Below are positions 1 to 64,000 of a DNA stretch of 64,000 nucleotides, piece after piece (the first letter of the stretch is position 1; every line of letters begins with the position of its first letter). Below the pieces are notes generated by a model that ran no database searches, was not told the origin of the DNA, and saw nothing but the letters and a program-made list of their open reading frames with translations. A program made the position numbers and the translations under genes. Origin of the DNA: Paramecium tetraurelia (Eukaryota). The DNA lies in NCBI GenBank assembly GCA_000165425.1, contig CT868013.1, positions 124,001-188,000 on the forward strand, in the 5' to 3' direction.

Positions 1-1740
1 AGAATATTTTGATATTACAATTAGCCTTATTCTACAAAACACAAATGAGGTTAATAAACCTCACTTAGAGTGTAAATGGAGAATGTATTCTAAGGCTAAA
101 TTATTTTTCTTTTTATAAAAGGTGAAAGAGAATTCTGTAGTTCCAAACTGAAGTTTTTAAAGAGAAAATCGCAATGTTTGAAAAATACATTATTGGCTTA
201 CTTTTTGAGATCCTGTTTCAATTCTTCAGATAATTCATTCAATAAGGTTTCTTCTTATTACAAATCGATTTCTGCTTCCTCCTTCCATCTAAAGGTCAAA
301 TATTCTCTGATTCTATACTACAAAGAAAAAGGGATATTTCTTTGATGCATATATCTGTTGATGACTCTAATCTTTCTGCTTCTTTCCATAAAATGTTAGT
401 TGATTTCTTTTATTATAGTGCCGATGGCATTAATACTGTACGAAAACCATAAGCAAGCACTTAAGATGAAGAATATTGCAACGATTTTTTCATTCCACGT
501 TTTTGGTATATTATCACCATATCCAATGGTTAGCATAGTGACTATAGCAAAGTAGAATGCTTCTAAATATTAGAGTTGCCATTATTAATGATCCAATTCT
601 TTAAAGATGATCCAGGAATTCCCCTAGTTTAATGAACTGTTGAAAAACCATATACAAGAAAATAAATGGAGAACATAAATCAAATAGATTATCAATTTAA
701 ATAAATTGATGAATGCTTTTTGCTTTTTGGTGAAGTATTGGGATTCTTCACTCTTTTATAAGGTTTAGTTAATTTGATAGTGTTGAGTCAGAGATATTAA
801 TAGCACCAAATATTTAAATTAATTTCCTTCATTTTTAGTAAAGTAGATTAATAAAAATATTAATGCGAAGTCTGAAATTGTCTATAGATTTAAATTCACT
901 TAGATAATTTTCCATCTATCATATACTGCCTATCCACTCAAGTAACAAATAGTATTTAATCTCAATATATTATCAACTATTAATATGATGATAATAGTAA
1001 CTGTGAGACCCAGCAATTTCTCAAATAAAATTTGAGGGTTATATGCAATTTCTAATGGAATTAATATTAATAAAAGCAACCTAAAAACAATAGTGAAATA
1101 GTCCCAAACGATCTTTTTGAGGGATTCAGGATGTACTTATGGGATTTTAGATAGAATCTCATATATAGACTTTCTGCTTTATTAATATTTCTCTCTAATC
1201 CAAATGAGGAAGGGATGTTCATGCGAAGATAGAGTGCTATCACGAAATAATTTGGTGACATTGCGTATTTGAAAATGCTAATGATTATTTAATTTAAGAA
1301 TCTAAATCATCACTTAACTAAATAATATTGATGATACCTATCACTTGAATTATCGTTAATTAATTTGATGTGATTTTCATTGACATTTGATAACTTAGTT
1401 CTATTGTTCCTAATACGTTAGATGAATCGTTTCAGATAAAAATATTTCATTAAATTAGTGCCTGTCTTTTTGCAAGTGTTCTTTTTAATATCCTCATCCT
1501 AGTTGATTAATGGCTTCGTAATGTGTAAACAATTACCTCACAATTTCTACGAGTGTCTATATTTGTTGTTGATTTTATTGTGAAATTATTGGTGCTTGGA
1601 TTTCTTGTCCTTATTCTTGAAACCAAATCCGCTTCCAAATATTCCTTTTCATATTCATTTTGTTGTTCTGCCTATAATTCTATCTGAAGATTCTCAGGTT
1701 ATGAACTTAAGGCTGAAAATATTATATCAGTGCCATTCAT
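1..1740 (-). CDS. CNBD-family (KCNH/HCN-like) 6TM K+ channel, 3' end beyond window
   Basis: ATG at 1740 (MNGTDIIFSALSSQPENLQIELQAEQQNEYEKEYLE). Pore region QYLEAFYFAIVTMLTIGYGDNIPKT at about 500-575. Paralogous to 7405-10624 and 26980-30057. Confidence 0.9.
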
Positions 1741-2361
1741 TTATAAAATTATATACTCATTTAAAATCTATTTTTTTCTTGTTGTTATCCATAGAATTGT
1801 TTTCTTATTCTCAAAATCCTCTAAACCTCTCCTCTTTAATCTTATCATCATATTCTTCCTCCCATTTATCACCAAATTAGAATTGTTTTCACAAATTGTG
1901 ACTTCTGTCTCCCACTTGATTTTTCCCTTCATGTCTCTTTTAAGATTTCAAAAAAAGATGGTTCCCAAAGGACAGACAATATTGTTGCCAAAATATTATA
2001 GATAACATGTGTTCCTCTCAATATAAATGGCATTTTTCTCCTTTCTTTGAACTTGAAGATCTAGTTCAACTTAGTAATTGAATTCTTTTCTCTTTATATA
2101 ATCTAGCTTATTTATATTGCCATCTCTATAATTATAGGTTTCAATGATCTTATCCAATTTTTACAACCTTTCTCCTCTATTGTAATTCTCTTTTTACCTT
2201 TTTAGTCTGATTTCTTTAACTTTTTGCTGAATACAATCTTACTTAATCTACTCTCATTTTATAAAAATTTAAATTTCCTTATATATGTGGAAATATAAAC
2301 ATCCACGTAGATGGATCCATTCTTTTAGTATGCTTATTAATAAATAATATATTATTGTAAT

Positions 2362-3617
2362 ATGTTAAAACAAACCAAGGATAAGTCACTTTCATAACTA
2401 ATAGTAGAGTTATAATAGAAATATTAAGATGAGAATGACCAATCGAATTTATTCTAGAAACTTTATCAATAATAAGTGGAATAAGAAAGTTCTACAGAAT
2501 CATCCAATATTGTTCCTCCTATTTTTTCGGGATCTACTGGTTCCTAATCCTCCAATTCATAGGAAGGTATAAAACTTCTTGTATAAAGGAGTGGAAAAAA
2601 AAATAAAGAAAGCAAAAAAAAGTCAAAATCCTAATAAAGGAACTCAGGATGAGAAACAACTTTAAACAGAGACAAAAGATAAAAAAACTCTATTAATGAT
2701 CCGTAATAGAATATCAGCATAAAATTCCAGAGATAGGAAGAAAGCCTACCTCTAAAATTTGGAAAGGGATTTTTAAAAATAGTCTCATTATCTCCAAGAA
2801 TTAACAGAATAGGTTAGTCAATTACAACAGTAATTGGAAGAAGCTCAAAAACTTAATTAAAATTTACAATCCTATTAGTAGAATCTACTTTGTGTAAATT
2901 GTGGTAGCAAGCAATTTGTCTTTGAAGAGGAAGCGCCTATTTCTGTTTCCAAGAATAGAACATTGGGCAATTTGGGATTTTCATTCATAGTTATACTCAC
3001 TATTTTTGCTTGTCTCTCTATTAACTTTGATACTACGCCTTAAAACTTAAATATTTCTCCATAAATATAGACAGAGAAACCGTTCATCAAAGAGATAAAT
3101 AATACAGACCAGCATTATGGAATCTTGAAGTAGGTTGAAAATAGTAGGATTAAAGGGGTAACCTAACTAATGGATTACAATTCAGAATACAATTACAAAT
3201 TGTATGATACTACTTATGAGGCCAACTTAAATACAAAAGTTAGTTTTGTCAACGAAATGATAAATTATAATAAAGAGAGGGCTAAGTAAAATAATGGTTA
3301 GGCATTAGCCCCTCTCAACTATCATAAACCATAAGTAGATTCATTTTATTGTCCAACCGTTTATAAGTATGACAACCAAACTTAAAAGTAATTTAATATA
3401 ATAAGTTAGTAAAATACAGGTCAAATACTAGGATGAATAATGGATTCATTTAGTTATTCCAAAGAATAATGTCAACATATTTTATCAAAATTAAGATAAA
3501 TCAATCATATTGAAAGAAACATATCCAGATTAAGATGTTGATATGAGAGAGAAGTATTAGGAAATTTGGTGTTAAGTTAAAAGTAAAGATGACTTTTATC
3601 TTGAAACATTGATTTGA
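2362..3617 (+). CDS. Membrane-anchored bZIP transcription factor (ATF6/CREB3/bZIP28-like architecture)
   Basis: Ciliate code, 2 short introns (2567-2588 and about 3388-3409). Basic region RNRISAQNSRDRKKAYL, leucine heptads, hydrophobic segment LGFSFIVILTIFACLSINF, TGA at 3615-3617. Confidence 0.85.
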
Positions 3618-4077
3618 TGAGGTAGACATCTACTATCAATTATTATAAATAATTTATAAAAATCAACACTTTTATTTTTTTAACTTCAAAAGCGATGTTA
3701 TCAAATTTAATTTATTTTCTTCCTTCTTTTATTTTTCAGTTTTATTTGAACAATGTTTATTTTTTAATTTTAAGAATCAAGTTCAATATGATTATCAATG
3801 CAGCTTTAACTTTCTATTTATTTTATTCTTTAAATTTCTTTAGACCATAAAAGGAGTTTGATAGCATAAGATCTCATCAAGTTAATCGCCCCTCAAATTT
3901 TATATTCGGAGCCTATTTTCAAGGTAGCCTAGTTTATTTGTATTATTAAATTATATTAAGAAAATAAGAGTAATATATTTTATAAAATCAAATAGTTAAT
4001 TTTTTAAGAATATTAATTAAATAAATAGTTGTTGTTTTGTTTTGGTTGAGAAATAGGGAAAATAAAAATATGGAATT

Positions 4078-7016
4078 TCACTTTTATGCAGGACTATAGA
4101 GGCTGGGTTTTATCTTTGATTTTCTAATAATACTCTGAATATGATCTGATCTGAATGATTTTTTTGGTTTTTTAAGTTTTTATAAAATCTTATCGAGATT
4201 GGAATTGGTAAAGTAATAAGTAGTTATGAAATACCTGTCTAATTCAAAATCAATTCTTTGATATTGGTTATCACCTTACTTAGAACTGACTACCTCATCC
4301 AATTAATTAATCATATTACTGCCAACAACCTCCAATTTTGATTAGGTTTTAGCTTGTAATTCTAAATCCATATTAGAATATGAATTTGAATTATTCTTGC
4401 GTAATTTTGGAACACTGGAATTTTAGACAGAAATGGGTTGATTTTAATAATTTTATTCTTGAGAAATTTAAGAGATATTAGTAAATCTATTGTTTGATAT
4501 TCTGGTTAATCTTTAAAAGGTTTTGTGTCTGTTATCTGCCTTTCTTTTGAATGAATTTTATGCTCTTAAGACTTTAGGTTCAGGTTCAGAGATCTCTTAA
4601 AATTTGACCTTCTTTTGATCTATACTTTATAAATGATTATATCTAGATGATTTTGGGGTTTTAGTTTTATTTAATTAGATTTCTGAATCATGATCACTTT
4701 CTGAGGAGTCACTACTAAATTATTCAAAGCCTGTAAGTCCTTTATGTAAAGATTTAGTAGATTTTTGACTCTTAATGGTTTTAATAATCCTTTCATTTTC
4801 ATCATCATCCATATTGAAACCTAATGTATCCAAATACTAATCAGTTAAATCATCTATTTAAATCATATTATCATTCACAATTAATGCCAGAGCATGTTCT
4901 CGTATGATGTTTCTTTAAAACAATTTTTTTGCAAAGGTTCTTTCATATTATTTTCTATTCATGTCTTCTGATATCATAAACTTTTTTCTTATTCTATCTA
5001 AATTGAAATGAACAAAAACTAAGGGACATCTAGATTAATTTATTCAATTTACTTTTTAAATTAATGTGTCCATTTACATATATAACAAACTTCACCATAG
5101 TTCTATTTTTCTTCTGTAAACAACATCTAATCTCTGAGCATGCAATAATTTTCTTCTTCCAGTGAATCTTCTCTAATGATTCTTAAGAAATCATCATAAC
5201 TAAAATCATTTAGATAATTTATTACTGTATAAAGGCAATTTGACAAAATTTAACTGATCTAATTGTATATTCATATCGAGCTTATGTAATGAATTCTTTC
5301 TCTCCAACAAATCTGCCTTTCTCTATTTTACTCAAAATGGTTTCTCTCAATTTTTAATCACCTATGTATTAAGATTGTATATATACAAATCAAGCTTAAC
5401 TCTCCGCTTTAGAGGAAAATTAATTTGTTAGCTTATTCATTTTAATACGCAATAATCTCCTCAGGTGGCACTTTCAATTCATGGACAAAAGAACATAATT
5501 TTTATACACTTTTTAGAGATAAAGTTTATTTGATGAGTCTTGACTTCTTTAACATTTCACAATACATGTCTATTGCAACTTATTCTTTTAATTTCTTATC
5601 TAGATTGAGCATCATTTTTTCACCAAATTCATTATATTCTTATTCCATTTTCAGAAAATATTCGAAATACTTCCTCACTTGTAACATTAATTATTTATTA
5701 ATTTTCTTTTTCTTTAAGAAGCTATTGATATGCATCATTTATTATTTGAATAATTCTTCCTTTTCAGTAAGCTATTTTAATATATTTCCAATGCTAGATA
5801 TAGTATATCCAAACAATCCACAAATAACCATCGCCATTATTATAACATAAATTCTTTCAAGATCTGTCTGAGGAACTATGTCCCCGTAACCAATTGTTAA
5901 GGTTGTGATTGTACTAAAATAAAAGGCATGAATATATTTAGTGGACCATTCTGCTTCAGTAATGTTTTTAGCAATCAACCAAGAATTTTATTTTGACTCT
6001 AATTCCATTTCTCCTATCAGATTCCACAAACAGGCACAAAAATGAGATACAAATAAAACTAAGAAGATGGATTTGAATAACTCTAAAATTGTTTACACAT
6101 TATTAGATGGATTTGTGACTTCTTCAATTGCTTCAATCATAGACTTAACTTTTGTTACTCTTAGCAATAATATGTATTCAGTATAAGGCACATTATAAGA
6201 GGATAAGATAAATGGTATAACAATCATCAAATCCCATAACAATGTCGTGTTGGCATAATGTTTAAGAATTTATTATTTATCTCTATGAATTTGTCCTTAA
6301 CTATAATACGCTGTGAAGAATGTCAAAATTATATCAATTACAAATGTCCAAGAAGGCAAAGTTTCTAAAAATATCCCAGACAATATATCTTCTCTTTCAA
6401 AGTCAAATCCCAATTTCATTGGAATGTAAAAGATATTGATGATAATTTGGGTTAAAACAAAAATATCCCAAAGCACTTTTATGATAGAGTCTGGATCAAG
6501 CACAGGTATTTGATTTATAAGCCACGTAAATGATTTCATCACTTATTCGACTTTATTTAATTTATGGAGTAATATATCTGAGTCGCTAGCTGCATCAGAG
6601 ATTAACGAGACAATTTAGTTTGTTAATGACTTAAACTTTACTTCAGTGGAGTAGGTTTTCATTTGCTTACTAAATTTGGTAATGTAGAACATGATTCTTA
6701 ATCCACCATGAACCCAGAGATTCACTTTTTATTTTGTTTCTACATGAAGCATGCTTCTGCTTTCTTCGTCTTGATCTGGATCTGGACTCAAGCAGTCAGC
6801 TTTAAAGGACTATTTTTCTGGCAATTATAATTCGATTTTTCTATTTGAACACAGGTTCGGCTCAAAGGATGCGTCTTCGCTGTTGTTATCACAGTGTGGT
6901 ATTGTAAAGTCTTAGCGAAATTTCAAAATTCCTTTGACTGTTTGACTCTTAATATAAAGAAACACTTACTTCCTCTGTTTTTATTGCCTTAAAACTGAAT
7001 CCAATAATTAGGACAT
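4078..7016 (-). CDS. CNBD-family 6TM K+ channel
   Basis: S1 IKVLWDIFVL, pore YIHAFYFSTITTLTIGYGDIVPQT, C-linker and CNBD (KGRFVGEKEFITQARYEYTIRS), stop TGA at 4078-4080. Start about 7016 (first intron boundary uncertain). Confidence 0.9.
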
Positions 7017-7404
7017 TAAACAAAAAATATAATATTTACAATTATTAAGAAGAAAGTTAAATAAAATTAAATACTAGAGGAAATAAGGAATCAACTCAAT
7101 AACTGATAATATTTTTGAATAGATTTTGCCCATTTTTAAATTATCTGAAATTCAGAACAATTTGAAAAATAATATTATATAGTTAAATGTCATAATTTAT
7201 TGAAAATGAATTTTCATACCTGAAATCAATAATATATTTTAAATTTGTTGTTTTCTGTTTAAATAACAACTTATTAACATTTCTATTCCATAACAGTTGA
7301 AATTTACAAATAATTATTTCATATCACATGTGGTTAGCAATCATTGTGATTTTCCAATACTAGATTTTTCTCGTAGTTTCTCTCAATTCAAGATTTATAA
7401 ATAA

Positions 7405-10400
7405 ATGTAAAAAATTGATCAAAATCACAAATACAACTTCGAATTGGATTTGGAACTCAAAGCTGTATAAAATGAGGATTTTGAGTAAGAATATTTAGAA
7501 CATTGCTTAAGAGATACTCGTAGATAATTATCAATAAGCAATAATCAATATGCTCATAATCGTACAAAAAGTGATAAAAGCAACGATGGTTACGATTTCA
7601 GAACGCCAAAATTAACAACTCACACAAATCTCAATAACGCTGTCACTTCTGAAGCTCAATAAAGTCACGTAATAACGCCTAAGTAGGTAAATCAAGAGAA
7701 ACCAAAAAGTACAGGGTCTAGCATTATGCAATTCTTTTTTATAAGACGTTTTTTGGAAAAACTTACCTTTCAAAGTAAAAGATTGTAGAATTTAAACCTC
7801 ACCCATTTAAATCTTATAGATGACAAAGCCTCAGATAAGTAATGATATTTTAATAATTCTGTAGAGCTAGCCTGTTAGCTTATAAGTAAACAAAAATTTA
7901 AAAAGGATTAACAATCAATTAGTTAAATAGAATTGTGTAAACGAAGATAGCAATAAAAGAGAGAAAGTGGGAAAGTTTTAAGAGAAATCTACAGGAAGGC
8001 AAACAAAAAGCCATAAGATAAATAACAAACATGGCCAATAAAATACCACTAGTACAACCAGAGGACGATTTCAAACTCTATTGGGACATTTTCGCTTCGT
8101 TATTCAGAGTGATCCTCGTTCTTCTGGTGCCATTAGAAATCTCATTCCATACCTAAATTCTATTTCAGAATTAAATAGGACTAACATTAACCATCCTATT
8201 TATCTTGCAATTAGATTTGTTCATTAGGATCAACACTCTCTGTTATGAAAATGGAAAGGCGATAACAGATCGTTGGGAGATCATAATTCGTTAAATTAGT
8301 AAATCTTGGTTTACTGATTTCTCATTAATAGTAATAATAGTGGTATTTTTATTCAATTCCAATGCCCAAGATGCCTATGATTTGTTTTTGCTCATTTTGT
8401 TGACTCAATACAAACATATCTTTGAGGCTCTGTCAAAAACAGATCAAATCTCCTATTTCACTAGACCTTAGAGAGGAATAATAGGATTAATCAAATTTAT
8501 AACCAGTTTATTTTATATCATGCACATATTTAGTTGTATTTGGTTCTGGTTCAGTAGTATTGATAAGTCTAATTCATGGATTTTAACTAAAGACTTAGAT
8601 GGGTAGACTTGGCAACTCCAATATTTGGAATCAATTTACTTTGCAATAGTGACAATGCTCACAATAGGTTACGGAGACAATGTGCCAAAAAATTCAATAG
8701 AGAAAATTGTTGCAATAATATTTATATTGGGTGCTTGTAAATTATTGAATTAATTATGTAAGGTTTATGGTTCTCTTACAGTATTAATTTTATTGGTTCA
8801 ATAATGAATGATATCACTCAGAATCAAGTGGAGAGGAGTTAAAAGATGAGAGTCATCAATAAATACATGACATAAAGGAAGATTCCATTTAGTCTGCAAC
8901 ATCAGTAATTTGTAATGATAATCAATTTTAGAGTCAAGGAATACCTAACGTACAGGTGGAAAGAGGATGATGAAGTTGATTTGCAGATGGAGCAACTCTT
9001 GTTAGAATAATTATCTGATGAATTAAAAGAGGAATTGGAGAAGTAGGCTTACAAAGTCTTTATCCAAAAATCAGAATTATTACAAAAACAATTTTCCTTG
9101 GAATTTCGAAATGCCTTATTTAAATCGATTAAGCGTAAGATTATTTAGCCATAACATACATTTTAAAGTGAAATCAATGGACTATAGCACCTTTGTTTCG
9201 TAGAGTAAGGTGTTTTGCTGTATCAACATAAGGATAGAAAACAGAGATCTAAAATGAATGCCTCTGTTCATTAAGGCTAATTCTTTTGTGTAAGAGAATT
9301 CCTTATGCAAACCCCAGAATATGAAATCTTCAAAGCTCAAAGTTATGTCAGTCTACTTGTCCTATCTAAATAAGATTTCTTAGAAACATTGCGAGATTTT
9401 CCAGATGATTTTCAAAAGTACTGTTAATTAAGAGATTCCTACTTATTGGAAAATGAAAATTGCTAAATTCAATTCAGCAGTTTCTGTCCTGCTTGTAATA
9501 ACTTTGATCATTCTTTGAAAAGTTGTTGCCAGATCTAAATGATTCCCAATAAAGAAGTCATCATTAAAAAACACTAAATGACTGGAGAATAAAAAAGAGA
9601 AGTCTACCAACGTAAAAACTTCGATAAACCAATTCAAACTAGGGCAGAATTAACATATGTTTAAGAATGTGCCCTTTACTTTTAAACGGAGAATCAAAAT
9701 CAAATCAACGAGTAGTCAAAACTCTAATTGGTGTATGATCAAGAAACTGAATCATATCAAGGCAACTCAGAAATACATAATGTCTATGATCCTATGCCTT
9801 CTCTCAATATCTTCCAGATCAACGAGATTTCAAGTCCTCTCAAACCTCCATAAAGCAAGACTTTTCCTAAAGTGGAATTTGATGAAGAAAAATAAAAGGA
9901 AAAAAGTGAAAATTAAAAAAGCACTTTGCTCATGGCTCAGAGTTAAAGAATGAATAGAAAGGGTTCTGTACCTTCAAAATTACTTTAAAGAAGAAATACA
10001 AAATCCCCCTCTATATTATTCTCAATGAATGAGATTGCTGAAGAAGCTAATGAAACTACTTTAATTCAGCATGAGAGTGATCGCCTCAAAAATGTGAATA
10101 ACTTCAACTATTATATGAAAGAGAACATAAAAATGTTATACAATAAACTACTAAAGTTCTCAGATGATAAATCTCCTCCAGTCCATTTAGCTATAAATTC
10201 ACTCCAATATATTTATTGGAAGTATAATGCAGTTACAGTTGAAGATTTTGAATCCATATTCAATTATGATCACTACTTTTCTCAATAAAACTCCATGAAC
10301 ACCATAGATATGGCTAATAAAAATCAGCATGCTTGGCAATAAGAAATCATAAGTAAATTTTCTAAATATCTTTATTTTCCTTATTAATTTATCAACAAAT

Positions 10401-10624
10401 TCTTGAAACTCAAAAGACTTTAGTAATAAACTGCTGCCATAAATGCGGCATCAAAGTTCAAAAAAATTCAGAAAAAAATCTGGTTAATCCAATTAAGAAA
10501 TAATTTGTCTTCAAAAAAATTGATTTCATCCAGTAAAAATATAAAATTAAACAAATCAAAGATGAATTCGATTGTTCCATATACTGGTGAGAGTTTGCAA
10601 TCTATTTAAATAAGCTAAAGTTGA
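7405..10624 (+). CDS. CNBD-family 6TM K+ channel
   Basis: ATG 7405, FKLYWDIF (S1), pore QYLESIYFAIVTMLTIGYGDNVPK at about 8620-8690, C-linker/CNBD-like domain, TGA 10622-10624, several ~25-nt introns. Confidence 0.9.
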
Positions 10625-10681
10625 TTAATTGATAAGATTTATAAGTTCTTAAATTTATTGTTATATATAAAATAAACACAT

Positions 10682-11760
10682 TCATATTTAATCTATCTAT
10701 ATTTCAGATTCTTCTTGAATGACCATTACCTATTTTTTAATGTATTTCTTAGGTGAAGATTATGGCTCAAAATAGTTTAACATCCTCTAACTCTTCGGCG
10801 ATGTTGCTTCTCCCCCGGTCGATTATCTTGTCCTGGGGGATCTTTGAAGGTACTCCTTCTTTGTTTCAGTTTTACAATCATGTTGTATTAGTTGGGTTTT
10901 ATAGTACTCAAATTATTGTTAGGTCTACAGGGGAGACAGAAGACTTTCTTTCGGGTCATATAGGTTTCGAAATTAATGATAGTATATCATTCTCTATTCA
11001 ATGAAATTAATCTACTATATACAAGGTTATTACTTCTCTTAAGAGTTCATACATCTCAACATTTTAGATTTTAGGGTTCTCTTTCTAGATTAAGATCATG
11101 GAATTTATTAAATTCTTTTGAAATCCTTGAATTTCTTAATACAAATTAAAGGATAATCTTTATAGTAGTATATCATAGGGGTAGTTTAATAAAGCTGTCT
11201 TCAAATTAGATACAAGAGAGAGAGCCACATTGACGATATTTATGATTTTAAAACTGTCGATTACAATGCTAAAGAAATATATGTTTGTGTTAAATACTTA
11301 GAATTTTGTTATTTTCTAAAAATGCAGGTTTTGTAACTTTTAATCTCTTTTTAGCTGATGGCCAATTTTTATAAGTAAGATAAAAATGGAATTTATATAT
11401 TAAAGAGTAACCAAGTTTCGTAATTTCTATGGCTGTGTTTGAGTAAGCAAAAATTTGTTAATCGTAAAGTAGTAAATAATTTAGAGAACTCTTCATTTGA
11501 ATGAATAAACTAATGAGTGATAATTAGCATTTTCATTTTAGTATTATAAGTCTACATCTCCAAATTGGAATAGAACTCAAAAAAATCCCTGAGATTTCTC
11601 TCTTTAATCATATATTACAATAGAAACTCAAAGTCCTCTTAATGGTACACTTAATTGTCTTTAGTGAGGCAACTCTGCTTTAAGAATTGAATGAATTCGG
11701 AATCTTACTTGAAGATTTCCCTTAATTTTTATATCATTTATTAAATTTTCCAATCAACAT
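10682..11760 (-). CDS. Hypothetical protein, N-terminus weakly ANTH/ENTH-like
   Basis: Continuous ciliate-code frame MLIGKFNKMIQKLREIF...SCLTKDNQVYHQED...TKMKMLIITHQFIH with short introns. Domain call is by motif resemblance only. Confidence 0.5.
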
Positions 11761-12562
11761 TGTTTAAAGCTATACTATTCTTTATATTATTTAAAAACGA
11801 AAATCAAAAAATTTATATAAATTCATATTAATTACTATATATACAAAAAAAGCATAAATTTACTGAATAATAAGGAGAAATTAGAGGGGAACAAACCAAA
11901 TTAAACAGTTTTATATATGTTATATATAAAAACCAAAAAAGAATTTGCAATAAAAACCAAATTAGGATTCGTGATGTTGACATCTATATATCCGGTTGGT
12001 TTAGTAAAAGTAGAAAGAGATATTCTTAGAATATATTAATAATTATTTTAATTTATTTTCAACTAAAATGCGAACTATAGATTAAATTAATTAGATAGAA
12101 ATGATATTATGGTTATTTTAATAGTTTGATACAATCAAAGTAGCAATTTAATAATAAGAAGTTAGATTTGATTGAAAGATTATTTTATTTAATTAATAGA
12201 GGCATTTATCAAGAGATATCGAATATGTTGGATAATTACAACAGAAGTTCTCTCTTGGTTAATATATAAACTCTAATTATTTTTATAAATTCTATCTTGG
12301 TGTTTCAATATATGATTGATTATCGAGAATAAATCAACTTAATAAAATTTAATATGATATAAGGTGAAGATAAATAGGGATAGAAATGGATTGCTAAAAT
12401 AAATATAAAAGAAATAAAACAATTAAATTAATTTATACATGAAATTGTGGCATTAATAAAGAGTAGTGTAAAATAAAAGGGGGGAGTTGTTGCGGGTTTG
12501 GAATATATTTGATAATAATAATTAATGCATTATATTTATCTTAATTTTCAATAATTAATTAA

Positions 12563-13340
12563 ATGGATAATTATTTCACAATCATCAGTTTACTAGGATT
12601 GAGAAACTAAAATCTTCCTCCCTTCAGGTTTGAAATGATAAATATTATTACAGAGAAGCTCGTTTGAAGAGGTACAGATCAATCAAGAAGATGGTTGAGT
12701 TGATAGAAACTGCTGGTTGGACTTAGCCAAAAGTGCCATTCAATGCTTTTTGCTTGAGTTCTTAAGATCGTACATTTATAGTGTTATTTCTCCTTTAGCT
12801 GAATGGGAAGATGACATGACCTATCCAGTGATTGAATATAATAAGTTTGGCTATTAGGCTATGGCCTTCGGATTGAATTTAGTATAGAGATGTCATTAAT
12901 ATTATGATAGTTCCTTTATGCCTACAATTACAATGTTATTACACAAAACATAAGATTTAGAACATTTAGATACTTGTTTCCAGTGGTCTAATGTTTCATT
13001 TTTGGAAGAATATACTTTGAATATAAATCTGAATTGACAAAGGTGAATTTGTTTGATGAGTATGTTCAATTGAGAGCTTAGGAATTAGTAAAGGAGAATG
13101 AATTCTTATTGGAACACGAAGGTATGAATATAAGTGAATTACTTTATAGACATCAAGAAATTCGTCTGGTGGTATGAAGATTACAAAGAGACCTTGTGCA
13201 GAGTTCATAGACAAGCTAATGATCATGCTGCGACAGATTTTAAAGATTCTGAATTGATTTTGTAAGATTTCATTAGAAGATATACAAATCCAAATTCAGC
13301 TAGACCACTTAATATCTAAGAGAAGGGTGTTTTATTCTGA
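12563..13340 (+). CDS. Ciliate-specific mitochondrial ATP synthase subunit (similar to Tetrahymena ATPTT7, from memory)
   Basis: 4 short introns. MDNYFTIISLLGLRNQNLPPFREARLKRYRSIKKMVELIET...EWEDDMTYP...KVNLFDEYVQLRAQELVKENEFLLEHE...RVHRQANDHAATDFKDSELILQDFIRRYTNP. Gene model is solid; the identity is recalled, not searched. Confidence 0.65.
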
Positions 13341-13492
13341 AAATATTATTCATTAATACAAATACATAATGTATAGTATGTTTTATTATATTAATATGTA
13401 TGTATTATCTCTGTCGTTTAATGAGTGATTTGGAGTGCTCGATTGTTGTAATCCATTATTATACATTTTATATGTTGTACAGATAAATATTC

Positions 13493-13910
13493 TCACAATC
13501 CCTTGATCTTATCTTCAACAAATTGTTTTTCAGCTTCGCTTACTTCGATTGCAAAATCTCTAACAGCAACAGATGAGCATTTTCTTGATTTGATTTTCTT
13601 AGTTTTGGTCAAAAACTTAGAAATTCCAATCCATTCACCTAGTAAGGCACCTTTTTCTACTTTCCAAACTGGAATTTAGAATTATTTAGCCAAAGCAACA
13701 ACTAATTTTTTATAGGAATCCTCAGAGCAATCATCAGCCAAAACAACAAACTTAGCCTATAATGCATAGCATGATAATTCAAACTTATTTGCTTTCAATG
13801 GCTTTGCATACTTCATGTACACCCTTTGATAATTAACCTCTATGCAATGATGTTTAAACGACTCTCTTTAAAGTAGTGAGTTCTTCTGATAATTATTCGA
13901 CTTCTGCCAT
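13493..13910 (-). CDS. RPS12: 40S ribosomal protein S12 (eS12)
   Basis: MAEVEQ...LSKGVHEVCKAIE...VLADDCSEDSYKKLVVALA...LLGEWIGI...KCSSVAVRDF; one intron. Confidence 0.92.
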
Positions 13911-14027
13911 AATAATAAATATTTTAAATCTTTATTTTAAATTAAAAACAAAAAGAGCATTAGCAATATATGAATAAAAATCAAAAACAATGATTGTAAT
14001 CAAGTTAATTAATTAAATGAAAAATTA

Positions 14028-15417
14028 TCATTTTAAGATAATCTAACAGTTGTTATCCTCAGGAGAGTCATCCTTAACTAACTTAAACTTTAGATCATCT
14101 GAATGTTTGATCTTTACACTCTTAATTATCTTAGGTTCTTCAGGATAGTTCAACTTCAATCTAATTTTTAGTAGCTTTTTCTCTTCCTCCTTTCTTTATT
14201 GCAGTCTCAGAGCCAACTCCTTTTTGGCTTGATCCTATTTGAATTTTTGTATCTCTCTCTTTTGGAGATCAATACATTATTCGATCTTGCTCTGTTGTTT
14301 CTGATAATGAGAATAGAAATGATCATAATCAGCCCTCACTCCATCAAAGACCGAGGCTCGATTGCGATCGACAAGCATCATTTTAACTTTCTTTTTGTTC
14401 TTCTTAGTCCGATCCTAGATAAATAGAGTACGGTCATTGGTGGTGTATATTAATTGTTTATTCTGCTAAAAAACCCCGATTTTAGTATAACTATTTAAAT
14501 TCCAATCGGAAAGCACATTTGGATTTCTGGGCCACATGATCTGCTTATCTTTAATTGCTTGGTACTATTCGTCCATAAATTCTATAACGGCTTGAGAGAT
14601 CATGGGAGTATGGAATTAATAGGCACATTCAATGTCTTAACAGGAATCAAAGATTTTAGATCGATTGTCTTTAATTTCAGTAGGTTCTTCTTCCTTTAAT
14701 GCTACTCGCAAATCTTTAAGCGTATTGAATATTTCTGAGCAATTGTCGAAATTGCTAACAAATTGCTCTTCTTCTTATTTAATTAGTTTTAATTTTAATA
14801 GTTCACGCTGCCTAATTTATTAAATGAGATGAAGGGAAATGATATTTTCATTGTAGATGATTTATCTAGAAATGTCAAACTCAGGAAGCTGAATGTTGAG
14901 TCGTTTCAGTCTTTTTTATTTGTAAGTCTTACTGGGATGGAAGGCAACATTGAATCGACAACTAGTGACCAATATAAAAATGACATTTACTCATCTTCCT
15001 GAGCTCTCATAAACACTCTCAATAAGGGTCTTTGCAATCTCTGGATCTTTGCATTATAATAATCAGCAGGGTAATTCAAGGAATTTAGCAATTCATATTG
15101 TCTCACATAGTTCCGAGTGTTTGATAGGTTATTCCTGATATCCAGTTATTAAATTGCATTTGAATCAATCCCAGCTATGTAATCCTCTTCGTCACAAGAA
15201 TAATCATTCTCGTCAGGATAAACTATATTTGTATGGATGTAGGTTAGAGGAATTTTATGTATTCTTTAAGCCTCATTCTCAACAATCATGTATTTTGGAA
15301 TTTCTATCTATTTCTAGGGAACAGCCTTCAAATATAATGCACTCTCCATACTTTCTGTAGTTCTATATCCCAAACCTCTGACTTCTAAAGTGGCATAGTA
15401 GGATCGCCCTGCCTCAT
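14028..15417 (-). CDS. Hypothetical protein, possibly Enhancer-of-polycomb (EPL1/EPC)-like
   Basis: Frame with IEIPKY...TYIH...DYSCDEEDY...RPLLRVF...FNVAFHP resembles EPC N-terminal motifs. Basic, low-complexity C-terminus; TGA 14028-14030. Start codon uncertain. Confidence 0.45.
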
Positions 15418-16284
15418 TAAATATAAAGATTTAATATTAGCAAATATTTTAAACCAAAACCAAATAAATCAAAGGATGAGTCAACACAAGCCCTCAACTG
15501 TTCACAGAACCTCAATATTATTAATAAAATTCATAACTCAATTGATTTATTTATTTTTTTATTTTATTAATAATCCAATCATCATTTTTTTTTATTACTT
15601 TACATTTCCATATACACTTCATTACTTATTCCTACCCTCCCTTATTGCACTCCTTCTTCCCTTCTCCCCATATCCATATTTTACCGCATCTTGGGTCTTA
15701 ACCATTAAATTCTATGTATCCAAGAATATTGAATGGTTTCATCGACAAAGGCATTTCAAAAAAAAGCAGCCTAAAATAATAGACCCAATACCATGAGGCA
15801 AGAACATACAACTGAGTGGCCAAGTTTTTAGACATAAAATAAGAGAGTTCAGAAATTAAATTTTTTATATATATACCCATTTTTTATATATAAATTCATA
15901 TTTAACAAAATAGACTGAAACTAACCATTTCTTTATTACAACCTCACCATAAAGTTAATGAACCTATATTATAATATTATCAAGTTGTCATATTTGATGA
16001 GTATTTAATAATTGTGATACATCTATTTGAATGGAGGATTCGCATTCCTAAAGTTAAAAAGGATAGAAGATTGAAATTATTCATATTGCTTTTGATTTCA
16101 AACCCTTTCAAAATTAGATAATAGGAAAATGGATTAATTATTATGGAGTTTCAATGGTTTATTATAAATTTATCCATATTAATTTATAGTTACATTTATT
16201 TAACAATGTTTAGATTGAAGTAGAACTTAAAGAAAATATTGTATAATTAATATTTATTAGTATACTCAAATTAATGTATCTAGT

Positions 16285-17176
16285 TCACAAAATAAACACA
16301 ATGTAGATAAAAGCAAAAATAAACAAAATTAAGAAAACCTTTAATATTAACCCTCTATTAGAACTTATTCGTTTATGTGATTCTTATAATTCTTTGCGTC
16401 CTTTACTAACATTCAATTAAGCCTCATCAGTGTATTTGTCAATTCTCTCAATCATGGTCTCTTATAGTCTCACCATGGTTCCCACTCTTTGGAATACTCC
16501 GGCAATATCATTCAACATAGATTCGATTTTCTGCATGGAAACCAATTTCTCCTCATTCTACTTTTATTCGAACATTTAGATCGTTTAATGATTGGCCTCC
16601 TCTTCAGTCTCATTCAATTTTTAGTATTTTTGATTAAACCCAACTCTCTTGATTACTCTATCCCTTTCTCCATTCAATCGATTCCTTTTCTCTTCCTATT
16701 ATTTAATCCTTTAGGTATGGCTCTGCACCAACTATAAATTCAATCCTAAACTCAAATACCTTTTTGAAGGAATCAGATGTTTTTAAGGCTTTTTGCTGAA
16801 CAAAATCAAAGATTGATTAATGGAGATCATTATTCAATTGGGTTTTCAGTTGATTTATATGGATATGTATTTAACCAATGTCATCCTTAACTTAGGAGAG
16901 AATTGTGTTCAATTTGTAATCTTAGTCATTAAATAGCCCAGTCGATTGAGATGCTTAAATAATAGGATCAATATATACTAGTATGGAATTCCTGGAGTCT
17001 CTCATTGGCTGTATCTACTTTCTCCTTGGCAAGTTTAGCTGTAAGTAGAAATTCTAATTAAAATAAAGATCCTTGGTACAATTTGGTTATTCTCTTTTGA
17101 TCGCAACAAGTTTAATGTGTACTTTGGATAGAAATTTCTGAGTGATATCTGTGTATTGGGAACTTACAATTTCCAT
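16285..17176 (-). CDS. Syntaxin 5 / Sed5-type Qa-SNARE
   Basis: N-terminal DITQKF (Sed5 RDRTxEF-like). SNARE motif MQKIESMLNDIAGVFQRVGTMVRLQETMIERIDKYTDEAQLNVSKGRKEL, then SSNRGLILKVFLILFIFAFIYIVFIL-stop (tail anchor). Confidence 0.88.
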
Positions 17177-17250
17177 AACGTGGCAATTTATAATTTCTTA
17201 CTTTTATTTAATTATAATTCTAAAAGAACATCAATCGAATCAAAATTTTG

Positions 17251-17926
17251 TCACTTATAAATTAGAATAAAAAGTAAATCTATTAAATACAACGAGAAGC
17301 CTAACTAAACTAAGACAAACCAATAAATTTTAATGTGCTATCCATCTTTTCATAAATCAGTCATTCTACTTTGTTATCCGACTCTCTTAATATGGTGTTC
17401 CTTATACTTGTCTTTTCCTATAGAATATTCAAAAATGGGTTTACTATTAAAACTGGCCATGTTCATTGTACTAGAATCCTCTGGATGACTATAACCGACC
17501 ATGCATTGATATCTATTATGGTGAGAATCATGAGGAACCCAACCAAATTCTTCATATTGATTTCTGAACAATTCTTCTTGAACATTCGAAGCTAAGGCAT
17601 CCTTCATTCTCATTCATAAGAATTCCTCATTTTTGTTTGGGAATAGATTCCTAATTTATAATCAAAAATGATACATCAATAATAAGGAACCATATAAGAG
17701 TACACAAATGGCGAATATAAACCCCACACATTAAGTAAATCCACATGGCTAAGGCACCCTAGGTATTGGTTAAATTTTACATCTGAGTTCAAGGTATATT
17801 CTTACAAATCTCTTTAGGCTTCGTATGTGTTAAATGAAGGAATCTGTGAGAAGTACTTTTGGGTAGATACCAATCATGTTGGCGAAGGCTGGCAAATCAT
17901 AAAAGATATCATATACTTTGACTCAT
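17251..17926 (-). pseudogene. Small hypothetical membrane-protein gene with apparent in-frame TGA (disrupted gene or sequence error)
   Basis: Typical short introns present. Reading NLFPNKNEEFL-TGA-MRMKDALASNVQEELFRNQYEEFGWVPHD; upstream exons cannot be joined in one frame by hand. Confidence 0.4.
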
Positions 17927-18488
17927 TTAAAAAAGATTAATTTCACCTATAATTGTACATTATAAAATGGGCCTAACAAGATCCTTTAAATATAATTATA
18001 ATTTTTCCCTTAAAACAAAGAAATAAAGAAGATACTGACCTAATTTTTTGGATTTTCAACTGATAGACTTAGTTTGTTAAAGTACAGGATTGCAATCCTA
18101 ACGTATTCCAATAAAATACTCCACAAAAATTAATATCCAAATAGAATTTAATTTCTTCAAAATTGTATTCAATTAGTTTGACATCCCTTTCGGTATTTTA
18201 GTAACAATTAAATTTCATCCATTATAAAAAGTGATCTTAAGGGATGGGAAATTCTCCAGAACACCAAGTTTGTAATATTAATAAAAATATTTAGATGATT
18301 TTAAAATTGCTATAATAATTCACAAATGTTGGTAATAATTAATTTGATGCACCAAAAACCCTTAATATAGAACTAAGTGTAGTTAGATGACTCTCATTTC
18401 ATTATCTGTTGAAAAGTAGTACAATTCAATAAAATACTTAAATAAAATAAGTAGCTTTAAATTAAATAATTATATTTAATGTATCAAT

Positions 18489-21400
18489 TCAATCTCTCAT
18501 CGTAAATGCTGGAAGTTCCAAAGATAAGATTGCTGATTGATTAAAATGCAATGTCCAGATCTTCACTATAAACAGATTCAATTAAAAACCCTTTCTAACT
18601 AAGTCTACATAAGTCATATAATTCATCTAGACAATCAGGCTTCAAACTCAAGCCTATGCCAATAACAATCAATGAAATCTAAGGTCTCTTACTCGTAAAT
18701 TTCTTCATCCTCTCATATGTGATATTGCTCAAGTTATCCTCTCCATCGCATAACACAACTATCCATTGTTGATTGTCTTTCTTTACTGCCTTTTCGTGTA
18801 TTGAATAAGCATGTAATACAGCTGATAACATGGCAGTCATTCCCTCTGCCCTAATGTTCTTAGATCTCTCAATTGCACTTCTCAAATAGGCTGTATTCTC
18901 TGATTTAGAAGTTAAATCGAAAATAACCTCAATGTTTTGATTGAAACGCATATAACTGATTCTGTCTTAATCCTGAAGATAATTGTCAAAGATTTTGAGA
19001 ATGCCACTATTGATATATTGTAAGTAAAATACTTGATAGCCAATTCTTTCTTGATATTCTCCATGGAACCAGAATGATCAATTACAAATACAATGTCATT
19101 GTTTTTCTTGATCTCATTTAATTCTAACAGTTACTCTATCTTTGGTACTTTATAAAGTAGATTCTGTGATTAGAATATTTCCTTTAATTATTTGAGACAA
19201 TTAATTCTAATTTCTGGATCATAAAACTTACTAGTTTCTAAACATTCAGTAAAGATGAATGCTGCCTTTTTGATGCTATCATATCTCTTAATAAATAATC
19301 CCTTCTCATACAAAATCCTCTATTTCAAAATACCTGGAGGAATGGGGAAAGAATCATTTACCTAAGCATCAGATCTGTCATACGAATTCTCATATTTATC
19401 TGATAGTTACTCCGCATTCGAAATCTCAGCCAATGCAGAGTTGGAATCCTCTAAATTCAGTAAGACTTTGCATTATAAGATATGACTTATGATTTATCTG
19501 TATAATAAACCTTTATTATCCTTTTGATCCAGAGACAATGTAATATTCAAGCATTCCAAACTCTCCTTATACAATTATCTCTTCTCCTCGATACTCAAAC
19601 TCTAGTTGTTGTCAGCATATTCACTAAGTATATATTCTCAATTACATCAGTACATTAGCTAAAGAGAAGTTCCTACTTGAATAGATATCTTCTAATTGGG
19701 ATGTCTAGATCTCTCTCTCTATCATTGAAACCCTTTTACTACCAGATTGTGAGAATCTGGATTCACCTGAAATATCTATACTGATTCCCTTTTGTAATCG
19801 CTTTACTTCAAGTAATTTGATATCTCCTAAAAGCATCTATATATTATCTATCTATACTCTTAAATCGTCTTCACATAGTGCAATGGATTCTCTATAGCAT
19901 TGAATTGCTTCGATGTATCTTTGTTGTCTTCTGTGAATGTTACCAATATTGTTCAAGATCATTCCCATCCCTTTGTTGCTTTTCATCTTTTGGAACAGCG
20001 CTTTCCCTTGAGCATATTTAATCAATAAAGATGTATCATCTCCTTCGAAGTACCGGTCATTAGAGAAGTTCAATACTGTCACTAATTAATCCAAGGCATC
20101 ATATAGAAGATTGACTTCCAGAGAGCTTTATCTAAAGTTCGAGTAAATCTGGATTGCTAAGGTATCTTATGCAATCTATTGTTTTAAATTGTCATACATA
20201 CCAATTCAAGTTTATGAGTCAAATCATTAATGGGTTTGGAAACACTCTGGATAATCCTATATGATATGTACCAGGCTATGACGCACATGATTACTGCTAA
20301 GGGGATGGCAATTGTCATAATGTTCACAAATGTCTCGTTTTGTATTCCACTTGAAAACTATTCAAAAAATATTGATAAAAAGATTACAAAATCCAGAAAT
20401 TGTTTGTAGTAATCAATATCATATTGTATCAATATGCTACTCAATTAAAATAAAGGGTTTATAGAATCATTAATAAATGTTTCTTATTCATTTTACAATA
20501 TTTGTTTCATAGTTGACACATTAGACTTGACTGAACTTACTAATTAAATATATTGAGCTTCTTAATTGGGATAAACGATATCATAAAATAATTTTAGAAA
20601 TTAGTCTGAATTTTAGTTTGAGTTGTTAAATACAACATCTATCAAATTTGGAAATCCATAATTTTTTACGATAGATCCATTCACATATTAGGTGACAGTA
20701 TTAGTAGTAAAAATGTTTAAATTCTGATTACAAAAGAAAGAATAAATTTCACCCTGATACTCAATATTTTAATATAGATTATTAACAAACACCTACTGAC
20801 CTAATGCGTTAATTCCTAAACAAACGATTCCCATAAAATTGTTATCACTCCCTAAAAGAGACACACAACTTTCCAAATCAGTTTCAGAAGTCGGTTCAAT
20901 TAAGAAGGCTGTATGCATATTTGATTAGTTGAATGACTTTTTCATCTGCTGTAAGGGAGACTTAGAATAGAGGTCATCGTTTTCAACAAATGGATATTAA
21001 ACAAACATTTGATTTGCAAAATGATAGTAAATATAATTCAATTAGAAATTACTATTATAAAGAATTTGTAAAATCTGAAAGGTTTAAGCAATTTATTACA
21101 ATTACGAATATTGTTCTACACTTAAATCACCCAATTATGGATTGAAAGTCATTAAATTATTTACATCCACTAATCCCCATCCTATACAATATAAACATTG
21201 TTCTGTATTTTTATCATAATTAGGTATAAATTAAGATGACGTTGAGAGCGGAACTATTTAAGGTACTTAAAGGGAATAGAGATCTAGATATTGAGACTCC
21301 TATTATAGAGTCCAGAACGAATGAATAATCTATGTTCTAATTGTGGAAATAGTTTGAAATATAGATTATTAAGAGTTTCCCAATAATGTGGTTAATGCTA

Positions 21401-21646
21401 GGTGCATAAATTAGTTGTACATGTTTAATAAATATATTGTTGTTAGGCTAAACTATTTGCTCCTTGATTTGCCCAATATTCAGAAAGTAACAAAATAATC
21501 AAAATGGAAAAGAGGGTTGTTAATAGGATTCCAAACATCAAAGGTACTAATACTGTTATTAATATCTTATGAAGTTTATTTGATTTTTGTGATTTTCTTT
21601 TGAATTTGAATTTGTCCTCTTTCTTTGAATGAACTTTCCTTTTCAT
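18489..21646 (-). CDS. Membrane receptor-like protein: TM-Cache-like ectodomain-TM-HAMP-TPR-vWA
   Basis: TM1 ILITVLVPLMFGILLTTLFSILIILL; ectodomain ending SLLGSDNNFMGIVCLGIN; TM2 IMTIAIPLAVIMCVIAWYIS; HAMP SVSKPINDLTHKL...LEVNLLYDALDQL; TPR GMILNNIGNIHRRQQRYIEAIQCYRESI; vWA DIVFVIDHSGSME...T...WIVVLCDGEDN. Confidence 0.8.
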
Positions 21647-21696
21647 TACAATATTATTATTAAATTATTTATTCACACAAACATAAACAAGGATAA

Positions 21697-23715
21697 TCAA
21701 TCTTGTTAATCGATATTTGAAATAAAACTAATATCTTAATCAAGCATTTATTTCTTGCTCTTATTACCATCAATTTAAGAAACGTCAACACTGAATAAAT
21801 CAAAATGCTCGGATTGCTATTTCCTTTTGCAAGTCAATTGACCCAATAATTACTAGATTTCATTTTTGGTCTAAAACTGGTAGAATATATAATTACAATG
21901 GCCACAACTGATTATTTCGGGGGTTTGGTAAAATTGACCTGACTCTCATTTGAAAAATAAGAAAATGGATTACTGTAAGATCTTTTCTATCTTTTTATTT
22001 ATGACAAAGGATCTTCCATCTATTTAATTAATTGTTTCTTCTTTACGTTACTTATCTATAAATTTAAGTGATATCATACATCAAAATGTTAAAAGAATTC
22101 ACTGGACATTGACATAATGAAATTAACGCATTCTTCTCTAGTCATATCATAGTATGAGGTCTTCTTCTGCTGCATTTGATTTCTAACAAGAGGTTTAGAG
22201 TCAGCTCTTGCTGTTTAACAATAAGGAGCCTACTCAAAATTATCATCTGTATTAATCTCTAATTCTTTTAATTAGAGCTTCTTCATTTGAACTTGAGGAA
22301 GCACTTGATGAATTTGTTTTTGATTTGAATTGTTTAATTGGACTGAGATATTTTCTTTTGGTTCTGTATCATCCAATTTACCATCAAAATTCGATAATTA
22401 CTAGGAGTGCCTGGCGAAATAGGATGGTTAAGTGTTGACTCGTTCATTATTGATTCTAGGACTAAATATGCCAACAGCTATATCTTATTCTTGATTCAGC
22501 TATATAGAATTGAATTATTTTCTAGTTTTGAGTTATTCCATATAATTTTAATTTTGTTTCTTGTAAAATTGCAATTCTGCCATCAATTACTCATTCTTTT
22601 AATCTTTCAATTGATTTGAACGTATTAATAATTCATTGTTGTCTTGAATCTAATCATATTTCTTGACTAATTCATTATGCAATTTGCTAATATATATATA
22701 ATTATTTTTTTCCTTTTCAAATAACTCTTTGAATCCTTTAACCATCATTTCCATCTTATGCAACTTCTCTTGATAAATCATCCTTTCATTTTTGCTCAGA
22801 TACTTCAATTGCTATGGTTCTGGAGAAAACCCATAGCCTAAACTTGCTGGTTCCATACAAGTTCTTAATGCATTTGTTCTAGTCTACCTCTTTAATTTTG
22901 TAACTCCTTGTTCAATTCAAGATTGTTATCTGTTTTATCGAGATATTCATTATACACAAAATCTAGAATATGAAGACTTGATACCCTTCATATTTTAATA
23001 GGTCACCTAACTTCTCAGTACAATTCTCATTTTGAATATTTCCCTTTTCAGGTGATAATTGACTTCTCTCAAGGCATTGTTGCTTTCTGAAACACTCTGA
23101 GCTTCCGCTGTAATTTTCTGCAAGACTCCTCTGACACTTTCCAACTCTTCATGCAATTTCAGATTTTATTCTGAAGGTGTCACCACCTCTATAAGTTTAA
23201 CTAATTGACCTTCCTTCTCCTAAATTGGCTTCATTCGTTCTAACTCCTATATGGCATATTCCTTATCGTGAATGTTACGCTTCAATTCAATTAGCTTATA
23301 TTCTAAATCACTAATCAAATCTTTGTAATAATTTGTTTGCTCCTCAGCAATCTACTCCTATAACAGTATTTTGGTTTTGCAACTGACTACTCACTTTTTA
23401 TTGTTTGGTTAAGGCCTCCATTAATTTCTTATTCTCCTCATTTAAGAGCTTTAGCCAATTCGGGATTTGAAGCTTTACTCACTTGAAAGCGTGCTTGCCG
23501 TCCTTTGTTTGCTTTGAAATCATTAATTTAAAAGTGTTACCTTAGGCCTATTGTTGTCCAAAGCCAAAGTCATCGCCTGCTTATTTAATTTCAATGAATT
23601 CTCTAAATCGGTGATGTAATCTTATAGCAAAGCTTATTCTCCTGAGAGAGAGGTAGTGTATTTTCGATTACTGACGATTCGTCACAAACTCGTTTACCTC
23701 TGTGCCCAATATCAT
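21697..23715 (-). CDS. Coiled-coil hypothetical protein
   Basis: Long Q/E/K/L-rich frame (ALLQDYITDLENSLKLNKQAM...) with several short introns; TGA 21697-21699. Start approximate. Confidence 0.6.
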
Positions 23716-23876
23716 TAATAAATAATATTGAGAAATTATTGTTATAAATTATAAATTGAATGAAAATACTTAAGTAAATGATCACTCATTTTTATGTATA
23801 AATTATAATTCAATTCTGAAGATTATGAATAATGAGAAAATTTATAAATATTTTTAACGAATAGAATATTAAAATT

Positions 23877-24642
23877 ATGCCTCAAGAGTCGATCGAAATA
23901 TAAATGTTAAAACAACAAGTTTAGTTATTACAATAAGAACTTCAATAAATTCATTAATATGGCAATATACGCATTCTTTGGAATAATATATTCTCAAAGT
24001 TGGAAACCATCACATTCACATCTCAACAACCTCTCAAAATCTATTAGCAGTTGATGTTTCGACAAAGCATATCTCAAGATCAAATCAAACCAGAGCATCT
24101 CTCACAAGATGCAGAATGTCAGACTCAAGATGATTAAATTAAATTCAATGTACAAGACACAATCAAATCCTGCATTTCATCAATCAAAATCGATCTGAAA
24201 ACACAATAGGAAAAGTACCTGCAGGATAATTTAAATTAGATTGAGTAATGCTTGGAAAATATTCTCAACTATTCAAAACACAAGTAAACTAAACCAAACC
24301 AAAAAATAAGATCATCCATTAATTCATCTCTTTTCGATACCAACTACCATCATTAACTTGTCTACCAAAGAAAACTACATCGCAAAACCCATAAGTAACT
24401 TAGAATATGAACTTAAGGTATGAATACAATATCATTCTTAGGATAGTTAAATTAATGATCTAAAAAAACAGAATTAAGCTCTAAAATAAGATATCCAAAA
24501 ACTATAACTGATTTAAAATTAATTAAGCACTTAATTGGAGGAGAAGGAAGCAAAATTGAAACTTCTAAATTTTATGGTCTTGAACCATCAACAATAAAAA
24601 TCAGAATTTGGATTTCCATAATATGATAATTTTAGATTATGA
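23877..24642 (+). CDS. Coiled-coil hypothetical protein
   Basis: MPQESIEIQMLKQQVQLLQQELQQIHQY... with short introns, TGA 24640-24642. Confidence 0.55.
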
Positions 24643-24669
24643 ATAAAATTCAACTAAATACATACAGCA

Positions 24670-26519
24670 TCATTCCTCAATTAAATTCAGTAACTATCAA
24701 ATTATTAATTATTTCTAATTCTTTTTAATAATCCACATATGTCTTCATCTTTCATTGTAATTTCTAACCATTACTGTTTATATTTAATATTATTAATATA
24801 TCCAAATAATCCTTTAAATAGAGCTTTGATTAATCCGCCTTAGCTTAAATTGTGAGAATTCATATTTAAATTAATTAAACTCTTATTTAAACAAGACTGT
24901 GTTTTCCTTAAATTTCAGTTGGTTAATGAAATCATAATCACTAATTGCTACACAGTAAAGTTAGCATTTTGGACTTAGATTTCAGTGATTAAGACTCAAA
25001 TATAGGTAAGATTATAAGCTGTTTTGTAACATAATTAAAATTATTAGAATATGGGAATAAAAGCAGCGAATTAAAAAAGTTCTGTGTTTTATTATTTATT
25101 ATAAAATCATTGCTACTTTTGCTAGAATTGAGGAACGATTTCATCTTCTGATGATGATAGAATTTGATTTTTGCACATAGTTTCTGGGCCTGTGGAACTA
25201 TTGCTACTGGTTGATGAACAAGATTGAGTTTATTTATATTGCAAGTATAGTTTAAATGTAACGTTTTGGAACATCTTGTCAAAGTTGTCAAATAAAACTT
25301 TTAGGAACCTCACAGATTGACCTACCTGTTCTAAAGATGAAATGTCATTGGTTTGAGCTCTCATAAAGCAAGGGGCAAATACAATTGCCAAGTTGTTCAT
25401 ATTCATGTGATTAAACTCAGAATAATTGCCAACACATAACAGAAAGCTCACCATAACTGTCAACAACACTCTATTTAGACTAGGCAACTTGCCAAATACT
25501 TCTTCAAGTAGGACAATCTCAGTTTGAGGAGTTATTTCTAATAATTTTTTAATAGCAACTTACATACTATCTAATTACAAATAAATTTTAAAGTGTTTTA
25601 TGGAATTAACGGATCTGGGAGTGAAGTGAAGAATTTCTTGATCATACTACAAACAATTCGGACATCCTCAACAACATTCAAACATTCATAATTCTCATTA
25701 TTCAACAATGTGTAGAGTTGTTCCTCCTCATTTATTGATCCTTATTTTCTGAATATGTCTGGTTTTAGAAATCTATCTGCATTCGTTACAAAGTAGGAGA
25801 GCAGACAATCAAGAATTACAGGGATTCCAAATTGATTTAATTTTTAGTTGGTCAAATTTGAACCAAAAGAACCTCCTGTTTATTTAACTAATTAGGCTGG
25901 CTCCATTTAATCAATGGACGAAGTTTGATTCGGGACCAGATTCATCCAACTGGCTTGAAAATTGGGTATTTCTAACAGATCTTCTACTCTTACAATAAGT
26001 TTAAGCATACTCATAAATATATTTGGTTTTCTTCTGCCACAGACTCCATCTCTTTGAAGTTTGAAGCCACAGGCGAGTTCTGATTAACAAACTTGCCTGA
26101 AATAAGTAAAGGTATTTGAGGTGAGTGTAGTATTTGCTGGGAAGTTATTTCAAAATCTTGCGAAATCTTGACAACTCATTGAGTCCATTATGTTTTGCCA
26201 CTATATATACAATGGTATAAGTACTAATTATATTGCCATCAAATACTTTTGATCTATTTTATTATCTAAACTATTTATAGTGTGATAAGTGATCCTAGTA
26301 TTGTCAAACTGATCTTAAATATTCCCATTAAATAGAAAGCATACATTTTATTATTCAACACCTACACTCCAGATCTAAAATACCTGAAATTTATAAAAAG
26401 TTGCTTTTTTCGATATCAGACAAATTTGTGTATTTAGCTATTTGTAATTTGTTTTGGTAATCCTAATCCAATTATGGCTAATATTTTTATAGTGCCTATT
26501 TAACATCTTTCGTATTCAT
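24670..26519 (-). CDS. RhoGAP with N-terminal BCH/CRAL-TRIO-like domain (ARHGAP1-like architecture)
   Basis: RhoGAP motifs FGIPVILDCLL...DIFRK and NHMNMNNLAIVFAPCFMR. Upstream LKQLPSKYYTHLKYLYLF resembles a BCH domain. Confidence 0.8.
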
Positions 26520-26979
26520 TATTATATATATATATTTCTTGATTTACTTAATATATTTATAAATGATTCAATATTCATTTCCCCAACCTCATAGCAATCT
26601 TAAATCAACAACCCAACTTCTTCTATTAACTCACTATTTCAAAATTAATTTCTTCTCACACTACCCTACAAACCAAATATCAAACCATATGAATTTATGA
26701 TATCATAGCTCTCTAATCTAAGTTTGCTCTGAGAATCCTTCTCTCCTAACTGCCGAATCTTCATAAAGTAGTCACAAAATCCACATTCATTACTAAACAA
26801 ATCCAAATTATAATTTTTATTATTACGTCATTTGGGTCATCCTCATTCCTCTTCCTAATTGATTTGTACATTTATGTAGAGAATAATGTTACTAAATTGC
26901 TATTGCTCATATTGTATCAATTGGTTCAACTCTTAGAATTATTATAAAAAAACAATAAAGTTGATGATGTATAACAATA

Positions 26980-29900
26980 TCATATTTACTTTCTTCTATT
27001 TACTTAAATTTCCGGCGAAACCTTATTTCTCTTTAGTTGACTTTTTGTCACTCGTAGAAGCATCATTTTGTGCCTAGCTCTTTGGATGGTTTCGAATTTG
27101 TTTATTATGGAGACATATGCCTTGTTTCTCTTGTATTTCAAAAATTTCAGTATAAATTAAAAGGGGTAAAACATGTACATCTAAAATCTATTTAAAATTT
27201 ATTATTGCCAGTTTGATTTATTTTTATTAATTTATTCTATTATTCTAGTAATATTGTGTGTAGGGAAATAGTATTCATAGTTATAGATTTAATCTAGGTT
27301 TGTCTCAGATTAATTGAATAATTGAATATAGAGATATGTGATTTCCTTTACTGGTTTGATGAGTTCAGGATCATCAATGCATTTTAGCATCTGATTATAA
27401 ACTATTTTAATGCTTTCAGCATGCATCTATTCAAAATTCTTAATCCTATTTCTAAAGGCATCGACCTCATTATTGAATATGGCTTCATAAGTGGATTATT
27501 CTATGGAGGGTTCATTTAAACTAGATAACAGAGAAGGACTCTTGGTATTCTACCTCAAGAATTTGTGATCATAAATAGATCCTACTTTGTAGATTCGTTT
27601 GGGATTGTACTTATAACTGGGTTTATGTTGCTTATCTATTCTTGCATCAGACTGCACCTCTTGGCCAATTTACTTCACTGCCCTTTGGTGACCAGAAGTA
27701 ATAAGATATTCCTCTGAGACGTGGAATACTTTGACAGAAGGCAGCTATTCTTCATTGCCACCTAGAAAGATTACATTGGCTTCAGGGTCTTATTCTACTA
27801 CATGCTGACATTTTTATTAATTTTAAATGAGTTGAGGATTATCTAAAGCGAAGATTCTAGCACATTCTTAAACAAATAACATCTCTGCTCTTGTCATGAT
27901 TGGTTTCTCAATTACTCTTCGTTTACGGTGCATTCTTTCTTAATTCTAATTATAGATGTGTCTCTTGAGCACTAATTCCTTATTGGGAATCAATTGCACT
28001 TAAGAACATTGATCCAATTGATGATCAGTTTTATTGCAGACAGGACAAAATTACCCTTCCTTAATTAGATCCTAATCTAAATTGAGAATCAATTGATCTC
28101 TCAATTAACAGTACTTTTAGAAATCTTCAGGGAAATCTTTTAATGTTTCCAGGAAGTCTGATTTTGATAGCATCAATAAACTCACATATCCAGCTGCTTT
28201 GAATAGTTCTCTATCTTGACTCTACAATAAAAAGTCTTTGACACATATGAATCTTCCATGACTGATATGAGAATTGATCTTTGATCTCTGTTTCCCATCT
28301 CTATGTTAATATAGCAATATTCCTTATTCAATATAACATAGATGATATTCCCCATCAAACTCAATTGAAAATGTGTTTTAAGGTTGTATAATCTTTCTTT
28401 TAATTGATTTAAAGAGAGCATTGCGAAACTCAACACTGAAATACTTCTGTAAAAACTCACATTTCAAAATGAATATCTTGTATGCCTATTTATCTAATTC
28501 TTCCTTCAATTCATCTGACAGCTATCCCAGTAATTCCTATTCCATTTCCAAATCTACTTCGTCGTCTTCCTTCCATCGATATGTCAAGTACTCCTTGATT
28601 CTATTGTTTTATTAATGATTTCAATTACTGATATTATAAGGCAAATGGAATCTCGCGCTCCCTCATATACTTATTTATCACTCTCATCTTTTTATTTCTC
28701 TCTACTTAGTTCTAGGTGATATCGTCAATTATCCCACCTATGAAGTTTACACTATAAGAGAACCACAAACAGGCACATAGAATAAAAATTATTGTAACTA
28801 TTTTCTCTATCTAATTTTAGGGCACATTATCTCCGTATCCAATTGTCAACATTGTGACTATTGCAAAATAAAATGCTTCCAGATACTGTGATGACCATCT
28901 CAGATCTCCTAATCTCTTAGTAATAATCCACGAATCCTCTCTATCTATGCTGCTAGACCAAAACCATATGCAACTGAATAAATGAGCTATATAAATTAAA
29001 GACACCAAAAACTTTATTAAACCAATTCTACCCCTCTAAGGTCGAGTAAGATATGAGATCTAATCTACTTTCAAAAATGATTCATAGACATACTTAAGTT
29101 AACTCAGAAGAAGAATCAAAATTAAATCATAATCTCCTTCAGGTAAATAGATATTGATTAACAAAATAAAGGTTAGACATTGATCAATTAAAATAGATCT
29201 ACTTGTTTACACCTTGATTATTTCCCAACGATCTGCTATGGCTTTACCCGTTTTATATGTGATTGTATTTATTTTAACAAAATAATCCAACTATAATACG
29301 ATAAATATCAGTGTGGAAAATATCCTGTCTTCGGATGCCAAAATTCTTGAATTAAACGAAATTTCTAAAGGTACCAAAAATACCAGTATTCCTCTAATGA
29401 AGGTGACGAAGAAATCCCAGTACATCTTTAACATGCTTTCTGGTTAAATTAATGGTATGCAAGAGATAACCCATAACAAAAATTTGAAAATCTGTCTTTG
29501 CGTATACTCAAAAGATTCCTTGAATTCCTCAAGTGTTCGTCGCTTAATAATTTATTAAGTAAATATTCTTTGAACATTTATGAATGATAGTTCCTTGCGC
29601 TAAAACTATTTGGCATATGCTATCACATTTAAACTACAATTAGAGTAAAGCAATACTTTTCGGATGCTTTATCACTTATTAAATTTAAAATACTGCAATT
29701 TAAAGTCTCTAGTTTTCGTCTTTTTTATCCAACTTTTTCTAAAAACCTTCGAATAAAAAAAAAGGTCATCAGGCTTGATCCAGTATTCTTAGATGTTTTA
29801 TTGAATTGAGTTTGCATCTCTGATAATGAAATTGCATCGTTCTAGAGAAAATCTTACTCGGGTTTGGGAGTATATGTGATATCTGGAGTTTTATCTATTC

Positions 29901-30057
29901 TACTCGACGAGAACATACCATTTTGAAAAACGGTGCTTGGCCGAGATTCCTTGAGACAAAATTCCAAATACTATTGTTCAAAGTCATCATTTTGTTCAGC
30001 TCGCAATTCTCGATCCAAACTGTTACTAAAGTTATCTTCGGGATTCAGATTTTTCAT
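26980..30057 (-). CDS. CNBD-family 6TM K+ channel
   Basis: ATG 30057, pore QYLEAFYFAIVTMLTIGYGDNVP, C-linker YLTYRWKEDDEVDLEMEQELL shared with the 7405-10624 paralog, TGA 26980-26982. Confidence 0.9.
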
Positions 30058-30986
30058 TAAAATTAATTTAAACAATCACTTACTACTTCAGAAGGAAGTA
30101 ATTTTTCAAGAAAATGATATGATGAACAAAATAATAATCTGCCCTTTGAAGAAATTCAAATAAAATTAATTAGAATTATATATATAAATTAATACATTAA
30201 ATATTTGTACTCACACCTCTCGAACGACTTACCCTATCTTTTCTATCCTTAGTCTGAACCGATATTTTCTAAATTTTCAAACCATTTTTTTAATTTATTC
30301 TCAGTTCGTAAGATTGGCTATGCTTTATATATATACCTTAAGAAATATCTTTTTAATTGAAATTTTTTGAAAATATGGCAAAGGATAAATAAATCTATTT
30401 GATTATTAACAAGAATTGAGAATTTTCCAAATGTAATCTTTGATCTTAAATATTTCACGAATTTAAAATTTAACATGATTTAAAAGTCTTTGACTTTAAA
30501 CGCCGAATCAAAGTCTGGCTCAGTGTACATATTTGAATAATATACTCTATAATTAACTAGTTTACTCTTTAATATTCAAAAAATAATTCAAGATTTCGTA
30601 TTTAGTATTTTTAGGAATGGTTAAATGTAAGGAAATCTAACTAGAAACTTTAGGAGTTTATTTTGGATAGTTATTTCTATTGGAGTATTATTGAGAAATT
30701 ACATTAATGATTGTTGTTATAGAATGTTAATTTGATCAGCACAAGTAAATTAGAAGATTAATATCATATATATGCTTTTCTTGAGACAGTTAAAATGTAA
30801 TGGAAAAATTATGCAAGGAAACTGGAAACATTAATAATATACAAAAAGAGAAGCAAAGACTTCTCTAATGATTTCAAAAGATCATTCTGGTTTAGCTTCA
30901 GGATTCAAATATTCGCAGAAATAATAATTTATAAGCATTTCTTATTTCCATTAAATAAATTAATAATATTTCAACAAAATTAGGAG

Positions 30987-32107
30987 ATGAATTAGACAGA
31001 AGGTTTTCACAGATCGAGATTTATAAATTACCATTCAGATTGTTTCGATTGTTTAGTATGCTAACATGTCGCTCGTGACCCTAAGGAATGTAGTGAATGC
31101 GGGCAAGTTTATTGTATGTCTTGTGTGCCTAAGTAATTAATTCTATATGATTATAGTTAATGTATTAATTGTGAAACTCCTAGGTAGATAGATTAAATGG
31201 CAAGAGTTTAAAAAAAAATATATGATGATTTAGTATTGAAATGTAATGAGTATATTTTATTTTAAGGTTAATTCTGTGAACTTTTAGTAAAAGTAAACTT
31301 AATTGAAAAACATGAAGAGGAGTGTAATAAATATTGTGCAAATTTTGAATGCTGCGGGAATTTAATAACAAAAGAAAATAAAGAAAAAGTAATAAATAAT
31401 AACCATCAAGTTTTGTGATACCATATGTCAATTATTTAATCTTGTGTAAAAATCAGGTAGCAGATAAGAGATCTATGAACACTTAAAAAATGTTTCTTAA
31501 TAGAATATTGTCATATCCTCAAGAATACCGAGAAGCATCGAATCTTCTATTAGTTCATCTTTAATTATTTCCAATAGATGGGATAGCTAAAGGAAGGCCA
31601 CTAATATCAAACTCTCAGATGGAGATTAGAAAGCATTCCATGAAGATATATCACACATGTTCAGATCAGTCATAGCAAAATATGGCTATTCGTCGGGAAT
31701 AGCGTATTGGGAAATTGAAGCTGACGATAGAAATGAAAGTGAATTAAAAATTGGTGTTACAACAAACAGAGACTTTAACTTTAATACAACCTTTTGTGAT
31801 CATGAATTTGGTTGGGCTTTTTATGCATTAGGATCTGTAAGTATTTCAGGAATAATAATAGTTACGCCATAATAATAGTAATACCGGTCCCGGATTTGGT
31901 AGGAGATTAAAAAATGGAGTGTTTGGAGTTTGTTTAAATATGAATTAAGGACAATTGATGTTCAGTTGGAACGGAGAATACTTGGGTTGTGCATATAAAG
32001 ATGAAAAGTTAAAAACTGGACCTATTTATCCTGCAGTGGCCTTACTGAATGTTGCTGGTTGTAAAATCACAAGTGGAAAACCTGTTCCACCCGTATTCTA
32101 ATTATGA
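30987..32107 (+). CDS. RING/TRAF-type zinc finger plus SPRY (B30.2) domain protein, probable E3 ligase
   Basis: N-terminal CLVCQHVARDPKECSECGQVYCMSC. C-terminal GIAYWEIEAD...LKIGVT...FGVCLNMNQGQLMFSWNGEYLGCAY...IYPAVAL. Confidence 0.8.
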
Positions 32108-32538
32108 TAAACATATTATTAGTAATTTTCAATTTAATAGGTTCTACTGATAAAACACTTCTACAGAAGAACCTTCTTCTTCTTCCTAAGCAGTCTATAG
32201 ATTCCTTAATTATACTATGAGTATCTATTAGTTCAGACAATCAGGGAACTATATCGGACTCAACTATAGTTTAAATTTCTTAATCAAAATACAATTTTAT
32301 TTTAATTATTCTCTCTTCCCTCTGTCGTTTTGATATTATCAAATATTTAAATAATTTTAGTTTATTGGATCTTTTTAAAACAGTTTATCATGCATCTTCT
32401 AATCTTCAAAATTATTTGTTATATTTATAGTATAAATATTTAAATTTTCTAAAAATGTAAATATATCATTGTAAAATTACACATGTTAATGATATATGTA
32501 TAGCAGTATTCATTTAATAATTATAAATAAAAGATCAA

Positions 32539-34899
32539 TCATTTGAGGATTATCTCATCGGGGATATTTTGAGTATTTCTACAAACTTGATCGTTATTTG
32601 AATTTGCTCTCAATCTTTTGATGCCATCAAAATCTAACAATTTAGACAATTTGAAAATGGCCTATATTTCATCTCCAAGTTTCTTGATCAATTTTTGATT
32701 AACTTCATATTGAGGATTTTAATCCATACTCTATTGCAATACTAAATCATAAGCCTTATATATATATTCAAATACTCTATAGATTCTCTTGTATATTCTA
32801 TGATCCCTATCAAGACTTTGAGTACGAAAAAGGTTTCTTAAACTCTATTATATTAATTGACTCCTGCGAATCTTTTTATTTTTATACTATTCAATCCTTT
32901 ATTATTAGTGTATAACAATACGTGCTTCTTGCTCTCTCTTCCAAAAAGGTTCGAGAAAAGTGCATTTCTTTTTCCTCAATCAATGAAATAATGGGTTTTG
33001 CTGCGAAATCAAATAATAACTACTAAGAATTTGTCAGTAGAATTTCTTTTAGTTTATCAATCTCATTTAATTTAGTCAAAATATTAAACACATCCAATTA
33101 TTCATTGATTTTATCACTAATATTTTATTTATAAGATGATACACTGCTTAATTATAAAATAATACGGAAAGTGAATTCTAGAAAGTTCTTCTAAAACACA
33201 ATTAATTGAAAAATATCTTGAAATTAAACCTCAACGGTTACGATCTATTTAATATAAGATTGATTTATTTTTTGAAGTAATCCAATCCACTTACACAATT
33301 GAGCTTCTAAGCTAAAATGTTATGATCCTTTATTGCCTACTATGTAATTTAATTACTCTTATCTTCATTCTCATTTGAACCTTGATTAACATATTCATTA
33401 TTCTCAGTTGGTGGTCGATCGATCAACATTACATGTTTGTCAGACTAATGCTTCCTGAAAAGTTGTAGAATTTTGCTTTTGTGTTTTATTTCACTATTTG
33501 GAATTTATTATTATTAGCCTTCCCTATTTACATAGTACTCTTGTCTAAACTATTTATCTTCATAGATATGATCTATCATTTTTAGATTTTATTAATGTTA
33601 TTTGTTCTACTCATCAAAATCAGTACTAAACTCGTAAACCTTATTCGATAATTCTACAAGCACTACTTAATTTAAAAATAATGCTAACTTGTTATTTTAT
33701 TATACGTTGATATTATGAATCCCATAACAATAAAAGAAATCTAGAACAAACCTCCCAATTTAGATAGCAAATCGATAATGCTTTAATTCTTTCTCTCAAC
33801 CAAGGTGGTGATTGGACTTTTACGAAAATAAAACGATGCATAAACGGCATCTGAATCTCTTCCCAAATCAGTAATTTCTTTGGTCTATGTATCATCTATA
33901 GAAATAAAATTCGAATTTTGATCTTGACTTAAATTCATACAGAAGTGCTTACTTAAATGGATAAAGATCTAGACTATTTTAGAATTAATATTATCTAAAG
34001 AATATGTTTGCCTATTTATTAATTTGCTTCGGAACAAAAGATAAATAACTTCGATCATCCAGATATATAGATACATAGTCGGATCCAATTTTATTAGGGT
34101 TTATTACCTATTTTCAAATTGAAATATAACTTTATTTATAATATACACCTAAACCTTGAAATTCCCGATCTTCTCTACTTGTTGTTTTAATTCATCCTCT
34201 GATGCACATCTTCTATCGGTATATTCACTTTAATTGCATGACGTAACTTCAATTTTAAGAAAGTTAAAATTATTAGCTTTGGATATATGAATTTCATTAT
34301 ACATGTAAATGTTCCTCCAATATTCATATTTAATTAATTTCTATCATAGTACATATCAATATTACTAAGGGCACAGCAAGTTCTGGAGTTAGAGTCTCTC
34401 AAAGTCCTCTGAGAAGTTTTTACCATAACGTTGGAAAATTGAGTGGAACCGATCCAAAGTACATGGAACCAAAGGAAGTTAAGTAATATTTTTAATAATT
34501 GTTCCATTTGAAAGTCTCTCATACTGCCTGTATAATCCCTAAATATGGTTACCTTTATTGTAAATTGAGAGTAAAATAGGGTTGGCTTATAAAGTTATTT
34601 TATTCGATCCCCAATGCCATTATAAAATCTTGATCATTCAATTGCAGATTTGAAAGTTAGTCGTCATAAACCTAAGTTTGCTTGGTGATGATATTTTTTC
34701 CAGCCAAATAATCAATGAAATTGGTTGAAAAAAATAGAAACACAAGAAAGATTGTTACTATGGAAGTAAAACCACCAAACGACGATTAAAAGGTAGATTT
34801 GTGATTCATTCCAAGGCTTGGGGACTGAGCAAAAATATCACAAATTCTTAAGACTCATTCTACTAGCAATCTATGTTTACATTAATTTATTTTGTCCAT
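32539..34899 (-). CDS. Ciliate two-TM protein with large extracellular loop (DEG/ENaC-like topology)
   Basis: N-terminal CDIFAQSPSL...SSFGGFTSIVTIFLVFLFFS (TM1), Cys-containing loop, TM2 IIDLLSKLGGLFQISFIVMGFII, long cytosolic tail. Confidence 0.7.
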
Positions 34900-35160
34900 T
34901 GTTGTTTTTAATATTATTTTCAAAACAGATTTTACAATAAAAAACTAATTAAAAGTTTCTGTAATCCTTTTCAATTTATATTAATTTACAAGATTTGTTA
35001 TAGTTAAGTCTTATTCAGGGATTTGAGAACCTTTTAAATAATGAGTTCTATTTTTGATCACATTAGTAATTATAAATTCATATGCTATATTATTAACAAT
35101 ATCAGCTGAAAAAATAATTATTAACTTTCACGAAAGAATATTTAATTTAAAATTTTATCA

Positions 35161-36022
35161 ATGGAAAACTAAGGAATTTGGACTAACCGATCTAATTTTA
35201 TTAAATAGATAAAGAATGATTATTAAGCTAACATTAAGGAATAAACATAATTTGAAGAATCATTGAGTATACCAATATTATTTGACAACTCTTGCGCTTA
35301 ATGCTTTAAAAGGTTTCGAAAAAGAAAGCTGGTATCGAGTGTCACTTAAATTGATTCTTATATTTCTGAGTTTTATTACAAGAACCAGCATGAATGTTTT
35401 TCCAAGCATAAGTAATTGATATTTTTCAACTAGATTCTCAATTGAGAAAAATGGTGATTAATTACAAATATTCTAACATTAAAAATGCAGAGTTCATTCA
35501 CTCAAAACTTCGGTAAATTGTGTCATTTGCGAGAATATCATTAGTAAAAGAAACTATTATAAATGTTAAAAATGTAAAGCCTAATTTTACTTTTAAAATG
35601 AGTTCACTCCAATTTTAGAGTGTCCTGAATGCAATTGTAAATTTTGTAAATTGTGTAAGAGACAACACCATTTATTTAACCATTATGCATGCACCTGTTA
35701 TTATGATTTTGGTTATACGAATTCTTTTTACTTACTGTTATTGATAGTATTTTAAATCTTAATCTTTCCAATCCTAGTGTATGGGAAAAGCTTTTAAGTT
35801 GGAATGGAAATAGCCTCATTAATAATCCCCAAAGTAATTGAGCTTTATTTTTACACAGGGAAATATATATTTTTATTATTAATTCTACCCTTAATCGCAA
35901 TTTACTTGTTAGTGTTTTTGGTATTGTATTGGATCTACATATTACCCAAAAGCGTATACCTAAGTTTACTGGATATTTATGAACTTATGGCTTAGATTTA
36001 TAGGAATTTTTATATAGAATGA
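35161..36022 (+). CDS. IBR/RBR-type zinc-finger protein with C-terminal TM helices
   Basis: CQKC...ECPECNCKFCKLCKRQHH...C followed by two hydrophobic segments; one intron; TGA 36020-36022. Confidence 0.7.
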
Positions 36023-36258
36023 TTTATATATTTTGTATAAAATCAATTAAATTCTCTACAATAGTTATAAAAATTAATATTAAGAATTCTAGGGATGATA
36101 ATATTGCTATATATTAAATAAGGATTTAAGAATATGACAGAAAAATATAATTTTATTGTCATATAATGAGGTGACAAATTAAATAAATAATGGTTTGAAT
36201 GATTAAGAAGGATTGAAACAGCGATAAAATAAAGTTTATATATTTTAATTAAAACAAA

Positions 36259-37587
36259 ATGAAGAAATAAGATTGGAAATTCATGTAGGTGTTCGGGGAT
36301 AAGGCATCTTCTGACAATGTTAGTGACGAGGATATCATTTCTGCAGTGCAATTTGAAAGGACTGGAAGATTGTTGGGATTAGGAGACAGAGCTGGTCGAT
36401 TGATAATATTTGAAGTGCCATTGAGTAAGAAGAAAGACAAGGCTGAATATTAGTATTTATTTTAACGATTGCTTAGATATTTGACAGAATTACAATCACA
36501 TACAAGGGAATTCGATTTCCTTAAGAGTACTGATATAGAGGAGAAGATTAATCAACTTTAATGGTTGAGAGCACAAGGCAAGAATATGTATATTTTGTCA
36601 ACAAATGATAAAACGGTGAAGTTGTGGAAGGTCAGTGAAAAAAACGTAACTAAAGTTATCAAACCAAGTGGGAAGGAATTGGCAATGCCGAAATTATAAG
36701 TTGTCGAGACTGGATTGATTCCAAGGTAAATAATAAATAAGATTAGAAAGTGTGAGAAAAGTATTTCCAAATTTGCATAATTATCACATAAATTCATTGA
36801 CTGCTTCAAGCAACGAAGAATTTGTTTTAACATCAGATGACTTAAAAGTGTATTTATGGAGTGTTGAATAACCATCCAAAGCATTCGTGGCTGTCGATTT
36901 GAAACCAGAGAACTTGGATGAGTTAAGTGAAGTGATAACATCCTCAACATTTCATCCCACATTGGATAATTAATTTCTATATACAACCAGCAAGGGAATC
37001 ATTAAATTATGTGATATGAGAAAATCAGGAATCTGTGACAATACGGCTATTACAATGGCAGAACCAGAAGATCCAGCCAAAAAGAATTTCTTTACTGAAA
37101 TAGTTACTTCTATCTCAGATGCTTGTTTTAGTCGAAATGGAAAATACATATTCTCAAGAGATTTCTTGACTGTCAAAGTGTGGGATATTGCCATGACCAA
37201 TAAACCTGTTGCCACTGTTCAAGTATTCGAACCTCTTAAGTCCAAATTATGTGACCTCTATGAAAACGAATCTATTTTCGATAAGTTTTCAATCCAATCA
37301 ACACTTGATTCAAACAGTTTTGTTACTGGCAATTTCAATAGTACCTTCCATGTTGTCGACAGATTAGGTATAACTTCTTGATTACTATCTCAATAGGTGA
37401 ATGCAATTCCCAATATGAATTGAATTTCAATAAGAAGACTGTGGTGAGACAGATCCCGCCTAAATATTTCGAGAATTTGGGATCATCTTATGATTTTAAT
37501 CGTAAAGTCCAGAAAATCAGCATGTGCTAAACCCAAAACCTTGTTGCAATAGCTTGCCTCAATTGTCTCTATTTCTATACAGCATGA
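36259..37587 (+). CDS. Protein phosphatase 2A regulatory subunit B55 (WD40)
   Basis: WKFMQVFG...[23 protein letters not shown]...[15 protein letters not shown]...[11 protein letters not shown]...[11 protein letters not shown]...[15 protein letters not shown]; 3 introns. Confidence 0.95.
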
Positions 37588-37645
37588 CAATTAATATATA
37601 TATATCATATAGTATTATAGATATTGATTTCTTATATTATTGATA

Positions 37646-37849
37646 TCAGCCTCTTCTTGGGAGCTAAACAACAATATTTTTATCATTGTGGAATATTCTC
37701 ACTCTGTTCATTCTAAAATCTCTGGTTGTGGGAGATCCCTCAGCCAACACTTGTATCATAATACCAGCATCGTCAGCTAATATTAATTACTTAGCTTCTT
37801 CTACTGTTTTACCAACTGCTTCTGGCCATTCTTTCTTATCTGCTTACAT
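37646..37849 (-). CDS. Potato inhibitor I family (I13) serine protease inhibitor
   Basis: MQADKKEWPEAVGKTVEEAKQLILADDAGIMIQVLAEGSPTTRDFRMNRVRIFHNDKNIVVQLPRRG-stop: WPE.VG, T.D.R..RVR and P..G signature. Confidence 0.9.
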
Positions 37850-38037
37850 CGATCTTATATACTGATAATAATTATTATTATAATGTTTATAAATAAGAAA
37901 TAAGAAATTGCATCCAATTCACATTTATTAGAATGCAACTACTTGAATATAATTAAATGTATAAACAACATTCTTAAATAGCAGTGCGAATATTGAAATA
38001 TGGCCATGTGTTATTTATTATACTGTCAAATATACTA

Positions 38038-38308
38038 TCATTTTTTTGTTTTGTATTTTGCTCCAAGAACAAGTTGCAATTTTCCTCCTGTTGATCTACC
38101 TAATTGACTTGAGCATTTGCTAACATATTATTCACTTTCTTTACATGCAAGTGACAATGCCTCTAGCATGGGAAAATACAGTGTTATTGGTTGAACACTA
38201 TGGGCATTTGACATCCATGAAATATGAATTAGGTGCTTAAATCAATCTCTTTAATTTGTGCTTTCTCTTTTCACTCTCGTATTAGGGTCTCAATAAATCT
38301 TGGTCCAT
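38038..38308 (-). CDS. RPS27: 40S ribosomal protein S27 (eS27)
   Basis: DLLRP...[25 protein letters not shown]...VFSHA...C.KC...TGGK; one 25-nt intron. Confidence 0.95.
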
Positions 38309-38356
38309 TATTTAAATTTATTTTTAAATTAATTTATTTATTTCAAACATACTCTA

Positions 38357-38760
38357 ATGAACAAGTAGGCATTTCCTAAGTAAATCCTTGCTCTAAAAAC
38401 GATGTCAAAGCTGAAATTTTCTACTCAGAAATTGGTCACAGAAGGTGTCCGATTCTTTAAAGGAAATATAAAAATTTCAGATGATGGGATTTATATTCAT
38501 CTCAACTAATTGATGCTAATTATAATCAAAGAGTTAACAAACATATAGGGGTAGGGGCAGCCGAACAATTAATAAAGCCATTTATATGAATTTTAGTAGG
38601 AGAGTGGCCATCAAAGTAAATATAAGAATTATATAAATCCATAGATTCTTATAACCAAGAGGAATAATAGTTATAAATTAATGAAATTGAATACTTTGAG
38701 ACATATAGTTAATTATTTTCTAAATAGTAATAATATTAACTTATTTCTATTAATGAGACT
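38357..38760 (+). pseudogene. Degraded MAPKK(MEK)-like kinase remnant
   Basis: Fragments GNIKISDDGIY, IGVGAA, KAIYMNFSRRVAIK[intron] lie in shifting frames; no HRD/DFG follows before the next gene. Confidence 0.5.
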
Positions 38761-38965
38761 TTCAGCAGTTCTCTTATTGAATTAATTAAATACCCTAGAG
38801 CAACACTATGAAAATCACAATATCTTGCTAAAAAAAATAACCCTTAAAAAAATATATTCTTATTGCAATTATAAATGTTTCAATTAACAAGTAGTAAATC
38901 AATCAATATATAATGAAAACTATTAATTGATATTAATAATAGAGGTTTTATAATACAAATTATAC

Positions 38966-39916
38966 TCATTTTTATTTTGAGAATGGATTTTGGATAGTTT
39001 AGAATAGTAATCTGGAGAGGTTTGATATATTGTTCTACAAGGTACCAACTATGTTATAAATGAGTTCTATAGTTGTAATGATGGTTTGATAGAGATTGAT
39101 AACAATTGCAAAAGCAGTTGCAATGGCATACATATATAATTGAATCAGTAAAATGAATTTATAGAATAGATTCTCATGGGATAGAGCATATCTCACATAT
39201 AAGTTATTGTAAGTGTATATTCTCATGAATAAATCGGATATTAAAATAAAAGGAAAGAGCAGTAGACTAGTAAGTAATGCCAATGAAATGCCAACCATTA
39301 ATTTAAGAATAGTGAGTCCACAATCTCGAAGTCTAAAATTAGATTGTTTAATGTTATTTGTATGTTCACTATTAGTAGTTTTAATTCCTTTTTATTTCCT
39401 CTGTTTAATTCCTCTTTTTAGACTCAGTACAAAAATAACAATATTAATGCTAAATTTCCATTTTTACATAACTTCAGAATTCCAATTGTATTCCTTAATG
39501 GATTTCTACTTAAATTCATAATGCGGATTCCTAAATTGAATTCTCTTTTTTTGGTATTAAATTGTTTATGAGCCCAACATGCCCTTTTAAGTTTTAGAAA
39601 TTTCTTCCTTATCCCCATGATCAGTAGTATTCTATTCGATTAGTTTATCCGATTCACTCTAATTTTAAATAACCAATTATAAGCGTTTGGGATTTTAGGA
39701 TGAGTCATCTTTCAATTGTTATTTACAATGAATGCTGTTGGATGGGGAATAAATGTTTTGAGCTCCATATTTATTGTAGTCATTCATGGAATCTTTTATA
39801 GTATCATTAATTCGATTTAAACTGCTATCATCAGTAATTTAGACCATCTAGGTATTATTAGGATCTTCATTGTCACCTTCATGAGTTTGATACTCCTTAT
39901 AAATTGGTTTATTCAT
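38966..39916 (-). CDS. Hypothetical protein with C-terminal TM helices
   Basis: Uninterrupted ciliate-code frame MNKPIYKEYQTHEGD...LMVGISLALLTSLLLFPFILIS...TGA 38966-38968. Confidence 0.65.
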
Positions 39917-40216
39917 TAATTATTATATTTAACATAAAATAGACATTCAGTAAGGATTATTCCATCGTATTTTACACAGCTAAGGCTTCTTCATTATTGT
40001 TGTTGATTCAAACATATTTAGAAATCTAGAATTAATTAGTATTTATCAATTAAATTTATCCTACTGTAAGTAGGGTTCTCATCAATTTGAGAGGTAATTC
40101 TCCCTTTATTTGCAGAATTGTTATACTTCTAATAAATGAGTTTACAAATAAGAGTAGTTGATGTTAAGATTGCGAACCATGAAATACTGTCAAAAATTAA
40201 TTATTATTTTAATAAA

Positions 40217-40635
40217 ATGGGTTGTGTTGCTTAGAAGAAAAAAGTGGAAAAGCAGATATATAGAATGGAAACCTAAATAAAGAAGTTGGTTTAGTAGAAT
40301 GAAGAGATGACAAATCAAATCAATACTATGCGAGAGTAGGAATAAATACTATCACAACTTTGTGAGCAAAGATCTGAAAGATAGGTATTTACTTAATAAT
40401 CTATAGAGAATAGATTTGACTGCTTTGACAGATGAATTAAACAGTCGATTTGAAAAGTTAAGAAATGATCTCAAATAAATTGATATTATTTGCGAGGAAC
40501 AGAAACAGGCAAAGTTAAAGGAGATGTTGGAATGGAAGAATGTACGTGATGTATTAATAATGCTAGTTATTTGATAAATTGGATAATGTATCTAAGAATA
40601 ATTTATCTCAAATATCAGAGGAAGATGAATATTGA
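40217..40635 (+). CDS. Small coiled-coil protein with N-terminal MGC acylation motif
   Basis: MGCVAQKKKVEKQIYRMETQIKKLVQQNEEM..., two short introns, TGA 40633-40635. Confidence 0.7.
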
Positions 40636-40686
40636 CCTTATTTTTGTATATAAATATATATATAAATAACAAAGTGAATTATATTA

Positions 40687-43315
40687 TCATAAATACTACT
40701 ACAATATTCTTTAGAGATCATTTATTTAAATTGGTTTGGTTAAGTAATCCTTCATACCGGCTTGTAAACATTCATTTTTCTATTCATTGCTTTCATACGC
40801 AGAACATCCTATTATTGTGATATTAATTCCGAATTTCTAGGATAATTCTAACAATTTCTTAGTCGTTTAAATTCCATTGATGCTTGGCATTTCCAAATCC
40901 ATAAAAATCAATTTATAAAACTCATGATTTATTTACCATTTTTTTTCACACTTCTCTATTGCAGAATACCCATTGCATGCTGAGTCTACTGAATCAAATC
41001 CTCTTATAATATTATTTAAATTTACAATCTATCTAGTTTCAACTTCATCATTTCGATATTCATACAAGTGTCATCTACAATCAATATTTGAAAAGTCATA
41101 ATAGCTTTGGTTGATCTTTTGAATATTGAGATGTGGTTGTGCACGTATACTTTATGGATGCTTTCCTCTTGTTATTGTTACATAATTATAGACTCTTCGC
41201 TATCTTGATTACGTTCTTCCAAACTGTTCAATGATTAAATTTCATTTAAGTCTTAATATCCTATTTGAAAGTAGAATATGGAGCCTAACATAATTCATAA
41301 AAACTACCTTTCTTATATTAAGATTTAAATTTTAGACCGCTTTGCAAATCCTAGTTCAAATTCTAAAGTATCTGGTTGCTGATTAATAATCCTAGGCCCA
41401 CCCCAGATTTATTCATCTTCTTATGTTCTTCACTATTCCCTTTACCAAAAGCTTAGAATATTTTTGCTTGATCCTCCTCTGTGATACCTATGCCTGTGTC
41501 AATGACTGACACATCTAATTTCTGATTGATGAATGAAACCTTGATGGTTACTGATCCATCATCTGTGAATTTGAATGCATTGCCCAACAGATTGATCATA
41601 ATCTGTTTTAGTCTACTTGAATCAGAGTATATAAACCTTGGAGCCTTGCTTTCATAATTTATAAATAATTTTATTTATTTCTTTTCAGCTGTAACCTGAA
41701 ATAAATCTGCACAACTTTCAAGTAATAAATTAAAATTAAATTTGGCTTTATTGATCTTAAATTTACCAACTTTTATTTGAGCCAAATCCAATAAATCATC
41801 ACTTAAATTTAGTAAGTATTTAGCATTGTCCAAAGCAATTTTTATTTGTTTATTTATATTTATAGGATAATTAGCCTTCATCACTCTCCTGCACTCTTTT
41901 TCCATGATTACTGTCTGTGATTAATGTTTTTATTCTTCATCTATCCCTAATTCCAACATCTCTATAATACAATTCAAAGGAGTTCTGTATTCATGACTGA
42001 CAAATGACAATGTTTTTGATTTCTGTTTGCTATATTCTTGTAAGGCTTAAATGTAATCTCGATGAGTTATATCCCTTATCAACATCAAAATATAGGGTGT
42101 GTCACTGATTAATGCATTGTACAATTTCACTTCGATTACTCTTTTTCTATTGCCATCCTAAGGTTTCTAGTTTCCATAAATTGCAATATGTTCCTGAATT
42201 AGTTCATTTGAATTCTTCATCTAGCTCTGAAATTCTGTTTTACTTAGTTGTTAAGCCAGCAATCTGATCTCTTGTTCCAAGATCTAATAATTTAATATCT
42301 ATATTACTGTTTCTTCACACAAGGTATCACATTTTTTTAAGAAGACTCCTCTGCTTTCTAGGGAACTCAACACTGAATTTTGTCTTAGTATTTCTATTTT
42401 CTGAGATGTTTATAATTAATTGGTTTGGGATCTCCTTTGGCTACGAGAACCCTTATGAATGAAATTACATGGAATTGGGGTTTGCTAAAATGTAGAAAAT
42501 GAACTCATTGAATTTCTCTATTCTTATTGCTGCTTTTATTAAACATCGGTTATTTATTGTTGTTCCAAGTGGAATAATTTCTATAGAATCTCATCAGATG
42601 TCTCTGCCGTAGATAACTTCAACATATTTTCATTATGATATTCCAATTCTAGTTTCTTATCACAGACTTTGAATAGCCCTATCCCTTGAGGGAAGATGCT
42701 TAGGATCTCCAATTTGTTGTCTCTGGGACTGTCATTGTGACTTGGTTTGTCTTGGAATTTGACTCTCGAATGATTATTCGTATGGCCTGCACTATCAATC
42801 ACAATTTTGTCAGGTATCTCTCCCTAGGTGTAACTATCAATGTTCCTCCTGTGCTTTTTATGTTTGGAATTATAAAATAAAATTAGCCAATGAAGTAAAA
42901 TCGCTACAATCGACAGGTGAATTTCTTTTACGCTGTTGATTGAGCATAATATAAATAGTATAACTTCAGAAACTATGTGATGGACAATCAATAGCTTCTT
43001 AAGTTATATCGTTTATAAATTTATTTTTGTATTAAAGAACTCTTTGGTATTGCATAATGCTAACACTTACATAGAGCAATGGTTTGAGCCAAAATAAATG
43101 GCCAAAAGCAAACTCCATTGTTACATCAAATCAAAATATTAAATATACTCCTTGATTTAAGTGATGAAACATAATATAATTCTTAAAACCTAAACAAGTC
43201 CGATCAATGCAGCTATTAAAATGTTGCCATTTCCAAAGATATTCTGAAACATCACCAATAGAGTCACAATCATCATCATCAAGTTATCTTTAAACACTCT
43301 TTTGAATCTATTCAT
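40687..43315 (-). CDS. Membrane hybrid histidine kinase (TMs, HisKA, HATPase_c, receiver)
   Basis: H-box SFVSHEYRTPLN, N-box INLLGNAFKFT, G1 DTGIGI, F-box FQAFG, G2 GVGLGL; receiver ILIVDD, IFMDLEMP, CSAY, TKP. Confidence 0.92.
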
Positions 43316-43761
43316 ATAACAAAAAATAATTAAATAATATAATCAATTAAGTTCTCATCAAATACTTAAGTGGATTCGATATTTAAATGAATACTTTTTC
43401 TATTACCCTACCACTGACCTCAAATTCAACCCTTCGTTAAATTGGCGAATTGTGAACCATCCTTTTAAGAATAAATTCATAAAAGCCAGTTTATTCATTT
43501 TATTTCTAACTGTACAATTTAATAACAATAGTTATTGTTTTCAACTAATCACTTAAAATAATTTCATTTTATATTTATTACAAAAAGCCAAATTTGAATT
43601 CCTTTAAGAAAAAATTTAATCAACCTCCGAAATCCTTTATTTTAAAAGTAAACAATGGATTCGACAATCCTTAATATTAATGTCTAAGGATTAAATTTAA
43701 ATAATCCCTCATAAATGACGCTTATCTGGGGTCACCTTAAATGCCTCATCGATGCAGATTA

Positions 43762-43827
43762 NNNNNNNNNNNNNNNNNNNNNNNNNNNNNNNNNNNNNNN
43801 NNNNNNNNNNNNNNNNNNNNNNNNNNN
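43762..43827. other. Assembly gap (66 N)
   Basis: Run of N. A + strand frame starting at ATG 43655 (MDSTILNINVQGLNL...) runs into the gap. Confidence 0.99.
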
Positions 43828-44113
43828 AATAATTAATAATATATAATATAATGTAATTTTAAAAATCTATTTAAATAGAAATAAGAATATATTAATTATA
43901 GGAATGTTAAATTTCATATGACTTTAATTAAAAACTCTTTAAATTTTAAATGATATTATTTATAGTCTGTATTTTTACACTATAAAACAGAAACCATTTA
44001 TATTAATCTCTAGACATGCATTAAAATTTTAAAGGAAAAAGACCTTGTTTAGTTTAGAATATGTGTAAGGAAATATTTTTGTAATATTCTTCATTCTAAC
44101 AAAAATAAAAAAA

Positions 44114-44923
44114 ATGTATTATAAATATAAATACTTGTTTTCTACATTGAAATTCAATCCAAATAAGAACTATTATCAAGCCCTTAATCTCACAAACAAA
44201 GCAACTTAAGATGAAATTAAGAGTGCTTTCTACACTCTTGCTAAATTATATCATCCTGACAAGAATCCGAATTCAATTGATTAATTTAAGGCAATTAATG
44301 AGGCTTACGAAGTGCTTAAAAATCCTACTACAAAGAAGGATTATGATGAAATTTAAGTAAACCCTGCAAAGTATTAGAAGTAGCAATATGAGAGAGAATA
44401 TTACTAATAGAGTTGTAATAAAATATTGGATTTTTAGCTTATAAGTATTACAACCAAAATCAAGGATAATATAGATAAGCATATGATGAATATCAAAAAC
44501 AATAAGCATATAAATAATATCACTTTTATTCACGTTCAGGGTATGATTACTAAGATCCCTTCAGAGATTATCATAAGTATATGAAAGATGAGCAATTTGT
44601 AATTATTATTTAATACCGCTCCATAGGACAATTATTCTAAGAGAAATTCAGATACAAGATATTTAATTATATTTATGATGGCAGCATCAGCTTTTATATT
44701 TTTTGAGTTGCTCGATCTATTTTCAAATAATAAGAAACTTATATTTACTGACTAAATTACAGGATAATAATATATAACAACAAGACAAGAGTTAAGAAGT
44801 AAAGCATATATTAACAGAGAACAGTAAGAATTTGAACGAAGAAAAACTGAGTATAAAATCATGTAATAGGAAGAGATAAGAAGAATTCGATAAAAAAAAC
44901 TTGAATAAATGATTGAGAAATGA
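44114..44923 (+). CDS. J-domain (DnaJ-type) protein with TM segment, probably mitochondrial
   Basis: NYYQALNL...EIKSAFYTLAKLYHPDKNP...FKAINEAYEVL, short N-terminal extension, hydrophobic YLIIFMMAASAFIFFE. Confidence 0.85.
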
Positions 44924-45411
44924 ATAAGTATTAAAAATTTATCTGAAATTAATTTATTTCAACCAAATCGTGTTGTTTACAAGACCCAATATTTATTCTT
45001 CCTTTTATCAAAAGGCATAATATGGTAATAGAGATTATGAAATTTTGAAAAAATTCTTGTTCACCTTAAATTTTAATTTAATATATTTTTATTAGACGCA
45101 TTATTTTATAATGGTTTATCTGATAGTAAAAAGAAGTTATGATTTAGAGTTAAAGAAGAATTAAAGAATACAACCGGTTATTAATTTTAACTAAACCCTA
45201 TTTTATGTGATAATTCTAATAATAGATTTAAAGTCTTAATATATTTTTATTATTAAAATATAATATTAACATTAAGGAAGTTGTTATATTTGTTTTATCA
45301 ATTCTAATAGTATTTTCTAAATATAATAAACAATTTCTTATTAGATTATATTTAATGCTATGATGATAGAATATTAGAATTCAATTAATAATTCTATTAT
45401 ATAAGCTAGGG

Positions 45412-46005
45412 ATGTCTATATTTGATCAGAACATCTTCTAAGAATGCTTGAATGATTTATTGAATTTAAATATTCAATTTGAATAGAACTGCTATGAACC
45501 AACAATGATTGAATATCAAGAATTGTAAGAGGAACAGATCAGAAAATAAAATGATTAAGATAGTATTTAATAGGAACCAAGCTTATTTGAAATAGAAAAA
45601 GAGAGTGATGATAAGAAAGTAGATTATAAAAATTTGCCCAAATTGATAGGGAATAATTTCGAAAAATATTTGTTATAAAATGAAAGTTCGATTCCAAGAA
45701 CAAAAGGATTGGAAATTTTTTTGAATTCGAGATTGAATAAAAAAAGTTTAAAAGATAAGTAGGTGTCAACCAAAATATCCGATTTGAGAGAAATGTGTTA
45801 ATCTGACTTGCAATCTTAGAGAGCTTTTATCAAATATATAAAAAGGCAATTTATCATAGATTTGGTGTAGAGTCCCAAAATTGAGAATCCTTTAAAATAT
45901 TTGAATGGGATTAGTACTTATTTTGCTACTGCTAACTAACCTGAGTACATGATTAGTAGTCATGTACTAAGGAAAAATAATAAAAAAATAAAAAAAAGAA
46001 TGTGA
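45412..46005 (+). CDS. Hypothetical protein (tandem paralog A)
   Basis: Continuous frame; motifs KNLPKLIGN, KISDLREMC, SPKIENP, ISTYFA, PEYMIS shared with the next gene. Confidence 0.7.
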
Positions 46006-46040
46006 TTTATTAATTTTAAATTCTAATAGAATTTGTTTTT

Positions 46041-46634
46041 ATGATTTAACCTAATCAAAAGAACATTGTATTTTAATTATATTAAGAAATGTATTTTAGT
46101 TAGAAATTTGGAGATGATGATACTTCAAACTAATTCATTTTTTAGGAAAATCCATCATCAAGGATCTTATCTTATTAAGATTATGAAATTGTAAGTATTA
46201 ATATAGAATTTTAGATGAGAATAGACCCTTATGTATCAACAGCTTAGACAATATCCAGCTTAATCAATCCGAAAAATGAAAAGTTTTGTTTTAAAAATTT
46301 TCCTAAACTCTTGGGGAATAAATTGGTCAAGAAAATACGCAAAGAAGCTAAAGTTCCTAAAGGAATCCAAACTCTCAAAGAAAAAAGAGCTAAGACTCGA
46401 TAATCAGAAATTAAAATACAAGATTTATAGTAAGTTTGTAAAACTGATGATGTATCAAGATAGTATTTTCAAAGTTTTGTTGGTTATGACATGTTTTTAC
46501 ATATCTTAAATAGTAACAAAATTGAGGATCCTATTCGTCTTATACCTGTTATTAGTAATTATTGGGCAGCTTCTAATGAGCCTGATAAAATGATAAGCAA
46601 TTCCTTAATGAATAAATACTTTTAAACCTAATGA
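46041..46634 (+). CDS. Hypothetical protein (tandem paralog B)
   Basis: Motifs KNFPKLLGN, KIQDLQQVC, SNKIEDP, ISNYWA, PDKMIS; 5' exon structure uncertain. Confidence 0.6.
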
Positions 46635-46984
46635 TATAATAATTAATATATCATATTTAATCAAAAATGACAGAATTTAAATACATTTTTCATTCAAATT
46701 TTTCTTATCATTATAAAATAAAAATTTAATTATCAAAGCCTAGATTTAACAAATTTTGAATAGTAAATTTTAATTAATAAATCATACGTATTTTGTTTAA
46801 GGAGGAAGAATTCAATCTAATCAATAGTGCCTAAAATATACAATTAGATATTAACAAAAGAGAGTACTTAAGATCAATTCTTAAGCATTTAACGATCATA
46901 GGACTAAGGAAGAACAATTTATATGGAACCTGATTACTTATAATATATATTGAATATGTTTTTATGTTTTATGTGATAATGAAT

Positions 46985-47580
46985 TCATGCAAAGGTCTTT
47001 TTTGTCATAATATTGTAGAAATCTTCAAATGTTACTTAAGCATCTCCATCTGAGTCAGCTCTATCAATCATTTCTTACAATTCTGAATCGTCCATGGTTT
47101 CTCCTAATTCTTTGGCTACCTTTCTTAAATCCTTTAAGGTAATAACTCCTGCTCTCTCAGAATCAAACAAATTAAAGACTTTCTATTATGATTTAAGGTA
47201 TATTATACTTAGATATCAGCTTTTGAATCTCTTTCACTAATTCTGGCTGTCATCAATTTCAAGAATTCTGCAAAATCAATTTAACCACTTCCATCTGTAT
47301 CTAAATCACTAATCATTTAGTAAATGGTTTGATTTTTTGCTTCAAATCCCAAAGAAGTCATTGCAGCTTTTAATTCCTTTGGATCGATTGATTGGGTGCT
47401 TAATGATGATATAAACTAATACCCGTCTGTGTCAAATAAGTCAAATGCTTCTTTGATTTCCAAAACTTCCTCTTCGGTCAAACCAGGTTTAACAAATTCG
47501 GCTGGATTGAATTTTCCTGTTTGATTCTTTTAAGCAGGGGGAGCTTGTTATGGTGGTGGTTACTATCCTCTTCGTGCCAT
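46985..47580 (-). CDS. ICL1: Infraciliary lattice centrin (ICL1 subfamily)
   Basis: [76 protein letters not shown]...[11 protein letters not shown]; 4 EF-hands, 2 introns; matches Paramecium ICL1 as recalled. Confidence 0.93.
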
Positions 47581-48115
47581 TTATTAAGAAATATAATTAT
47601 TTATTAAAAGATATTCACTAATTTATTTATGTATTTCTAATATTTATTTTCTTTTAATGTATTATAAACAAAAACTGGTTTTCGATTGTCATAAATGTAT
47701 ATTAAATAATTATGAAAATCAAAAAAGCTCTTAATTCTAATTAGAATTAAGATCATAAATCTCTTCCTTTATAAACTATTAATAGCAATTTCCATTCGTA
47801 ATTGAAGAATTAAGAACATGGTTTATTTTTAAGATCTCTGACTATTCCAACTTTAGAATGTAGAATTATTGAATTTCCTAAAAGACTAAATTTATCTCAA
47901 AAAAGAACCTTTAATTTGGAATATGTTATTCAAAATCTATGATTTTTCATAATTTATCAAATTAATTAATAGTTTTTTGATACTATTATTAGCAGTTGAA
48001 ATTAAAAAATTTGATATATTGGAATTAACAAAGCCCTGAATTGAATAAATTAATAATACAATGCAATAAAATATTTTAAAGAGATAGTCAATATTTAATG
48101 GAGTCTTAATGAAAC

Positions 48116-49844
48116 TCAATTTGATTAAATATTTAAGCTGAAGGTTCTTTTGAGGTTCAATTTCTTATTTCGAAAGTCATTATTAATATCTCCGTAGTAA
48201 TCATCCTTTATCAAACCTTAATCAAACAAGTTCTTTATTTTCAGAACATGTACGGTATTGTTTTTAGGATATTTAAATTGTTAAAGTATTTTACATTAAG
48301 GATTAATTGTCATTGTCTATGTTAAGACTCTATCAAATAATGAATCAAATTGAATTTTGAATTATTTTAATACATTACCTAATATGCTTATATAATTTAT
48401 TACTATTGAACGGTTCTACTTTTTTTTTTAAGATTTGATTTTAGATTTAATTTTTAAACTGAATTGACCTGCCATTATTACATTCTTAATCTCTTTTAAG
48501 AAACAAGGAGGATTGATCAATCACTTGATAAATAGGCAAAAATATGAGGTAAATCAATATAATGGAGATAAATATTAATAGAATGAAAATTGATAGTACA
48601 ATTAAAGCAGTCCATTAAATTTCTCTATTAAATATTTCATTTAGATTTTCCATTTAATCAGATATATCCTTCTCTATTTACAAATCATTAAAGAGAATTA
48701 AATAATAATTGATGTTTTTAAGCTTTTGTATCGTAATTACAACGTCTTTTTCATAAACTGTATTATATCTACATAATACATTATGCATTCTTAAGTTGCA
48801 AGTAGACTAGATTATATTTTAGTTATAATAGCTAATGAGAGAATTCCAATCTTCGGCATTGAACCCAGTAATTTCTTAGTCTGCAAAGTTTTTGAGTTCG
48901 GAAGAATTGGATATTGCTTTATTCTTATAGTTTGTCAATAACAATTGTCCTTTTTAGTCAGCTATCATAATGTTGATTGACTATGCTCTTAACATTTTGT
49001 TTGAAAATACAATGTCAGAACAATAAATTCCTTGAACATCCCAAACTAAATTTAGCATTGATTACGTCATTGTCATTGAATACGTAGTTTCGGTTCCAAA
49101 ATACTTGTAAACATCACTTAACTGAGTATTGTTGTATTTATCCTTTTTTAAATTTTCAAAATGCTATTGAAACCACATTCTCTCCTTAGGATGATAACTA
49201 TCTACTTTTAGAATTTAAGGGTAAATGTAAGTAAATTCATATAGGTCTATTGAGGAGGAGAAATAAAATTGGTTAGGAAAAAAGGGATCATCTAAACCCA
49301 TCAAGCCTAAAATAACTGAACTTACTAAAGAAGTATGATTTCTTAGAATTTACTCAATTGGATCTTCTAAGGGTTCAACATCATTTTATTTTAGTGCCAT
49401 ATTTGCATAACATGGAATAGAAATGAAATGATCAGAAGGCAAGACTGAAGAGTTATAGTCACAGGGGCGAGTGATTGGTTTATTGATCCAAATTTTATTT
49501 CTTAATTAAAGCCAATATAATTAATTCAAATTAGTCAGGGTAATTTATGCTTATATGATTTATGAAATTATACTTCTTGTAAATACGGAATTAAGTTATC
49601 CGTTTATAGAATTCGCTGAATTGGTTAAATGATTAAACATTCCCTTGAGCATACTATCCTTCTCACAATCACTTAGAATCTCCTAAATATAATACAAATT
49701 AATAGTCTAGGCCAATATTATTGAAGGTATGATTATAGCGAAAATTACACAATTGATAATTAAAATCTGTGTTCTCATTTTAAATTTTCCTAATTTAGAG
49801 CATAAACACCGACTTAAAATAGAAGTCTAGGCCTATTAATTCAT
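48116..49844 (-). CDS. TM-Cache-TM membrane protein with short cytosolic tail
   Basis: TM1 ILIINCVIFAIIIPSIILAQ; Cache-like YHPKERMWF...LSDVYKYFG...MTMTQSM...GIYCSDI; TM2 WTALIVLSIFILLIFISIILIYLIFLPI; TGA 48116-48118. Confidence 0.72.
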
Positions 49845-50510
49845 AATTTGACTGATTATTAAATAATATAATAGTTATCAAGCAGATTATTATATTAAAA
49901 ACCTGATATATATATATATTTGTTCAAGCTAATTATATAAAATCCACCATTTATATTGAGTTTTAAAATTAGAAAAAAAAAATGCATACGTAATATTAAT
50001 TTAAGGTTATTTTAAAGTTGACTTCCCAACATAATCCAATAATTAAATATGCATTTTTTCAGAGTTTAAGGTAATTATCAATTCAGTGGAAAGGAATGCT
50101 CATATGATTCAGCAAAGAATTTTACATAAACCTCCACATTTACATTAATCAATTAAGTTTAATTTTACATTACCATAATTATTAAATTTATATATTTATA
50201 ATACATACTTATTTACATACATCATTCCATTATTACCAAATTATACGAAATAATATTTTAAGAAACTACCATCATATTTATGAATTGCTATTTTGTTCTA
50301 ATATATTATTAAATTTCATCAGGAAGAGCTTACTTCACTCTTCTTTATAAGTTAAATTATTTACACTTTGTTATGGTAATTTGAAAGAGGGCCATGATTG
50401 TAGAGGTATTATGATTGATGGCGAATTTTAATACAAGATGTTGTGTTGTAATTCAAAATAGTTCATATTTAGAGTTTACATGATATTATATACTTTTATT
50501 AATAATAATA

Positions 50511-51322
50511 ATGAATCAATAGTTTTTTGGAAACGCAAGATTGGCAATCCAAAGAGCACAATAACTTCATTTATTCTTCACAGAATCAGTTATATATGAC
50601 CAATTCAAATACACAGCTAAAATGCCTCAATATCCAAAGATTGTATTTTTGCAATAGAATCCATTTGTAAGAAATTTAGTTGAGAAGTATTTGAATTACA
50701 TATACGTTTAGACAATTTGTTCAATTTTCAATTGTAGATGCTTCAAAGACAACTGGAGAAGTAAGTGTTTTCTTAATGGTTAGGACAATGTTGCTAGATT
50801 GGCTGAATAGGTTCAATTATAATCGACTTAAACAAATGGTGCTTTGTTGTTTGGATTCCCTAATAATGCTGCTGAAGCTGAGAAGTAAATATTCGAATGA
50901 ATAGTGCTTAGACTCGATCGTTTATTGGATGGTGTTAATTTGGCTATTAGATTCAAATTATCTGAATCATTGGCATAGAAGATAGCAGGATCCTATCTAT
51001 CTTGCCAATCATGCGGTAAAGTGTTCAACACAAGTTTACCATTCGTCACACCCACTCACCCTGGATATCAGAATAATGTAAGAAGTCCAATATTAAATTT
51101 AGTGCTAAACTCCAAGCAAATGCGCTTTGGAATAGAGTTCTGCTCCAGCTGATTAAATAAATGCAGAGGTCGCCAATTATTATTAATAGAAAGTATGATT
51201 GATGTTGAATAGATTAGGGTGCATATCTTGAATATGAGATAAATGAAGAGCATTTGTTGTATGATTCTTAGGAGTTCTTTGAAAAATTAGACAATGCAGT
51301 AGCTACCCATATCAAGGTTTGA
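50511..51322 (+). CDS. Adenylate-kinase-like protein lacking the P-loop
   Basis: 5 short introns. GALLFGFPNNAAEAEKLD resembles ADK GFILDGFPRT..QAE.L; LID-like CQSCGKVFN...C...C; no GxxGxGK after PKIVFL. Confidence 0.65.
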
Positions 51323-51444
51323 TATTTTAAGCGAATAAAAGAAATATAAAATTATAATTACAATAATAAATTCTTATTTTCAGCTTTGAAATATATGAAA
51401 TAATCAAAGGCCGAAAAAGTAAAATTAGTTTGATAATGATAACT

Positions 51445-53556
51445 TCATTACTATTATTTGCTTTTTCTTTTTTACTATTGCTTAATTAAAAATCTATTCT
51501 GAACATTGTGTTTATAGATTTGAATGCCTAAGGCCAGATTATCCATATGCGTTAATCTCTACTATTAAGATTGAAGCACATTTGATTGTTCTTTGCTTAG
51601 ATCGGTCTACAGAGTAATGCTATACAAATACATTGATTCTTTCATTCGGTTGTGTTTGGATAGGTTTCTATGTATCATTATAAGCATAAGTGCTAATCAC
51701 TCTAGTTTTGCGATCATTTTTAATATGTTAGCTACTTCTATTTTCAACACTTCTTTTTAAATAGGTGATTTCAGATCTCTAACTATTGCTACTATGGCGA
51801 TCAGATCTTTCAGTACTGCCTTGTTTAAATTTCAAGTTGCTTTTGTGTCTGACATAGGTAGTGGAATCTCTATGGAATATACATAGATTAATACGTATTG
51901 CCTAAGTATTTGGATTGTTTGACTGCAAGTAATTGGGCCAATTGATCCTTGGATTAAATGGAAGGTTTTTGGGAGATGGATTTTTGATTTTTGGATGGCA
52001 AACCAGTTTTCTTGGGAGCTGAAGTATCTCTGTGAGGAACAGGATCTTAAGATTTGGTTTTACCTTTTCTAATTAAAGTGATTAATGGATGGTTATACGT
52101 TTGTGATTTGTTTTGATTTCTATCTGAAAAGGCTTTGTTTAAAAACATTTCCATGGATGAAGAGCCTCCAGTTTCTGCTACTTTAGAGACTTGGGGTTAT
52201 TTAACTTCTTTGGGTTGTGATGCTTATTATTGGATTAGTAGTTGTTGTTGTTGTTGTTGATTTTAAAGGAGATGCAATAAGATTTATTATTGCACATCTT
52301 AACTATAAGGTTGGGAATGCTGTTGTTGTGAGTACAGTTTCTATTTGACTAGAGGGGAGGACTTCTGTTGTTCAATTTATTGGGTTTTATTAAATAAATT
52401 CTATTTTTCAATAGAAATTGATTTGGGAGCAACTTCAGGTTTGATTAACTTTTCTCTTTGTTGTTTGAGTTTGAGGAGATAGTAACAAGTGGTGATGCAA
52501 TTGTGTTTGTTGTTTTTGATCATTTATACAACTTCTTCTTCCGAGATGTTATATTGGAGCAACAATTGAAGAATAGTGTAATCAACGTCTATTTTGAAAT
52601 TGTCCAATCTAGATACTCTATTGATAATACTTAGTGTTTACTCCTTCAGGGATGGTCATTTTGCCAGCGAATTGAATGAAATCATGTTATCTAATTTCAG
52701 GTATTGTGATCCTTTTGGAAGGGTCTTTCTGGAGAATTTTTCGAAGGAGATCAGCTGCTTAAGGAGAGACACTTTTGGGTAGTTTGTAATCTGAGTGTTT
52801 GATCTTTTCGTAGAGTTATTTGGTATTTTGATCTTCGAAAGGGACACAACTAAAGTTGAGGGAAATAGAATACCCACAAATCATTGCATACAAGATTATG
52901 CCACATGACCAGATATCGGTTTTCAATCCTTCATATGGCAAACCACTGACCATCTCAGGTGCAGCATAACAAGGACTGCCACAGGGAGTATGCAATTTTT
53001 GATTTGGTTGATAGAGATTCGATAATCCGAAATCGACTACCTTGACTTGCTTATTGGAATCCAACAGGATGTTCTCTGGCTTCAGATCTCTGTGCACAAT
53101 GCCTAATTGATGTATGTATTCTATGGCATTCAGAAGTTAAAAGAATATACGACCAGCTTCACGCTCTTCAAGTCGAGATTTCGAAACGATATGTTCAAAT
53201 AACTCTCCTCCTGGGGCGTATTCAGTTATGAGATATAATTTTATTTCACTCTCGATGATCTCTTATAACTCAATCACATACCTCATATAATTAAATGATG
53301 TTCGGATGACGTATTTTACGGAGAATGTGAATTTCGCGTTGAATCCTCACATAGTCAGCCTCATTTTCTATTTTCTCCTTCTCCAGAATTTTGATTGCTA
53401 CCTTTGTAAATTGAAGTTATTAAATACTTTCTCATTGGTGCATTTGTGAATTCCCAACTTCACTTTTCCAAAGGTTCCTTATCCTAAAGTTTTATCCACT
53501 ACATAATTCTAAAGAGGGTTGAAATTAGGGTCCTTGAATGTATAGAGTTTTGGCAT
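51445..53556 (-). CDS. SNF1/AMPK-related (CAMKL) Ser/Thr kinase with low-complexity Q-rich tail
   Basis: [46 protein letters not shown]. 3' end approximate. Confidence 0.92.
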
Positions 53557-53582
53557 AACAGAATTTATATTAAAATAATCAA

Positions 53583-54461
53583 TCATCTAATTTTATGGTT
53601 ATTCAAAGTCTCCAATGCCAATAGCAATGCCTAAGTTCCATAACGTGCTCCCCCTTGGGCAACCAAAGCATGATACAACTGCTTTACCAAAGCCAACCCT
53701 GGTAAACTCAAGTTCAACCTATTGGCCTCATTAATCGCTATGCTCAAATCCTTAATGAAATGCTCAACATAAAATCCAGGCTCAAAGTCTCCCTTCACCA
53801 TTCTCAATCCCAACACACTCCAAGCTGTCGAATTGGCTGCTCCACTCTTTATTGTATTAATCAACTATTCCAAATTCAATCCGCATTTGTGTCCATACAA
53901 CAAACCTTCGACTGTCCCTATCATATTCCCAGCCAACACTATCTGATTAACCATCTTAGTATGCTACCCTAAACCAGCACCTCCCATCAATTAAACATTT
54001 GCACTATACACTTTTAATATATCACTTATTCTATCCAAAGCTTTCTATTATCCTCCACACATCACCACCAATCTTCCCTCTCTAGCCCCTATGTCTCCTC
54101 CACTTACTGGAGCATCAATAGATTCTACTCCCCTCTCATTCGCCTACTTGAAAATCCTCTCTGCCAATTCAGGTGATGAAGTAGTGTGATCAACTAAAAC
54201 AGTCCCCTTTTTCATATGATTTAATATTCCTTGATCTCCTAAAACTACTTATTCAACATCCTTAGGATATCCCAACATTAAAAAAACAGCATCTGAATGC
54301 TTTGCCAATTCTCTTGGTTGAACAAATTCTGCTCCTGCTTCAACGAGAGGTTATGTCTTAGTAACTGTCCTGTTGTATATGCGCAATTTATGACCAGCCT
54401 TAAGAATATGTCTGCACATAGAGACCCCCATTACACCTGTTCCAATCCAGCCAATATTCAT
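53583..54461 (-). CDS. NAD-dependent beta-hydroxyacid dehydrogenase (3-hydroxyisobutyrate/tartronate-semialdehyde reductase family)
   Basis: [56 protein letters not shown]; 879 nt, apparently intronless. Confidence 0.92.
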
Positions 54462-54772
54462 TTTTATTATAGAATCTAAATAAACATATTCAACTCATAT
54501 AACTATTTATCCATCTGGATTTTTCTTATAATCAAATTCTAAAAAGATTCTGTGTCAATTTCCAGGAAGGGTTGAGAATTTCATATTGCTCATTTTTCCC
54601 TCTGTCAAACAATTAAATCACCATAAAGATTCAACATATTAATCTATTAATTGTACATATCCCTGAGACCTATTAGTCATACAAATTAAAATAATATTTT
54701 TGTTGGTTATTATTATATAAAATATATTATCTACTAGAGAGATTGTTAAGATAGTGATATATTTATTTTAAA

Positions 54773-57321
54773 ATGCTAATTTATACAAGTTACTTATATG
54801 TGCAATTTTCAATAAAAAACACTTTTGTTCTTGTGGACATCATCATGAATAAGAATTACTCACTGCAATACACAATTATTAGTTCAATTTCTTTAGCAAT
54901 TTCAGTTTTATTATTGGTTATGGAGACACTTAAAAAACAAAATATTTATGCGAATAATATCGGTGCATCTTTGTTGTGCGTTCTAAATATAGAGTTCATC
55001 TACAATGATATCCCTTAGATAAATATGCTGCAATTGGGGACTTTCATAGCTCTTCTGATTACGCAATTCGAGGATGCTGAAAAATGGCATAAGTTTATGA
55101 AGCACTCAATCTTGGTATACTTTTTTGTCAGAACCTTCATACAATATAAGGAACAATTATACATAACCGAATTGTTGACGTGCTTTTTGTGGTAACCTTT
55201 GAATCATTGGATGTTACATCTGAAGAAAGAGGAAGATCGGATTGAGTCAAAGAAGCATCTGCAGGATATGAGCAAATACAACATCGAGTAAATTCCATAA
55301 CTAGTGAAGGATCAGTCGGAACAGGATGAATAGTGCAGCAGCATTTTGAGAAGTTTAAACATCCAACATAATTTGAATTAGTTGAAGCAATTGGATTTAA
55401 AGAATCCCTTTGTGCAAGACAAGGAGAATCTCATGAATAATCTCTCATTCAAAGGCTCAGACTTGCAGAAATCAACTAATACTTTAGACCTACCTCAAAT
55501 ATGGAATTTGCTGCCATTTGGCATAGGACTTATGAATAGTCAATGTGAGATGGTGATAAATAATTAAAAATTATTATAGTTTTTAAAAGTGTCGGATAAT
55601 GATGGAAGAAACATCATTTTAAATCTAGATTCATTATTAGAAAGGTAATATCCATTTATGAAAATAGTTGCGAATCCTGGGAGAGCAAATCCATCAAGTA
55701 AGTAGGTTCAAATCAGAGTAACCGTTAGAGCAAGAGGTTCCCCAAGGTTCCATAGTTGTCTCTAATATCAAGGAGTTTAAATGAGCAAAACTCTGTTCAC
55801 AATCCAGAGGGAGGCACCAACACCAATTTAAATAACAATATTGGCTTTTCTTCTAATCCAAATAACCAGATCAAGGATGAATTAATGACAACAAAGAGCA
55901 GATTCAAAAATTTGAATTTGTTGTTCACTAAATTTGCCTAAAAGTCTTCTTCTCTTACAAACAATGTGGATAATTCTGTGCAATCAATAGGATAAAACAT
56001 TCAGATAATTAAGATCATTTAGGATGTTGGGACTATGAAATACTATTTAAGGATTAAAGTATATGAGATTGAGATTAATAATAAAATATACTATCTCTTT
56101 TTGATTGAAAATATCACGAATAAGGAAGAATTACGGTAGTTGAACATTAGATACAAGTACCAATAGGCACTTTTAAATTCCTTGTGTCATGAATTAAGGA
56201 CTCCAATGAATAGTACATTGTCACAGTTAAATGCATTGTCGACATTGATTGCTCCCAATATAAGAGATAAGAATTTGTAACCAGCCATTATATCAGCCAA
56301 AAAGCTGATGTTTTAATTAAATGACATTTTGGATTATGCTTAAATTGATTGTAGGAACTTCCACTTGAGTAATTCCCAATTTGAGTTAAGTGAAATCTTT
56401 GAAATTTTGAAGGAGTTGTTTGAATAGGAATGCAAGGAGAAATAGTTAGACTTTTAATTGAAATCCAAGACTAATTACATGATCAATAGTGATAAAGAAA
56501 GAATCCTTAGAATTTTGGTGAATTTGATAGATAATTCAATTAAATTTACGAATTAGTGTGGTTCCATCTAAGTGAATGTTTCTGATCAAGAATCTCGCAT
56601 AATATTCTAAGTGGAAGATAATGGGGTTGGCATGTCAGAGAAGACTCTATATCAAATTAAAAACAGGGATGATGTGCAATTTTATGATTCACAATTATTC
56701 TAATAAACAAAATTAGGTCTAGGATTGAAGATCTCCCAATAAATAGCTAAATTTCTATGTTACAATAACGAGTTGATTATAGAGAGCACTGAGAATGAGT
56801 ATACAAGAATATCATTCAAGATAGAAAATCAGCAAAAACTTATTAGCTAGTAGAAGTTTCCATCATTCTATGGATGCAACATCACAATCAGTTGTAATTG
56901 CACTCAAATCTTGATCGTGGATGACGTAAGATTCAATCATAGTGCCATTGAGGCTCTATTATCATAACATAAAATGAAGATGGATAGTGCGTATAATGGT
57001 TAATAGGCAATTGAAAAAATTGAATAAAAATTGTAGTCTCCTTGTTGTAAAACTTATAAGCTAATTTTCATGGACATAGAAATGCCTGTCAAGAATGGCT
57101 ATTAGGCTTCAAAAGATGTAATCAATATGATAATATATCTATAGATCACTGAGATCATGACGCAGTAAAATATGAATGATTAATGTGCTATTGTGATGTG
57201 TTCTGCTTACAATGGGAATGAAAATAATGATAGTTTAAGGAATTGTGGCATAAAAGAGATATTACCAAAGCCAATAGAGTAAAAATAACTTAAACAATTA
57301 CTTGATAAATATTTATTATGA
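54773..57321 (+). CDS. Membrane hybrid histidine kinase (tandem copy 1)
   Basis: H-box NSLCHELRTPMN, N-box LVNLIDNSIKFT, G1 EDNGVGM, G2-like KLGLGL; receiver ILIVDD, IFMDIEMP, CSAY, PKP. Confidence 0.9.
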
Positions 57322-57337
57322 TTAAATTTATTAATAA

Positions 57338-59897
57338 ATGGAAGTACTTATAAAATTATTGATACTCTAATTAATAGTCAAGGACATCATTGATATAGCA
57401 TTTGTTCGGTAGGATAGCCATTTGATAACCATTTACTTAAATGTAATATCTCTAAGTATTGGGCTAATACTCGTCATACTTGATTACTGCAAATTATCAA
57501 TTAAATATTTAAAAGTGGGCCTCTTTGGATTATGTGCAATAAATTCAGAAATACCATTTTAACAAAAGATTAACTATGCCAATGTTGCTTACTTTGCATA
57601 CACAGCACTAATATTATTCAATACATACTCACAAAACCTATCCACTAGATTGATTGTCCACTTTTAACTACTATATGTTACTATTAGAGTTTCATTTACC
57701 TAAAATAGTTATGACTTACATACACTTCTGATCATGATCTCCTTGTAACCAATCAATCATTACATCATACATTAAATGACTAGTGTCAAGTGCTCTTCGT
57801 TCACTTAAACCCTCGTTTAATAAGAATAAAAATTTAAATAGACATAATTTGAATAAGATTAGTTATTATCAAGCGAAAGTAAAAGAGATTTCATTAAATA
57901 TGATCTGAATGAGAGCATCATTCTAAAAGCTTTTAATGGAGATATTGAAACTCCTCAACAAGAGCACAGATACATAGGCATTAACAAAGACCAAATGGAT
58001 CAAAGAATCATCATAAAAAAACATCCAAACAACTTACCAACAACCCTTTTATCAGATTCCAATTATAATATGGAGCCTTTAAAATTTGAAAGAAATACTA
58101 GTACTAAGTATTCAGAAATAGTCTCAATTTTGAATAATCTGCCTTTTGGTATACTGTTTGTAGATTAATCCTTAAAAGTTTTAGATTTTAATCAAAAAGT
58201 AACCTAACTACTAGGTTTAACTAATCCTTGTGATATAATTGCATTCTTAGATTAAGCTATTTAAAGGTAATGTTAATAGATTATTAAAGCGGAGACTTTT
58301 GTGAATTTAGATCATCTAAGAAAGTCAGAAAACCTTAAAAATCACCCAGAAAAAAGACATTTCAAAATTAACCTTCAATTAGTCCATAAAAAATATTCTT
58401 AGAAGAACACATTCAAGATGCATTCTCATAATACAACAACAATGCCTCTTAATTTAAAGGGGAGAGTGATGCCAATATAGGGAAAAACCTTAAGTCTATA
58501 TTTTAGAATTTCAAGAAAATCCACCAAAGTTAATTAACATCTTTGTCTCGTGATAACTTTCAATACATAATCAGAATGGATAATATGAATAAATCTGGTG
58601 GGAAGATCAAGTATAAGAGTTTGAAACTCAAAATATTTCAATTGGAAGGTTTTGTGTAATGGGAGTCTGTGGTTTATTTGTTCTTTTTGGAGAACATCAC
58701 CAAGAGAGAAGAATATAGATTGCTGAATCATAAGTACAAGTTTCAATAGGCCTTGCTTAATTCTTTATGTCATGAGCTGCGAACTCCGATCAATGGGACA
58801 GTGTCTTAGTTGTATGCATTGAAGGATCAATTGTCTTAGAGTTTGATTGAATCTCATTTGGATCCTGCCATTGTATCAGCCAAGAGGTTGCAATTCCAAC
58901 TCAATGATATCTTAGATTATGCTCAAATTTAATGTTCAGCTTTGATTTTGAATAAGTCCTGTTTCAAGTTATAGGAAGTTTATTAATTACTATATGAACT
59001 TTTTAATTTTGAGTGTGTCTAAAAGAACATCAATCTCATCATTGAAAATGTAAGTCATATCTCAATTTATACAGACAAAGAAAGACTGATTAGAATTTTC
59101 ATAAATTTATTGGATAACTCTGTCAAATTCACAAACAAGGGAGGCACTATCAAATTAATTACTCAAACGACTCCTCTTTACTATAAGTTATCAATTGAAG
59201 ATGATGGATAGGGCATTTCAGAAGAAGTCATCCAGAAAATTGAGTAATAAGCAGAATTATTATTCCAAGACTCACTTCACTATGATTCTAACAAACTTGG
59301 GCTAGGACTTAGGATCTCATAATAGCTAGCCAAATTTCTATATAAGGATCAGTTTTTTGAGATTGATTCCGTTTATGACAGATATACAAAAGTCAGTTTC
59401 AGAGTGTCAAATCAAATCCACAATTACTCCAATGAGTTCGAATTCGACAAACACGAAATCACTCAGATTTCAGATTGTGATTGTAGCAAGATTTTGATCG
59501 TTGATGATATCAGCTGCAACCATTTTGCCTTGTAAGTTTTGCTTAAGAAGTTCAAAGTGAAAACTGACAGTGCTTACAATGGTAATTCAGCAATCGACTT
59601 AGTCAAATAGAGATTTTCATAACAATGTTGCAAGACTTACCGATTAATTTTTATGGACATTGAAATGCCTGGTAAAAATGGATTTTAGGCCTCTAAAGAA
59701 GTAAGAGTGTTAATATATAGATAAATTAATTATTAAAGGAGCGAAATTTGAATGAAAGTTGTATTATAACAATGTATTCAGCCTATTCAGGAGATGATGA
59801 TGTTCTGATTGCTAGTCAATGTGGTATGAAAGAGCGTATCTCCAAACCCACTGATATACAAAAATTAGAATATCTTGTTAATAAGTACATACTATGA
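57338..59897 (+). CDS. Membrane hybrid histidine kinase (tandem copy 2)
   Basis: H-box NSLCHELRTPIN, N-box INLLDNSVKFT, G1 EDDGQGI, KLGLGL; receiver ILIVDD, IFMDIEMP, YSAY, SKP. Confidence 0.9.
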
Positions 59898-59949
59898 ATA
59901 TTATATATATATACATATATGAAATCTCTTAATAATTTATTTTATAGTA

Positions 59950-61445
59950 ATGCAAAATGAGACTAATAAAAGAGTGGCCTATTTTTATCATCCCCAAATA
60001 GGGAGATATCATTATGGTAAGGAACATCCAATGAAACCAAAAAGAATTGCAATGGCGCATAATTTAATTGTTAATTATGGGTAATGTATTATAAACATGA
60101 GTTAGTTTGTACCGAAACCTGGATGTATATATGAATCGGTAGGCTTCATTGAAAGAGATGGAGAAATTTCATGAGCCAGAATATTTGCAATATTTGAGTC
60201 AGTTCACAAGTGTTAGAAGTCAAATTGTGAATGAGTATCAACACTATAATCAACAGCCAAATATCACTCACTTTACAAGCCACATCTACAACGAGTTTGA
60301 TTTGTTAGATTATAATATACCACATACTCATGAGCCCATCGAGACAAATAATAATTATCCATAACCAAATAGTTTCAGAGTAGGAGACTCCACTGATAAC
60401 CCCAGCTTTCCAGGTCTATATGACTTTTGCCAATTGTCTGCAGGAGGATCAATTGATGCTGCTCATGTGTTGATTTCATAAGATGCAGAAATAGCCATTA
60501 ATTATTCAGGAGGTTTGCATCATGCCAAGAAAAGAGAGGCCAGTGGGATTCTGTTATGTGAATGACATTGTGATAGCCATATTGGAATTGTTGAGAGTAC
60601 ACCAGAGAGTTTTGTATGTTGATATCGATGTTCATCATGGAGATGGAGTTGAAGAGGCATTTCTTCTCACAAATAGAGTGATGACTTGTTCATTCCATCA
60701 ATATGGAGATGATTTCTTTCCAGGCTCAGGAGATATTGACAGTTATGGAGAAGGATTAGGTCGATATCATGCTCTCAATATCCCTTTGAAAATTGGTATG
60801 AATGATGAGACCTTCACAGAAATATTCCAGAAAATCATCACCTAAGTTATGGATATCTATAGACCAGAGGCTGTAGTCCTGTAATGTGGAGCTGATTCAC
60901 TATGTCATGATAGATTGGGAGGATATAATTTATCAACAAAAGGTCATGGTGCTTGTGTTGAATTCATGATTAAATACAATGTGCCCATCTTGGTATTAGG
61001 AGGAGGAGGATATACAATCTAAAATGTAGCTAGATGTTGGGCATATGAGACTGGATTGTGTTTAAACAAAAAGATTGATGCTCCTATTCCCACTTCTGAA
61101 ATCTATTATGAATATTATGCTCCAGACTACAAATTGCATTTCCCAATAAAACAAAATGTAGAAAACAAGAATAAGAAGGAAGAACTCCAAAGAATCGTAG
61201 AGAAAATATATGGGTATCTCAAATCCATTGAACCTGTTCCTGGCATTGGTTTTCATGATTTGCCTTAATCATTTTATCCAGAAATGAATGTAGAGGAAGG
61301 TACTTTATCTTTTAATTCCCTAGAAATCAATCCCGATCAACGTTATGAATAAACATTAAATTAATTCGAGGGAGCCCACTATGAAGAAGGAAATGAAATT
61401 TTAGTTGATCCATCCAATGGATTCTCAATACATAGAAGAGAATGA
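59950..61445 (+). CDS. Class I histone deacetylase (RPD3/HDAC1-3 family) with an apparent 1-nt frameshift
   Basis: [65 protein letters not shown]. An extra G at 60545-60547 breaks EASGFCY. Confidence 0.9.
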
Positions 61446-61940
61446 TAAACTATATATTTAATCAATTTTTGATGAACTCATTCTTTTATCAATAGATTAA
61501 TTAATGACCTAGTCTATTAAGCTTTACTAAAATTGAATAATGATATTAAATTTGAGTTATCTTAATTAAATTCTGTTCTTCAAAATTGATGAGTAAAGAA
61601 TAATGCATCTTCTCATAGAGCAATGATTGCATTGAATTTGATGAATAGAATTTCATGATTTAAATTTGTTCAGTTTATAATTAATATTGATATCAAGGTA
61701 TATTCATTCAGGATGTTATGGAGATGTATAACTGTTTGATGGCTTATCAGCAAAGTAGAGATGAGATTTAAGAGGAAAACATTAAAGAATGATATAAAAT
61801 ATATTTATATATTCTAATAATATGAGTACTATTGATAATAATATTAATCAGATATTAGATATGATATGTTATTATTAAGATTAGATGGGTGAAAATTAAT
61901 AAATGACCAAATAATTAATAAAAGATCAATAATTAATAAA

Positions 61941-63360
<1,420 letters not shown>

Positions 63361-63437
63361 TTTTGTGATTCTGTTTTAATTCATCATATATTTAAACATG
63401 CCAAATCACACATTTGCATAATTATTATTATTTTTTA

Positions 63438-64000
63438 ATGGCAACAGGCTACGACAGAATTGACCAAGAAACACTCAGGAGAGACGATCAACTTAATGGG
63501 TTGTTGTAGAGAATCAGATAAGATGTGATGAACGGATATGTTGTGGAGGTCAAAACTAGAGCCAATTCATATAATTAAGTAAGGAAATTGATCAAATTAG
63601 TTAGAGAATAATTCTAAGTAAAGTTCTGGATTACCCTCTATGAGCAATTCAATAGTTAAACATCCTCTGATTCAATAAAATGATTAACGCAAAGATTTAG
63701 ATGAAATTGCTGTAATTTCATAACGAGATCAATTATAAATGCTAAACCATTCCAAAGCACTTGGCTTTTCCCCTCCCAAAGTCAAAAGTGAAATAGTCAA
63801 GCCAGTTGTCGTCAACCAAGAATTGTCTCCCCAATAAACTCATCATTCAATTCCATAGAAAGAAGAACCTGCCCCTCAAAAAACCATCTCCCAACAATTG
63901 GATGAAATAGAAACGAATGCAGATACAGGTGATTGTTATAACAACATTAAAATCTTGAAGAAAATCAACGCTTAGCTCTAACAGTCAATGAAAGAAAGCA
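63438..64000 (+). CDS. Hypothetical protein, 3' end beyond window
   Basis: MATGYDRIDQETLRRDDQLNGLLQRIRQDVM... with a short GT-AG intron; frame open to the window end. Confidence 0.6.

What the first reader, a model, noticed from the sequence alone, without database searches (positions are those of the whole stretch)
745..29120. Three paralogous K+ channels with an arginine-free S4 voltage sensor
Seen: the helix before the S4-S5 linker reads KYLVLLISLTQHYQINQTLQK (gene at 1-1740, about 745-820), YDLFLLILLTQYKHIFEALSK (about 8376-8440) and YDLILILLLSQLKYVYESFLK (about 29070-29135). There are no Arg and at most one Lys in the core, while the TIGYGD K+ filter is intact. The fourth channel (4078-7016) keeps LLLRVTKVK. 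Known: KCNH/HCN S4 has R/K at every third residue. Inference: a subfamily of voltage-insensitive K+ channels gated by something else.
Basis: partly seen in the sequence, partly recalled or inferred. Interest (0 to 1): 0.7.

Follow-up and report, generated by a model that had tools for sequence, protein, structure and literature searches.

The report
Paramecium K+ channels lacking S4 gating charges
Three of the four potassium-channel genes in this Paramecium window belong to a genus-wide subfamily whose "voltage sensor" has lost its charged arginines and instead carries a fixed arginine in another helix, so these channels are probably not opened by voltage in the usual way.

Summary
The window is Paramecium tetraurelia macronuclear DNA (ciliate code). 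It holds four intact 6TM, TIGYGD, CNBD-superfamily K+ channel genes: A 1848..<1(-), D 7016..4078(-), B 7405..10624(+), C 30057..26980(-). Alignments to SKOR, LliK, HCN1 and CNGA3 and an AlphaFold model all place the quoted helices at S4.

In A, B and C the arginine register reads L, L, Q, Y/H/Q, E/Q. S4 has no Arg, and its one or two Lys lie out of register.

This is a real, conserved, transcribed subfamily of 36 proteins in six Paramecium species, at least 13 of them in P. tetraurelia. Voltage insensitivity remains an inference.

- Charge-poor S4 is common among Paramecium relatives, and gene D has only two in-register charges.
- The subfamily also lost the S2 aromatic cap (Phe to Leu) and the outer S2 Asp. 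It keeps the inner Asp pair.
- It carries an invariant mid-S1 Arg, found only in the 50-leaf clade that contains it (one gain).

The CNBD fold is kept, but the cNMP-contact residues are not, so the gating input is unknown. I rate this a new variant of a known kind.

The parts
1..1848 (-). Gene A (5' part; the 3' end runs off the window). Arginine-free-S4 K+ channel. Introns at 1514-1536 and 1320-1339.
   Evidence: The spliced translation equals the first 600 residues of public protein P0033 (1031 aa). Pfam Ion_trans 39.7 bits and Ion_trans_2 52.1 bits.
753..815 (-). Gene A S4: KYLVLLISLTQHYQINQTLQK. No Arg, and no Lys between the two terminal Lys.
1080..1082 (-). Gene A S1 arginine (AGG), equivalent to R80 of C.
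513..530 (-). Gene A selectivity filter TIGYGD.
4078..7016 (-). Gene D, a more distant CNBD-type K+ channel (954 aa, my own gene model). Introns at 5362-5386, 5200-5225 and 5030-5052.
   Evidence: Pfam Ion_trans 81.2 bits. PDB hits 7w5z_C, LliK, CNGA3, GORK, SKOR.
6120..6179 (-). Gene D S4: EYILLLRVTKVKSMIEAIEE. Three basic residues, two in register. S1 position 80 is Ile and S2 position 113 is Phe.
7405..10624 (+). Gene B, arginine-free-S4 K+ channel (1046 aa). Introns at 7839-7864, 8737-8762 and 8905-8931.
   Evidence: The spliced translation is identical to public protein P0197 (named).
8376..8438 (+). Gene B S4: YDLFLLILLTQYKHIFEALSK.
8106..8108 (+). Gene B S1 arginine (AGA).
8661..8678 (+). 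Gene B selectivity filter TIGYGD.
26980..30057 (-). Gene C, arginine-free-S4 K+ channel (1008 aa). Introns at 29634-29656 and 28601-28628.
   Evidence: The spliced translation is identical to public protein P0005.
29063..29131 (-). Gene C S4. The model's fourth TM helix is DLILILLLSQLKYVYESFLKVD at 29128-29063.
29393..29395 (-). Gene C S1 arginine R80 (AGA), invariant in the subfamily.
29285..29287 (-). Gene C S2 Asp D116, the retained inner acidic residue. L113, three residues before it, replaces the S2 aromatic residue.
29183..29185 (-). Gene C S3 Asp D150, retained.
28829..28846 (-). Gene C selectivity filter TIGYGD.
28087..28599 (-). Gene C C-linker and cyclic-nucleotide-binding homology domain. 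The fold is kept. The FGE and R-T-A contact residues are not conserved.
28006..28047 (-). Gene C CCHC knuckle CPVCNKTDHQLDQC (C-x2-C-x4-H-x4-C), invariant in the family.

Best explanation
A, B and C are functional pore-forming subunits of a Paramecium-specific subfamily of CNBD-superfamily (EAG/HCN/CNG/plant-Shaker-like) K+ channels. Their S1-S4 module has been converted from a voltage sensor into a voltage-sensor-like scaffold.

Shown:
- The positions that hold gating arginines in SKOR, LliK, HCN1 and CNGA3 hold Leu, Leu, Gln (invariant), Tyr/His/Gln and Glu/Asp/Gln.
- The remaining S4 charges K180-E184-K188 are spaced i, i+4 and can neutralise each other.
- The S2 aromatic residue of the charge-transfer centre is Leu, and the outer S2 Asp is gone.
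- The inner Asp pair (S2 D116, S3 D150) is kept.
- An invariant Arg sits in mid-S1 (R80), and an R/K follows D116 at position 120.

Inferred:
- With no mobile charge to cross the membrane field, S4 cannot act as a classical gating-charge carrier.
- The fixed S1 Arg (with R120) satisfies the buried Asp pair and locks the bundle.
- Opening is therefore essentially voltage-independent.
- Opening is driven through the strongly conserved S6, C-linker, CNBHD and CCHC-knuckle C-terminus by an input that is not a canonically bound cyclic nucleotide. Ca2+/calmodulin, lipid, phosphorylation or a partner protein are candidates, and none was tested.
For: S4 placement:
- AF2 model of C: helices at 67-93, 104-121, 135-162, 169-190 and 197-229, a pore helix at 246-263 and S6 at 274-325, pLDDT 79.9.
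- Foldseek top hits are GORK, CNGA3, SKOR, hERG, HCN1 and EAG1, E 6e-11 to 1e-9.
- The register is the same against SKOR and LliK and against HCN1 and CNGA3.

Subfamily:
- 35 full-length hits in P. tetraurelia, primaurelia, pentaurelia, octaurelia, sonneborni and bursaria, plus one contig labelled Halteria.
- At least 13 P. tetraurelia genes.
- 0 Arg in 37 of 38 S4 segments, and at most 2 in-register R/K in all 38. The 38 segments are 36 proteins, because A and C are each counted twice.

Constraint:
- Mean pairwise identity is 0.48 for S4, against 0.45 for S2 and 0.36 for S3.
- Q178 is found in 33/33, K188 in 30/33 and D/E190 in 33/33.

Other sensor hallmarks:
- Position 113 is Phe in 28/40 relatives with five or more in-register charges, and Leu in 35/38 subfamily segments with no Phe. 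It aligns to HCN1 F186.
- Position 110 is Asp in 23/40 of those relatives and never in the subfamily.
- D116 is found in 38/38 and D150 in 36/38.

S1 Arg:
- 38/38 subfamily segments, plus 15 sister-clade segments (14 R, 1 K), and 0 of the other 145 relatives.
- These sequences form one clade of 50 leaves, support 0.995.

Pore and C-linker are the most conserved parts: 0.84, 0.75 and 0.71.

CNBHD:
- The CNBD fold is confirmed.
- Pfam cNMP_binding stays below its cut-off in every member tested: 25.8, 25.7, 16.9, 15.8 and 15.0 bits against 27.5, and no hit for C.
- FGE is replaced by F-[FIL]-C-V. The PBC Arg column is R in 3 and K in 3 of 31, and the Thr column is mostly acidic.

Transcription: strand-consistent reads over A, D and B in three oligo-dT RNA-seq runs, about 0.1-3x per bin.
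Against: - No functional data exist. Voltage independence rests on sequence alone.
- CNG channels show that S4 charge content and voltage sensitivity are not tightly linked (recalled, not from a call), so the reverse case cannot be excluded.
- Pore-based voltage dependence, as in K2P or Kir channels (recalled), needs no S4 charges.
- The co-occurrence of the S1 Arg with S4 charge loss rests on a single evolutionary event. In addition, 47 of 62 other charge-poor relatives lack the S1 Arg.
- Gene C keeps an Arg at one candidate PBC position.
- Pfam Ion_trans for full-length C is 22.1 bits, below the 25-bit cut-off.
- RNA-seq depth is very low.
Confidence: 0.6

Rival explanations
1. The channels keep a weak or unconventional voltage dependence. 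It could be carried by the residual S4 charges (K180, E184, K188, D169, D190; net charge zero or negative, so possibly of inverted polarity). It could also arise from ion-flux gating at the filter or from voltage-dependent block, rather than from an arginine ladder.
For: S4 still has five charged residues that are conserved: K180 25/33, E184 25/33 (plus 4 D), K188 30/33 and D/E190 33/33. S4 and the S4-S5 linker are as conserved as, or more conserved than, S2 and S3. Paramecium has K+ conductances activated by depolarisation and by hyperpolarisation whose genes are largely unassigned (passages of PMC2234077; PMC8208649).
Against: None of the basic residues lies in the arginine register defined by four solved relatives. 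K180-E184-K188 are spaced i, i+4 and should pair within the helix. The S2 aromatic cap and the outer S2 Asp are lost.
Confidence: 0.2
2. They are modulatory or 'silent' subunits. They co-assemble with charged-S4 paralogues (such as gene D types) and tune them, as AtKC1 does with AKT1 or CNGB with CNGA. They would not form channels on their own.
For: Paramecium has about 298 K+ channel genes, mostly of this type (passages of PMC2234077), so heteromers are plausible. A and B flank D within 9 kb. Solved relatives include such heteromers, AKT1-AtKC1 and CNGA/CNGB (titles).
Against: The filter and pore helix are canonical and are the best-conserved part (0.84). D shares only 28-31% core identity with A, B and C. 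Gene adjacency alone is not evidence. No assembly test was run.
Confidence: 0.15
3. The charge-free S4 reflects relaxed selection in redundant gene copies that are on their way to becoming pseudogenes.
For: The gene family is huge and whole-genome duplications are repeated. The CNBD signature is degenerate.
Against: The reading frames are intact and match the public models. Orthologues in other aurelia species are 84-89% identical, with an identical or nearly identical S4. The state is shared with P. bursaria. Q178 and R80 are invariant. Sense-strand transcripts are present for A and B.
Confidence: 0.03

Closest known systems
Animal CNG channels (CNGA1-3, TAX-4)
   Same: 6TM plus C-linker plus CNBD architecture, with structural matches. 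They are gated from the C-terminal domain and are regarded as essentially voltage-independent (recalled).
   Different: CNGA3 keeps R, R, K, R at the register positions where the subfamily has L, L, Q, Y. CNG channels bind cGMP through FGE and R-T-A, and are non-selective (TIGE filter noted in PMC7576140). The Paramecium proteins have TIGYGD and lack those contact residues.
KCNH (EAG/ERG/ELK) channels
   Same: Same superfamily and fold. They have a CNB homology domain that does not bind cyclic nucleotides (recalled).
   Different: KCNH channels are voltage-gated with a charged S4. No PAS/eag domain was detected here. An intrinsic-ligand motif was not examined.
HCN1 and the plant SKOR/GORK/AKT1/KAT1 channels
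   Same: They are among the best sequence and structure matches. They share the S2-S3 beta-hairpin and the inner S2/S3 Asp pair.
   Different: They have a full S4 R/K ladder, the S2 Phe (HCN1 F186) and the outer S2 Asp. Their S1 position 80 is hydrophobic: Met in HCN1 and Ala in SKOR.
Tetrahymena 'cyclic nucleotide-binding domain protein', PDB 7w5z chain C
   Same: It is the closest solved-structure sequence (E 3.7e-16 for the C core, 1.5e-66 for the family profile). It has the same TM core, C-linker, CNBD and CCHC knuckle, and its S4 is also charge-poor.
   Different: It is 1471 aa long and deposited in a mitochondrial complex IV dimer entry. Its S4 has several Lys. Which part of the chain is modelled was not checked.
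Voltage-sensor-like domains of SK/IK, TRP and MloK1 channels
   Same: The concept is the same: an S1-S4 bundle that no longer senses voltage, with gating by a cytoplasmic ligand domain (recalled, not from a call).
   Different: These are different families. I know of no report for them of an invariant mid-S1 Arg combined with a retained inner Asp pair; this was not searched systematically.

Membership tests
CNBD-superfamily 6TM K+ channel (EAG/HCN/CNG/plant Shaker-like) | Six TM helices with a pore helix between S5 and S6 | tested here: met
   AF2 model. Foldseek matches to GORK, CNGA3, SKOR, hERG, HCN1 and EAG1. Pfam Ion_trans and Ion_trans_2.
CNBD-superfamily 6TM K+ channel (EAG/HCN/CNG/plant Shaker-like) | K+ selectivity filter T-x-G-Y-G-D | tested here: met
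   TIGYGD in all four genes. T263, G265, Y266, G267 and D268 are invariant.
CNBD-superfamily 6TM K+ channel (EAG/HCN/CNG/plant Shaker-like) | C-linker and CNBD fold directly after S6 | tested here: met
   AF2 model of C exon 3, pLDDT 79.6. Foldseek matches to CNG and HCN C-linker plus CNBD.
Cyclic-nucleotide-gated subclass (functional cNMP site) | Phosphate-binding cassette residues: Gly-Glu of FGE and Arg-Thr/Ser-Ala | tested here: not met
   FGE is replaced by F-[FIL]-C-V. The Arg column is R 3, K 3 of 31, and the Thr column is mostly D/E. Pfam cNMP_binding is below its cut-off in all members tested.
Functional voltage-sensor domain | Four-helix S1-S4 bundle | tested here: met
Functional voltage-sensor domain | S4 with R/K at every third position (definition: PMC13095418 abstract) | tested here: not met
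   The register positions are L172, L175, Q178, Y181 and E184. In-register R/K count is 1 in 35 and 2 in 3 of 38 segments.
Functional voltage-sensor domain | Conserved S2 aromatic residue in the hydrophobic constriction (charge-transfer centre) | tested here: not met
   Position 113 aligns to HCN1 F186. It is Leu in 35/38 and never Phe.
Functional voltage-sensor domain | Acidic counter-charges in S2 and S3 | tested here: inconclusive
   The inner pair is kept: D116 38/38 and D150 36/38. The outer S2 Asp (position 110) is lost.
Functional voltage-sensor domain | Gating-charge movement and voltage-dependent opening | not testable with these tools
   Needs electrophysiology.
KCNH-type CNBHD | An intrinsic ligand that occupies the nucleotide pocket | not tested
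   Model coordinates cannot be inspected here.

The most novel reading that the evidence does not exclude
In one Paramecium clade (50 of 188 tree leaves) the electrostatics of the voltage sensor were re-wired rather than merely lost. The positive charge moved from the mobile S4 to a fixed mid-S1 arginine. This Arg would face the retained S2/S3 aspartates and an S4 glutamate in the arginine register. The module could then act as a locked scaffold, as an inverted-polarity sensor built around an acidic S4, or as a cation- or lipid-binding pocket comparable to the Ca2+ site in TRPM voltage-sensor-like domains (recalled). That would give some of Paramecium's roughly 300 K+ channels a new gating modality.
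Probability: 0.25. Interest if true: 0.65.

Novelty: new variant of a known kind. Interest (0 to 1): 0.4.

Why it matters
Paramecium has about three times as many K+ channel genes as humans. Most of them are CNBD-type channels whose structure-function relationships are unexamined (passages of PMC2234077 and PMC7721907).

A conserved, expressed subfamily with the following combination is a natural experiment on how voltage sensors are dismantled or repurposed: no S4 gating charges, no S2 aromatic cap, a retained buried Asp pair and an invariant S1 Arg.

The subfamily also narrows the search for the molecular identity of Paramecium's voltage-independent (resting, Ca2+-dependent or mechanosensory) K+ conductances. 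It gives clear mutagenesis targets, namely R80, Q178, E184 and L113.

The general idea that an S1-S4 domain can be voltage-insensitive is already well established, so the advance is incremental unless the S1-Arg network proves to have a new function.

Tried and rejected
- Whole genome: none is held for this window.
- Pseudogene worry for gene A: I first read two in-frame TGA codons upstream of 1340. This was a frame error. The public model with introns at 1514-1536 and 1320-1339 is open and matches the conserved N-terminal motif.
- Primary literature: Haynes et al. 2003 (DOI and PMC178346), Ling et al. 2001 (PMC1461881) and Jegla et al. 2018 (PMC6354262) are not held. Jegla & Salkoff 1995 was not looked up. 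These papers may already describe charge-poor S4 segments in PAK channels. I recall something of that kind but could not verify it.
- Full-text searches: 'PAK paradox', Paramecium/CNBD/voltage sensor/potassium channel and Paramecium/S4 segment/eag. I opened five of the listed papers at the matched passages only and saw the rest as listings; none of these describes an arginine-free S4 or an S1 arginine in ciliate channels.
- IQ/calmodulin idea: IQ-like strings near the C-termini of B and C gave no Pfam IQ hit at E<=1. No calmodulin sequence was available to test, so this stays speculation.
- Zinc-knuckle Pfam hit: none at E<=1, although the C-x2-C-x4-H-x4-C pattern is exact.
- The look-up of sequencing runs: no RNA holder listed.
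- Read laying: no intron joints reached the reporting threshold with 58-nt reads, so splicing is supported only by identity to the public models.
- Earlier notes of this scan: none.
- Role of 7w5z_C in complex IV: the two papers I searched say nothing about a channel-like subunit, and a four-term search found no paper.
- Complex prediction was not used. Neither homotetramer nor heteromer assembly was tested.
- R80-D116-D150 distances could not be measured, because model coordinates are not exposed to scripts.

Full report
**What the window is.** GC content is 25-34%. Long frames open only when TAA and TAG are read as Gln. Introns are 20-28 nt long, and all but one have GTA...TAG ends (B's second ends in AAG). 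Gene C translates to a protein identical to a public Paramecium tetraurelia macronuclear protein (P0005, 1008 aa). My spliced models of B and C are letter-for-letter identical to public proteins P0197 and P0005. Gene A matches the first 600 residues of P0033. Gene D (954 aa) is my own model.

The four genes are A 1848..<1(-), D 7016..4078(-), B 7405..10624(+) and C 30057..26980(-). They are the only TIGYGD genes in the 64 kb window.

**The observation.** All three quoted helices are present at the stated coordinates. The helix is S4 by several lines of evidence that are not fully independent:
- It is the fourth TM helix (residues 169-190 of P0001) in an AlphaFold2 model of C with mean pLDDT 79.9.
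- The best structural matches of that model are GORK, CNGA3, SKOR, hERG, HCN1 and EAG1.
- Pairwise HMMER alignments to SKOR and LliK and family-profile alignments to HCN1 and CNGA3 all put the S4 R/K ladder of the solved channel on the same columns: L172, L175, Q178, Y181 and E184 of C.

The Lys that is present (K180) lies out of register.

**How far the feature extends.** A search for longer proteins found 35 full-length relatives with E<=1e-10. They come from P. tetraurelia, primaurelia, pentaurelia, octaurelia, sonneborni and bursaria, plus one 2.9-kb contig labelled Halteria. Cluster look-ups add further P. tetraurelia members, giving at least 13 genes in that species.

Across 38 S4 segments, 37 have no Arg and none has more than two in-register basic residues. 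The 38 segments represent 36 proteins, because A and C are each counted twice.

S4 is not decaying. Its mean pairwise identity (0.48) matches S2 (0.45) and exceeds S3 (0.36). Q178 is invariant (33/33), K188 is found in 30/33 and D/E190 in 33/33.

An exhaustive HMMER search found 7505 relatives at E<=0.001, with a sharp score drop after the subfamily, from 262 to 171 bits. I took the 160 S4 segments of the other listed relatives (the best 150 plus gene D) and counted in-register R/K. The count is 0-2 in 62, 3-4 in 58 and 5-7 in 40. Many of the fully charged segments come from proteins with more than one matched stretch.

Nine of the ten nearest charge-poor clusters I looked up are Paramecium proteins, and the tenth is unnamed.

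**What else changed in the sensor.** I used the same alignment columns for the rest of the sensor.
- S2 position 113 aligns to HCN1 F186. It is Phe in 28/40 fully charged relatives. It is Leu in 35/38 subfamily segments and never Phe.
- The outer S2 Asp (position 110) is present in 23/40 fully charged relatives and in none of the subfamily.
- The inner Asp pair is kept: D116 in 38/38 and D150 in 36/38.
- Mid-S1 position 80 is Arg in 38/38 subfamily segments and R/K in 15 sister-clade segments. It is never R/K in the other 145 relatives, where Ile is the commonest residue.
- An R/K also follows D116 at position 120 in 36/38.

On a FastTree of 188 segments, the R/K80 sequences form exactly one clade of 50 leaves (support 0.995). 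The subfamily (36 leaves, support 1.0) is nested inside it. For that tree I dropped rows with less than 80% coverage and the two duplicate window rows, and I rooted at the midpoint. The result means one gain followed by strict conservation. It is one event, so it is not statistical proof that the gain is coupled to S4 charge loss.

R80 lies on the conserved stripe of S1 formed by positions 69, 72/73, 76, 79/80, 83, 86 and 90. Its contacts could not be measured.

**The cytoplasmic side.** The region after S6 folds as C-linker plus CNBD (AF2 pLDDT 79.6; Foldseek matches to CNG and HCN C-termini). Pfam cNMP_binding is sub-threshold in every member tested. The FGE motif reads F-[FIL]-C-V. The PBC Arg column holds R in 3 and K in 3 of 31 members, and the Thr column is mostly acidic.

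A C-x2-C-x4-H-x4-C knuckle follows the domain. It is invariant across the family, its sister clades, gene D (with a three-residue spacer before His) and the Tetrahymena protein in PDB 7w5z. The pore, S6 and the first C-linker helix are the most conserved parts, at 0.84, 0.75 and 0.71.

**Expression.** Three oligo-dT RNA-seq runs give low but strand-consistent coverage. Reads with the first mate on + cover A and D (minus-strand genes), and reads with the first mate on - cover B (plus-strand gene). The only exception is one bin of one run over A (1072-1428, X18), which also has reads with the first mate on -. The highly expressed neighbouring plus-strand gene at 2231-3436 shows the same orientation rule.

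**Mechanism.**
- Shown: the S4 position, the absence of an arginine ladder, the loss of the S2 aromatic residue and outer Asp, the retention of the inner Asp pair, the invariant S1 Arg, the canonical filter, the CNBD fold without cNMP-contact residues, the conservation and the transcription.
- Inferred: S1-S4 is a voltage-sensor-like scaffold whose buried acidic pair is satisfied by fixed charges (R80, R120). The channels would then be essentially voltage-independent and controlled through the C-terminal assembly by an unknown input.

The rival explanations are residual or unconventional voltage dependence, a modulatory-subunit role, and decay. The conservation data contradict decay.

**Comparison and novelty.** By fold and filter these proteins are members of the CNBD superfamily. 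They fail the defining tests for a functional cNMP site and for a functional voltage sensor.

Voltage-insensitive S1-S4 domains are well known, for example in CNG, SK, TRP and MloK1 channels (recalled). The accessible literature says that the structure-function relationships of ciliate CNBD channels are unexamined (PMC7721907 passages). The passages I read in the five papers opened, and the listings, mention neither an arginine-free S4 nor an S1 Arg. The original PAK papers could not be read.

I rate the finding a new variant of a known kind, of moderate interest.

Noticed in passing
window 28006-28047(-) in gene C; same motif in A, B, D and relatives: An exact C-x2-C-x4-H-x4-C zinc-knuckle pattern directly after the CNBHD. 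It is invariant in 40/40 aligned Paramecium channels and is also present in the Tetrahymena protein 7w5z_C. D has a three-residue spacer before His. There is no Pfam hit and the function is unknown.
   Followed up: partly
PDB 7w5z chain C: The closest solved-structure sequence to these channels is a 1471-aa Tetrahymena 'cyclic nucleotide-binding domain protein'. It is deposited in the mitochondrial complex IV dimer entry. Some ciliate K+-channel-like proteins may therefore be mitochondrial. The two papers I searched do not mention it.
   Followed up: partly
window 2231-3436(+): A strongly expressed gene (depth up to about 84x, against about 1x for the channels) that encodes a bZIP-like basic-region/leucine-zipper stretch followed by a hydrophobic segment (FSFIVILTIFACLSINF). 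It may be a membrane-tethered bZIP. A 22-nt intron at 3388 is seen in a contig.
   Followed up: no
P0008: A protein labelled Halteria grandinella on a 2.9-kb contig is 73% identical to gene C. That is closer than the P. bursaria members (40-50%). It suggests Paramecium-derived DNA in that assembly rather than a spirotrich orthologue.
   Followed up: no
window about 300-330(-) in gene A, compared with 8905-8931 in B and 28601-28628 in C: B and C have a 27-28-nt intron at the conserved LQ(Y/H)Q|(I/V)KEY site. Gene A reads straight through (LQYRIREY), which suggests intron loss in A.
   Followed up: no
Two subfamily members (GSPATT00025413001, B-like, and GSPATT00025423001) lie ten gene numbers apart on another 342-kb scaffold. 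This mirrors B and C in this window, so the local arrangement probably predates a whole-genome duplication.
   Followed up: no
N- and C-terminal regions of A, B and C (consensus): Conserved short motifs outside known domains: QNEDFEQQYL and TGxSxMxxFxIxRFxEK...NLIxDKASD in the N-terminus, and YMxYPFxxIxKFLK near the C-terminus. There are no Pfam matches.
   Followed up: no

What the first reader, a model, noticed from the sequence alone, without database searches (positions are those of the whole stretch)
18489..21646. Bacterial-style sensor (Cache-HAMP) wired to a cytosolic TPR-vWA output
Seen: TM, Cache-like ectodomain, TM, HAMP (SVSKPINDLTHKL...EVNLLYDALDQL), TPRs and a C-terminal vWA with intact MIDAS (DHSGS, T, DG). 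Known: Cache-TM-HAMP is the input module of bacterial chemoreceptors and histidine kinases, normally followed by a kinase, MCP or cyclase domain; in alpha2delta proteins vWA is extracellular. Here vWA would be cytosolic and no catalytic output is visible. Inference: an uncharacterised chemoreceptor class signalling through metal-dependent protein binding; the best candidate for a new system in this window.
Basis: partly seen in the sequence, partly recalled or inferred. Interest (0 to 1): 0.75.

Follow-up and report, generated by a model that had tools for sequence, protein, structure and literature searches.

The report
Enzyme-free Cache receptor shared with Asgard
This Paramecium gene encodes one subunit of an apparently undescribed membrane sensor that has only protein-docking domains on its inner side; the family is also found in Asgard archaea and may have been inherited from the archaeal ancestor of eukaryotes.

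Summary
This is one transcribed Paramecium gene (code 6, six tiny introns, 1004 aa): TM, ectodomain, TM, HAMP, TPR, cytosolic vWA with an intact MIDAS. No enzyme domain was found.

It belongs to a large family (1179 hits) found in ciliates, Trimastix, giant-virus contigs and Asgard archaea. Many members carry a clear dCache_1.

First, this copy's ectodomain is a degenerate dCache (hhalign 79%) that has lost all five amino-acid-pocket residues. Second, Asgard and viral homologues sit beside an output-less dCache-HAMP partner, or are fused to it, and Paramecium keeps an unlinked family of such partners with intact pockets.

Best model: this is the output subunit of a heterodimeric amino-acid-type receptor that signals by metal-dependent docking. 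Binding, location and ligand are inferred, not shown.

In a paralogue-rooted tree the non-Asgard members nest among Heimdallarchaeia (AU p=0.011), which suggests inheritance from Asgard archaea.

This scan noted the Asgard pair before on other DNA. My searches found no paper describing the family.

The parts
18484..21646 (-). Whole gene, 7 exons (21646-21421, 21397-20388, 20357-20202, 20175-19858, 19836-19646, 19623-19033, 19006-18484), 1004 aa under code 6
   Evidence: 87.6% identical to P0007; stranded RNA reads with first mate on + only
21485..21571 (-). TM1 (aa 26-54) after a Lys/Arg-rich cytosolic N-tail; missing from the database model P0006, which starts inside intron 1
   Evidence: hydropathy 2.8; RNA-type contigs reach 21639 and lack intron 1; present in P0007 and P0008
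21398..21420 (-). Intron 1, 23 nt, GT-AG
   Evidence: left out in contigs of runs X3 and X6
20322..21484 (-). Extracellular or luminal domain, degenerate dCache_1
   Evidence: hhalign 79.5%, E 1.5e-5; Atlas features; no Pfam Cache hit
20811..20960 (-). Decayed ligand pocket: the family YxxxxRxW and downstream Y and D positions are all replaced (0 of 5)
   Evidence: alignments; coordinates; motif definition from PMC8915833
20358..20387 (-). Intron 2, 30 nt, in frame; if retained it adds a spurious third hydrophobic stretch
   Evidence: absent in P0007 and P0008, retained in P0006; hydropathy 1.5 if retained; not covered by RNA contigs
20259..20321 (-). TM2 (aa 425-445)
20080..20246 (-). HAMP-like linker (aa 450-496), interrupted by intron 3
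   Evidence: NF008025 match E 6.7e-6; collinear with Pfam-HAMP homologues; TM2-HAMP 95% and 78% identical to P. sonneborni and P. bursaria
20176..20201 (-). Intron 3, 26 nt
   Evidence: required for the frame; spliced so in P0006 and P0007; not covered by RNA contigs
19864..20073 (-). First TPR block; Pfam TPR_1 at 19959-19864
   Evidence: E 1.1e-7
19837..19857 (-). Intron 4, 21 nt, in frame
   Evidence: absent in P0006 and P0007; an RNA-type contig ends its match at 19836
19624..19645 (-). Intron 5, 22 nt
   Evidence: left out in an X3 contig
19100..19623 (-). Second helical/TPR-like block leading into vWA
   Evidence: aligns with TPR repeats of Asgard homologues
18487..19099 (-). Cytosolic vWA domain with intact MIDAS: DxSxS at 19079-19065, T within 18843-18829, D within 18750-18733; contains intron 6 (19032-19007, 26 nt, seen spliced in RNA-type contigs)
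   Evidence: Pfam VWA; MIDAS columns; coordinates; intron

Best explanation
The gene encodes the output subunit of an ancient two-subunit, enzyme-free membrane receptor. It most likely pairs with an output-less TM-dCache_1-TM-HAMP partner encoded elsewhere in the genome. The partner's intact amino-acid pocket binds the ligand outside the cell or in a vacuole lumen. The change passes through the paired TM2 and HAMP helices and re-orients the TPR-vWA arm, whose MIDAS site binds an acidic residue of a cytosolic protein through a divalent metal. SHOWN: architecture, topology by hydropathy, transcription, family membership, the decayed pocket, the intact MIDAS, and an output-less family with intact pockets that classes with the Asgard partners. 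INFERRED: dimerisation, the ligand class, HAMP signalling, the metal-dependent docking, the effector and the cell location.
For: End-to-end homology to Heimdallarchaeia receptors: 823 columns, E 3.9e-40. P0007 finds two collinear blocks in 5 of 5 Asgard genomes tried. A second dCache ORF lies next to the receptor in 27 of 33 Asgard or viral loci; 12 of these are closed ORFs with no TPR-vWA, 2 loci have a Cache-less HAMP pair, and 4 are cut at an end. Four-TM fused forms exist, and in 7 of 7 the N half scores as partner and the C half as receptor. Paramecium output-less proteins prefer the partner HMM in 5 of 5 (e.g. 41.6 vs 20.9 bits), while P0007's N part prefers the receptor HMM (24.7 vs -6.8). 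They fall in the partner clade at 100 SH-aLRT in 2 of 3 trees. Their AA motif is complete in 5 of 7 database or own models and 4 of 5 residues in the other 2, and complete in L085; the window protein has 0 of 5. Sequence is held harder inside than outside: ectodomain 79% and 31% versus TM2-HAMP 95% and 78%. MIDAS is intact in 33 of 34 Asgard or viral locus rows, the exception being truncated.
Against: In one tree the output-less proteins joined the Paramecium receptor ectodomains (87, flagged as long branches meeting). Their HMM scores are low (30-45 bits), and 1 of 16 receptor N parts (P0011) was misclassed. A viral partner used as query found nothing in G000. The partners are unlinked in Paramecium and which one pairs with this gene is unknown. 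The ectodomain is only weakly recognisable as dCache: hhalign against two small ciliate profiles gave 0.6% and 0.2%. Nine of nine paralogous loci lack a complete DxSxS, so the metal site is dispensable in most copies. Expression was low (65 and 147 reads).
Confidence: 0.45

Rival explanations
1. Homodimeric receptor. This chain senses its own non-amino-acid ligand with a remodelled dCache pocket and signals through TPR-vWA; the output-less proteins are decoys or act separately.
For: The ectodomain keeps full length and conserved cysteines across three Paramecium species. Many ciliate full-length homologues keep 4-5 of 5 motif residues (13 of 27 rows), so receptor chains can sense. No partner gene lies beside this gene.
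Against: Constant pairing and fusion of the two subunit types elsewhere. The ectodomain drifts fast (31% to P. bursaria).
Confidence: 0.25
2. The vWA is not a passive dock. It is the metal-dependent adaptor of an AAA+ remodelling enzyme, or has a catalytic role of its own, so the receptor gates an enzyme rather than a signalling scaffold.
For: Beyond MIDAS, several vWA residues (D842, D918, S921 of P0007) are at least 90% invariant in 84 sequences. Sub-threshold matches to cobaltochelatase and Mg-chelatase vWA. That cytosolic MIDAS vWA domains often serve MoxR or chelatase ATPases is recalled, not from a call.
Against: No AAA+ gene among the ORFs listed at L012 or L009 or among the scanned neighbours of L089, L100 and L103. 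The best PDB matches are ITIH4, archaeal vWA and ANTXR2, which are binding domains.
Confidence: 0.15
3. In Paramecium the sensing function is lost, and the protein acts as a ligand-independent membrane anchor or scaffold for its TPR-vWA arm.
For: 0 of 5 pocket residues, strong conservation only on the cytosolic side, low expression.
Against: TM2-HAMP, the signal relay, is among the most conserved parts (95% and 78%). Intact-pocket partners are kept in many copies.
Confidence: 0.12
4. The locus is really two genes, or the vWA lies outside the cell.
For: No RNA piece bridges 19837-20509. P. bursaria is annotated as two adjacent proteins, P0008 and P0009. P0006 retains a hydrophobic 30-nt stretch.
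Against: Continuous frame with canonical introns. P0007 is a single chain. Most full-length homologues are single two-TM chains. P0008 stops in mid-TPR.
Confidence: 0.03

Closest known systems
Bacterial dCache_1 / dCache_1AA transmembrane receptors (PctA/B/C, Mlp24, Mlp37; dCache histidine kinases and cyclases)
   Same: TM-dCache_1-TM-HAMP input. The family profile hits PDB 6iop, 5ave, 5ltx and 3li8 at E 1e-21 to 1e-27. The AA motif is complete in 22 of 29 non-ciliate, non-Asgard rows and 3 of 3 viral rows.
   Different: No MCP, kinase, cyclase or phosphatase output; TPR-vWA instead. A second, output-less subunit type exists. This copy has lost the AA motif. In the architecture table of PMC8915833 all 15 TPR occurrences go with a cyclase, kinase or SpoIIE domain and none with vWA.
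alpha2delta and CACHD1 (eukaryotic dCache_1 + vWA proteins)
   Same: Same two domain types. The family profile matches their dCache parts at E 1e-30 to 2e-28.
   Different: There the vWA is extracellular and inserted into dCache. Here the dCache is uninterrupted and the vWA lies after TM2-HAMP-TPR. The family vWA matches alpha2delta only at 1.5e-5, far below ITIH4 (4.7e-16). PMC8915833 section 12 states that all eukaryotic dCache_1 proteins they found have the inserted vWA; this family does not fit that.
Asgard dCache-HAMP-TPR-vWA receptor pair
   Same: Same architecture, MIDAS and partner; homology tested here.
   Different: In Paramecium the subunits are unlinked and expanded (at least 10 receptor loci, 14 matches to one partner), this receptor's pocket is dead, and the partners carry the amino-acid-type motif with Arg, where 15 of 16 Asgard and viral partners have D, E or Q.
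Cytosolic MIDAS vWA adaptors (archaeal vWA proteins 8s05/5a8j, chelatase D subunits, ITIH-type vWA)
   Same: Intact DxSxS-T-D; nearest PDB matches of the family vWA.
   Different: Those are not tethered to a transmembrane sensor through HAMP and TPR (their functions are recalled, not from a call).

Membership tests
Methyl-accepting chemotaxis protein / histidine kinase / cyclase receptors | MCPsignal, HisKA-HATPase, GGDEF or cyclase output domain | tested here: not met
   None in the window exons, P0006 or P0007, nor among the listed Pfam hits of 30 homologues. The UniRef name 'histidine kinase' on Tetrahymena P0012 has no kinase Pfam hit behind it.
dCache_1-HAMP transmembrane receptors | dCache_1 ectodomain between two TM helices | tested here: inconclusive
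   Met for the family (10 of 30 above the Pfam cut-off, 7 more below it). For this protein only indirect: hhalign 79.5%, Atlas, weak HMM score. No fold was obtained.
dCache_1-HAMP transmembrane receptors | HAMP directly after TM2 | tested here: met
   NF008025 sub-threshold match 414-508, E 6.7e-6; collinear with Pfam-HAMP members. No direct Pfam HAMP hit.
dCache_1AA amino-acid sensors | Y121, R126, W128, Y144, D173 (PctA numbering, PMC8915833) | tested here: not met
   0 of 5 in this protein; met in output-less P0184, P0185, P0187, P0188, P0191 and L085.
alpha2delta / CACHD1 | vWA inserted within an extracellular dCache_1 | tested here: not met
   vWA is C-terminal, after TM2, HAMP and TPR.
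MIDAS-type vWA | DxSxS, T and D residues | tested here: met
MIDAS-type vWA | Metal-dependent binding of a partner's acidic residue | not testable with these tools
   needs biochemistry
Asgard-eukaryote dCache-HAMP-TPR-vWA family (undescribed) | Collinear homology from TM1 to vWA | tested here: met
   823 columns, E 3.9e-40; 5 of 5 Asgard genomes; ciliate clade 97 SH-aLRT
Asgard-eukaryote dCache-HAMP-TPR-vWA family (undescribed) | Output-less dCache-HAMP partner present | tested here: inconclusive
   Not adjacent. An unlinked family is present and classes with partners, with one conflicting tree. Physical pairing was not tested.

The most novel reading that the evidence does not exclude
[quoted passage not shown] It would be a new eukaryotic signature protein and a second, archaeal route of dCache into eukaryotes. 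In Paramecium the labour is split between many sensing partners and a few output chains, this gene being the only found copy with a working metal site, which makes it a candidate hub for amino-acid sensing in a classic behavioural model.
Probability: 0.3. Interest if true: 0.92.

Novelty: categorically new. Interest (0 to 1): 0.76.

Why it matters
Known Cache-HAMP receptors end in an enzyme or a chemotaxis signalling domain. This family ends in TPR plus a MIDAS vWA and appears to work as a pair of unequal subunits, so it would be a new output logic built from known domains. It does not fit the published view (PMC8915833 section 12; PMC4822843 passages) that eukaryotic dCache_1 proteins carry an inserted vWA and came sideways from bacteria. 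The paralogue-rooted tree instead mirrors the placement of eukaryotes next to Hodarchaeales (PMC10307638, passages). Asgard archaea are hard to grow (recalled), whereas this copy is transcribed in a ciliate with RNAi and behavioural assays (recalled), so the system becomes directly testable.

Tried and rejected

Pfam found no Cache or HAMP in this protein. A PDB sequence search with the Paramecium-only profile found only TPR and integrin I domains.

A special link to alpha2delta through the vWA was rejected: alpha2delta ranks low.

A search of G000 with a viral partner protein found nothing; the partners were found with PF02743 instead (5 sub-threshold matches).

No RNA holder was listed on record for the stretch. 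The three intron confirmations come from contigs whose RNA status is a guess, though the missing introns fit RNA.

Bacterial members were not found. The GTDB pattern scan gave 41 loci: 9 near-full-length, all archaeal by title, and 32 partial matches, 31 of them confined to the TPR region. P0024 found 0 of 251 genomes in the phylum of a Bacteroidetes genome and 0 of 201 in the phylum of an Isosphaeraceae genome at 1e-40, with only 3-4 candidates scored per genome, against 23 of 121 in the Asgard phylum. Other bacterial and archaeal phyla were not sampled.

A search of this scan's notes by sequence and by this genome gave nothing.

Literature: ten searches returned no paper that describes the architecture. 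Most subscription journals are outside the library, and supplements of bioRxiv papers, including 10.64898/2026.10.28.762692, could not be seen.

Full report
GENE. The window reads in ciliate code 6 with 21-30 nt GT-AG introns. The exon-2 product is 100% identical to a database protein labelled Paramecium tetraurelia, P0006. The gene runs 21646 to 18484 on the minus strand. A six-intron model gives 1004 aa, 87.6% identical to the single-chain P. sonneborni protein P0007. Contigs of two RNA-type runs lack introns 1, 5 and 6. Stranded raw reads (65 and 147 laid) all have the first mate on +, which fits a minus-strand transcript at low level. No laid piece bridges 19837-20509. P0006 lacks TM1 and retains the 30-nt intron 2; P0007 and P0008 show that both are annotation errors. 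This matters for topology: with intron 2 spliced there are two TMs after a basic N-tail, so TPR and vWA are cytosolic.

DOMAINS. Pfam gives TPR and VWA only. MIDAS is complete. HAMP rests on a sub-threshold PmrB-model match (E 6.7e-6) and on homologues. The ectodomain is not recognised by Pfam. Profile comparison with 29 Asgard-type ectodomains gave 79.5%, E 1.5e-5, against a maximum score of 19.0 in 30 shuffles versus 44.9 observed; two small ciliate profiles gave no match. A family HMM built without Paramecium scored P0007 at 0.5 bits (shuffle maximum -1.2, n=300) and P0008 at 11.3 (maximum 0.0). Atlas features of residues 55-500 matched dCache_1/HAMP clusters at 0.95-0.96. I read it as a degenerate dCache_1. 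No fold was available to confirm this.

FAMILY. phmmer with P0007 over 1.84 billion representatives gave 1179 hits at E up to 1e-3 and 305 at 1e-10; only the best 150 were seen. Most long hits are two-TM proteins with a DxSxS motif. Of 30 scanned, 10 pass the dCache_1 cut-off and 6 the HAMP cut-off, and no kinase, MCP or cyclase family was listed. Of 30 clusters looked up, the named ones are Tetrahymena (2), Stentor, Fabrea, P. bursaria, Trimastix and Ca. Hodarchaeales; most have no taxon. A GTDB pattern scan gave 9 near-full-length loci, all archaeal by title (7 Heimdallarchaeota, 1 Kariarchaeota, 1 uncultured archaeon), and 32 partial matches. P0024 matched 23 of 121 Asgard-phylum genomes at 1e-40 and 0 of 251 and 0 of 201 genomes of two bacterial phyla (few candidates scored per genome). 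Three giant-virus bins carry it. Several metagenome loci are broken into exon-like pieces. The Paramecium-only profile aligns to the Heimdall-type profile over 823 columns, E 3.9e-40.

IN THIS GENOME. At least 10 full-length loci were found (a lower bound; two weak hits were not followed). The other 9 all lack a complete DxSxS, so this gene is the only found copy with an intact MIDAS. Conservation is higher inside than outside: ectodomain 79% and 31%, TM2-HAMP 95% and 78%, vWA 96% and 61% to P. sonneborni and P. bursaria.

POCKET. The amino-acid motif (five residues, PMC8915833, passages) is complete in 22 of 29 rows outside ciliates and Asgard, 3 of 3 viral rows, 6 of 44 Asgard-clade rows and 5 of 27 ciliate-clade rows. 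P0007, P0008 and P0130 did not align there and were dropped. From the Paramecium protein has 0 of 5.

PARTNER. The lead came from earlier scan notes and was tested here. A second dCache ORF adjoins the receptor in 27 of 33 Asgard or viral loci, and 12 are closed ORFs without TPR-vWA. PF02743 found five sub-threshold loci in G000. None had a TPR-vWA match in the 7 kb fetched. One gives a 485-aa TM-dCache-TM-HAMP-like protein, P0184, which matches 14 places in G000; I opened only its own. With HMMs built from Asgard and viral rows only, 5 of 5 output-less proteins prefer the partner model, 15 of 16 receptor N parts prefer the receptor model, and 7 of 7 fused proteins split partner-then-receptor. 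Sensor-region trees put them in the partner clade at 100. In one search they joined P0007 and P0008 at 87 with a long-branch warning, which vanished when those two rows were left out. Their motif is complete in 5 of 7 models and in L085; L086 pieces were partial and L087 and L088 did not align.

ORIGIN. On the cytosolic half (66 rows, quick IQ-TREE, unrooted) ciliates form one side at 97-98 and Asgard at 98. On the sensor half, rooted by the partner paralogues (39 rows, careful; the Paramecium rows and 6 others were left out), non-Asgard receptors form a clade (99/96). That clade groups with Hodarchaeales P0024 and unnamed P0025 (100/96), then with four Heimdall-type loci (100/96). Asgard monophyly is rejected at p-AU 0.011, though the group was chosen after seeing earlier trees. 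Caveats: one Heimdallarchaeota genome has two pairs, so hidden paralogy is possible; the partner half is unresolved; the cytosolic tree keeps P0024 inside a Heimdall group rather than next to the non-Asgard clade; most non-Asgard rows are unnamed. The pattern fits vertical inheritance as placed by PMC10307638 (passages), but transfer from an Asgard lineage, or spread by giant viruses, is not excluded.

MECHANISM. Most likely (0.45) this is the output chain of a heterodimer. The partner binds an amino acid, the paired TM2-HAMP relays the change, and the TPR-vWA arm docks an effector through its metal site. All steps after architecture are inferred. Rivals: homodimer with a new ligand (0.25), adaptor of an enzyme (0.15), ligand-blind scaffold (0.12), misread locus (0.03).

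LITERATURE. PMC8915833: passages, section 12 and supplement searches. It describes only vWA-inserted eukaryotic dCache_1. Its architecture table has no dCache-TPR-vWA. It lists one Heimdallarchaeia genome with the motif, five ciliate occurrences (two rows seen) without architecture, and a Tetrahymena TPR protein as an undiscussed BLAST hit. PMC4822843, PMC5847659 and PMC10307638: passages. PMC10343646 and bioRxiv 10.64898/2026.10.28.762692: term searches of the main text, no Cache or vWA; the preprint's supplements were not seen. All others: search listings only. Ten searches found no description of the family.

VERDICT. The feature is real, and the protein fails the defining test of each described family considered. 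I class it as categorically new at the level of receptor class; its domains are all known and its function is unproven. Interest 0.76.

Noticed in passing
window 16285-17360 (-): Downstream neighbour is an intron-split gene with a SNARE domain and C-terminal TM, probably a syntaxin (Pfam SNARE E 3e-10); no sign of a link.
   Followed up: partly
window 22074-23500 (-): Upstream neighbour is a coiled-coil-looking gene; the part scanned had no Pfam hit.
   Followed up: partly
window 21398-21646 and 20358-20387: The public model P0006 misses exon 1 (TM1) and retains a 30-nt intron. P. bursaria's orthologue is split into two adjacent models (P0008, P0009).
   Followed up: yes
L002-L008, L082, L083 (G000 C125, C17, C672, C47, C13, C20, C18, C26, C336): Nine paralogues with broken MIDAS, most with long low-complexity inserts between TPR blocks; they may be pseudo-output or regulatory chains.
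   Followed up: partly
L086 (G000 C57:30000-37000): Two output-less dCache-like genes appear to lie in tandem.
   Followed up: no
L009-L011, L089, L103: Giant-virus bins and virus-like contigs carry both subunits with a complete amino-acid motif in the receptor (L009-L011); neighbours of L089 and L103 include a tRNA synthetase, glycosyltransferases, MscL and a collagen repeat protein.
   Followed up: partly
L012 6678-8312: The Heimdallarchaeota partner ends in a cysteine-rich, zinc-ribbon-like tail; neighbours in this locus look like an acyl-CoA synthetase and an aminotransferase by eye, with no obvious arginine decarboxylase.
   Followed up: no
P0041, L072, L073: Family variants in which the Cache ectodomain is replaced by a 7-TM region or is absent while HAMP-TPR-vWA is kept, so the output module can take other inputs.
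   Followed up: no
P0123, P0152: Proteins of about 2100 aa with at least four TM segments, longer than the double fusions; the extra N-terminal part was not analysed.
   Followed up: no
P0012: The Tetrahymena thermophila member is named 'histidine kinase' in UniRef but shows only TPR and VWA in Pfam.
   Followed up: partly
window 25107-26149 (-) and 26980-29671 (-): By eye, a RhoGAP-like gene and a cyclic-nucleotide-gated K channel-like gene (labels recalled, not scanned).
   Followed up: no
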